NCBI GenBank assembly: GCA_964247055.1
Contig: OZ176059.1
Coordinates: 2,108,001-2,172,000 of the forward strand
DNA: 64,000 nucleotides
Source: Paragordius varius
Taxonomy: Eukaryota; Animalia; Nematomorpha
Direction: 5' to 3'
The notes beneath the pieces were generated by a model that was not told where the DNA came from, did no database searches, and was given only the letters and a program-made list of their open reading frames with translations. Position numbers and translations under genes: made by a program. Shown piece by piece: positions 1-64,000 of this stretch (position 1 is the first letter of the stretch; each line of letters begins with the position of its first letter).

Positions 1-1619
1 GCTTCGTCAGTTAAAACGACTGATTTTTGTACCGTTATAGCGCTCCCAAGACCATTTTGGCCATCATAATTGGAGTTTGGTGGGAGACAACAAGTGCTCA
101 TTTGTAATTCATTACCACCATCATGCGCATCTGTTATTAAGACAAAAAATAATTTAATAAATTTTAGTTAAAAATATATATATATTTAGCCTAGGCACGT
201 CGTTTTTGACCATGTGTAAATAAAATGCAATTCTATTATAAATAACTAATTAAATTACTCTTTACAAAGTGAGTGTTATGTTTTTAACCTTAAAATATTT
301 TCCTTTTTTATAAAATCTATACTTTTTTATTGTTGATTAAATCATTTTTTCTTGTTGTGATAGATAGCCACATGATTATTGATAAAATCATTATCATTAT
401 TATTATTTTAAATAATATATATACATACACATTGTATGTTACCAGTTCATTGACTCTTATAAAATAAATTATTATTCTTTTTTTTCATTATTAATATTTA
501 CATAAACAGTAAAAGAATATTCCCTATTTTGTGCTTGCTTTTGTATATGTGCGTTATAAATAAGAATATTGTTAAATATTATATATATATTTATATATAT
601 AGGCAGAGAGGGGTTAACAAACTTTGCCAGCCATATCAAGGTTATTAACCAACCACAACCATTTTTTTATTATATATTATTACAATAGTGTATGGTTAAA
701 ACAAAGTTTATCCACATAATTGTAAATGAGCAAAATCAATGCTTAAAAGGCAAGGGAGTTTAATTTTAACCATTCGTTGTTTTTTACCATACGCTACTGT
801 ATTTTTGTTAATATTATTTTATTTTTTTTCTTATTATTAATTATAATTAAATTAAAAAAGAGATCTTCTCATTTATATATTTTTAATATAAAAAAATAAA
901 TTAACTAATAACCTCAATAAAAATCTGATATTTGATATTGCACAACTTACAAATATATATATTTGATAGTATATTGGTAATTTTTTATTTTTTCCAAAAA
1001 ATTGACCCAAATTTGTTTTATATGTGTGTTATCAAAGAGAAATGAATTCATATTAAAATAATAATTTTGAAAAAAATAAAAAATATATATTTATGTAATA
1101 CGGATATAAAAAAATAAAAAATGGTTTTAATTTCTTAAAATTGTATTATGTTCACACATTACAGACTAATTTTTAAAACTTCAGAATCTATAATATATAT
1201 ATATATATTATAAAAACTTTGTTAAAAGTTAAAAATATAAAATATATAAAAAACGCAAAATATTTACCCGTACTATTTTTGCATAAGGATTTGAGATGTT
1301 TGATGGTTTCTTCATTGTTCTTGATAAACTTATCGTCAATTAAATTATCTTTGATATGGAAATTAGGGTTTCCCATTTCAAAATCAAATTCAAGTACATT
1401 ACTTTGATTGGTCCTTTTCAATGTTTCGTCTGCCGTACATATGTCTGATGTTGGAGCCAGGCGCAAACGTTTGACCATTTTTGAGTTTTGATGTTGAACC
1501 TGCTGTTGGTAAGAAAGTGAAGATGGCGCAAATTTCAAGGGTCCAGCATGGGTATTATTGCCGTTATGGACACCGTTTCCACCCTCATTCAATACAAAGC
1601 AAACACTTTTGAAGGGCAT
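1..1619 (-). CDS. 5' part of an unidentified protein-coding gene (continues off the left edge)
   Basis: Exon 1 1619-1268 (ATG...KNSTG, donor ACGG|GTAAAT, phase 1). Exon 2 starts at 130 (taacag|AT) and reads DAHDGGNELQMSTCCLPPNSNYDGQNGLGSAITVQKSVVLTDEA open to base 1. Phases match. No domain recognised. Confidence 0.7.
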
Positions 1620-2368
1620 TTACTAATGATGTGTAGGTCTGCCCCACAAAAACTTGTTGGAATTTTGCGTTAAAATTTTCGTTTTTTAGCGGACTTTAAC
1701 TCAAATCATAGAGAGTCAGGCGGAAGAGAGGGATAAATGAAGATTTACATTGACCGCAATTTTTTCGTAGGTTTCGGTCGTTTGATTATATATATAGGGG
1801 CTAAAAATCGTTTTTATGGACATTTCAATACAATATCTTCCAAATTAGCCATATATATGTATGTTATAATTCAATATATCATATTGTATCAGTAGACAAG
1901 AGATAGGAGACATAATCCCAAAAAATAGTGGTGTCAATTCTATCACCAAAACCAAAGTAAAATATCAATCCTAAATATAGAATATCATGCAGGTTGTGTC
2001 ATAAATGTTTCCATATGAATTCACATGGTATCATTGGATAAAAAGGTAGTTTATCGACGTTAATTAACAAGTCAATTTCATTTTACTAATAGATAGATGG
2101 ATAGCTAGATAGTTATCATTATTGTATCCGTTGTTTAAATATCAGCTGATCTGTAAAAGTTAAATGTGTTGGTCTAGACGACAAATTTAAGTTAGGACGG
2201 GGGGTTACTATAAAATTATTTATATAGAGAACACGAAATTTAAAGTAGGAACACCACACAACATAAGACAATAGAAGAGAGGATAACAGTAATGAAATTT
2301 TTATTTCTGTGTTCGTTCTTGTGTTCATATAATAATATATTGAAGCGTAAAAATAGAACCTTGATTTT

Positions 2369-2394
2369 TAAGAGAGAGAGAGAGAGAGAGCGCG
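2369..2394. repeat. (GA)n tract followed by gcgcgc, about 750 bp upstream of the left-hand gene
   Basis: Only substantial GA repeat I noticed in the window; could be a GAGA-type promoter element (inference). Confidence 0.5.
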
Positions 2395-3753
2395 CATAAA
2401 AAAAAGGATATAGAGAAGTAAGGAAAAAATAGTAAAGCGAGAGAAGTTCAATGACTTGCCTTAATTCAATACTAATAGAGTATTTACTCTTTTTACTTTA
2501 ATACTTGAGCATTATATTATAACAGTATTTTGTTTTTAGCCTCTGTAAGTTGCGTTTTTCATTTAAACGATTAAGTAATGCTTTACAAGTAATAGTGTGT
2601 TTAAAATTTGATTTTTTTTCCATTTTTATTCTAAAAATGATTTTTATAAGACGACTTTTTTTGGGGGGGATGAGGATAGGGCACATTGAAAAGACAAGTG
2701 TCAACTGTTTTTACCATTATTGCGACAATGTAAATCTGTAAAATAAAGTTCAATAACAATAAAAGTGATGGAGAGAAGACAAATCATATATTATGTGTAT
2801 ATATGTAATTAAAAATATTATATATATATACATAGGATAATTTAGATTTATTTTTTATAAGGAACAGTTATATATATATATATTATAATTTGTGTTTACC
2901 TTCAAAAACAACACTGAAAAAAAAATAGAAAAAAAATAGAAAAATAAAAAAAGGTCATTGGCCTTTTTAACGTTTAAATAATGTAACAAATAAATATGTA
3001 TATTATTCTTGTTGTTTTCAGTTCGTTAATGATTTTTTTAATCAAAATAAAAAATGTTTCAATTTTTGAATTTTTCAACTTTGCTAAAAATAGTTTTTTA
3101 GTATCTTTTTATTAATTAACATGTATTCAATTATTTTTTTAATTTTCAAGAAAATAATTAAAACTTTTAGATTTTTATAATAGATATAATAAGATATTTC
3201 CAATTTCAAATAAAATATATATTTATTTATTAATATTTAAAATTTAATTTTCATTTTTTTAGAAATGACCTTCAAGATAAAAAAATATTATTTTTTTGAA
3301 ATAAAAAGAACAAAAAAATGAAGAGGAGTAACATGTAAAAAAATGTTATAGTGAGATAGAGAGGTCGTTGACCGCTTTGAAGGATATTTTTATTATACCA
3401 TTAATGTATGGTATAAAATTAGTTTGTCCATAATTAAATAGTACACAAAAGGGAAAAAATTGTTTAATTTTAACCATTGATTGTTTGTTACCATACGCTA
3501 CTGTTTTTTATTTTTTTTATTTATAATAAACCATATACATATGTAAATAAAAAATCGATATTATTACATACAAAAAAATATAAAAATTACTTTTATAGGG
3601 GGGGCATTGAACTTTTCTTGCTTATTTTCGCTATGTCTATCTATATATTTATAAATATTATGATGACACTGATATTGAAAAAATAGAATAGAAAAAAATA
3701 AAACCCCCCTTTTTTATAATTTTTGATTCATAAATACAACAAGAAAAAATATA

Positions 3754-3920
3754 CAGTAGCGTATGGCATAAAACAATATTAGTCCATAAAAGAAAAAATG
3801 TTTTTTTAAAAAAACAAGCCTAGTTATATGTACACATATCCATAATATCCCCTTGTTTTTTAAAAAAAACATTTTTTCAATCTTTTATGGACTAATGTTG
3901 TTTTATGACATACGCTACTG
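3754..3920. mobile_element. 167-bp foldback MITE (TA|CAGTAGCGTATG termini)
   Basis: About 75-bp inverted arms, TA flanks. Related termini at about 683-800, 3400-3503, 19280-19340, 28262-28375, 29493, 39128-39210 and 42575-42690. Confidence 0.85.
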
Positions 3921-4955
3921 TATATTTTTTTACAGTAAAGAACAATATCAATGGTTATGAGGATGTTTTTTTAATTGTCAAAAGGGAAAAATATTAACTG
4001 TATGTAAGCAATAGTATGAGTAAGTCTACATTGTGCTAGAAAGTTATTAATTATTGCCAAATAATAAATACAACCAAAGAGGAATTACTATTGGCTTATA
4101 GCTATATTTTTCACTACCTTTATTAAGCAAATACATTTTCTTAATAACCAATAATATTTCTGTTTACCGTGAAAATTATATAAATTAACTTTTCTATATA
4201 CCTTTTAACAGAAACCAGTTGTCTTAGTGGTTACTACGGTCGTTATTAATGTTAAATTTTAATCCCTTATACGGTTAATATATGCGTTTTAAAACTTTAA
4301 CTATCTAAATCATATAAATATATCCTTGTAATTTCGGTAAGGGTAGAAAATTACTTTTCTTTGTAAAATATATGCCGATTAATTAAACACAAATTAGTAA
4401 ACTTTGAAAGTTTTATTATTATTTTTTCCGTCCTTAAATTTTTATCAAGGTTTAAAATTAATAGCCGAAATCACAATATTTAATGGAAAAAATTATATAA
4501 AAGTTAATAAAATACGAGGATTTAATTAGCTGATATATATCAATATTATAATCAAGTGTGCTCATCAAAAAAAAGATAACCGTGTGATATTTGATTTTCG
4601 AAATTTAATTAGTTTATGGATAATTACTTCAATATCTTGTTTATAATATATTTTAATTGGAATCATGTGAATTCAATAATATATGAATATTTGCAGTCAT
4701 AAAACTAACTTATGAAAAGCGACCATTTTGAAATCATACATTCTAAATTATAGTGAATAAACCGTTTTTACCCGTTTTGGGGTAAAATTTATCAAACTAT
4801 ACATATAAGCTTAAAATCATGTCATTTTTATAATTAAAAATAATTAATAATTTTTGAATGTGAAGTGCTGCTTAACTCAGCCAGAATATTTAGTACACTT
4901 CCAAAAAACGGCCAAAAAAAGAAAAAATACTAATAGAACTGATTTATTCAGAATC

Positions 4956-5248
4956 CAGTATAAATTAAAATTATACGGACAAAGCGTAAAAATATAAAGA
5001 CAAATGTTTTTATTAAAAGACAACCAACTTTTTTAAACCTTAATTTTTCCCATATAAGCTATTTAATTACAATTGTAAAATATAGAATTGATTGTGTTTA
5101 TTATATGTATCTTTATTTCACACTTTGCCATTTAAAACAATGAGTTATATTGAAATAAATCAAGATTAAAAAAGTATGGTTGTCTTTTAGAAAAAAATAT
5201 TTGCCTTTATATTTTTACGTTTTTTCCGTATAATTTCAGTTTTTACTG
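4956..5248. mobile_element. Representative of an abundant TA|CAGTAAAA-TTGAAATTATACGGACAAAACG foldback MITE family
   Basis: Long inverted arms. Other copies at about 13798-14056, 18625-18912, 39745-39990, 40735-40925, 48577-48871, 62471-62807 and 63120-63480; half copies at 9357, 15107, 16265-16344, 29120-29205 and 32590-32668. Confidence 0.8.
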
Positions 5249-6217
5249 TAATAGTCAGTTAGAAATACTGGGAGAGATTTGCCACCGTTTCTAGATCTTT
5301 TGAGTAATTTGAAAGCGAAAATGTGACAAAAACTCTACTTTTAGCTTATCTGTTTGCGTTTAATTTCGGCCAAGATGTTATGGAATTTAAAAATGACGTG
5401 CAGGTCGCAATGAATAAATAATAGTCAAACCTCTTTCTTCACATTTTTCAATAAAGGTGATACTTTTTACAAAAGTATATTTTGCTAGGCGGCAAAAGTG
5501 ATTGATTACTTACAATATATTTTGTGAGACATATCAAGTTTTTGATAAAATGTTGTATGTGTATAATATCTAGGGCTGGGCTAACCAGCTTCTAAAAATC
5601 TAACCGGTTCTTTATATTTGAGTTGGCCAAATACAAATAAATATATGTCTTAATCAACCACAAAATAAGTCGACAGTCAAATCGATTGTATGTAACCGTT
5701 TTTTACTAATATATATATTTATAAAAATGGAAAATGCCAGCTTTGTGATCTGTTTCCGGAAAAGTGGTAGACCCATTCAAATCCAAATGTCGAATATATA
5801 TAATTATTAATGAATGCCCCGAGAGTAGCTCCGCTCTTTTTTGATTTAAGCCCCTAGTTCGGGCCCACCCCGTGTAAAAAACGGGTTTTTTATGTTCACA
5901 AAAATTGTCTTTGAGACATTTCCGGAAAACGTGTTGTACCATTCGATTACAAATATTTTTTACTTATTTATTGCGCCGAACATAGTCGGATCGCTTTTTT
6001 AATTTAGGCTCTCTTTTTACCCCCCTCCCCTCCCGTAAAATGCCATTTTTTCTAAAAAAACCATCCACAAAAATAATTTTTTAAATTTATTTTTCGCCCA
6101 AGGTATGAGACAGTAAAAATTCAATGAAGATCCATGTTAAAATTCAAAAATTTTAATCGTGCGTTTTTAAATATTGGCTGCTGAGTAAACAGATACTTGC
6201 TAAAAACTGCCCCGTCA

Positions 6218-6374
6218 CAGTGGCGTACCGAGCATTTGCGGCGCCCGGGGCATAAAAATTTTATGGCGCCCCCCCCCCCCCCTTTTTTTTAAAAGCCAAT
6301 AATACAATTTAGTAAAAAAAATACAAACGTTGTAGCCTAAACACCATAGATAAGACAGCACAGTCATATAAATA

Positions 6375-6420
<46 letters not shown>

Positions 6421-7481
6421 ATACAGAGCTTCTTAAACAATGGGTCGCGACCCCAGATAAAATTAAAATTTAACAAAAAATGTTTTTTTAACTTGTAAAA
6501 TCTATATGTTTATAAAAATGGAAAATGCGGCTTTGTATGTTTCCGGAAAACCGGTAGACCCATTCATATCCAAATGTCGAAAAAATATAATCATTAATGA
6601 ATGCCCCGACAATAGATTTATCTTTTTTTGAATTAGGCCCCCAGTTCGGGCCCACCCCGTGTAAAAAACGGGTTTTTTTGAAAAATCGTGTCTTTAAGAC
6701 AATTTTCCTGAAAACGTGTTGGACTATTCGATTTCACATATATTTTTTTACTTATTTGATTTGCGCCAAACATAGTCGGCTCGCTTTTTTAATTTCGGCC
6801 CCCTTTTTACCCGCTCCCCCCGTAAAATGCCATTTTTTTTAAAAAAAACAAAAATAATTTTTTGAATCTATTTTTCGCCTAGGTATGAGACCGTTTGGCC
6901 CCAGTAAACAATATATTAGTATGAATGCACCGTTTTAAAATTTTATTCAGAGCTATTAAATAATGTTTCGAAATACTTTTTCAAATAGCGCCCCCCTCCC
7001 ACCCGAAAGTCCGAAGGGCTTCCTCGGCTTCTTAGAAGCCCGAGATTTTCGCTAGTTATATATAAAAATAATGTTTTTGTTGCATATATTGAATTTATCT
7101 TATGATAATGACGAACAATAATGATTTAAAAAATTTGTAAATCTAGGAGAATTTTACAATACATAAACAGAATTATAATGCATTTTATTTAATAAAATAT
7201 TAATTATATGAAGATCAAAATTATCAATTATATTATTAAAATCTATCATATTTTTCTTTTTACACTCTCAAAAATGTAAGTCATTTTGTTTTATGGTACT
7301 AATTAGGTGAATAATATAGAGTAGATATTTTAGGGATTATTACCTAATTCTGAAAAATCTCATTTGAAAGTTCTTATTATTTTTGCATAATTAAAATTTA
7401 ATTAAAAATCATTTAGGCGCCCCTAAATAACAGCGCCCGGGGCATGATGCACCCCCTTGCCCCCCCCTCGGTACGCCCCTG
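6218..7481. mobile_element. hAT-type MITE
   Basis: TIRs cagtggcgtaccgag / ctcggtacgcccctg (14 of 15 match); perfect 8-bp TSD ccccgtca at 6210-6217 and 7482-7489. Confidence 0.9.
6501..7055 (+). mobile_element. Short non-autonomous Helitron
   Basis: A|TC 5' end at 6501; 3' hairpin ctcggcttc-tta-gaagcccgag followed by attttcgCTAG|T; no TSD. Confidence 0.85.
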
Positions 7482-10400
7482 CCCCGTCATATCGAAAAAG
7501 CGTGCCTTTGGAACTAAATTTCAGAAAACCTATCCCGCCATGTGAGATCTATAGGGTCTTAAAATATAACCCGTAACAAGGCAGAAATTTAGGTGGTGAG
7601 GTTTTTTAAAATTAGCCGTTAATTAGGCCTTTTCCGCCAAGAAAAATGCACTACCATAGAATAATTTTTTAGTTTTGAGGCAATTTTTCCAAAAACTAAA
7701 GAGATCATATGGAATCAATCATGATTACAGGTATTCTACGTAAAACGGCAACAATTTTAATCAAGCGCTTTCTTTGTATTACCCTCTGGGTAGGGAACTA
7801 CCCGCCTAAAACTGCGCCACATCGAAATTGCGTTCTTTAGGAGTTAATTTTCGAAAAAACCTATGGGGCCATATAAGTTTAATAAGGGCCTGAAAAATTA
7901 CCCGTAAAAAGGCAAAAATTTAAGTCGAGCGGTTTTTTATAAATTAACCGTTAATTAGGCCGTTTACGCCCTAAAAAATGCACTATCATTAAACTATTAT
8001 AAAGTTTTGAAGCCATAGTTCCATAAACTCTTATGAACATATGGAATAAATGATGATTCCAGGTATTCCCATATAAAGGCAAAAATTATCGAACGTCTCT
8101 TGGCCACTGGGTAGGGCTGCCCGCCTACAACTGCGCCACCATATCGATACAGGACTTTTTGGAGGGAAATTTTAAAAAGCCTATCAGGCCACAAGTTCAA
8201 TAAGGGCTTGAAATATTACCCCAAAGGCAAAAATATAAGTGAATTTACAAAATTACCCCTTAATTAGGCCCTTGCCCTGAAAAATCCGCCACCATGGAAT
8301 GGCTTTTTGGTTTTGAGGCAATTTTTTGAAAACCCTACTAGAGCATATGGAATCAATCATGATTCCCGGTATAACTTGAATTCAGGCAAAAAATTTCATC
8401 TAGCGTTTTTTTGTTTAGCCCTTGTTTAGAGGGCTACCCCTGCGTCATTCATTATATGGATACAGCATGCCTTTGGGACCAACGGAAAACTATGAGACTA
8501 GAGTTCAATAAAGCCTAAAATATTAATTACCCCTTACAAAACAAAAATTTTAATATAGGGGCCTATTTTAATGAGTCGCTATGTAAAGTTTACGCCCTGA
8601 AATTGCCCCACCATTGAACAATTTTTTAGTTATGAAGCAATATTTTTAAAAACTTATAGTAACATATGGAATCCATGATAATTCCATATATTCCCCATGT
8701 AATGGCAAAAAACTGACCAACGCTTTTTTAAACCTGCCCCTGGGTAAGGAGCTACCCGATAAAAACTGCGCCATATAGTAATTGCGTTGTTTTGGAGCTA
8801 ATTTACAGAAAATTTATGACGCTATATGAGCGTTTTAAAAGGTTCAAACATTACCCGTAACAAGGTAATAATTAAGGCTGAAGGAGAAAGTTATTATTAT
8901 ATCTAAGAATTAAACAAATGTGTATAAGTCAAACACCTACTCCAAAAGGGCAAAATTATATATGTCATTTTAATAATTCTATAACCGTTGTCAAAAATAA
9001 AGCTTTTTTTGTACGTTTTACCGAATAAATGCTTATGTTTTTTTTATACTAAGCTCATTGCTGAATAAATATTTTTTCGTTAATATTGTTTAAATTTGGT
9101 GTGCTGGAACTTTTAAACCTTATACCCGCTCAAAAATATGTTTTCGAGGTCATTTTTCGCCTAAATTATGAGATCATACGCGTATAAAGGCCATGAGATT
9201 TACGCTAGTATATTATAACAAATAACTAATATGTCAAAAAAATTATTAATACTTTTACATTATAATTAAATACAATATTTTATATCTATTTCGGATCAGT
9301 GGTAAAGATTGGGTTAGTTTTTGAGCCATTGAAAGATAATACCGCTCAGACCTCTTACAGTAAAAATAGAAATTATACGGACAAAACATATAAGGACAAT
9401 AATTTTTATCCAAAGAACAAGCCAACTTTTTTAAATCTTAATTTTTCTCATATAAATTACATAAATACGATTTTTAATATAAAAAATTGATTGTACCAAT
9501 ATACATATTAATTTCATACTTACCAGGCGTGGTAAACATATGTTTATAAATTTTCTTCTGGTTTTATCTTCGCATTATAACAGAGAGTTACCAAATTACA
9601 AGTTTTAATTGTACCTAATTTGTTTTTTTAAACGATTTAACTGAACATTAATATCATAAAACGCAAAATTTTTTACAATATTATCAACAATAGAGAAAAC
9701 ATTGATTTGATTTGATAATTTTAATTTAACGACTTTCATAAAATACACAAATGCTAATTTTTTTAGTTTTTATACAATTAAATTTACATGGTATATATAA
9801 ATATATTTATCAGATTTTTAAGTAAATAAGCCATCTAGTTAAAGGGTAACATCAATTACCCAAATTGTAATTATATCTAAGTTTAGGGTAAATTTAACAG
9901 TTTTCACAAAAAAACCATTATGTTTCTGCTCTTGATGTATGCCGCCTATTGGGCTTAGTTTGTTGTAGTTAAAAGGTCTGTACTCCAAGTTTTTATCAGT
10001 TAAAACATTTTAAATATATACTTTTCCTAACTTATTATTTAGTTTTTAGAGTATTGTAGTAAAGTATAAGGTTTCATCTGTTCTACCATTTATGTTTTTT
10101 AAAATTCGACTTTTTTAATGCATTTTGGATTCAAAGTTGTAAAACATTACAGTCAAACTTTTTTAGTGCGGACTTTTTTGTCAGAAATAAACCTTGGTGA
10201 CTTTTTATGCAACACTATTATTTAACTTAGGAATATTTATAACTTTTTTTCTAATTTTATTTATAAGCTGCTTAAAAGTTATTTTTTTAAAATATTTGAT
10301 AATATACCATTTACAAGTCAAATTGACCCTCGAACAATTCAAATTCATCCTCAAATAACTATATTTGTTTAAAATTAAAATAATACTGAAAAAATAATAA

Positions 10401-12439
10401 ATACAGATATATTTTATATTAATGAGTTATATTAGTTCGAAACACATAATTTATTTTTAGGGTGAATTTCAATTGTTAAAGGGTGAATTTAACCTGTAAA
10501 TGGCACAATATGTAAAAATTGATGGATTTTTTTTAAATGCAGATTAAAATTGCAAAATTATGTTCTCTATTAAAATTATAGGTAAACCTATTTCCATTAA
10601 TTATATATACATATTCAACCAATTGTAGAATTTTTATGGCAAAATTTAACCAGCTTTGGATTGTAAAAATGGTATTTATAAATAAATTTTTATAATTTTA
10701 CCAACATTTTTTAATATTTTGTCTTATTAAATTTACAAAATTAAATTTAAGTATAAGATATGTTATGACTAAAGCTACCACCTTATTTTAACAAACACTA
10801 CCTTGATAAGTAGGTCGACTTTGAAAATATCCATAATTGTTTTAAGTAAAAAAAATAAATAAGTAAAAAATTTAAACATAAAAATGTGTTAATTGAGTTT
10901 ATTGTACTAATCTAGATATAATAATTTTTAATTTTGTCTTGAGGCCATTTTCCAATGATTTTTGTCCTTACATTAAAAGCTGCTAAATTATAATAATTTA
11001 TTTATATCCAATTTGTCGTTTTTTGGCTTAAAACCACTGTTGAAATTTACATAGTAGATTAAAAAAGAAATATTTTCTAAAAAATTTTATGAAAACAAGT
11101 GATTTTGGACATTTCAATATTCGTAGGCATCGCTTAAGTTACTTTGATTGAGGACAAAGAATCATCTAAATTGATTACACAATTAAACATGCACTTTTGT
11201 TTTTTCCAATCCAATCATATAAGTTAATATTAAATATTGTAATTAATTAACATTTGACTACATTTTAGAATTATAAATTACCCCAAAGCGTACCTTAAAA
11301 AATATTTGAAGATTGATAATTGTATATATATGGATATCTTTTCATATCGCTAGTTAATATTCATTTTATAAAAATTTAAATTTATTTATTATTTGTCAGC
11401 CCATTAAGGATTATTCAAAATTCACTGTTTTTTAGATGGATATGAAAAGCCATAAAATTATAAATAACAGAAGCTAAAAAATGTAAAATATACACCTTTT
11501 AATTTAAGATTGTTTAATTATTTTTTGATTAGCATTTTCTTTATTATGGGGCAAAAAAACACCACGATGAAGTGTTAACTGGTAAGGTTATATAATTGTT
11601 TGACGATATCAAAAAGCTGCTAAGTAATAAAAACAAATGTCTTTCCATCTCATTACAGCGAGTAATTATACATATATATTGTAATTTTCATTAATTAGTG
11701 CCAGATAGCATATAAAGCAAAGTACAATATAAAGGTTTTATTCTATTTCTAGTTATCCACCAGTAATAATTATTATTTTTATACTATGTTATCTGGAAAT
11801 TGGAGGCATAGCTTATATTTCTGGTGCCCTGTGCATGATTCCGTAATTATGGTGCCATCTCCCCCTCCATACAATCACCCCCTTATATTTTAAAGTTAAG
11901 GAAATTTAAACCGTGGACATGACCATTCATAAATGGGTGCTTTTTTATGTATTATATTTAAAATCATCGCTGTTAAATACCTAAATTAAATTTTTGAAAT
12001 CCGGTACTCCTTCAACTATAGCGTCTAGTGCAGCAGTTCCCCCCCCCCCCAGCTACGCCTCTATTACTAATATTTTATGAAAAACTATCAATATATATTT
12101 GCTGTATTTTGTTGGAGAGCATATTTTTGCAGTGTATATTATTTTAGAGATAGACAAATTGTGTTGGCAAATCCCCTTTTAGGCGTGAAATTTTATGAAT
12201 TTGTTTCTTTAAAAACATATTTACAAGTTTTAATTTGGGATGAATTTCTGCAATTTTGCTAAAAGTTTTTTTATCTATTATCTATTGTTTAAAGATGAAG
12301 ATAGATAGTTAAAAGAAGTAAGTCTCTTTAAGATATGATATTAAAAGAACAAGTAACGGTAATTATGGGCAAAATTAGGCATCTTTTATCTTCATATAGA
12401 GTATACACTTGTAGTCACAATTTACAGGTTTTTTGGTAA

Positions 12440-12880
12440 AAAAATAGGTAATATGAAAGGAAATGAGTTCATTTTATAAATACGTCCATCATCTACTACG
12501 TATTTAGTCTAATTCTCAGATAATATATGAATGCCATGCCAAAAAATTTGATTGTTATGCGTCCAACCCTTCGTCTAGCCATTATAAATCATCAAATCTA
12601 TTAAAGTGTCTCTGCCAGCATGTACCCCATTATTGCCAAGGAACAATGATTGTTTTCACTTTCAATTTACAAAGAATTCTTATCATTTGCCACAATTCGA
12701 GGCAAAATGATTCCTTTCGGGACGTTGTACAAGATTCACGAGTCACTTAATTTTCTTGACGTTCGTTTAAACTGTGTGTTCCCATTTATGAGTTTATTGG
12801 TCTCTCCCATTCTCGCTCTTAGAAATCTATTGATTGCTTTATGTAATGTGATGCTTCGGCTCTATACCGCTGAGTTTAAG
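12440..12880 (-). mobile_element. Ginger/GIN-like (Gypsy-type) integrase relic
   Basis: Minus-strand fragments QFKRTSRK...ILY...PRIV and GVHAGRDTLIDL resemble the N-terminal zinc-binding region (GHxGRDKT) of Gypsy-like integrases; interrupted by stops. Confidence 0.45.
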
Positions 12881-13420
12881 TAAAGGGGCATTAATACAAA
12901 TTAAATCGCTTCGCGGGCCGCATTTTCGACTTAAAAACCCAGCGATCCTCATTAGAAATATATATGAGCCTTTTAAATATTTCAATAGATTATAAACAGA
13001 CTGAAAAAACACCATATAACGATTCTAATTCGTTGCCAATTGGATTATTCACAAAATTTGTGTAAAAATTTATTTAGATTTTATAAGCATATTCAAATTC
13101 ACAAATTTTTTGCGGGCCGCGTGTTAGCGACCGAAGTAGATTATCGTATTATTGTATTTTGCTCAAATAGCCATACTCAGATGTAGCGCCGACAGGCAAA
13201 AAGGGACAATAAAAGATTTTTGCACAATGAATGGACTATTGAATATAATGTCAGTCATTTCGTAGGCTAGCAGATTAAATTTTTATTTAACCATTGCCAT
13301 CCAGGGTTTGAAAAAGATTCAATTTTTATTTTTTTTAAAAAAACTTATTGTACCCTTTCTGTCATGGCCATCATTTTTTGCAATATGGCTTTATATGCCT
13401 GGCTTCATTCCTAGTACCAG

Positions 13421-13629
13421 AGGCGTAAGGGGGGAAAAGGGGGGCTAATGCACTAAGCGCCATAGTTATAGGAACGAGGTATTTTACAATTTTGAAATTT
13501 CGTTTCAAAAAAACTGTATTTAAAAGTTATTATTATAAATAATACATAAGAATAAGAAATCACGGGGAGGGGGAGAGGGCACCATCACGGATTCATGCAC
13601 CTCGGTGCCAGAACAAGCTACGCCTCTGT
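13421..13629. mobile_element. Small hAT-type MITE
   Basis: Termini cagaggcgta / tacgcctctg; related ends at about 11800-12062; TSD imperfect. Confidence 0.6.
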
Positions 13630-15354
13630 TCAATACATAGATTTAGTATGTAGCCATTATAATGTTAACCATTATTTAATTGTCATAAAACGAAACAGAG
13701 CTTTATGAAAATTTTTTCGAAAACGCACTTCGGAATTTTTACCATATTATAAAGGAAAAAAACATCCGTTATTAGGCTATGGTGTCGTGCTTATTTCAGT
13801 AAAAATTGAATTTATACGGACAAAACGTAAAAATATAAAGACAAATATTTTTTAAAGGACAACTATGCTTATTATATCTTGAATTATTTTAATATAACTG
13901 ATTTTTTTCAACTTTAATTTATATAATGGATTATGTTACCAATAAACATCTCTATTTCATACTTTATAGTTTAGTTTCAAAAAGTATGGTTGTTTTTTAT
14001 AAAAAAAAATTCTTTATATTTTTACGTTTTGTCCGTATAATTACAGTTTTTAGTGTATTATAATAATACTGTTGCTTCTAGGTAAAATTTACAATTACAT
14101 AAAAATTATATTATTGGTAACAGGCTCTCATGTATTCGGTGTGATGGGATTGATGGTTATTAACTCTTACAACTTATACCTTTATCTGACTCAATAATAA
14201 CTAAACGTATGATAAAATAGCTACTTTTATGTTTATATTTATACAATTCAGTATGTTTTTAGATATGTATTATCAAATTTCTGTTAATAATAATTGAATG
14301 CACTTCGGCATTTTTGTTCATGCATCACCAAATTGAAAAAAGATTCTTGTGCCCCTCCTCTCTCCTAACATACATAAAAATTGCAAAATTTATTATATGC
14401 CATTTAGATTTCAAATTACCCTTGATCAATTCAAATCCTGGAACAATTCAAATTCACCCTCGAACAATTCAAATTTATTCACCCTAGAATTAAATTATGT
14501 GTTTTCAGGCTAATATAACTCATTATTAATATGAATATATATATTGCATAGTATATTAATTTTTCAGCATTGTAGTAATATTATATTTCATTTTTTAATG
14601 TTTTTTTAATATTCGAAAACACTTAGTTTATTTTAGGGCGAATTTAAATTGTTTAAGGGTAAAATTGAACCGTAAATGGTTTATTATATTAAACTAATGA
14701 GATACTTATATCAATACTTTAAATATTCCATATCGGGGATACCTTGATAAACCTGATCTTAGCCCTCAATTTGCTTTATTTTTATTTTATTAAACCAAGG
14801 TTGAGAATCCTTCACATAAATACCTTGGTCCAAAAATTATCAAAATAAGGCAACTTGATAACTTCGGACGGTGCGCATTTATCCAAAATTTATAGATCTG
14901 GGTATTAAGTTAGCAAAAAGATTTTTAATATTTAAATAATATTTCAACGCTTATGCCTCTTGCTGTTCTTAGAAACGGAAGAATGTTTCCATCAACTGAA
15001 AATGTTGGATTTATTGTTAAGTTAACTGATATTAATGAGTAAGAATTACAAGGTATTTGTGCAAGGGCAAGAAATATAAATGATTTGCATAACTCCTTAC
15101 ATTTACAGTAAAAACCAAAATTATACGGACAAAACGTAAAAATATAAAGACAAATATTTTTTTTAAAGACAACCATATTTTTCAATCTTGTTTATATAAC
15201 TTATGGTTTTTAACTACAAAGTATGAAAACGATATGATCGGTAAAACAATCATTTTAAATTTTACAGTTGTAGTTATATTATTTATACTAGAGTATTTTT
15301 GATTTTATAAGCAATTTTGGTATGCGGCACAAAGTTTTAAAATGATTCACATAG

Positions 15355-16250
15355 TCTCATATTCTGAACATTGGCTCCAAAAGCATGCTATTTCGATATG
15401 ATGGCGCAGTTGTGGGCGGGTAGCCCTCTACCCAGAGGCCAATATAAAAATGTAGTTAGATAAAAAAATTTGCCTTTACCTGGAATAATCGATCAGTCCT
15501 AATAGTTTATGGAAGAATGGTTTCAAAACTAAATAATAGTTCAATGATAGCGCATTTTTAGGGAGTAAAGGGCCTTTTTAACGGTTAATTCAAAATATCC
15601 GCTCGACTAAATTTTTGACTTTTTACGGATATTACTTTAAGCAGCTATTGAACTCATATGGCCTGATAGGTTTTCTGAAATTTAGCCCCAAAAGCACGCT
15701 ATTTCGATATGACGGGTCAGTTTTTCGCGGGTAGCTCCTTACTCAGCAGCTATCATCAAAGAAACGCTTGACTAAAATTTTTGCCTTTCAACAGGGAATA
15801 CGTGGAATCCATATTGAATTTTTACGGTCTCATACCTAGGGCGAAAAATAGATTTAAAAAAAATTATTTTTGTGGACTTTGTTTTTTTTAAAAAAATGGC
15901 ATTTTACGGGGGGAGCGGGTAAAAAGAGGGCCTAAATTAAAAAAGTGAGTCGACTATGTTCGGCGCGATCAAAAATAAGTGAGCAAAAATCATATTTGAA
16001 ATTGAATGGTCCAACACGTTTACCGCAAAATTGTCTCAAAGACACGATTTTTGTGGACTTCTGTTTTCAAAAAAAACCGTTTTTCACACGGGGTGGGCCC
16101 GAACTGGGGGCCTAATTCAAAAAAAGGGGGAAGCTATTGTCGGGGCATTTTTTAATAATTATATTTTTTTGATAATTGGTTTTGAATGGGTCTATCGGTT
16201 CCGGAAACAGATCACAAAGCCAGCATTTTCCATTTTTATAAATATATAGA
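15355..16250 (-). mobile_element. Helitron of the same family, 3' truncated
   Basis: Minus-strand 5' end A|TCTATATATTTATAAAAATGGAAAATGCTGGC at 16250; two internal repeat anchors near 15383 and 15693; no CTAG end found. Confidence 0.8.
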
Positions 16251-16623
16251 TGAGAAAAATTAAGGTTTAAAAAAGTATGGTGTGAAAAAAAAATATTTTT
16301 CTTTATATTTTACGTTTTGTCCGTATAATTTCAACTTTTACTGTAAATCCATTTCATCTACAGTATTTTTAGCTATTTAAAGCTATTTATATATGTTATA
16401 ATAATACTTAGTAAGATTCAGTAAATAAAATATCATGAATTTAACAATGATTACTTCCCAATACTGTTAACTTTATAATTTAAATTAAATAATATAAAAC
16501 AAACTACCATTCATCAAAGAATAGATTATGTTAATTAAGATAAATTTAAGGTCGTTTCTCCAAATTTTCGTTACCTTTTGGGAACGTAGCACTAAAATTT
16601 TAAATACTACTTATTATTTTTAA

Positions 16624-17111
16624 CGCTTCGATTGAAATTGGGGTATCTAATGACCCCAGACTATGTGTAAATTAGTATATTTAAAAACTACTAAAAGAAA
16701 CGGTTCCAATTTATATTTATATCCTAATAAAAATTATATATATAAACCAAAATATTTTAACAAAGTTCATTCCATACCAAACAACTTCGACACCATTTTT
16801 ATTTTACAACATTTTTGCAAAATATCGTGTTTATTTGATTCAAACGCTAAAATAAAGCTAATATTTTATCATATCACATTTAACATTAATATAAATAGAA
16901 TATTTTGCATTTTTATACATAGCTAATGCACATATCTCACGTTGATTAACTAAAGTTTTATCCATAAAATAAGTAATCGATTTTGTTACATCAATGGTAT
17001 AAAACCTAAACTTTTGCAATGGTTTCAATTATATTTAATTTTAAACAGGCCTGGTCCACAAAATCCCCAATTTTAATAGGAGGACTGAAATGAATGTGTT
17101 TTATCCAAGTG
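16624..17111. mobile_element. TTAA-flanked MITE with CAC-type termini (piggyBac- or Chapaev/CMC-like)
   Basis: TTAA|cgcttcgatt...tatccaagtg|TTAA; homologous to 26789-27335 and 59693-60254. Confidence 0.8.
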
Positions 17112-18426
17112 TTAAAACATTATATTGATCGTAAAATATCGCCAATGACATGATAAAAGCTTAAAAATGGAATATATTAATTCTAAAAAGATATATATAT
17201 ATATATTTAAAAAATTTTAACAAATAAACTAAATTCAAAAAACCAAACCAAACATCATTGAGAGCATACCCACAAGCTTTCCCAATTTGTGGGATATTAT
17301 ATTATTAAAAAATAAAGGGATTTATTATTTTAAAATCAAATCATACACTTCATATTTTTACAATATACATTATTCAAGGTTAAAATGAAAGAATGCGCTA
17401 TATATTGTTACAATAATAATAATAATAATCGTATTTTTAAATAAAAGTTTTTTTCGTTTTTATTTGTTAAAAATCATTGAAAGATTGGAAGATTTATATA
17501 AAATTTATATATTTCCCCTTTAATTGAAGTGCGATGCGATAATGATATAATAAAAATAATATAATAATTTAGTGGTTATAAGTTAAAAAAAGATCATTGT
17601 TTTTAAAATTATATATACCAAACATCAAACCCAAAAACTCTTGATTAAAAAATTGAATAATATTCCAATAAATAAAATTAACTATGCAAGAATCAACAAG
17701 TATGATATATTATTAAAGCCCCCTAACTTTAGATTTACAAATAAGTGAAAATACCATACAAAAATCATTATAAAACAAGTTAGATATAAGATAGGGTAAA
17801 ATATAGCTCGCTTATTTAACAACAAAAACTAAATTTAAAGCCCGAATTAGTTTTCGTTACATTATTGAGCATTATGGAATGTACAGTAAAAACGTGACAA
17901 GTCAAAGAGTAAGTAAACGGATTTTTAAATTATAAGTTTGGTAAAAAACTCTGTCATTAAAATTAAAAACACATATTCTTTAACTATACCCAAATACCCA
18001 AACGTTGGACCTAAACAACAAACACCTTTACAAATTTAACAAATTGTAGGATGGAGTATTAAAATAGTATTAATAAAACAATTAAAAACAAATTTTGAAA
18101 ATAATTTTTGCGACGTTGAATTTGGTTTTTGTTTAAAAAATTTTAAAGTCGTGTTTTATTTTTAAATTTTCCAATTTTTAATTACACCTCAAGTCTTTAT
18201 AATCGGCAATTTGAAAAAAAACATATAAACTTTTTTTTACTCAAATTGCCTTCCTTAGAATAAAACAAAAACTAAGGATCCTATCATTCAATATATATTT
18301 TTAAGTGTAAAGGTAGTAAGTTTGTATATTGAATCTATAGAGTGCTTGCTTGATTGAATGATTATTGATAAATTTTTGATAAATTTTAAAAATTATGCAT
18401 TTTTATGTCTGAATAAAAAATATTTT

Positions 18427-18743
18427 TCAAGTCATCATATTATTATCGCTATTGTGTGATTGTAATATGCAGGGGAGTGGCATAGGATTTTGAACAGCTG
18501 TTGTCTCCAGAATTTGTTTTTGTCCAACTTTCCAATCATCATGTAGGTGTGTCATCAATTTCTTAATCCCAATCAACCAATTATTAATCTATTCATATAT
18601 GTATATGCATATGTATAAAAATTAAATTATACAGACAAAACGTTAAATAAAGGGAATTTTTTCAAAAACCAAATAAAACCTAAATTTTCCTATATATAGG
18701 CTATTTAATTACAATGGTATAAAATATGGTATTTACTGTGTTA

Positions 18744-18778
<35 letters not shown>

Positions 18779-21700
18779 CTCTATTACACACTTTGTCATT
18801 TTTGACAAAGAGTTATGATTATAACTAAGATTTAAAAAGTATGGCTCTTTATGAATATGTATTTGTCTTAATATTTTTATGTTTTGTTCGTATTTCAATT
18901 TTTATTTCACTACAAATTGGACATAACACTTTTTAATAAGCTAAATAATTTATCAAAGTTTACAAACAAAAGATTTGTAGAAGTTCAAATAATATAAATG
19001 TCATACTTGGCTTTTATATGTACTAATAAAATTGAATAAATACGTAAAATTTATTTCAGAATTTAATGAAAAAAATTGGGTTAATATTTTACAGATAAGA
19101 GCAAACCTAAAGTATTAATAACCTTTAATATTGAATAAAATTTTTAGTCGCTACTTGTCTCTAAAACAAATCAACTTCTTTTAAAACATAAAATGAATAA
19201 CAAGGCATTCAAAAGTAATATATTAATTAGCACTTGTTAATATGCTTAATAATTAAATATGACAAAATTACTGTTACAATATAGGGGAAAAAATTGTTTA
19301 ATTTTAACTATTTATTGTTCGCAACCATACACTACTGTATATACAATTTGTTAGTTTTTCCGAAATTTTTTGTAAAAGGCAGTCGTTAAAATACTTTGAA
19401 ATATTAATCAATTTTATTTGTATTTTGGCACAGTGGGTATATTTTTATAGATTTTTTATAAGAGAGTTTTGCTTGACAAGTTTAAATCAATTGGATATAT
19501 ACTTTAAATTCATTATTATGAATGATATAAAATTATGGATAACAATGTAAAATTTAATTATATTTTGGTTAACAATGTTTTATAAGGTGAATAAAAAATG
19601 TTAAAAAAATTTGAAAAAAATAACATAATATCATGTTTTTTATAAAACTTAAACACTGAAATAATATAAATATTACAATAAAAGTTTTTAAGTTTCTTAC
19701 CCCTTGTTAAGTTAAGCTATTAATTTAAAAAAATTATGTTTAAATTAAAAAGTTTAAACCGGTTATTAATTGTAATAATCTGCTGATTAAAATGGTATTT
19801 AATATTTATTTCTCATATATGACATCTTCTTTGCATTCCAAAATCCTAAACTGTACACACTATCTTAACAAAAACAAACCTAACCCTAAGCCAAGGATAC
19901 TTATATATACCATTTGTACTTCAAGTTTATACTAGAACATTTCAAGTTGGTACTTAAACATTTCTAGCGTGTTTCTAACTTTTATCAAGAAATACTTATA
20001 TATACCATTTGCACTTCAAGTTATTCCTTAAATATTTCAAGTTATTCCTTGAATATTTCAAATATTTCTATTGTATTTCTAACTTTTATGTATGGACCAT
20101 GTATCATTTATCTATCCTTCCTATCATATTTAACCTATTATCTTTATTTGTTCTAAAGTTTAATAAAACAATATCCACTTTTTTTTCATTCAAAAACCGT
20201 ATATTTTTATTTATTATTTAAAGGTTTTTTTTATATTAATAAAAATTTAGCGCCAAAGTAATATAGTTTTCTGTGTAACTAAATACAATTTTTTGTTAAA
20301 AACATTAAGAAAATAATATTGTTAAATTGTGAAATTAATTCAAAACAAAAAATGGTTTTTGAATAAAAAATATTATTTTTATAGGCATAAATATTTCATA
20401 AATTATAAATATTAGGTTAAAAAAACAAAAAAATGGATGAAAAATTTTGTTATATCTAAACTTAAAAAGTTTACGGTCCAACTTGAAGTGTTTATTAAGG
20501 ATCTTAATGTGTTAGAGGGCCCAAATGTTTTAAAACACTCCTTGAGGTGCAGATGGTATACTTAAATATATGGGTTTTATACTTTTTATAGCTTTTCAAA
20601 AAATTTTTTATATCCAAAAAATATTAGTTTAACCTGTAACGGGTATTGCATAATAAGGTCAGAATGGTATTTAAAGGCTTCATCGAATTTATCATTGGAC
20701 AGGGCTAATAATGAAAAAAAAAATAAAATAATAAATTTTTGTAGAAATTAAGATTTGCAGATAAAACTGGTGTTACTCTATATTATCCAAATTCTATTAA
20801 AAATAATATAATAAAATTTTTCCATCTCAACAAAATTTTTTGTCACCAATAATATACTTTATTTTCGAAACTTATTAGAAAAATAAATTAATATACAAAT
20901 AATAAAAAGCTTCAATTTTCTTGGCTAAAAATATATTTTATTTTCAGTGGTTTCTAAAAATGAAATATAAAGAGTTTAAATGGGGTAATTGTTTTTTAAG
21001 ATTTTATTAAATGTACAAAGTGATATAATATAATATAATGCGGATAATAAAAACAGATATTATTTCCCAAAATATATTTACGTGGTTGAATTAAAAATAA
21101 AATATATAAATAAAATTAATGTTAATAAATAATACACATAATTTATGACATAAAAAACCTACCCTTGAACTTGAATTCTTACACATGTGTGAAATAAATT
21201 ATTAACATTAAATTAACCTTAAGGGTAAAATAATATATATATATATATATTGTGAAAAATACAGTAGAAATTACATGTATATTGTAAATTATATCAAAAC
21301 AAATTTAAATCAACTATCTGTTTTGTAGAAAGATTTCTAAATCCTATATAAATTTTTGAACAAGAAAAGGTTATTATAATGTTAGGACTATATTTTTCAC
21401 GATAAAGGTATATATATACCTTATTGTGTTCCATAGCTTTACACTTGCAAAATAGCACTATGAAAGTTGTTTTTAATAAAAATTTCAAGTTATTTTTAAC
21501 TGTAAAACATACAGCTATTATCAAAATATATTGTCAAGTTCAAAGGTTTTATAAGTCTTTAATGTTAAGTCACAAAAAAACGAAAAGTTTAATATGTGAT
21601 TTTTTTACAATTTTACATTTATGTATGAACCTTTTTTATATTGCGCTCAAAATGCCATAGTAATCAATATGAATATTTTCGAATCAGTCGTAATATTATA

Positions 21701-21945
21701 GATATATTTATAGTTGACATTTGAAATGGCTTTAGAGCTAAAAAAAACCACCCCAAAAAAGTAATAAGTTTTTTTTAAAAAAAGTATATAAGTATATTTA
21801 CCAGTAACAAGGTTATACATTTTGTGTTTGATATCGTTTGATAAAACTCCGTTACCCATATGAGGAGTACCGTTACACTCTTCTTGTGTTTTCGTCCATT
21901 CCAATTTACAAATTTGTAGTTTTTTATTAATTTCCTCCCTTTCAA

Positions 21946-21978
<33 letters not shown>

Positions 21979-22771
21979 TTTGAAGAGTAGATATTCCCAA
22001 TTAATTAAATCAACTGATATTAAAACAGAGGCGCAAGGGCTCTTAAAATTTTTTTTTTATGGCTTTAAGTTCTTATTTTAAGTATAATGCAAATGTGTCA
22101 AACAGATTTAAAGTTTTATGGATTATGCTGGTCATAATGCACTTTGCAATTTTAAGGTTTCTAGTTTTTAAGTTATAGTCGTTTTAATTGAGTATACCTC
22201 TTTATGGATATTTGGGAGTCATAAAAACAAAGTATTTGCAAAATAGTAATAATTTAGAAAATTAGAGATCGCATTAAATTTTAAACAAAATTCATATGGC
22301 GAATTTATGCGCAAATGTTGTATAATTAATGGAAGACCCACTATATATTTTAAATTTTTTTTTTAATTTTACTTTGGAAATTGAGGTATCTGGAAGTGAA
22401 AATAAGCGTGAATGTAAAGTTTCAAATATATAATCTGTATTGGTTTGAGTATCTGTGTATAACATGGTTTGATTTGATTCAGATAATATAATATGTTTGG
22501 CAGGATGAATGTGAGGTAATTCGGTTCGCTTAGCTAAGTATTAAATTATCACCAAATAGAAACTTGTATTTACTGACGATACTTCAGGATGTACTAATCT
22601 TTGGTTTAATTTATAACCAGTACGTGACGCTAAAAGATTTGGACTCCGACTAGCGTTACTAATGTAAGTAGACGGTTTCAAAAAGGGGGGGTCATTCCAA
22701 CCATTTGATAAGGTAGATGTTTCCTGACCTAAAGTTTAAACTTTTTCGAACAAACTTTGTTTTAACTCCAT
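18427..22771 (-). CDS. SRA1: Steroid receptor RNA activator protein (SRA1/SRAP) homologue, about 239 aa, 6 exons
   Basis: Exons 22771-22756, 22728-22564, 22533-22373, 21946-21802, 20704-20634, 18588-18427 (720 nt, all GT-AG, phases consistent). Contains the N-terminal GWNDPP...KLNQRLVHP motif and the C-terminal helical domain EEINKKLQICKLEW...LSNDIKHKMYNLVTALSNDKFDEAFKYHSDL...INNWLIGIKKLM, matching remembered SRA1 motifs (GWNDPP; SQWMVGVKRLI). Confidence 0.85.
19897..20086. repeat. ~95-bp tandem duplication in SRA1 intron 5
   Basis: atacttatatataccatttg(t/c)acttcaagtt starts at 19897 and again at 19992. Confidence 0.75.
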
Positions 22772-23232
22772 TATTCTTGAGCTGGTTGATGATGCCAAGG
22801 CTAGGCAATAATGCAGCGATTAAAGCGTCAAATGCAAAAAGGTAAAAAAAATGAAAAATTAAAACAATGACGTATGATTATACTCAGAGGGCTGAAACGT
22901 TTTTTCTGTTTTATTAAGCTTTTATAAATTAAAAATGTATAATATTGGTTAGGTAGAATATTTGTCACCCATTTAATTTTGATATAAACAATGAGAATAG
23001 GTATTTGTAATTTATAGTTATTAATGAGTATCTCTATAATTATCACAGGTCTTATTCAAATTTTAAAGTAATTTTTTATTCTTTTAAGGAACACCTCATA
23101 AAACATCAATGTGGAGAATGGGGTTGTGAGAATGAGTCTTTAAGGTAAAATGTTTAAAAAATAGTAGCCCAATTCAATTCAGTGCTATTTTTGAGTTATG
23201 TGCCGAAGAGATCCATTATTGACTATGTATTT

Positions 23233-25696
23233 CACTGGTACTCAAACCGCGGCCCGCGGGCCACATGCGGCCCTAAGATGGCTTTAAAATTGCCCTATGA
23301 TTATATTGATAGTTAAAATTTTTTTATTGATGAATTTTTAAAATCATAAATTTTCGCTTATTTTAATATTTATTTATTTTCTTTAGATTTTTTAATAATT
23401 TTTCTTTCCAATTTGATATGTAAAAATTTTCCTACATGAAAATGATTTCAAAATTTTGGCACTTGTTTTTGTTTCTGTATTCTGTTGTCTTTTTTATTTT
23501 CATATTTTAATGCATTCCTTTTTTATAGCAAGCCTTTCACACAAACTCGCATATACATCTTTTCATTGCTATCCTGCATCATTTTTTATAACTCATTCCC
23601 AAAAAATATTTTTGGAATCAACATCATTAAATTTTAACTTGTTTTTTATATCATAATTAAAATTATATTCCTATTTTTTGAAAAAATTTACATAATATAT
23701 AAACATAAATTCAAAGGATGACATCCAATGTCAAAACGTAAATTATCCGATGAAAATCGCTCCTTCAAAGAGTGGAAAGAAAAATTCTTTGTCGTTTTAA
23801 ATAAAAATGTTGCTACCTGCCTCATATGTAAGGACAACATAATTATAAAAAATACAATATTGAAAGACATTTTACAATCCATCATTCTCATAAATTACCA
23901 GCCAGAAAATCATGAGGAAAGAAACGAAAAATATAAAAAGATCAAGAAATTTTACCAGAGAGAAAAATCTATTATGTCCATTGCTTTCTCCCAGGAAAAA
24001 GCTGTAACATTAGCTTCGTATGAAATTTGCTACCTTTTTGGAAAAAAATATGAAACCGTTTTTTGATTCCCAACTAAAAAAAGAATGTCGAAATGGTTGC
24101 ACTTTTTTATTTGATAAATTCCATAATCAAAAAAAATCACGAGGCAAATTAAAAAACTTCAATTTTCTGATTCAACATGTGCATGACGCATTGAAGATAT
24201 GTCAGAAAATATTTTTAAAAATACATTATTGCCTTTGAAAAACTGCAAGTATTTTTTTAGTACAGCATTGATTCTAGCATTGATATTAAATGAAATTTAA
24301 CGACAACATAATCAACGAGGAATAATTATAATTTTTACCAGTGAATAATACCACAAAAGTAAGTGATTTTCTCGAAATATTCGATATTAATAGTATTTAT
24401 ATGAAAAAATTGGTTTCAATCTGCACAGATGGCTGTCCCTCTATGATTGAAATAAACAAAGGATTTATTCCTCTTTTGAAAAACAAATATAATTTGCAAA
24501 ATATTTTATCCTTTCACTGCTTTATTTATCAGCAAAACTTGGTTTCACGTGTAAAAGATGAATCACTCAATTCAGTAATTAAAACCGTTTTGGATATAGT
24601 TAACCACATCCGTGGCAGAGAATTCAACCGCCGTAAATTCAACAACATTCTGAAATATATCCACAGTGAGTTTGATGATATTTACACCTCTTTGATATGG
24701 CTAAGCTAAAGCAAATTATTTAATAGATTTTTTATTTTAAGATATGATCTATTATTTATAAAGGATAACAGAAAGTTTGACGAGGAAATTAATAGTGACA
24801 AATGGTGGGTTTCAATAGCCTACTGACATATAAACTTAAGATTTACAAGTCTTCAAGGAAGCAAAATAATAACCCAATTGTCTAATCAAATATTTACTTT
24901 AGAAGAATTAATAATATATAAACAAGATTTTATAAGTAAAAACTCCTATTTTTTCCAACAATTAAAACGATTCATGAAAAAAATATGTAATTACCTCGGA
25001 GATTAATTCAATGATAGATAACCATTTAACATTGTTATCTAATGGATGAAATTCAGATTTCAAAAATATATTAAAAATTGCTTAAAACTCGTTGAAAATT
25101 CATGGCATATGGATATACCCAATATTAATCAACTTGAGAATTTCGGTTTTGATCAGGCGCATATCATTGAAGAATTCGTAGATTTTAAAAATGATTTTAA
25201 TTTGGCGGCTATATTCAGGAGAATTGTAGAGAAAAAATATATGTAGAGTTTTAGCAAGATGTGCCAAATAAATATTATATAAAAAATGTGCTCTAGTTAT
25301 CATAACTGTTTTTACCACAACTTACACGTGTGAGAAGGCATATTCAAAAATGAAGTATGTCAAGAATACATACATAAATCGCTTAACCGATGATCATATG
25401 GACGACCTATTAAGATTGGCCTGTCATGAGGCAAAACCAAATTTGTCAAAAATTATTGGTTAATATAAAAAAAAAATGTTTGTTATCAAAATATTTTAAT
25501 TTTTTAAACTAAATGGTAAACGAGTTTTTAGCTAGATTTACATACGATCCGCAAAAAATTTATTGTGCTGATTTAGAGGATAAATATGTGCATATGTGTT
25601 AAATAGCTATGGAATATTTACCATTATAAGGTTCATGGCCCTCGAAAAAAAATATATTTTATTTGGCCCGTCAAATTTTTTTGGTGAGTACCACTG
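23233..25696 (+). mobile_element. Full-length but decayed hAT transposon (SPIN/GTF2IRD2-like transposase pseudogene)
   Basis: TIRs cactggtactc / gagtaccactg; perfect 8-bp TSD atgtattt (23225-23232, 25697-25704). Frameshifted fragments: MSKRKLSDENRSFKEW...CLIC (BED-like), LVSICTDGCPSM, SFHCFIYQQNL, and C-terminal FTTTYTCEKAYSKMKYVKNTYINRLTDDHMDDLLRLA. Confidence 0.92.
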
Positions 25697-26788
25697 ATGT
25701 ATTTAGACCATTCCCTGATATTTTTCCGAAATATATTTTTTAAGTGTATAATGGTTTTAAGAATTTTCATCATAAAGCCTTAATTTTTTCCTTTTATAAA
25801 ACCGGACATGATTTTACTGAATAAGTAATATATATTTCAAGTTTTTTATATTGGAAATAAATTAATCTTTGCCATTTTTTTAAGCTTAGAGGTCCACTCT
25901 GTATGCATCCGCATAAATAATTTTATCGCGTAGCTTTAAGACTTTTCTGTCCGAATTAGAGACTTTACGAATTAAAAGTTTTTACGACACAGAATCACTA
26001 AATAATGTTGGAGCCTTTATTAGAACTGCCTCAAATAGGGCCCTACCTGTCGAATACACTTTTTAACTATCAAGTTTTCGCTTCATTTATGCTAGGAGAA
26101 AGTGTGAATAGAGGTTTTTTCCAATACATGAATCAGATAATTGGGTATCCAGATAAAATAAACTCTGCGTCCGAAATTGGGGAGTATAAAGAAATTTTTT
26201 GAAGAAATATATTATATGTATTTTGATAGGAATATGTATTTGGATATTATGGTGGTTTTGGCCCTTACGAGGATATCAGAAAAGTATTCACACTTTTGTG
26301 GTAAAACATATGAGAAAATTTTTTTGAAAATTAAATGCTTTATTCTAAAAAATACAACGTAAAGATATCATTACTACATATAAAAGCATATTATTTTTTA
26401 AAAAATTGATTTTTGGATGTGGCCTCTGAAAGTCCAAAATTTTTTTGCTCTTGTTAAATAGATTAATTTTCATAAAAATATATGCATTGCATTTCCTATG
26501 TAATTTATAATATCTTTTTTTGCATTTCCTATGGAATTTATAATATCTTTTAGTAATATTTTTTTGGAATGAGATATTTAAATTTCACCAAAAAATATAA
26601 AATGTGCGCTAATATTGCCTTTTGATATGGAGCACTTACCACAAAAGTTTAAATTACCTTCTTAAATCACTCATAATGTCCGAAAATCATAATGAAACAT
26701 TTTCTTATATCAGAATATATATATTTCATCAGGTGAGCATGTATTATGAATATTTATATACTTTGTTTAGGGTTAATGATTACTTTAA

Positions 26789-27335
26789 CACTTCGATTCA
26801 AATTGGGGTATTTAAAAACACAAGATTATATTTAAGTTAAAATTTTTAAAAAACAACTGAAAGAAACGGTCACAATTTAAGTTTATTTTATCTTGATAAA
26901 AATTATATAAATAGGCCGAAAAATCTAAATAAATATATTTTTTTAAAAAAGTTTCATATCAAACTACTTCTATGCCATAATTATTTTACATCATTTTTGC
27001 AAAATATCGTGTTGCTTTGAATCTAACGCTAAATTTAGAGCTAATATTTTATTTATATCGATACAAAGAGTGGTTTATTTTGCATCCCTTTTATACTTAA
27101 CTAATGCATACATGTCATTTTATTTGCCTTAAGGTTTTACCTTAAAAGTATTAATAAGTATTATTGAATGAACGTTTTTATACATTACGGTTCATTAATG
27201 TTATAAATGCCAAATTCTTGCCATGGTTTCAATTTATTTCATATTTTATGAATTATTTAATTTTAAACAGACCTGGGTTATCCAACTACCCAAATTTGAA
27301 TCGGAGGACTGAAATGAATGCGTTGTATCCAAGTG
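26789..27335. mobile_element. TTAA-flanked MITE, second copy
   Basis: TTAA|cacttcgattc...gtatccaagtg|TTAA. Confidence 0.85.
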
Positions 27336-29780
27336 TTAAAAATATTACTTATGTTAATACACCCATATCGAAAATTTAGCGCACATAATGGTAAATCATT
27401 CGTTTATGGTGGAGACTTATTGTAAATTTTGTTAATCTTCATAACTCATATTTAAATCTTAAATACTAATAAAAACCGACATACAGTCATATATTTTATG
27501 TTAGGTGAACAATGTATTGATTTTTTATGAAATTTTCAGTATCGTTTCTTTAATAGCTTACACCTCCGAAATAGCAGCAAATAATTTGAAATTAATTTTA
27601 AATCATGCCTTGTTTACAATAAAAGATATAAAAATAAAAATCTAGCATACTATATTCCTTATAAGCGAAGCGTCCAATACATATGATTGCTGTTTCTTAT
27701 CATTATTTTACCTAAAAAATGCAGGCAAACAATCCTTTATTAATAAAAAAATTATTCACAAACGTACTCAAATTAAAAGGGACAACTTATATCAAATTTA
27801 TAACATTAAGTACAATATCCATTCACACTTCGAATTCACTCTAGAACAATTCAAATTCACCCTTGGACAATTCTTATTCACGCTAAAATAAATTATGTGC
27901 TCTTTAAGATTATTTCTTATCTATATTTTTAAAAAATGAAAATTGTTTAATATTAAATAATACTGAAAAAATAATATGCCATAAAGATTTATTGCATAAT
28001 AATGAGTTGTATTAGCCCGAAAACACATAATTATTTTTAGGGTAAATTTAAATTGTTCAAGGGTGAATATTTATTTCTTTATAAGAAATGTGGCTATCTT
28101 ACCGCAAAGATATTTTAATGGTTTGCGTACAGTGCAGGGAAACCCCTATTATCAAAATTATTTAATGATATTTTATTGTCAACTTGTTTTTCAAATAGTT
28201 TATTATGTAATGCCAAAGGTATATTAAATTTGTTTTTGGAATGATATTGTGTCATCAAATACAGTGTAGCGTATGGTTTATAAAAAAGGTTTGCCATTGT
28301 TTAAGCATAACTTATGTTGATACATTGGAAAGTAATTGTTAAACGCCATTCGTTGTTTGATATCATACGCTACTGTAATAATAATTAAAGTTAACTTTTT
28401 TATTTAGCTACATAAAAATTAATATGGTGGTTACAGTTCCTGTAATATATTTTCTTGTGCTATACAGCCTTAAAAAATTTGAGTCTTGGTGTAATGTTGA
28501 AAATAATTTGAACAAATAACAAAAATAATATAATCACAAAAATATATAAATAAATAAAAATGGTGATAGATAGATATACAATATATAATTAACAATTTTT
28601 CCATAAATATCAATCACATTGCTAAATATGTTATATAATAAAATTAACAAAAAATTAATTTATCTATTGGTTGATTTTTTGGATGAATGCCATCAACTTT
28701 TTCTATTTTCGTTTTCACCTATAAAATATGATAAATATTTAACTTGTATTTATAAATTTCAAATAAAATTTTCTTTTAATTTAAGATATATGCATTTCAA
28801 AAAAAAACTCAATTAAAATTGGGTTAGTCTCTTAATCATCTCACCTTATAAAAGAAAATTATTTGATTCATTAACGGTTGATTAGCCTTTTATCCATATT
28901 TCAAAAATATATATTTAATACATCTATATAAAAAATTAGGGTTTAATAAAAAATATCATATCAAACTTTTTAGGACCAATTATTGATTGTATAAAAATGA
29001 AATGGTTCAATATTTTACAGTTAAATTAAATGTTGTAACTACCAGGGTTGGGTAGGTTAAAAAAATAACCCGTCTAAAAAATCACTTATAAAAGCGCCAT
29101 TGTTCATGGTATTCAAAAGTTAAGGTTTAAAAAAGATGGTTGTTTTTTGAAAAATATATGTCTTATATTTATACATTTTGTCCGTATAATTTCAATTTTT
29201 ACTTCTTTATTGCGACGGAATATCAAACCAAAAACAAAGTTAATCATTGGAATAGCTTTTTATAGTGTGGTAAATTGTATATTATTATACACTATTTTGA
29301 TAAAATGTTTTAATTTTGTTATATTACATTTGTTTTATACCATATCAAATCATGTCAAATATTAACTTCAATATTTTTTATATCATCTCAGAATAAATAT
29401 AATTTATATTTCGTTTTAAATTGAAAAAAATTTCTAAAGTTTTATATATAGCATCAATACAATACTCGCTTTATTGTAGGCCATTTGGCAATACAGTAGC
29501 GTTTGGTATAAAACAAATTTCGTCCATAATTAAATAAATAAATTTAGTGTTGTAAGGCAGACATAAATTGTTTAAATTAGACCATTAGTAATTTTTCACC
29601 CATATACTGTTTTACCACCATTTGGTCAAAAATATGAATTGGCAAACAATAGAATGGGTATTGCAGAATTGTCTAACCGCAATCAAAATTTTAATGCAAA
29701 AGAGCGGTGTTTTGCTAAATACTATACATAAGGGGGGTATTTAAAAAAATTACCTCCTATTTTTATTTAAAATAAAATTA

Positions 29781-30790
29781 TCATTCATTCCTGGGGGAAG
29801 AGTGTTTAGCATTTACCCCATTAGAATGTGGAAAATTTTGTTTTGCTGGTATTATACTATGAGTATGGATAACTTTGTCATCTCCTCTATCATTATTAAT
29901 ATTTTCATCATTGTTTTGATCAAAATAATTTTGTACAAAACCATTTTTTTTATTCATATTCATCTCACGGTTAAGAAAAGTATTATCTTGATTTATTTCC
30001 ACTTCTTCAGGATTTTGAGCAAGACTTACTAATTTATGCTTTCCAAAAACTTTTGTGGTGAATTGGTTATAAAGTGACATTCTACGAGACAGACTTTTGG
30101 CTGCAGTAACTTGACTCCCTTTACTATTTATACTCGTAACTGTGGTATTAGTTTTATCAAAACCACTTAAATCATTTACATCATCATCACCATTGAAATT
30201 ATTAAAATTATCATTATTTGTCATAGAAAGAGTTAGGGATTTGTCACCAATTAGACTTGCAGGTCTTGGCGTCGTTTGAGATATTACCTTTGACTTATTT
30301 GACAGTGTGGTTGAAAGAGGTGATGAAATATAATGATGATCTAAGGTAGGATCATTAACTAAACCTTAAAATATTAAAACAAAAAAAAACAATTGTATAT
30401 AATAAATTGATTATAAGATGGGATGTGTATAGACACAGGACCCTGTAGTAAATAAATATTTGAGACTTAAGACAAAATTTATGGTGAAAAAAATATATTT
30501 TAAAAAAGAGTTAATGAACCATATTTATGAAAAGGGTGAGACGTCAAACAAGCAATATAAATGCAAACAAATAAAAAGTTCAAAAAACAGCAGACGAATG
30601 CGTGCGAAACGGCGAAAATACAAAATTTACATAATTATCTTCATGAGTTAGTTAGATCTTATATTAATGCAAAATGTTTTGATTTTTTCATAAATAAAAT
30701 ATATCATGCTTATTCTATTAGATCGGGGGTATCACACACAAATGGCTTGGTGGGCCGCATTTTCGACCCAAAAAACTAACGGGCCGCACT

Positions 30791-30827
<37 letters not shown>

Positions 30828-33800
30828 GAACATTTGTTAATATTTTGTTTAATTTTACACACAAGACTGTATTATAGAATATAAACAGAAAAAAAATTTT
30901 TTGTTCCTTGCCAATTAAATAGACTTGTTCAGAAAATTTGAATAAGAAACATCAATTATACTAAAATTGTGTAAGCATGATTTAAAAAATTCAAACTTCC
31001 AAATTTTTTGCTGGTCTCACATAATATCTTGGAGGGCCGCGTGCTGGAGACCCCTTGAATTGGATTATAAATTAATTAATGAACGATAATAATAAATACA
31101 ATCCCATTAAATGGCCCTGCTTAATATGTAAAAAAGTCAAAACCAACGCAATCCAATGCCTCAAATGTAAAAAATGGGTCCACAAAAAATGCTCTCAGTT
31201 GAAATCGCTAAAATTACATCACGATTTTATATGCAGCAATTGCACCACGCCCAACCCAACTAAGCCTCCACAAAGTGTACGTAATGAAGAACCTTTTGAA
31301 ACAGTACAAAGTTTCACATATTTGGGTGATATTATAAGCGCTGGTGGGGACCTTGAACCAACCATCAATAACCGTATAAAAGCCTGGTCAAAATACTACC
31401 ATCCCAAAAGTATTATAAACAATAAATACATCTCATTCAAATCCAAATCGACTATGTACACCACCACCATACGACCCGTTCTAATTTACGCAACCGAAGC
31501 TATGGCTTTAACCAAAACAAATTCACTAAAGTTACAAGCGGAATGGATAATTCTAAAAACTATACTTTATGCTACAAACCCAAACCTCTATAATTACAAT
31601 AATAAATTTGATCCATATACTGTCCCACAAATGACTCCGCTTATCGACTGTTTGCGCACAAATCGTCTGAGATTTGCGGGACATGTTCACCGACGCCCAC
31701 ATGAAAGTTGGCTATACCGCACTGATGGTCAATTTTTCTACAAGTTTGCGAAATCGTAAAGGACGTCCATTACAAAGTTGGCTTTCTATTGTGGAAAACG
31801 ATCTGGCTATTTTAAACCTGAAAATTGATGATGCACAGGACCGATGCTCATGGCGTAAATCTATCCGAAGGGTTACCTTCTTGTTGGAAGAAAAAAACCC
31901 TTAAAGGTTGATATTCTTTGTTTTACTTTTATATGTTGAATATTTTAGGTTATGTCGCTTAAAATAGAAAATTGGCAAAAATATTGATCATTTTAATGTC
32001 TTTCGTTTTGGTATATATATATGAATAAAAACATATTTATACAATTTTTCCTCATTATCCACAAATATTCTACAATATATATTAATCCAAAATAACTAGA
32101 ATAATATTTTTGAATATATTACATATATATGTATATATTACCATTTTTAACGGACATTTTGGCAGAGTGTCCATTATTTGAAGATGAATTATTTTTATTT
32201 TGTTGTTGCTTATGGACGTGTTTTGTCTTGTGTTTCAGCATAAATGATCTTTTTAACCAATTCATATCCTAGGCATAAAAAATATGTAGTTTGAATTTAA
32301 AAACCTAAGGAGAAAATTTTATAATAAAGAAATAAAAGCAATACTAAAATATGCCAAGGAAACAGTTAACTTTAACGATTTTGGGTAAAATCTTAAAGTA
32401 CAAAACTTTTTGATCATTTTAATAATTAGGCAGGTAAAAAAATTATAATAACCATCCTAGCTCCAATAATTTTTAAATTTTTACAACTTTAAAGTTTAAG
32501 GGAAATTTGGCATGTGTCACAATTACCCTATATAAAACAATAAGTTTTTGTAAACTTTGGTATAACCTGAATATGTCGCCTTATTTTTATATAAATCTGG
32601 TTGTCTTTTGAAACGGAACTTGTCTTTAAATTTTTACATTATGTCCGTATAATAACAATTTTTACTGTATATAGGTTTGTCCAATTTTAGTTTTATCATA
32701 AGGTTTAAGTAAACTTAAAGTTCATTTGGCTTAAAACCTAAACCAATTTTTAATTCAAAATATATTTTCTTCGTAGACGTTTTATTTTTTTAAATTTCAA
32801 CAAAATGGATATTTAAGATTTATATAGAATTATCTATTTTAAAATGGATTAAAAGCATTCAAAAATTGTATTGGGGAATGAAAATTAATGCTTTCTTATT
32901 GCATTTTGTGTATGGAGTACTAAGGCTACATTTTGGTTTTTAAGATACGTTTTTATCATAGATTGTGACAGAGAAATATATTTGTGCGAAATAAATCGGG
33001 ATTAACCACAAGTTGAGTCACATTCATCTATTTTATGTATATATATATCATTTATAGTTCAAATTCACCCTTGAACCCTTGAACAATTCAATTTACCGTA
33101 AAATAAATTATGTTTTTTATAATGGTAATGAACGGATTGTTTATGTTTTGTAATAACAGTTGTTAAAATCCGTAATTTATAATTTCATTTAATATCTCTT
33201 TAATTATCCTTTATGTTTTTTATAGTTAAATATTACCCATATTTTTTTTATATTTTTAAAGAATGAAAATTTGTTAATATAATTCTGAAAAAATATAACC
33301 TATGCCAAGAATATTATTAATGATAAGTTTTATTAGCCCGAAAACAGATAATTATTTTTTAGGGTGAATTTGAATTGTAAATCGTATATATATAGCTTAA
33401 AAATAAATTATGTATTACAATACCATATAAAATTAAATAATAAGTTTATGATATTTTGCTAAATGTATCTTCAAATCATCTCAAGTTTTTATAAATCCTT
33501 TCATTACATAAATCTGAAATTCAATGAAAATTGTTCTATACAGTGTTCGTCAACTATGTGCATATGAATGCCCATTTGACAAGCTAAAATTAAAATTAAC
33601 GAAATATCCATACCCTTTAACGTCTAATATGATTTTTTGCAATTCCTTATATCAAAGCGATTTTTGAATAACATTAAATGCAGAAAGAAGAAGTTCAATA
33701 AAAGAATTATATTTATATCTTTTCATTGGTTTTGTACCCTGAGTGAGTTTGAATTTATAGATCGAAAATGTGTAAATGGTTTAGAGATGTTTTGTCCAGG

Positions 33801-36800
33801 TTTTTTTATATAAAACTAAAAAACTCCCAAATAACACATGTAAGTTGGGAACGTATGCTTTGTTATTATCGAAAAGGGCTTTCCTTACATAAAAACACAA
33901 TTAGATTCAATCGTGAAGATTATGGAATATTCCAGTCTTTCTTTATATTGAAACATGCAGTGTTCAACACGGTTAATAAATATTCATAATTTTAGGTAGG
34001 CTTGAAATTAAATCACATGGTTAAATAAATAGGGGTGTAACAAGTATCCTTTAATGATTGGAGGCATGCCAAGGCTCCCAAAGAATCCTACGAACTCGTG
34101 AAAAAAAGATCCTTAGAATGTGTAAATTAAACAAGGGATCAATGGAACGTTATTTATTGGTGACCGTAAAGTAGTTAAATAATGACATTATTTAGGTGTA
34201 CTATTATGGCTTGCGGGCTTGCAGAGTAGGTTGCCCCTAAGTAATTATGGCTGTTTTTTATGCAACAGCAGAGCTCTTGTCAATCGGATCAAATGTTTGT
34301 GTAAGGGAATCCTTATTGATATTAACAAAATATAAGTTCCCAGTTTACATATCACATTGGGAGTTTTTTCAGTTTTTATGAAAAAAAAAACTTGGAAAAA
34401 AATCTGATTCGTTTAATAAGCATTTTCATACCAAGTTTAAACTGAACCAACCTAAAGCAGAGGCAGGCCGGAGTGGTAACAAAACCCGTAATTAAATATA
34501 CATATATAGATAGTTCTTTTATTATGAACTTCTTTTGACTCAGAAAGTAAGAGGCAAACATTTGATGCTTTATGCAAAAATTTGATTCTGCGTTTTTAGA
34601 ATATGTTTATCATAATTATAAGATTACACAAATATTGCCTCGATATAAAGGATAGGCAAAAAAGTTCATTGGAAGTTTTTAGGATATGGGTATTATTTCG
34701 TGATTGTAATCTATATATTTATAAAAATGGAAAATGCTGGCTTTGTTATCTGTTTCCGGAAAACCGGTAGACCAATTGGAATCCAAATATCGAAAAAATC
34801 TAATCATTAATGAATGCCCTTACAATAGCTTCGCCCTTATTTTGAATTACAGGTCGGGGCCACCCCGTGTAAACGGTTTTTTTTTTGAAAACAGAAGTCC
34901 ACAAAATCGTGTCTTTGAGACAATTTTCCAGAAAACGTGTTGGCCCATTCAATTTCAAATATAATTTTTGTTTGGTTATTTTCGATTGCGCCGAACATAG
35001 TCGGCTCGCTTTTTTAATTTAGCCCCTCTTTTTACCTGCTCCCCCGTAAAACGCCATTTTTTTTAAAAAACAAATTCCTCAAAAATAATTTTTTGAATCT
35101 ATTTTTCGTCCAAGTAAACAATATGTATAAATGCACCGTTTTAAAATTCCTATGAACCCCCCCCCTTCCCCCCAGAATTCCGAAGAACTTCCTCGGGTTG
35201 CGTAGCAGGACGAGATTTACGCTAGTTGTAATATATACTATTTGCCATGAAAATGTACATTTCCATTGAAATGTATTGGATTACAATCAAATGGGTGAAC
35301 GGATGATGCCCCAAGACTTGTGATAAGATTTGAAAATTATAGATACAACCAAAAAATATTATAAGTATGTTATCCGATTTCATATCGAATTATAATACAG
35401 AATTCATATATATATATATATAAATATATGCTATTTAACAATAATTAATTAACAATATATACTTTTACTCATATTGTAAATTTATTTAGAATAAATATGT
35501 CCTGTCACAATCTATGTAAAAAATAAACACCAAAATGTAGTACCCATACATGATATATCACTCGTAAAAAGTATAAATCAACAAGCTATTTTGAAAATAT
35601 TATAGCATTTAAGCCATTTTAAAACTGTAGCAAAATTGAGAGAGTTACGCATTCATTATAAAATTTATTAAAAATTAAGCTGAAATGCGTATCTTATAAA
35701 AAAATATAAATTTTAATTTTCGACATCGAAAAAAATTGAAATATATATATATATATATTGAAATTTTTTAAAACTGACTTTTTAACTAATACATAACAAT
35801 TCTGGCTGGTATCATTAAATACATTTCAATTATTAAAGTATGGACAAAAAAAAAAAGTTTAACAAAACTTGATAAGCTTAAAAAAGGGAGGATAGTATAT
35901 CCTTATTATAAACAGATTATCATCACACAAGTCATTAATAGTTTTTTTAGAGAAATGGTGTTTGTTATACTAAAATGCACATTATGAATCGCTGAGTGCC
36001 AATTTTAATATATAACATATTAATAATTCCATTTTTGATGTCGTTAAAAAAATTTTATAAAAAAAACTTTTAAAATTTTCGTTTTAATACCAATCCTATG
36101 CAGTTACTACTAGATCCAGCGCTTATATAGTTAGCTGGAAAACAACGCGTCTCCAAAAAGATACAATGTTAATAATGGTCTACATATTAGAACGATATAA
36201 CCAATCAAAATAACTATAACAAATACTAACACATATCCTGAATTATTCGTAGTTAAACTAGATATTAAATCCAAATCCAAATTAAAAAACAAAAATACCT
36301 TGATATGGACTTTATCGAAGTCACTTTTCGATTTTTGTCGGGTAGGAACCGGTACTGAGGGTGGAGCTTGCACCTTAGGGCAAAATTCTACCCTTTGATC
36401 ATTCATACGTGCATTCTGTGCTGCGTAAATTTGTTCAAACAGCTGACTAGTTTCATCCATGAACGTTTTAGCTTCCTTGGAAACAACAATGTTTGGCATA
36501 TCAGGTGACTTATGTGCTTTTTGTGCCTTTTTTGGTAAAATATCCTTATTATCTTGAAAAGTATTAGGATTATTTGTATGTACTAAATCATATGTAGATG
36601 ATATAGGTTGTCCCTTATGAGGGTATACAAATATTGGTTCTGTCCCCCTAACATGGCCGGTTTCAATATGGTTGACTGTCGCATTTTCTATGGCATTTCT
36701 ACGTTCACACGTTTTATCAACACAAGTCTCGTCTTTAAAGGGTGCGATACTTGAGTTTTCATGACTAAATTTTGCCGTATTTGCTTTAGTAGCGGTAAAA

Positions 36801-37778
36801 TTTATATCTCCAATATTTTTTATGGGTAATGATTCAAACTTTGGTGTAGTCATATCAAAATTATCACATTTAACCATATTGCTTGTGGAAAAGTTGGAAA
36901 ATTCCTTCAAAGAATGCGATGATATCATAGATGTTGGAGTTTGGTTTTTATCTCCTTGCTCTTGCTTGCAAGTGATAAGAGTACAACAAGTATTTACTCG
37001 ATTTGTTCGATCCACTACGCAATCGTATTTTTGTCGTCCGCTATCAAAATCAGCTGATTGGTCCGCTAAACCATGGTTACCATGGAAACGATAAGCTTGA
37101 CAAGTTGTATCATGTGGTTCCATATGTTCCATACTATAGTAACGCCTTCGTACTCCTTGTTGAGGAGTTTGAGTGTTGCCTCGTGAGCTTTGATTAACAA
37201 AAGCAATTATAGGAGTACTGATTGTATGCATAAATGGCGATGATAACGCTTTTTCTATCCTAATTGATTCGTCTATGTAAAATAAATTAAATGAATAAAA
37301 TAAAAACTTGTAGAAATATTTTGATCGACGTACAAATGTTTAATAAAAGGTAAATTTTACTAGGAAGGAAATATATATATTAATTTATTTTATACTTAAA
37401 AAAAGGTAAATATACGAAATTCAGTGTATATATGTGTTTCGGGCTTTTTTTTGCGAAAAAAATTAACTATCAATTATTAGCTCATGATGTAGATTTACAT
37501 TATTCCAATATCTAACTAGTTTTTAGTAGGTAATAAGTTTAAAGTTAGATAAGAAAATTGTTCGCCCATCTAAGTTGGAGTTAAATTTTTAATGAAATCT
37601 TAAATTAACAATTTTTCTTGGTAATAAAAAACTGTAAAACCTTAATATATTATTGTAAAAAAATGAAACAAAAATTTTTTACGCATAATAAATCATAAAA
37701 TAATTTTTTGGCTAAATTGGTGCGGATGAGTCCCCCTGTGTTTAACCTATAATGTGGGCATTAAAGATATGAAATTTA

Positions 37779-37852
<74 letters not shown>

Positions 37853-38924
37853 AAATTTTATATTTAAACTAGTTCTAAACACCCAAAACAGCTTTATTGT
37901 TATTACTTAACATAAGTTTATAATTATATATTAATCATAACCATTTATAATTCAAATTTACCCTTGAACAATTCAAATTCCCCCCTCGAACAATTCAAAT
38001 TCACCTTCGAATACAAAATACGTTTTTTAAGATTAAAATTACTTATATTTTTATGTATTAATAAAGATAAAAATTATTTAATTAAATTTGCAATAAAGAT
38101 ATATTTAATATTAATAATGAGTTATTTTAGTTCCAAAACAAATAATTTATTTTTAGGGTGAATTTGAATTGTTCAAGGAATTTGAATTGTTTAAGGGTGA
38201 ATTTAAACTGTAAATGGTATATCATTTAAGTTAAACTATTAATTTACACATTTCAATAGAAATCAACATAAAATTAACTTGGTTCAAAAAAACACCTAAA
38301 AATAAAACCGCTAAATATATCGATAAAAAATGTAACCAAATTATTTAATGTTTAAAATTTTTTATAATACCATTTTTTGCTTGTTTCTCAATGACAAGGT
38401 CATCACTGGTTGGCGTTACCATTATTTTTTGTTGGGTATCACTAAAAATAAAAACAAAAATAATGATAATATTAAAAAAAATGTTAAATATTATCATTAT
38501 TATTTAATTCTTAATATAAAGTAAAATAATTTATAAATTAATATATAATATATGAAAATTTTTGAGTTCAACAAAGAAAGTAAAGAGTTTATAAAATTTT
38601 TTACTATATAATTTATATTATGAAAAATATATGAATTTTGAAATATAAAAGGTTTGTTTACCCAAAACGAATTCCCAAAATATTTCAGAGGTATTCCTTT
38701 TAGGTGTTGAAAAAGTTTTAAAACTTAAGAAAAAAACCGTATAAAGATTATAAAAAAATTAAGCGTTAAATTATAGAGATTTCTGAGGGTATGGCTTATT
38801 ATTTGGTTATTATCTAATATATTTTACGACAAAATCATATTAATAATAATATTGCAAAAATATAGCTCTTATATTTTTTTCTCTATTAATTATACAAATA
38901 AAAGGACAAAACATAAAATAATTT

Positions 38925-38961
<37 letters not shown>

Positions 38962-41900
38962 GCTAAATATTCCCAGCATCTTACTATATTTTATAATATA
39001 TATATTATCAGTTTTTAGCTATATATCATGCTTTCAAAAAAATTACACAATTTTTTTATAAATATGCATATATATATTCCGGATAACAGTATAGAATGAT
39101 AACAAAAAAACTATGGTCAAAATTATAAATACAGCGTATCCAAAGTTAAAGTATGGAGGAAAAAATTGTTTAATATCAACCATTTGTTGTTTTATACCAT
39201 ACCTTACTGTGAATATTAATATTTTATTATATACATATATATATATATATTTCTAACGGCCAAAAAAAACGAAAAAAGAGGTTAAGACTTAATCCACTTG
39301 GGAAATTAGAAGATTTTATTTTTCCATTCTGTTTACTTAATATCTTATATATATATATATATCTGATTAAAACTAACTGACTATTTATTATGTATAAATA
39401 TATAAGAATATATATATTAAGAAAACTATATAAATGATAATATATGATAAATAGCAAAATCAAAATTCGTATTACAGTAAAGAGAACTATTATTGGCTAA
39501 TTGGGTAATATAAATGGTTAAAATTGCATTTTAATTTAAATGATTGTTGGAATATATAAGATTAAGAATGTAAAATTATTTAAATACTAAAATGGCCATT
39601 AATAGTTCTCGTTACTGTATATTGATATAAAATAATTTTCCCGCCCTCAATGTTAAAAATGGGAAATTATTTTTAAATTGATATCATGCATGGATTTTAG
39701 CAAATTATTGACCAAATTATACGCTTTAAATTAAAAAAATTGAAATTATACTAGGGATAAAACGTAAAAATATAAAGACAAATATTGCTTTCTAAAAGAC
39801 AATCATACTTTTTCAATCTTGATTTTTTAAATATAACTCATTGTTAACTGCATATTATAAAATTGACATGTTTATCCGTAAAACAATCATTTATATTTTT
39901 TATGAAAGTGATTTTAAATAGGATATCTTATAAAATTTTGATTTTTCATATTTTTACGTTTCTTCCGTATAATTTCAATTTTTACTATAAATTCAAATTA
40001 TTGCATGATATATAACAACGGGTTTATAAAATTAAATCAATTTTTTTTATTTGAATAATAATAATTTTTCCTTCACTGTTAACCGATCTAAAATATATAC
40101 AAAAGTAGGTTTCTAAAGCAGATATTTTTTTCAAAGATTATAAAGAAAATATTAATTTTAATCCAAGATAGATAAATGGTTTATTAAACTTAAAACATAC
40201 TTTATTAAAATTCAAAATTCGAAGTGTCAAATCAAATGTAATGATAGTATATACTTTAGAGCCATCATTAAGGTACCAATTTTTGTTAAACTTCTACCAT
40301 CAGCTTCTTCACCATTTGCATTCGCATTCAATTCCCTTTTTGGGGTCCCCAAGTTTTTTTCAACGGCGGTTTTTTTAGCCCTATTAAAGTTATCTGATGA
40401 TGCCATATTATTATTATTACTACTAATATTACTAGTCGTATTTAGCAACATAATTGTGTTATTAAAATCGAAATCAGGCAGCAATGTAATATGATTTTTC
40501 ATCTTTAGAGGAATATGACAAGATTCTTCAATAGGTTGGGATGATTGCTTTAGTTTAAGGTGGTGTTGGTTGTTTGATAAAAAATTTTCATCATTGCTCA
40601 TAGTTTTAGTTGCGCCAAAATCATCTTGTAAACTGTAAAGATTGATCAAATTTTTGAGGCCTGTTAATTCAACGTCCTATATATATGTATATATATAAAG
40701 TTTATTTGATATTTATTGTAATGTAATTAAAGTAAAAAAGAGAAATTATATTGACAAAACGTGTGGTAAAAACATAAAGACAACCATATATTGTATTAGA
40801 AAAAAAGGGCAATCATATAATTAAAGGGTTAAAAACGAATGGGGTTGTCTTTACAAAAAAAAAGGTATTGTCTTATGATTTTTACGTTTCGTCTGCTCTC
40901 CTCTATGATTTTATTTTTTACTGTTTCACTCCAATTTTCATGACAAATTTAAAAAATTAAAACAATTTTTTGTCGTCAAATATCCCAAAGAATCAATCAA
41001 ATATATTCTGTGTCCAACTAAACCCATAAAAAATTTCCATTTACATTTAAAATTATGCTTTCTTTAGCCTGTTAGACGTATAATAAAAAATTTTTTTTTT
41101 AAAAAAAATTATTTGTATTTGACTCAATGTTATTAATACTTTTTAAGATAATGTTTGATTGATTCTGGAGCAAATTAACTTATAGATGAAATATATGTTT
41201 TTGGAAAAATTCTTTTATAACTTTACTATATATCCAAAATTAACCTAGTTAAATAAATTAATTTATAAACCAGAAAAAATGAAAAAGTATGCGTCAAAAT
41301 CATATTCTTAGTAAAACCAGAAACCCGGCCTACTTGTAGGGTAAATTTGATGTGTATTCCACAAGGGTAAAATTTTTAAAATATTAATTAAAGTAATATT
41401 AAATTTAGTGAAGCTATCAAATGTTGAAATTTAAACTGTAAATTATTATATATTATAATGGCATCATCCGTCAAGTTTTAAATCAAGATTATCAATGACA
41501 CTTTAATATTCCAGTTCAAACCCAAAAACTCTATATTACTAAAAAATTTTTTAGTAAAAACATTATTACTTAAGTTAATTTATTTAAATTTCAAAAATTA
41601 ATTTTCAAATAAAAATTAAAAAATATTTGAAAAAATAACCCTTTTCCCCAACTCCCGCGCCAATTCAATGTGGGCCAGCAAGGCATTTATAGCATTCGTA
41701 ATATATGATAATATTAATAATTCTGTTTCTGTATTATTATCATTATTTTTATCGCTTTGTGAATGGGTGGTTGGACAAGTGGCTAAAAACACTAAACTCA
41801 CATAGCAATGATAAATGTTGGAATGTGATACACACTGTCCCCAAATGTCGCAATTTAATCTATAAAAACAACGATTAATAAATATAAAAAAAATACTTCA

Positions 41901-43982
41901 AAAAAATTAAAAATAAAACATTTAATTTTTATATACGCCGCAAATACAGTCAAACTTATTTTTTGGGAATATTACAGGACCGAGGAACAAAAAATAAAAT
42001 TATCCAAAAAAATAATATTTTTTTTTTAATTAATTATAATTAGTCGATTGGCATAAAAAATATTATAGGAAAAAACTTTTTGCGTGAAAAAAAAGTCCAC
42101 ACAAAAACGTTTTTTTTTCAATAAATTTTTTAAAATATTAAAATGACATCAAAAAACGTGAGCATCTATCATTTGCAGTTATAACGTTTTGGAGCAGATA
42201 TATCCAACACAAACTTTTGCAAACCGCATTTTAAAATAAAAAACCTGCGGGCTGAATTCGTAAAACATATGGGCATTGGCAAATTAATTAAATAAACTTC
42301 AAATTTTAATCATTTTGTTCTAGTTCAGCACCCAAATTTGAAAGAATTTTAAGAAAATTTATTTATAAGATAATGAAATTTTACATGGATTTCGTAAAAA
42401 TTTACATACAAAAATTCTCCTCAAAGCTATTTTTAAATGGCCAATTTGGTATTTAAATGGGTAAAAGCATATATTGAATTCACATATCTGTTGTCATGTA
42501 TGAAATTTTTCATTTTTTATTACAGTATGCATTTTACTGATTGCTTATTTCACACTAAAGTTGGGCTATTTGTAACACAGTAGTATATGGAAAAAACAAC
42601 AAAGTGTTGAATATACAATTTTTTCCGTTTCTTACATTGCTTTGTTTATTTTAATCAATATTTTGTTGTTTTTTCCATACACTACTGTGCAATTTCCCAG
42701 CTAAAATGTGAAATTAGCAACCATTAAAATATATACTGTAGTTACATATTTATAATTAAAATTTTGGAGAATTAATACAGTGTGCCGCTTGTTCGAAAAA
42801 AGTATATTATATTTAACTAATAAAAATGAAAAATCCCATATACAGCAGCAGAAATGTAAATAGCCATTAAAAATACTAAAATGGCCAACAATAGCTCTAA
42901 TTTTGCAATTTTTCACTTATTTTCAGTCGAAAGCAACATTTAAACAAGCAAGCGTAACTATAAATGTAGCGTTTGGATTAAACATTATTGCGTTTGCATG
43001 AAAAAATGTTCGGTTGGTTGAAAAAATGTTGCATTTGCTTGAAAAAATCGTTTGGTTAAAAAATGCATTAGCCTGAAAAATGTTGTGTATGAAAAAAATG
43101 TTGCGTTTGGTTGATAAAGTGTTGCGAGAGACTGAAAAATGGTAGATTAAAACAGCAGGCTGTCATCTAAATATAATGCCTTTTGTCGGTCACAAATTAA
43201 CTTTAAAAGTTATATGTGGATTTATAATAACCAATGCGCAAAACTTTTCTGTATATTTGTTAACCCCAGGAGACATAAAAATTATTTTACGAAAAAGGTA
43301 AATAAAATCCGCCCTCAAAATAAGTCGGCATAAAAAGCGATAAATTTAGAATATTAGTGTTTTGTTTATATTATGTAATACAAAAAAAATTTCAAATATT
43401 TTCCATTCCTAATCAACTTTTATAATTGTAAAATATAAATCAAAAGAATAATAACGGTCTTAAACAATTGCCTGTATACAATCGAGAAATTATGTGTAGA
43501 TTATAAAACCTGGTAAGCTCCAGGTCTTGTTTGTGATATTTCAAAGAGCTGTCGTAATCCTGCTTATAATAAAAACAATTTCCCAAATTATTGTTGGCAC
43601 AACTGAGTAAAGATATAAGTTTTGGATAAAAATCTTCAATGTTAAATGAAGTATTATCATCATCCTCCTGATTATTACTATTATCATTAAGGCCAGATAA
43701 TTGTGTTAAAATATGATTACATTTTACAATACATTTTTCAAACATTTTGATTGCCTCATTGTAATAAAAGTGATGAACTGAGCTATTGGTATAACTAGAT
43801 GAGATTTCTGAACCATTATGAATAGATTGACTGGCTAGACTAATTTCCTCATAAGTGTTGGTAAATGGATTCTTTTGTGACAAAGATACAATATTTTGAG
43901 CCATATGTGCAAGCGAACAGGCTTCTTGGAATATTTCCCATATATTTGAAAAAGAATTTTGGTTATCAAAAGGTTCGGGCAT
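29781..43982 (-). CDS. Divergent Pins/GPSM (LGN/AGS3-family) TPR + GoLoco protein, about 956 aa, 7 exons
   Basis: Exons 43982-43510, 41859-41640, 40676-40255, 38441-38371, 37272-36299, 32268-32142, 30364-29781 (2871 nt, phases consistent). TPR-like LSCANNNLGNCFYYKQDYDSSLKYHKQDLELTR, AHIELARELG and ADGRSLTKIGTLMMAL; linker RRRYYSMEHME (GPSM2 RRHSMENME); GoLoco DETSQLFEQIYAAQNARMNDQRVEF. The 3' exons are supported by phase and splice signals only. Confidence 0.75.
30724..31056. mobile_element. Decayed hAT-type MITE (gggccgc motifs)
   Basis: Ends gggggtatc / gagacccct; internal gggccgcattttcgac and gggccgcgtg shared with 12885-13131; no clean TSD. Confidence 0.55.
31079..31904 (+). mobile_element. 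5'-truncated RTE-type (RTE-X-like) non-LTR retrotransposon: PHD finger + RT thumb/C-terminus
   Basis: C4HC3 PHD (CLIC...CLKCKKWVHKKC...CSNC) followed by FTYLG, IRPVLIYATEA, RLRFAGHVHR, then a frameshifted KGRPLQSW...DAQDRCSWRK tail. Lies antisense in GPSM intron 6; no RT core or TSD seen. Confidence 0.85.
34710..35225 (+). mobile_element. Short non-autonomous Helitron (516 bp) in GPSM intron 5
   Basis: A|TCTATATATTT start; degenerate hairpin ctcgggttgcgtagcaggacgag then atttacgCTAG|T. Confidence 0.85.
37781..37850. repeat. (AT)n microsatellite, about 35 units
   Basis: Pure AT run; shorter runs at about 6379-6417, 18748-18775, 21948-21973, 30793-30822 and 49741-49766. Confidence 0.95.
37941..38217. 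mobile_element. MITE family with CCATTTA termini and ~21-bp subterminal repeats (caattcaaattcacccttgaa)
   Basis: Inverted arms built from 2-4 copies of the 21-mer. Copies at about 10307-10503, 14399-14672, 27820-28070, 33050-33380 and 52513-52650. Confidence 0.75.
42967..43140. repeat. Degenerate minisatellite, unit about 17-21 bp (gaaaaaatgttgcgtttggtt)
   Basis: About 8 imperfect head-to-tail units in GPSM intron 1. Confidence 0.8.
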
Positions 43983-44779
43983 ATTAAAAAGCTAATAAAA
44001 GGGATATATTTTAGAATATACGGTTCTAAAGTTCCAAAATTTAAAAATCGCAGATTTTACTGTACAAGTAAAACATGTGGTTTAATAATAATTTATTCAT
44101 ATAATACAATTTTATATAGTTAAATCAAATTTTTTTACCACTTCATTTTTTCGATTTGTTTATCTTTTGGGGTAGTTTTATAGCAGAGTTTAATTTTGTA
44201 ACTATATAACAGTTTCGAAAGTGATTTTAGTTAAAATTTTATCATCAAACATTGTTCTCATGCATTAGATAAAAAGCTTATATTTTTACGGTTTTGTAAC
44301 TTCAAGTGATTAAATTTTGGACAGCTTCATAATCCGATTGAAACAAACAACTATTATAAAAATTACAAAAATATCAGGTTTTTGCTGTTTAATGCAGTAG
44401 CCTCTTAAAGTTAATTATTAAATTTTTTATCCATAATATACAAATATTTGCCTGTTGCATTTAGGATTTAATAAAAAATTACTGAAAAAAGGCGGAAAAA
44501 GTTTGAGATGGGATTTACAAATTTTGCATATTTTAAAAAATATTTATGATATCAAAATATAGCTTATATTTTTTTATCACGCACTCCCGTCATTTTAGTC
44601 TTTATTCATTTTAGAGAGCAAAATTTTTTTTGACTTTCATTCCACATCAATGTATAGAAATTGTTTTTATTATATGTAGTTAATGATATATTTTAGTGAT
44701 ATTTTGGAATGCCTTTGCCTTTCACTAAAAAAATTTAATTCAAAGAATTGTGCAATTTTGCCATTTTCAGATATGGATC

Positions 44780-47730
44780 ACTAACCATAAAGGTTTAAAT
44801 AATCTTAAATCACTCGTAATGGTAACCAAAAGGACCATCATACCCAGATATATTTTGCGATCAAAATATACAATTCATCAGATTATTTCTTGTTTCCTTT
44901 GACGCCACCATTCTTCAACACTACATAATACACTTTAAAATTTTTGAATTAGTTTTATTTTAAATATTTAACTATAATGCCGCATTCCAATAATATTTAT
45001 AAACAATCTCCTTTTGATAGGGCATTTAGCCCATTATTATACGTTCGAAAATTTCGAATTTTCGGACCTTATTTAAAATCAAAATTTAAAAAAATTTTGC
45101 TTTTATTTTAAAATATACTATTTGATCAAAATTTTTGGTTTATAGCCTTTTACACAAAAATTGCATCCTATTTTTTCTGCGATTTCATGCTCTTGTGATA
45201 CGCCATGACTATAGATTTATTTATATTGCTGTATCTGCTGTTAAAAGACGCATATGTCAGCAATCACTGTTCTAGCGAAACAAAATTTAATAAACGTTAC
45301 TCATTAGTTTTTATATCTTTTTCTAAAAAAATCTCCTATTTTTTCGATCACTATTAACAGTTTACCACCCATAATAGCCAAACACACCAGCAATGTGCAT
45401 ATGTAACGCTCCTACCATCCCGATCCCATCGATAAAGCAGGTTCTAACACTGATTCGGCCTTTTTTCCCAATACAAATTATTTACTACTGACCTTCATTT
45501 AATCCTTCTCAATTTCATACAAAAAATATGAAACCTTTCCATTTTGCACTATATTCTTGTTCTCGCTAGGTGACTTGCATCTTAAATAGAATTCATCTAT
45601 TAACAATCAAAAATATATTAACATGTTTCCGATTCGCAAATGCTGCCAACTTTTGCAAGTTCTATTCATGGTTGTTTCCGGCTTTTATCGACTCTACTAC
45701 AATGGATCTTTGGTTGTCCTGATAACACCCACACTAGTTAGACACTGATATTTTAAAAGGGTGTTTTTACGATGGAGAGAGTCATATAGGACATTTAACA
45801 CATCTTTTGAGATATTAATAAAAAAATAAATCTGAACTATATTGAAGAATTTTAAGGTGCAAATTTTCAAGATTTGTCACCGATATAAAATATTTAAAAA
45901 ATTGCAGATACAAGGATCTCATTGATTGGTTTTTTTATATTATAAAATATTTTACATTTATATCTTGGTTTTTTTGAAAGGGTTTCAATTTGATGGGGCG
46001 TGATCAAAAAAAGGTTGGGAATAACCGCCCTATAGTATAAGAAATTGTGGAAATATCTAAACTATGCTTTTAACTGATTTTATGTTGCAAATATTGGTTC
46101 AGTTATACTATACTACTCCGTTTACCATATTTAACATGACTTAAAATCACCCAAAATCTTTATCTTAAGCATCATTTCACATTATCTATCTGGATTGTCT
46201 GTCTTTAAAAAATTTGTATATCAGTTTGTTTCGTTAATACCCATCTTTTTTATGCTCTCGATATACCACATTACTTGTTAACTACTTCTCCAAATAAATT
46301 GTTATCAATTGACCACGAGCTCACAAAAAATACAAGCAGAGGAGTATGAAATATTTAAAATAATCAGGAAGCATCAAAAATGCCAAAAATGTCTATAACG
46401 TTATGCTATCAACCGGTATTAAATAAATTTGATTTTATATACTTATAGAAATATCATGGGCAAGCTAATTAATTTGTTCACCATACCATTTCTATTTCCT
46501 CAAATAAACTCACCTACTCCAACTGGTTTAAAACGTTAACTTGTTTTTACCATCACCCAAATATCAAAGTACACTCATTTCTTACATTAGTCTCTTAAAG
46601 AATAGAAACGGATGACAAATTAGATGTATACACTTGCAAGAAAATTAGTTTTCTTTGTCTTAGCTCTTCGGCAATCGACAAGTGTCTTTTAAAAACCTTG
46701 GTAAGCGTCTGCAATAACCAATTTTAGTGCTAAATGGTATAACGTTGGGATTATCTGGGAAATTTTCCTGTGACCATCTGTATATGATTACTCTAAAGTG
46801 ACTATGGATTATTAGATTTAAAATAACGAGAGGTTTTATGGGATCCGTAAAAATCTACCATATCGTGTCTAATCTATTCTTTTAAATATTTTTTAGACCT
46901 ATTCTCCACCCGTTCGGGTATAATATTCTGCTCAACTCAAATTTAACATCCATTTAACTTTCACTGTTTCTCGAGCGAATGGGATTTCCCACATTCTTCT
47001 ATATATCGAAATTGATTTCTGTTATGTTAGCTCCGGTATCATATATTTTTTCGGTCATTTACCATTATCATAATTTTTGGTTTTTGTAATAGCGGTCATT
47101 CTTTTTAAGATTATGTCGATTGGATACATTCTTTAGAGAATTTAAGGTTTATGGTACTCTGACAACAATAATCGCATTGATAATACAATCAGTCGTTTAC
47201 GGTTGATTCATTGGATAATATCAGTGTTCGTGCAATAGATGTAGGAAAAACCAAATAAGTGTCCTGTATAGAACTCAATGCAAATGCGGGAAACCAAATC
47301 CGTTATCTTAGTGTAGAGCAACTAACACACCCAAGCCTGTATCTAATTGACAGAATGTAACTTTAACCTTACAAATACCATTATACGTAACAATAAAAAG
47401 TCACGACCATGCAAAAGTCTACATTAATCACATCGGAGCTGATGTAGGTGTGATTAATTAAAAAACAGAATAAACGCGGAAATACACCTAATACCGGCTG
47501 TGAGAGCTAATGACAACAAAATAATATTGTACCATTATTGGGTATAACAACGGTGAGATTTGATATGGATGTGGTCAAAACGTGGAATTTGCAGAATTCT
47601 GTGCATAAATCAAGGAAGGAAGAGAATTAGTATACGTCGAATCTGTAGATTAGATTGAGTCGCGTCATTAAACATCGGCATTCCACAGTTACAGGTAAAC
47701 TATATTAAACAAATCGCAAACGGCGCTAAA
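44780..47730 (-). mobile_element. Degraded Ty3/Gypsy LTR-retrotransposon internal region
   Basis: Minus-strand order: protease-like FCQLDTGLGVLV (~47330-47360), RT-like ADAYQ (~46700) and VYFDIWVMVKT (~46560), integrase-like LHMHIAG (~45390), YDGPF (~44830). Many stops and frameshifts; LTRs not found. Confidence 0.7.
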
Positions 47731-47901
47731 TAATTAAAGAAAAAGTATTTGTTTTATAGTCCTCGAAATGAGAAAAAATGGATAAATGTGCGTTATAAAA
47801 AGTATAGATAGATCAAAATCAATACAAGTGCAAAATACTGTAGAAATTAAAAATATAGACAAAATTTTATGACATGAAGACAATATTTTTTTCAAAAACT
47901 A

Positions 47902-48091
47902 CAGTAGGAGTAAGTATATACAGCTAGAAAGTTATTAATTATTAAATAGCATATGCAGCAAAGAGAATTATTATTGGCTAATAATAGTAAAAAGTAAAAA
48001 AATAACTATTAGCCAATAATACTCCCCTTTGTTGTGTGTGCTATTTGCAAATAATTAATAACTTTCTAGAATTGTATACTTACTCATTGTG
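47902..48091. mobile_element. Foldback MITE (cagtaggagtaagtata... arms)
   Basis: Inverted arms ctagaaagttattaatta...ttattggctaata / tattagccaataa...taattaataactttctag; partial relative at about 4010-4110. Confidence 0.7.
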
Positions 48092-49735
48092 TGATTTAAA
48101 CCTTAATTTTTCTTATTTATTTAATTATAAAACACATAAATGATTGTATTACCAGTATTTCACACTTTGCACAATTTAAAACATCGAGTTATATCTAAAA
48201 ACATCAAGTTTAAAATAAGTAAGTGATTTTTTGTTAAATAAAATAGTCTTTTTTATTTTTACGTTTTGTTTGTATATTCTATACCTAAATTTAAAAGGTT
48301 AACAAAACAAAGCAAAATAAGATTTTTAATAGATTTGTTTTTTATTGATACCCATAAAATTAATTATATCATAAGGATTATGATAAATAATTAGATATCA
48401 TAATGGTTTATTATTTACAATTTGGCTCAATAGATAGATATATTGTGAATGCGCGGATAACAAGATATATAACAATATATATGGTCCTGTTTTTTAAAAA
48501 AGTTCAAATTTGTGACATAAATTTATATATATATATATATATATATAATAACAAATAAGGTCAAAAAAAGGAATTACAGTAAAAAATGAAATTATACAGA
48601 TGTAACGTAAAAACAAAAAGCCAAATATTTTTTTCCAAATGACAACCATACATTTTTAAACCCTTAAAATTTGAAATATAACTCATCGTTTTTGGTTGAA
48701 AAACGTGAAATAAACATGTAAATTGGTAGTAACACACTCAATTATATATTAACAAATACAAAAAAGTACATAGAGTATTGAGTACAAAAAATTAAGATAT
48801 GAAAAAGTATGGTTGTCTTTTTTAAAAAAATATGTTTTTACATTTTGTCTGTATTATATAAATCTTTACTGTGTGTGTTAATATAAGTTATAGTAATATT
48901 ATTTAAATACAAGTGTTATGATCATTAGTTTGTGCGCATTTCCATGTATTAAAGTTATATATATAAAATTTATAAAATCCACAGTTCTGATTATAGGAAA
49001 AAACATATTGTCGACTGTGGGTAAAAGAATCGCAAAAAAACCATTTTAAACCCTAAAATCATAATAATTCAAAATTATGTGTGATCATTTGCTCAACGTT
49101 ATATAATATATAAATTAGTTGTTTAAAAAAAGCTATATATTATATAAATCAACGGTGGTATTTATCGAAATCGAAACCATTATATAATATGCAAAACTAA
49201 TTAATAATTAACAATTACAGTATGCATTTTAATGGTTGCTTATTTCACACTATAGTAGTAGGGCAATTCGCAACACAACAGTAGTGTATAGAAAAAGCAA
49301 AAAAATGTTGGATAACCAATTATTTCCTTTCTTTTTTCCATACACTCTTGTGTTGCAAATTACCCGACTACTATAGTGTGAAATAAGAAACCATTAAAAT
49401 GTATAGTGTATGTAGTATTTGAATTGTGGTATACTATCATAACAATAGTAATATGTTTACTAAACCTCTGCAAACTCTTGAAATAATTTGATTATATAAT
49501 TATACATTTATAAAAATTAATGATTTTTTTACATAAAATCTGTTTTTATGTTGTGATTTTTGGCTAAAATTTGGGATTATCAACAGGCTAAACGCAATCC
49601 ACACTTCATAAGCATATAAGACAGGTAATATTCACAATATCGAGTAAGTATCTAAATCATGTACAATATAAATATAATTATAAATATAAAATTAACCTAA
49701 AAAATAAAAAGATTTCAACGCAAATTTTTAACTTT

Positions 49736-49766
<31 letters not shown>

Positions 49767-49867
49767 CTATATATAAACTCAAAAAATGAGAAATATATAG
49801 CATAAAAAGTTATATAATAAACTTGAACTTTATTTTCCATATTATAGTATTTATAAAAGAAACCTGT

Positions 49868-52800
49868 TTAGGGTTGATGGATCATATTAATGGGAATGTG
49901 AGTTGTTATACGAATTTGTGAGGAAGGAACCACCCCTTCCATTGTTTTATGCAATCTCCCATCAAACAATAGGGTAGATAATCCAAATAATATGAAAACT
50001 ATAGCACCAACTAATGTAACTAAAAAATAATGAGATTTAAAAATTTTAAATTATATTTTCAATTTACAAATATATACAGTCATGTATCCTTTATTTTATC
50101 AAAAAATTATTTTTTTGTTAAATGGGTATAAATATTTGGTAAAGAATGAAAAAAACAAGAGCTCTATGGTATTAACAATATCATATTCATCAAAAAGTAT
50201 AAGAATTACTTTAGAGCTCTTGTTTTTTCCATTCTTTACCGAATATTTATACCGATTTAACGAAAAAAAAATAATTTTTTGATAAAATAAAGGATACATG
50301 ACTGTATATATGTTAGGGTAGTTTGAAAATATAATATAATATTTGGTAAGAAATAATTTTACACTACATCTTGAAACAAATGTATCTTTTTTACCTTATT
50401 GTGACCTCAAACAAACTTTTAATTGGGCGACAAAATATAATGCAAAATTTTTCCTTTTCTAAACTTTAATGCGAAAAGTTAAAGCTAATCGCTCGTAGGT
50501 TTACATTTCTCCACGTTTAAAAATTATTTATATTGTGCAAAATACAAAAATTTACCATTAAAATCAAATACAGGTTTTGCCTTAAAAATTAAAATATTCT
50601 TTTATAATTGCACATAGGAATCAACACATATTACTTATTAAATATAAAGTTAAAGTGTTTATATACATTTCGTTATAAAGTAACATATATTCACACAATG
50701 GAAAAAAGATGGATAAAAATTGTATAATTTCAACCATTTGCAGTTTTATCGTCATCATATATAATGTTCAGGGGATAAAATTAACCCCAAAAACGTCTCT
50801 TTTACTATAAAACGCTAAAAATTAGAGCATAATACTAGGAATTACATAATGTACATAAAAAGCACATTCTTTATTTAACAAATTACTACTTACCAAATCG
50901 AACAGATAGCTTGGTTGATATATAGCGTCCAGCTACAACAGCTAACATAGTACAAAGTGAATGACCCAATATTGCACCGATGGTTACACCTTGTACATTC
51001 TATAATTAACAAGATTTTATATATAATTAAAAAATAATAAAGTGGTGGAATATATCTAAATTATTAACTAAGCAACTTTATTTAAAGTATCGAAGTTTAA
51101 AATCTGAAAGGTAACATTTTTAAATATAAATTAAATTTTTTATTTTTCAATACCATTTTTAAAATGTTAGATAAGGAGTAGTTAAGGGCAAATTGTATTG
51201 CAAAACTGCGTTATAAACATCCATTATCATATTGGTTTTATGGATAAAAATAAACAAAAATATGGCTGATTTTATTAAAAATTCATCCTTTAACATTCAT
51301 CGGCAGTTCTCTGTATTATACACCTAAATTAATTTAAAAATTAGGCTTTATCATTACAAATGTCATTGTATTTTATATTGACCAAATTTTTCCAATCAAT
51401 AAATATTCATTTACGATATGTTAATTTAAGGCTAAAAATATAAAATTAAAACCCGAAACGTAAATTTGAATTAAAAACAACTATAATACTAAATCTTGTA
51501 TAAATCAACCCATTAATATTCAGACGATTATGTTAAATTAAAACTACTAAAAATACTAAACTAAAACTCGAAACATATACAGTCATGTATCCTTTATTTT
51601 ATCAAAATTTATTTTTTTCGTTAAATGGGTATAATTATTTGGTAAAGAATGGAAAAAACAAGAGCTCTATGGTATTAACAATATCATATTCATCAAAAAG
51701 TATAAGAATTACTTTAGAGCTCTTGTTTTTTCCATTCTTTACCGAATATTTATACCCATTTAACGAAAAAATAAATTTTATATAAAACAAAGGATACGTG
51801 ACTATATGTCAGATATGAAAACTTCAAATAGTTAAACAACCTCTTTAGCCGCTAAAACTATGGTAGCTATTTGGCTTCGGTCCCCCCACTCAGCTAAAAA
51901 GGTCATAGTGAATGCCTGTAAGCCAACCGTGCAAATCAGCTGAGCCAGGGCCGAATTTTTGGGTACAAAATATTTATGAATAAGGTGTCTAACTGCATCA
52001 TGCGTAGGAGCTTTGTATCGATGACCGCCTTTTTTATGGTGGTCAGTTTTAGCGATCACGTGACTAGAGGCGGACCGCCCTTCCTCCAGGTCAAGGATAG
52101 CAACGGTACTTGGAGATGATATGCAAACCCCATTTAATGATGTGTCTGCGGTCCCGGCACCCGTATGTATAGCTAATTCGGTGTACTATTTATAAGGATG
52201 ATAGTTTAAGTCAATAATATATTGTTTGTTGCTTATTAATTCAAATGTGGTTTACAGTATATGAATAAGTATACATTGCTAGTTTCAAATTTAATATTGA
52301 CAATAATTGTATACAATAATATATTCAGTTTGAAAAATAATTCCTTTTTAAGAATTTGAAACTAGTCATTATTTGATTTGCTATTTCAATTTTATACCTA
52401 TAGCAAATAAAAATTTTATAATTAACATTCAGTATGAATGTTATTGGCAATAATATTAAAAAGTGAAAAAAATAACTTTACGCCAATGTAATATTGCCCT
52501 TTGCTTATTATACCATTTACAATTCAATTCACCCTTCGACAATTCAAATTCATTCTCAAACAGTTCAAACTCACCTTTAAACAATTCAAATATACCCTTG
52601 AACAACTCAAAGTAACCCTAAAAATAATTATGTCTTTTTGCTAATATAACTTACACTATACAACAAATTTTCTGCCGTTAGTGTTCTGCCACTCAAGTTT
52701 ATATATTTACTATCATTTCAGATATCTATTCGTATCAAATTTTTTTCATTCATTCTTTCATCCAAATCATATTTATATATCATATGATGCACCACCTAAA

Positions 52801-55168
52801 TTGTTTGAAAAAAATTGTGTCATAATAAAATCTCAATTAATAAATTTCTTGCTGATGACCATTGGTTTTACATTAGCCAAAAAAAAATCGAATTAATTAA
52901 TTAAAGAGCAGTTGGTACTCAAACCGCGTCCCTATAAAAGTCCTATTTTATAGCTCAATGTGTCAAACTGCTAATGATTTTTTTCATATCTAATATAGTT
53001 CACGGCCTATTGAGATATAATAAATATTTTTGTAAATCCTCTATAAATTTTTTTTGTGAGTATTATTATTATTCTTGTTTTGGACTTAATCAAATTTAAT
53101 TGATTAATAAACAAATTACCACACTAAATGGTGTTATTTTAGGTTTTTTATGTAAAATTATTTTTTTAGATTTCTTTTAAATTTATTTAGTAGTATATTA
53201 AATACCTATTGCTATTTATATCCTTACCAAAAATTATAACCTAAGTATTGCACAGACACATATAAATAAATATGGTAAATGCTTCAGTCAGTCAGACAGG
53301 TATTTTTAATTAAAAATATAACCCAACTAAGTAAAAATATGTAAAAATACCACTAACTAAAAATAGAATCGATAAAAAATAGCAAAAATTTATAAGCTAC
53401 AAATTAATGAAATCTTGGGTAAAAGTAAATAAATAAATATATAAAGTTTACTAACTTCATGTTCCTTTTTAAGGATGTCATTTTGTAATTCCTGATACTC
53501 TTCCTGACCCTCATTCGGAGACATATAATAACCTTGGAAAAGATAAAAAAAAGTTATAACTATTAAAAATAATACCGTTATAACCGGTTTAGGAAATTAG
53601 TGATTACAATGAATTGCCCCCCAAAAAATATCCAAGATTAGGCTTATTTTAGTTTTACCTAAGTATACAAAATTTCCAAAAATTGTTTCAAAAAAAAGGT
53701 TGAGAGTATGGAGAGTTAGTTAATGTTAGGGCAAAATAATACCGATCTGAGTGCTTAAGGGTATTCAAATGTAATTACACTCGAAAATGTGTATTATTGT
53801 ATCTAAAAGTTAAAAGCGAAAACTTAATAATACTAATCTATCAAATGGCTTCCATCTATTGTATCAATACTAACAAACAACTAATATAAAATTAATATAT
53901 TAAAATTGTTAATCTCAAATTTTTGACATACAAAAAATTTAATTACATTCTTTATAGTTCGATTAATATTATTACTTTTAATATTTGATAAAATTATATT
54001 TATAAAACTTGACATATAATTCATATATTGAGCTAGCCAGTGACAGCCACGTCCATAGCATTTATAACTATTATCAAACCTACACCTACTTGTTATAGAG
54101 TTATAGCTATACAGTGTAAAGTCATCAAAAATTTATAAATGTTGAAATATTATAAACGAAAGGAGGGCTGGCCCAATCATCTATGCCCACAATTTTTGAC
54201 CTTTTAAAACATATGTGTATAAATGTTATTTGAAAATTTAAAATATACCGAAAATTTTACTTTTTATAGTTGACCTTATAAAACCGGACAATCCACTATT
54301 CAAGAAAACCTTTTATAACTTGCTTACTTCCTTTGAAAGGAGAAAATAGCGTATAAAAGGGAATATAAAAGTAAATTTTACTATATAAAAAGAAGATAGA
54401 AATGGTATCATCCATTAGTTGAATGATTTTATTTTAATACTATCTTACTTAACGCTTAATAAGCAAAAACACGGCAACTAATTTTTTAAAACTAAACAAT
54501 CCTAACTTAAGCTAATTAAATATCGTGTGTGTGTTAAAAATACAAAAATTATATGTGATAACATAATTCAGTAAATGTAAAAATTTATTTTCTAATAGAT
54601 TAACCTAGCCAACCAATTATAATATTAGTTCTAGGAATTTTTTATAAAAAAATTTATATAAAAATTAATAAAATTAGAAAAATATAAATATGATATAAAA
54701 AAACCTTCCTTAAGCATTTTTATGCCAAAGGCAAAAAATAGCAAAGCCGACATGTACACAACTATGGATCGTGGAATGTTTGTGACTAGCATACCCATAC
54801 AGGCTAGAAAAATTAATTGTCAAAAAATAAATATATAAATAAGTAGATTATTTATCAAATATAATAAAGTAAAACCTAATAATTTATATATAAATATATA
54901 TACCAGCTAAGACAGTCATTATAAAAAGGGCAGTCATAGCGCCTCCAAATACAATTAAGCGTGAATGCCGCATAGCCATTATGGCAGCTATAAAAAATGT
55001 TTTATCACCAATTTCGGACACGATAGTTATGGAGAGGGAACTTAGAAAGGCGTGATACATATTATTTGAAGTGGTTAAAGATGATTCAATATGATCATTT
55101 AAGTTGTGGATTGTTGAAATCGTAGATATATGATATGGTAAATGATTGGTTAGGTTTTTATAATCCAT
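49868..55168 (-). CDS. TMEM165: TMEM165/GDT1-family (UPF0016) Golgi Ca2+/Mn2+ transporter, about 347 aa, 6 exons
   Basis: Exons 55168-54904, 54803-54705, 53532-53456, 52185-51841, 50999-50894, 50019-49868 (1044 nt, phases consistent). Both E-x-G-D-(K/R)-(T/S) motifs present (SEIGDKTFFIAAIMAMRH; LAEWGDRSQIATIVLAA), plus MSPNEGQEE and GAILGHSLCTMLAVVAGR. Start codon inferred as the first in-frame ATG. Confidence 0.93.
50077..50304. mobile_element. 228-bp foldback MITE (TA TSD, CAGT termini, Tc1/mariner-like) in TMEM165 intron 5
   Basis: TA|cagtcatgtatcc...ggatacatgactg|TA with roughly 90-bp inverted arms; near-identical copies at 51580-51804 and 63915-64000. Confidence 0.9.
51580..51804. mobile_element. 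Foldback MITE, second copy, in TMEM165 intron 4
   Basis: Same sequence as 50077-50304 with few substitutions. Confidence 0.9.
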
Positions 55169-55268
55169 TGTGGGTTCGGAAAAAAATATTTTCCGAATAA
55201 GTTCTGGCTTCACGTTATTAAAAGATAGTTTAAATGAATGAATAGATAAGCAATATGTAAGGGTTGAT
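55169..55268. promoter_or_regulatory. Putative bidirectional promoter / overlapping 5' UTRs
   Basis: Only 100 bp separate the divergent predicted ATGs of TMEM165 (55168) and the PAP2 phosphatase (55269). Confidence 0.6.
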
Positions 55269-56148
55269 ATGGGTAAACCATCTGCTTTTACAGGTTACAC
55301 AGTTTAAATTTTAATGGTTTTAGAATATGGATCACTTAAATTTTATAAAATTGTGGAACTCTCTGGTAACGGTGCGATATGTTTGGCTATTTTACTTATG
55401 ATTTTGATATCTACTTCCTATCCCAACTTTCAAAATGTGATTATGAATCTCATTTTATGTATATAATTTACATATAAAATATTTAGATGTAATTTTAGAT
55501 TTGATTTTTGTATCATTGCTCAAAGTTTGTGTGCGTCGCAAAAGGCCATATTATCCATCCAAAGTTAAAGATGGTAATGATGGAGATCATATTGTGCCAA
55601 ACGATATATCCGCGATCTGTTCTAATTATCCTCATACTGAATCTCAACCTGATAACCTTAATGAATCTAAGCCCTATCATACCAAAATGATTTTAACTGT
55701 TGAATCTATCGATAGATACTCTTTTCCATCCGGGCATGTTTCACGTGCAACTTTGGTTATAACGCACATTTACTGGCATTGGCAAACGATATATGCAGAT
55801 TTTTTGCAACCGCACATTGTTTATGATTTTATACCGGTCAAACTTTTTCGGCTAATATGTCCTTCCCAGCAGAAAACTTTTGTGGTATCCAAAAACATTT
55901 CTAGCAAGACATATGATTGTTTAAATATGCACTACCTTGTTTTTTCTTACACCATATTTATGCTCGCAACTTGGTTGTACCTTATATGTCAATCGAGAAT
56001 ACGTCTTTTGAGACATCACATGAGCGATATTGTGTTTAGTTTTTTTCTTGGTCCATTAGAATTTTTCATGTTTGAACGATTTTGTAAAATTTCACTGAGC
56101 CATACAATGAATTTTATATTACCGTTACATTTACATTTTAATTATTGA
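55269..56148 (+). CDS. PAP2-superfamily lipid phosphate phosphatase, PLPP6/PLPP7-like, about 273 aa
   Basis: Exons 55269-55293, 55324-55458, 55487-56148. PAP2 motifs C1 K-VCV-RRKRP, C2 SFPSGH and C3 SRIRLLRHHMSD; upstream IVELSGNGAICL...NLILYVILDLIFVSLLK resembles PLPP6/7. Exon 1 is tentative because an alternative ATG exists at 55314. Confidence 0.85.
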
Positions 56149-57587
56149 TTTTTTCAAAAACGGTTGTCCAAATATTAACGATCATTAAATTTTTAATAGT
56201 TTTTTATACCTTAAATTATTGTAAATAATTAAATATATTGATGTATATATTAAAAATTACAATAATTATTTTAGAAATATGAAACTTTCTTTTTTACCGG
56301 GATGGAATTACAGTTTTTGCCCGAATTATTTATATATTGAGGTTAATGTTTGGTTAGTATAGGCCTTCTAATTAAAAAAAGTATGAAATATGTTGCTGTT
56401 CACAATAAAAGACTATTGTAAATTTTCTCCATATAATATTTAATCTATAAACGTAATGTAGGGTTTCTTTTTTATGATAAAGTTGACTCAAAGTCTACCT
56501 TATTTTCCCTTAGTTAAACGATGATATATTTCAGATTGAAAATTATTTATAATACAAATGTAGAACGTACATCAACTGTTTCGACGCGACACCTTTAAAT
56601 TCGCGTAGATATTGAAGCCGTTTTAATAGAACCACTGTTCAAACCATATTTTAAGAACCTCAAACCGTGGTCTACGTGCCACTCCCTGCAATAGAAATCC
56701 TTTTTTGTGGCCTAGAAATATTATTTTTTAGTGTACTTATTAGCAGTAGAAATATATTCTGTATCAAACAGCTATAAATTTATCGGTATTATAGCCTTTG
56801 AAAAAAAAAATTTATGCCTTTATTTTTTTGGCTATGTAAAATCTGATAAAATAGAATAATTATATCTGGAATGATTTTATAATAATTTTTTTACACTTAA
56901 CCAAACTCAAGATACTTAATACACATTTGCACTTCATTACCTTTTAAGGTAATTTAAGAGCGATTTACCTCGAGTATCATTAAATTTGAGATATTAGGCC
57001 AAATTGAATGTGCATTTTTTAGCATTTAGGCGCGTGATTTAAATTAAGGCAATGTAAATTCTTGTTAACTTTTTAAAAAACATTTTTCCTTTTGAATATT
57101 AAGTAACTTAAATAACAGCAAAATAAATATTATTTATAATAACTTAAAAAAATATATATGTGGAATAATGTTTGATATTTATTGATTTCCATATCAGTTG
57201 TTATTTGATTTGCGTTTTAATATTCCAATTTGGACTTAGAGGTTAAAAAATGTAAATACAGTTTATATATAGTACAGGTGAGCAATAGTTTTAAATTTTA
57301 GCCAACAAAACTTTCATAATAGTTGCCTGTTTAAGTCTGATATATAAACCATTTCACAATGTATTCTTCTACAAAATAATGATTAAGCAATGTTGTTAAA
57401 ATCAAAGGATAAAAAGCGCAACATACAAAAATATCATAAATAAATATGGAAAAAAATTAAAAATTCAATTAATCTAATTATTATCCAGTTCTTTAATTAA
57501 AAAGTAGGGAAACAAAAGCAAGTTCACAAATAATATGCTTGGGCCAAAGACCAAATTAAAAAATAATAAAATGGAAGTCAAATGAAA

Positions 57588-57802
57588 AAATCAATAAGAG
57601 TGTTGAAGTTGGCTACCGGTTGCAGATTGGATATATAAGTATATTCTAGTTAGCATCTCAGACAATAAAAAAAACCCAAATTTGATGAGTGTTTACGCGT
57701 TTTGTCCTTATTGTGGACTCATCAGTCACACAAATGATGATGCTAAGTAATATATACCCAATCTGTAACTGGTAGGCAACTATTCTTACCTCATATTGAT
57801 TT
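57588..57802. repeat. Palindromic element with a central hammerhead-ribozyme-like motif (possible Penelope-like pLTR relic)
   Basis: Imperfect inverted arms aagagtgttgaagttggctaccggttgcagattggatata / tatacccaatctgtaactggtaggcaactattctt; centre on the minus strand reads CTGATGA-gtcc-acaataa-ggac-AAAA-cgcgTA. Confidence 0.55.
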
Positions 57803-58396
57803 GTATAATAGGGCATTCCGCAAAAAATATTTGAATTCTTTTAATTATCAATACATGAAGCTATAATAATTTTATTTCATTTTTACATATGTTAAAAAAC
57901 ATAAAAAGTGATTAATATAGGGGTGTTGTTGGAGGTATTAAGTATATAATAATTAAGTTTATCAATACACGGTTTTTCAAAAGTATGTTACACATATTTT
58001 TTCTCTATAGCAATAAGGGTGGCAGATAATCTTTAAATTTCGTAATTATGTAAGTTTTTATTTTAAATGCAAATTAGTTATAATTTGCTAGAGAGCCATA
58101 GGATAACAGATCACTTTGACGAATACAAAACTATTAATAAATATCAATGATACATTTTGGAAACCATCCAAAATGTAAGGATACACCAAAAGATAACACC
58201 GTAATATGAATAAACTAAAATTAAGCTACAAACATTCATATTTTTTACATTTATCAAGGTCTTCTTCGGTCTGTTACCGTTTACTTAAATATCATAAAAG
58301 TTAAAATTCTAAGTCTAATTAATGCTTATAAGCATATAACGTTTATATTTTCCGGATCGAAATTGATTAATTTTGTAAAGTATTAATAATAATATA

Positions 58397-60998
58397 CTAG
58401 CGTAAATCTCGGGCTGCTACGCAGCCCCAAGAAGACTTCTTGGGGGAGGGCAATATTTTTGCCTTTATACGCGTATGATCTCATAATTTTGGCGAAACCC
58501 TAACAACATATTGTTGAGCGGGTTAAGGGTATAAAGGCCTCAAGTGCACCAAATTTGAACAATGTTAACAAAAAAATATACTTCAGCAATGATCTCAGTA
58601 TAAAAAACATAAGAAATTATTTGGTGCGTGCAAAAAAAGCTTTATTTTTGACATTAGATATATAAATAATAGAAAAGACATGTATAATTTTGGCCTTAGA
58701 GAGTAAAGATAATATATATATATATATTAATGCATAAACTGTGTGAGTTAATCACTGAGCATAATTTATCCTTATGGAGTATGTATATATGGCTTACACA
58801 CAATTGGATACGAGCCTGCGAAGCCGCTATTAGAAATTAGGGCTCAACAAATTGTGATCCATATATGTAGATTATTTCGAAACAATATTTAATAGTTACG
58901 ATCTCATAGGATTTTCAAAACGGTGCTTCATTGAATTTTCAAAACTGTGCATTCATACTAATTTATTGTTAACTGGTGTGAAGGCCCCAAATTTTTACCT
59001 TTTATGGGTATTGTTTAAAACCCTTATTGAACTGGTATGGCTACTTATGTTTTGAAAATTAGCTCCAAAACCACGCATTTTTGTATGGCATCTCAGTTTA
59101 GACCTATAGGGCAAAGCGCTGAGTTAAATTTTTTGTCTTTATAGGGCAAATTTGGAATCATCTTTGATACCATCGTCTCTTGAATTTTGAAAAAACTACG
59201 TCAATACTTCGTTATATGATGGCGTATTTTTAGGACATAAAGGCCCGAAATTAACGGTTTATAAAAAATGCCAGACCTTAATTTTTACCTAGTTACGGGT
59301 AATTTGTTTTAATGAATGGCCTCATAAATTTTTTGTAAATTAGCTCCAAACACAATTTATATATAGTGGCAGATTTTGGCGGGTCTCCTTACCCAGAGTC
59401 AGGTTTAAAAATTTGTGCAAAATTCTTGCCTTTACATGGGGTATATCTGGAATTATCATGGATCCCATATGTTCCTATCAATTCTTAGAAATAATGCTTC
59501 AAAACTAATAAACTGTTTTATGGCGGATTTTACAGGACCTTTACTTAGCATATCATAAAAATAACCCTCATGCTAAAATATTTGTTTTCAAGGGGTAATA
59601 AATATACTAGGCCCTTATTGAACTAACAGAGTCTGATATTCAAATAATTTGGCTCAAAAGGATGTTGTATCGATATGGCGACACAGTTTTAACACCTCGA
59701 TTCAAATTGGGGTATCTAAATACCCCAGACTAAATTTAAATTAAAATATTTAAAAAACTACTGAAGGAAACGGTCCCAATTTAAATTTATGCTTCTATCC
59801 TGATAAATATTATATAAATATGAAAAAATATCTTGATAAAAATTTGTTTTGAAAAAAAAGTTTGATCTCAAACTACTTCGACGCCATTTTTATTTTACAA
59901 AAATTTTGCAAAATATCGTCTTAATTTAATTTTAAGGGAAAAACTAAAGCTTATTTTTTATATAAATTATATCTAACATTTATAGAAATAGAAAAAGCGG
60001 TTTATTTTGTATTATTTTTTACTTTTACAATTAGACACATGTCACGTGACTAAATTTTTAACTTTCAGTTTTAGCTCTAAATAAGTAATATCAAGTATTT
60101 TTGAATAAAATTTTTAATATATTTCGGTTTATTAATGTTATACAAGTGCAAAATTTTGCCATGGTTTTAAAGTATTTGAATTTAAACAGGCCTGGGGTAT
60201 CTAACTACCCCAATTTGAATCGAAGGACTAAAATGAGTGTGTTGTATCCAAGTGTTAATCGGGGACTACCTAACATAGGGTGAAACAAAAAATTTCTCAG
60301 TTAAAATTTTTGCCTTAATTCGGGTAATACCTGAAATCATGATTAATTTCCATATACTCCCGTGGGATTTTCAAAAAATTGCCTCAAAACCAAAAAATCA
60401 AATGATGGCGCATTTTCAAGGTAAGGGTCTAATTAAGGCTTAATAAATTTTCTATTTAGTCCTAAAGGCACGCTATTTCGAAATGACGGGGTCGTTTTAA
60501 GCGGGTATTTGCTTGCCTGGCAGCCAATATAAAAAACGCACGACTATATTTTTTGCCTTTTAACAGGGAATACCTGGAATTCTTTTGAAATGTTAAGGTC
60601 TCATACCTCAGGCGAAAAACACATTAAAATTTTGTAGCCTTTTTTGAAAAAAAACTGGCTTTTTACGGGGGGATGAGGGAGGGGGGGGGGTAAAAAGAGC
60701 GTCTAAATTAAAAAAGCGAGCCGACTATGTTTAGCGCTATCAAAAAAAGAAAATATTATATTATAAATCAAATGGTCCAACACGTTCTCCGGAAAATTGT
60801 CTAAAAGACACGATTTTTGTGCACTTCTGTTTTCAAAATAAAAGCACTTTTCACACGGGGTGGGTCTGAACTGGGGGCCTAATTCAAAAAAAGGGCGAAG
60901 CTATTGTCGGGGCATTAATTAATGATTATGGAGAATGGGTCTACCTGTTTTGCGGTATCAGTCAAAGCCAGCATCTACCATTTTTATAAATATATAGA
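58397..60998 (-). mobile_element. Long Helitron of the same family with internal tandem units
   Basis: 5' TC end at 60998; minus-strand 3' hairpin gggctgc-gta-gcagccc then gagatttacgCTAG|T at 58397; 3' region shared with 8900-9208; interrupted by the TTAA MITE at 59693-60254. Confidence 0.8.
59693..60254. mobile_element. TTAA-flanked MITE inserted in a Helitron
   Basis: TTAA|cacctcgattc...gtatccaagtg|TTAA; the Helitron repeat unit resumes on both sides. Confidence 0.85.
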
Positions 60999-61107
60999 AG
61001 ATTTAAATATATCATATGGTTTATAAGTGAATAGAAATCTTTTTTAAATAACAGATGGTATAATTTAACCCTTGTTTTGATTTTTATTTTTTTATAATTT
61101 TTAAAAT

Positions 61108-63075
61108 ATGGGGGATATTGTCAAAGGCCACCAAAATACATCCGATGATTGTTTGATAATGGATAGTACGGATATAAAAAGTTGTTCTAGTAAAACTTTG
61201 CATGCATATTCCACCTTTATTTTATCTCAATTCGATCGTTTACGAAAGCGCGAGGAGCTTTGTGATGTCACTTTAATAGTTGGAGGGGAGAGCTTCAAGG
61301 CCCATAAGTATACTTATTATCATATACGATTATCATTTTAATTGTTTGTATCGGACAGTAATATATTGTATAACACTTTTTACCATTTATTTTGAATCCA
61401 TATTTTACTGTTTAGAGCGATTTTAAGCGCTGCATCTCCCTATTTTTATGCCATGTTTACCAGTCATATGGATGAGAGTCGAAAATCGCAAATTGAAATC
61501 CATGATATCTCAGCTCAAGCTATGAATATAATATTAGGTTATTTTTTATATTTTTACACACAAGATGGTAAATTTAGAGATTTTATTTTTATTACACAAA
61601 TTTTTAATAAGATTCACAATTTTTTTGTTGGCTATTAAGTTTAGAAATAAACAATGCTAGCTTAAAGTTTGTATAAATTATATTTTTCCGAAAAATGCAT
61701 ACTTTTAATGTTATTTTTCCTACCTTAAAATTTTATGTTTATGGATATAAAGTTTAAATAGAATCAAATTAAACTTATATTATATATTAATTTTTTATAC
61801 TTTTTATAACTATATCGCTTTATCACACCTTTATTGGTTAATTCAATTTAAAAATATAATCAAATGTTCATTTTAATACGGCTAAAATAACAAAAGTTTT
61901 GAATAATCACAACAATAAACTATTTAAATATTGAGTGGGTTTTTAATTATTAAGTGTACGAAAATATTTTTTAAAAAATAAATATATTATAAAACAAAAT
62001 TGAAAAAAAACAGTTCAAATCTACAAAATCTATAAAAAATAATTTTGACCACTTTTTATACATTGTTTGTTAAGAATTATATTTTATAAAATTAAAACTT
62101 ATAATTAACATCTGCCATTTGTTAACACTTTATGACCTTTTTAGGGGAGTTTTATAACCTTGGGCCCATTTAAAATTTCGATAACTTAAAAAAATTTTTA
62201 GCATTAAGGCACAAATATAAACATATGATTTCTTTAGCCTTGTAAGTGAATGATATAAAAAAAGTTTTTTTACATTTAAAATAAGAATAAAAAATTGTCA
62301 TCTTAAACTTTTTTGTAGCCATTTTTTCCTTTGAGTTTTTTTTAAATTGTGAATACAACACGCAAATAACTGTATATTATGGTTAATAAATATCTAAAAC
62401 TTTCCAGCAATTAGTTGATTAATTTTATTGTAACTTTTTTCATTTATATTTAAATTAAACTAACTAATTACAGTATAAAATTGGAATTATACGGACAAAA
62501 CGTAAAAATATAAAGACAAATTTTTTTTTCTAAGAGACAACCATACTTTTTAAATCTTAATTTTTTAAAATTTAAATAATTGTTAAAATTTGCAATTATG
62601 GAATAGAAATGAATATATGTAACACAATCAATCATATATTTTCTACTTGTATATAACATTTAATATATGGAAAAAATTTTTTTGGATTTAAAAAAGTATG
62701 TATGGTTGATTGGCTTGGTTATATTTTATAAAAAAAATATTTGTGTCTTTATATTTTTACGTTTTATGTCCTTTCGTATGATTCAATTTAATTTTTAATT
62801 TTTACTGTTAATGTTGCTAATAAATTAAAAATAATCTTTTTTTAGAATTCATTTATACGTACAATGAAATTGTGGTGAATGAATGTAATGTACAAACCCT
62901 ATTACCAGCTGCTTGCTTATTTCAACTTGACCAGGTGCAAAAAGTGTGCGAACAATTTTTGTTGAATCAGTTGGATTCAGGTAATTGTTTGGGTATTCGG
63001 GCTTTTGCAGATCTCCATTCTTGTCATGATTTGTATGACATAGCTGATAGATTTGTCCATAATACGTTTGAGGAG
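61108..63075 (+). CDS. BTB-BACK kelch-like protein (KLHL20/diablo-like), 5' part; continues beyond the window
   Basis: Exons 61108-61307, 61416-61537, 62846-63075. Spliced product [39 protein letters not shown]...EFIYT...[14 protein letters not shown]...[18 protein letters not shown] is a canonical BTB plus the start of BACK. Confidence 0.92.
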
Positions 63076-63914
63076 GTTTACCTACATTATACTAACTAAT
63101 CTTTTTTACACAATACAGTACAGTAGTTAAAATTGAAATTGATTGAAATCATATATATATATGGACAAAAATGTAAAAATTATATATATAGATGGCGTAT
63201 ACATAAATATAAAAGTTTATATGTACGTAAAAGACAACTTACCATACTTTTTAAACCTTGATTTTTAGAAAAAATAACTAATGATTGTTGATTTCAACCG
63301 CAAAATATGAGATATAGGGATGTAAATTGGTAACATATAATCAATTACATATTTAATGATTGTAAATAAATGAATTTTATAGAATAAATCAAGGTTTAAA
63401 AAAAGTATGATTTTCTTTTGAAAAAAATTATTTTGTCTTTAGATTTTTACATTTTGTCCGTATAATAACACTCTTTACCATAAAAAGACGCTATTTTACC
63501 ACTTTTTATGTAATTTGGATATTTAGATACCGTTTTATATAATACGTTTATTTTGCGGTTTGACTGTATTGTCCTATTAAGAATAGTTATTTTATCTTAT
63601 AATATTCTAAAGATATAAAATACAAAAAAATTAATTTTAACAGACAAAACATATAATCTAAAAGACAAGTATATATATATATATATTTATAAGACAACCA
63701 AATCCTTATGTTAACCTTAATATTTCCTACACAAAACTATATTTACAATCTTTAACTATATAAATGAGTATATTAATATAAATCACTCGCTGTTTTTGCA
63801 TTTGAGCTAATTTAATCAAATAATCAAGGTTTTATCAAATATATTTGTCTTTTTGAAAATATATTTTTAATTTTTTACGTTTGTCCTTTAGAGTTTACTT
63901 ATTTATATAATATA

Positions 63915-64000
63915 CAGTCATATATCCTTTATTTTATCAAAAATTTATTTTTTCTCTTTAAATGGGTATTAATATTTGGTAAATAATGGAAAAAACAAGA
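63915..64000. mobile_element. Foldback MITE, third copy (cut by the window edge)
   Basis: TA|cagtcatatatccttt... matches 50077 onward. Confidence 0.85.

Follow-up and report, generated by a model that had tools for sequence, protein, structure and literature searches.

Degenerate 5′ splice sites in the AT-rich genome of the hairworm Paragordius varius

The introns of Paragordius varius are probably ordinary U2-type introns in which the donor consensus of the lineage has relaxed to approximately R/GT(A/T), with the rest of the specificity supplied by context. The evidence comes from 58 donors fixed in nine genes by protein comparison or reading-frame logic, with GT-AG assumed throughout; 9 of them lie in three genes of the window (the 64,000-nucleotide stretch of DNA analyzed here) and the remaining 49 in six genes from other parts of the genome. 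PRP8 alone contributes 34 of the 58 in a sample that is not genome-wide, and the other 24 are from HSP70 paralogs, U1-C, SNRNP27K, and the window genes. Degenerate donors had been proposed in an initial annotation of the window, and this claim is confirmed: the donors listed there as typical were located in the window as described, and the 49 junctions elsewhere agree.

Donor and acceptor composition

Position +3 is A in 60% of the 58 donors, T in 38%, and G in 2%, which bears out the GT(A/T) pattern first described (T 50%, A 50%, G 0%). The second permitted base at this position is thus T in place of G. The reported loss of +5G, put initially at 14% retention, also holds, with +5G in 21% of the 58 donors versus 11% G inside introns. 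Similarly, exon position −1 is G in 60% of donors (68% in the annotation), and 48 of the 56 junctions at which acceptors were scored end in TAG (86%, the value originally given). The last exon base is a purine in 54 of 58 donors, A is preferred at −2, and a U12-type donor (/RTATCCTT) was found in none of the 58.

Intron lengths are bimodal, with 23 micro-introns of 23 to 35 nt, which contain stop codons or shift the frame, and 33 longer introns of ≥68 nt. The base +5G is found in 2 of the 23 micro-introns, equal to background, and in 9 of the 33 longer introns (27%), about twice background. Canonical contacts still matter in the longer introns, as this residual +5G and the T at +6 in 67% of them show. 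Position +4 is T in 34 (59%) and A in 20 (34%) of all 58 donors, and +4T reaches 17/23 (74%) in micro-introns, above intron composition (P = 0.002). G or C at +3 occurs in 1 of 58 donors versus 22% expected from intron composition (P = 1.9 × 10^-5). The depletion at +3 and the micro-intron excess of +4T therefore indicate that selection still acts on these donors, toward other bases.

The donor carries 5.8 bits of information, 1.8 bits of them beyond GT, and the non-GT information amounts to ∼1.2 bits at −2/−1 versus ∼0.6 bits across +3 to +8. The mean match to CAG/GTRAGT, the U1 complement, is 5.3/9 compared with 6.7/9 in controls. Intron interiors are ∼20 to 22% GC and exons ∼37% GC. In PRP8, where introns are AT-rich by definition, classification of 427 GT sites gave an AUC of 0.88 for the motif, 0.86 for the AT jump alone, and 0.94 for both combined; in this one gene, the exon-to-intron rise in AT is thus a correlate with roughly the power of the motif to pick out true donors.

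The controls were the PRP8 genes of two other eukaryotes, run through the same pipeline (29 donors, 42 to 47% GC, neither AT-matched), and GTRAG-type donors were returned in both. Their donors have +5G in 21/29, +3G in 13/29, and +3T in 0/29, and the difference in +5G between P. varius and the two control species is significant (P = 4.6 × 10^-6). Exon −1G is found in 25/29 control donors compared with 60% here, whereas −1A is found in 2/29 compared with 19/58 (33%) here (P = 0.008). At least 11 PRP8 intron positions are common to assembly GCA_029852925.1, and at 11 shared positions +5G is present in 7 in the control species versus 2 in P. varius.

Junctions within the window

Window donors were checked in the TMEM165/GDT1-like, KLHL-like, and PAP2 genes only (Table 1), with Pfam profile searches run exon by exon; genes at 18.4 to 30.4 kb, 36.1 to 44.0 kb, and 1.2 kb were left out because they have no usable homology. 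The window is 26% GC, compared with 26.9% in the hairworm Gordionus, and the genome is 110 Mb, compared with 200 to 300 Mb in published hairworms. The spliced leader of the ctenophore Hormiphora californensis (43% GC) is absent from this genome.

Table 1. Window genes and donors (exon/intron border marked by a slash)
Feature	Donor position	Coordinates	Strand	Structure or intron	Basis
TMEM165/GDT1-family gene		49868..55213	-	six exons, five introns	ORFs; Pfam GDT1 on exons 1, 2, 4, and 5
TMEM165 exon 1 donor, ctg/GTATAT	54903	54898..54906	-	100 nt	GDT1 profile
TMEM165 exon 2 donor, aag/GTTTTT	54704	54699..54707	-	1172 nt	reading frame
TMEM165 exon 3 donor, gaa/GTTAGT	53455	53450..53458	-	about 1300 nt	weak call, acceptor not fixed
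TMEM165 exon 4 donor, gag/GTTGTT	51840	51835..51843	-	841 nt	GDT1 profile
TMEM165 exon 5 donor, ttg/GTAAGT	50893	50888..50896	-	874 nt	reading frame
PAP2 gene micro-intron, donor tat/GTATAT	55459	55456..55486	+		reading-frame scan without homology
KLHL-like exon A donor, taa/GTATAC	61308	61305..61313	+	108 nt	BTB profile
KLHL-like exon B donor, tag/GTTATT	61538	61535..61543	+	1308 nt	BTB profile
KLHL-like exon C donor, gag/GTTTAC	63076	63073..63081	+		acceptor not located

Profile continuity is exact at two junctions: TMEM165 exons 4 and 5 (exon 4 closes at GDT1 position 27 and the first residue of exon 5 is 28) and KLHL-like exons B and C (exon B closes at BTB position 68 and the first residue of exon C is 69). 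It holds within one position at TMEM165 exons 1 and 2, where exon 1 stops at GDT1 position 47 and exon 2 starts at ∼49 to 50, and at KLHL-like exons A and B, which cover BTB positions 1 to 28 and 27 to 71, respectively. The single other in-frame GT ahead of the stop in TMEM165 exon 4 likewise starts GTT, and in KLHL-like exon C, GTTTAC is the sole GT from the conserved ...HNTFEE to the in-frame stop.

The other window junctions rest on reading frame and, in the TMEM165/GDT1-like gene, on a presumed likeness to human TMEM165. The frame links ...LKEG with YYMSPNEGQEE across exons 2 and 3 and ...KLSVRF with VTLVGAIVF after exon 5, whose donor is among the few with +5G. The exon 3 donor has an alternative, GTAAAC, 4 nt downstream, and the loop region beyond it is not conserved. 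The PAP2 micro-intron is 28 nt, or 40 nt with an alternative acceptor, and its donor is identical either way; the exon downstream has a Pfam PAP2 match, and a word search with the ORF gave no match.

Splicing RNAs and factors

Genes for U1, U5, and U6 were found with Rfam matches of 124, 91, and 114 bits and with ACUUAC, GCCUUUUAC, and ACAGAGA intact, respectively. U1 bases 3 to 8, which read donor positions +1 to +6, are identical in 4/4 intact U1 genes, and U5 loop 1 and the U6 ACAGAGA box are canonical. A second U1 family (L002 and L004) reads ACUUACUUGG and has C9U, which alters the pairing partner of exon position −1. This family is structurally intact, with the Sm site and loop sequences kept, and 16 of 40 predicted U1 pairs are retained via two-sided changes between the families. 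The U1 genes are clustered, with truncated pseudogene copies. Other animals also have variant U1 snRNA genes, with more than one sequence family per genome and clusters that include truncated pseudogene copies. What distinguishes the two families here is position 9, within the segment that recognizes the 5′ splice site, and compensatory changes preserve the structure of each.

The protein factors METTL16, SNRNP27K, U1-C, and LUC7 were all found, LUC7 as two genes. METTL16 is an intact 530-amino-acid intronless ORF with NPPF and SAM motifs; its best match is from Gordionus sp. (215 bits, 39% identity, versus 142 bits for the next), and the remaining matches are named U6 m6A methyltransferase. 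Gordionus is the nearest database relative as judged on this one protein. Both exons of SNRNP27K match the Pfam SNRNP27 profile, and the C terminus, RQYMNRKGGFNKPLDFIA, keeps the key Met (RQYMNRKGGF).

Origin of the relaxed consensus and comparison with known systems

It is highly improbable that the donors are mis-modelled, with true sites at nearby GTRAG, or that the short inserts are not introns. Junctions were inferred from protein comparison or reading frame, some are weakly aligned (2 in PRP8, 3 in mtHSP70, and 1 in TMEM165), and the PAP2 donor comes from a reading-frame scan alone. This homology-free scan for micro-introns covered 293 kb and was otherwise kept out of the statistics; in PRP8, about one-quarter to one-third of the candidates that it classed as needed agreed with homology calls, and many were ambiguous. 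HSP70 paralog references gave false short introns at indel differences, which were removed by a score filter. Against an artefact, PRP8 junctions were placed against 8 PRP8 reference proteins by enumerating every GT-AG pair ≤45 nt from each alignment end, and accepted junctions have no rival pair within 4 score points. At 24 of the 34 PRP8 junctions the GT-AG solution scores no worse than any boundary of any dinucleotide, and such a solution is available for 58/58 junctions overall. The PRP8 junctions are fixed to the nucleotide because identity to the reference is mostly 70 to 93% across the better-conserved exons. The stops and frame breaks within micro-introns, the location of many of them at positions common to another animal's PRP8, and the canonical donors obtained from the controls also speak against mis-modelling.

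Base composition provides a further explanation: G/C-to-A/T mutation pressure may have worn away +5G and +3G, just as it would wherever AT content is very high, with no cause peculiar to this lineage. Intron interiors of 22% GC are consistent with such drift, as are the AT-rich oligohymenophorean ciliates (Paramecium and Tetrahymena), which have ultra-short introns and conserve only GT...AG (PMC5014332). However, both the scarcity of G/C at +3 and the abundance of +4T in micro-introns exceed what composition predicts. Other very AT-rich eukaryotes, e.g., Dictyostelium, retain GTAAGT, which also counts against drift, and we regard it as quite improbable. The cause proposed in the initial annotation, a spliceosome re-tuned toward the exon side via altered U1/U6 snRNAs or via U6 m6A or SNRNP27K-type factors that were altered or lost, is partly supported, although as an explanation it is unlikely. 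It is favored by the intact C9U family, by the excess of exon −1A over controls, and by the +4T preference, since in Saccharomycotina a +4 A-to-U switch is tied to loss of METTL16, SNRNP27K, or SNRNP27K Met141 (Parker et al. 2023, PMC10581693). Exon-side recognition stands insofar as non-GT information lies mostly at −2/−1, but the exon side is not strengthened: −1G is below the control level and just 34% of donors are AG//. Nor does the exon compensate for weak introns, as −1G is equally common in GTT (59%) and GTA (60%) donors. The suggestion of altered snRNAs may survive in the C9U family of genes, but not in U1 bases 3 to 8, U5 loop 1, or the U6 box, all unchanged. The suggestion of changed U6 m6A or SNRNP27K-type factors is contradicted by an intact METTL16 and the retained SNRNP27K Met, with U1-C and two LUC7 genes also in place.

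Under the relaxed R/GT(A/T) consensus that we favor, the U1 duplex with the donor would be short (∼4 to 7 pairs), and U5 loop 1 would hold the purine-rich exon end (A at −2 and purine at −1). The sharp drop in GC, from ∼37% in exons to ∼20% in introns, could provide part of the context specificity, and in micro-introns the fixed short distance to the TAG acceptor may add more (intron definition). U at +3/+4 may pair with G44/A43 of the U6 ACAGAGA box, and the C9U U1 family may tolerate A at exon −1.

In metazoans, two donor classes are recognized, AG//GUNNN read by U5 loop 1 and NN//GURAG read by the U6 ACAGA box, and in humans AG//GU accounts for 45.1% and //GURAG for 53.6% of donors (PMC11732430). 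P. varius resembles this model in its GT-AG U2-type introns, canonical U1, U5, and U6, and purine-rich exon end, and a minority of its longer introns are still //GURAG. In contrast to the human classes, which jointly cover ∼99% of donors, //GURAG accounts here for 4/58 and AG// for 20/58, while 34/58 (59%) fit neither, and no exon/intron see-saw compensation was seen in the 58 donors.

As in Saccharomycotina, position +4 favors U over A, and U6 and U1 bases 3 to 8 show no compensating change. Unlike in the +4U yeasts, METTL16 and SNRNP27K are present with their key motifs; the genome is intron-rich (∼40 introns in PRP8) rather than intron-poor, and the relaxation extends to +3 and +5, in contrast to the more invariant consensus of yeasts. 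An AT-rich genome and an intron class of ∼25 nt are shared with oligohymenophorean ciliates, and the terminal consensus resembles theirs in being minimal. Unlike in ciliates, the micro-introns belong to an animal, occupy intron positions that recur in the PRP8 gene of another animal, and lie in the same genes as kilobase introns; besides GT...AG, constraint is seen at −2 (A), −1 (R), and +3 (W) and in the TAG acceptor.

Genomes of this kind may be mis-annotated by gene predictors and BUSCO-type tools that expect GTRAG donors and introns longer than ∼40 nt. Completeness scores could be depressed as a result (71.6% is reported for Gordionus), and the extent of gene loss claimed for hairworms could be exaggerated. 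We advance only tentatively, as a doubtful proposal, that donor choice is independent of U1/U6 contacts at +5/+6, with C9 and U9 U1 snRNPs split by the last base of the exon and micro-introns chosen via U6 ACAGAGA pairing with U at +3/+4, a length ruler, and the AT jump. Were this the case, an animal spliceosome would routinely use donors outside both known metazoan classes. Because more than half of the sampled donors fit neither class while the checked machinery is canonical, the genome is a natural experiment on donor definition, in which composition contrast, intron length, and a variant U1 are candidates for what else may define a donor.

Donor sites in the window and in genes elsewhere

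The initial annotation proposed that donors in the window read GT followed by A or T, with near loss of +5G; its typical donors were recovered in the TMEM165, KLHL-like, and PAP2 genes (see the table), the last KLHL-like donor stopping at window position 63081, where the interval assigned to the pattern ends. Each exon was searched singly against Pfam. Profile positions continue exactly across TMEM165 exons 4 and 5 (GDT1, 27 to 28) and across KLHL exons B and C (BTB, 68 to 69), and they match within one position at the TMEM165 exon 1/2 and KLHL exon A/B junctions. The sole other in-frame GT before the stop in TMEM165 exon 4 likewise starts GTT.

The assembly comprises 110.56 Mb in 44 contigs (published hairworm genomes, 200 to 300 Mb), and window GC is 23 to 31% (Gordionus, 26.9%). 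The genome lacks the spliced leader of the ctenophore Hormiphora, an animal with 43% GC. No family was matched in an Rfam search of the 64-kb window, and no paper was found in a literature search for hairworm splice sites. Transposon fragments are also present in the window. The TMEM165 introns hold near-identical repeat copies, and because an identical 66-aa reading frame is open on either strand of the copy at 50082-50299, this sequence suggests a palindromic, MITE-like element.

Features and their coordinates (window positions, or contig positions, C, in the assembly, G000; a slash separates exon from intron)
Feature	Coordinates	Strand	Remarks
TMEM165/GDT1-family gene	49.9-55.2 kb	minus	ctg/GTATAT, aag/GTTTTT, gaa/GTTAGT (weak), gag/GTTGTT, ttg/GTAAGT
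PAP2 phosphatase gene	55.3-56.1 kb	plus	GTATAT (micro-intron)
BTB-BACK (KLHL-like) gene	from 61.1 kb	plus	taa/GTATAC, tag/GTTATT, gag/GTTTAC
TPR/GoLoco gene, weak	36.1-44.0 kb	minus	
Poorly conserved genes	18.4-30.4 kb and 1.2-1.6 kb		
Near-identical repeat copies	50082-50299, 51585-51808		inside TMEM165 introns 4 and 5
Dispersed repeat, ~200 nt	5706-5942, 16031-16249, 6597-6842, 34734-34964, 60735-60986	both	at least 5 copies; similar ORF fragments (GWARTGGL.. and FLKT.W..)
Two transposon remnants	23728-25460, 31079-31904		one, hAT-like transposase fragments; the other, non-LTR retrotransposon tail with a zinc finger of the PHD type (Pfam PHD, E = 1.6e-4)
PRP8 locus (L047 and L048)	C5:4191470-4201710 (~4.191-4.202 Mb)		
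Cytosolic HSC70 gene (L016)	G000:C6:5387355-5389419		
SNRNP27K intron, 3 kb	L052:1620-1632, L053:1490-1506; G000:C8:387792-390800		CAG/GTGCGT
U1 genes (L001-L004)	G000:C6:604678-606419, C3:864188-864352, C6:3718553-3718717		
Further U1 copies (L005-L008)	G000:C6:580738-633363, 3729224-3733775		

PRP8 was chosen for replication since it hardly varies across eukaryotes. Its locus packs ~40 introns into 10 kb, or roughly one for every 58 codons, and about half are micro-introns of 23 to 35 nt. Full-length reference proteins (eight were used) were found with one exon in a representative library. All frame-open boundary pairs within 45 nt were considered between neighboring ungapped matches, and each joined piece was translated and scored against the reference protein. 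The 34 junctions accepted with the eight references include 2 weak ones; at 24 of them, no boundary of any dinucleotide outscores the GT-AG solution, and no accepted junction has a rival GT-AG pair within 4 points. U1-C and SNRNP27K contributed additional junctions, as did the BiP, HSC70, and mitochondrial-type HSP70 genes, for which one another's uninterrupted exons served as references. In cytosolic HSC70, the 165-nt intron 2 and its flanking exons form one open frame of 659 aa; retention of this intron would add 55 residues without truncation.

A degenerate donor consensus

The resulting 58 donors from nine genes (34 from PRP8), with junctions placed from DNA/protein comparison, have A (60%) or T (38%) at +3, with G at 2% and no C, and G/C at this position lies below intron composition (P = 1.9e-5). 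Position +4 is T in 59% and A in 34%, and T reaches 74% in micro-introns (P = 0.002). The frequency of +5G is 21%, versus 11.4% G inside introns; it is at background level in micro-introns (2/23) and higher in longer introns (9/33; P = 0.01). T at +6 accounts for 53% overall and 67% in longer introns. On the exon side, 71% of donors have A at -2, and -1 is a purine in 54 of 58 (G, 60%; A, 33%). Acceptors are TAG in 48 of 56 cases, AAG in 6, and CAG in 2. Introns are of two size classes, 23 to 35 nt (n = 23) and 68 to 3,009 nt, and +3T is more frequent in the micro-introns (12/23, versus 8/33 among the longer introns; P = 0.048). The single +3G donor, CAG/GTGCGT, belongs to the 3-kb SNRNP27K intron and matches U1 nearly in full. 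The most canonical donor of all 58 is that of the longest intron.

Identical code was applied to the PRP8 genes of an animal assembly (GCA_029852925.1; 42% GC) and a metagenomic eukaryote (47% GC). Donors in these controls are of the GTAAGT/GTGAGT type, with +5G in 21 of 29, A or G at +3 in 29 of 29, and -1G in 25 of 29; the pipeline is therefore not the source of the degenerate donors. Relative to these more GC-rich controls, the genome differs in +5G (P = 4.6e-6), +3T (P = 3.8e-5), +3G (P = 7e-7), and -1A (P = 0.008). Of 11 intron positions that PRP8 has in common in the control animal and here, 7 carry +5G in the former and 2 in the latter.

Human donors divide into NN//GURAG (53.6%) and AG//GUNNN (45.1%) classes (PMC11732430). 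Under this two-class model, 4 of the 58 donors are //GURAG, 20 are AG//, and 34 belong to neither class. A consensus reduced to GT...AG, with introns of ~25 nt, is a feature of AT-rich ciliates (PMC5014332).

Splicing machinery and two U1 families

Altered U1 or U6 snRNAs, or changed U6 m6A or SNRNP27K-type factors, had been proposed as a possible cause. In yeasts that have lost METTL16 or SNRNP27K, the +4 base has changed from A to U (PMC10581693). The machinery found here argues against most of the proposal. ACUUAC is kept at positions 3 to 8 of the four intact U1 genes, and neither the ACAGAGA box of U6 nor loop 1 of U5 (GCCUUUUAC) departs from the canonical sequence. METTL16 is present as a 530-aa intronless ORF with SAM-binding and NPPF motifs, closest among database relatives to that of Gordionus sp. 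(215 bits versus 142 for the next) at only 39% identity. On this basis the genome is called hairworm-like. SNRNP27K retains the methionine whose loss accompanies +4U in yeasts (PMC10581693). The U1-C zinc finger is conserved, and two LUC7 genes are present.

The one exception concerns U1, for which there are two families, ACUUACCUGG (L001 and L003) and ACUUACUUGG (L002 and L004). They diverge along their whole length, including position 9 in the stretch that recognizes the 5' splice site. Both look functional, since 16 of 40 predicted pairs are maintained through two-sided changes and neither family has lost the Sm site or the protein-binding loops. On contig C6, one gene of each family lies head to head with the other, 1.4 kb apart. 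Position 9 of U1 pairs with exon position -1, and U9 pairs with A and wobbles with G. The U9 variant, known from its genes, fits the purine-only pattern at -1 as a correlation. In the further copies L005 to L008, part of a cluster on C6 with 15 or more U1-like matches, the first 20 to 25 nt, including the recognition sequence, are replaced by AT-rich sequence; these are probably pseudogenes.

Possible sources of donor specificity

Compensation of weak intron sites by strong exon sites was not borne out. The frequency of -1G is the same in GTA (60%) and GTT (59%) donors and is below that of the controls, and AG// donors are rarer than in human. The exon side simply retains the larger part of what little information is left.

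Of the 5.8 bits in the donor motif, 1.8 come from positions other than GT. At the 427 GT sites of the resolved part of PRP8, where exons have 37% and introns 20% GC, a motif matrix trained on other genes identified true donors with an AUC of 0.88. The rise in AT content from the 20 nt before each GT to the 20 nt after it reached 0.86 alone and 0.94 with the motif. By analogy with known spliceosome structures, U at +3/+4 may pair with G44/A43 of U6. In micro-introns, the short fixed distance to the TAG acceptor would also add specificity. We infer that the missing donor specificity is supplied by the contrast in composition between exons and introns.
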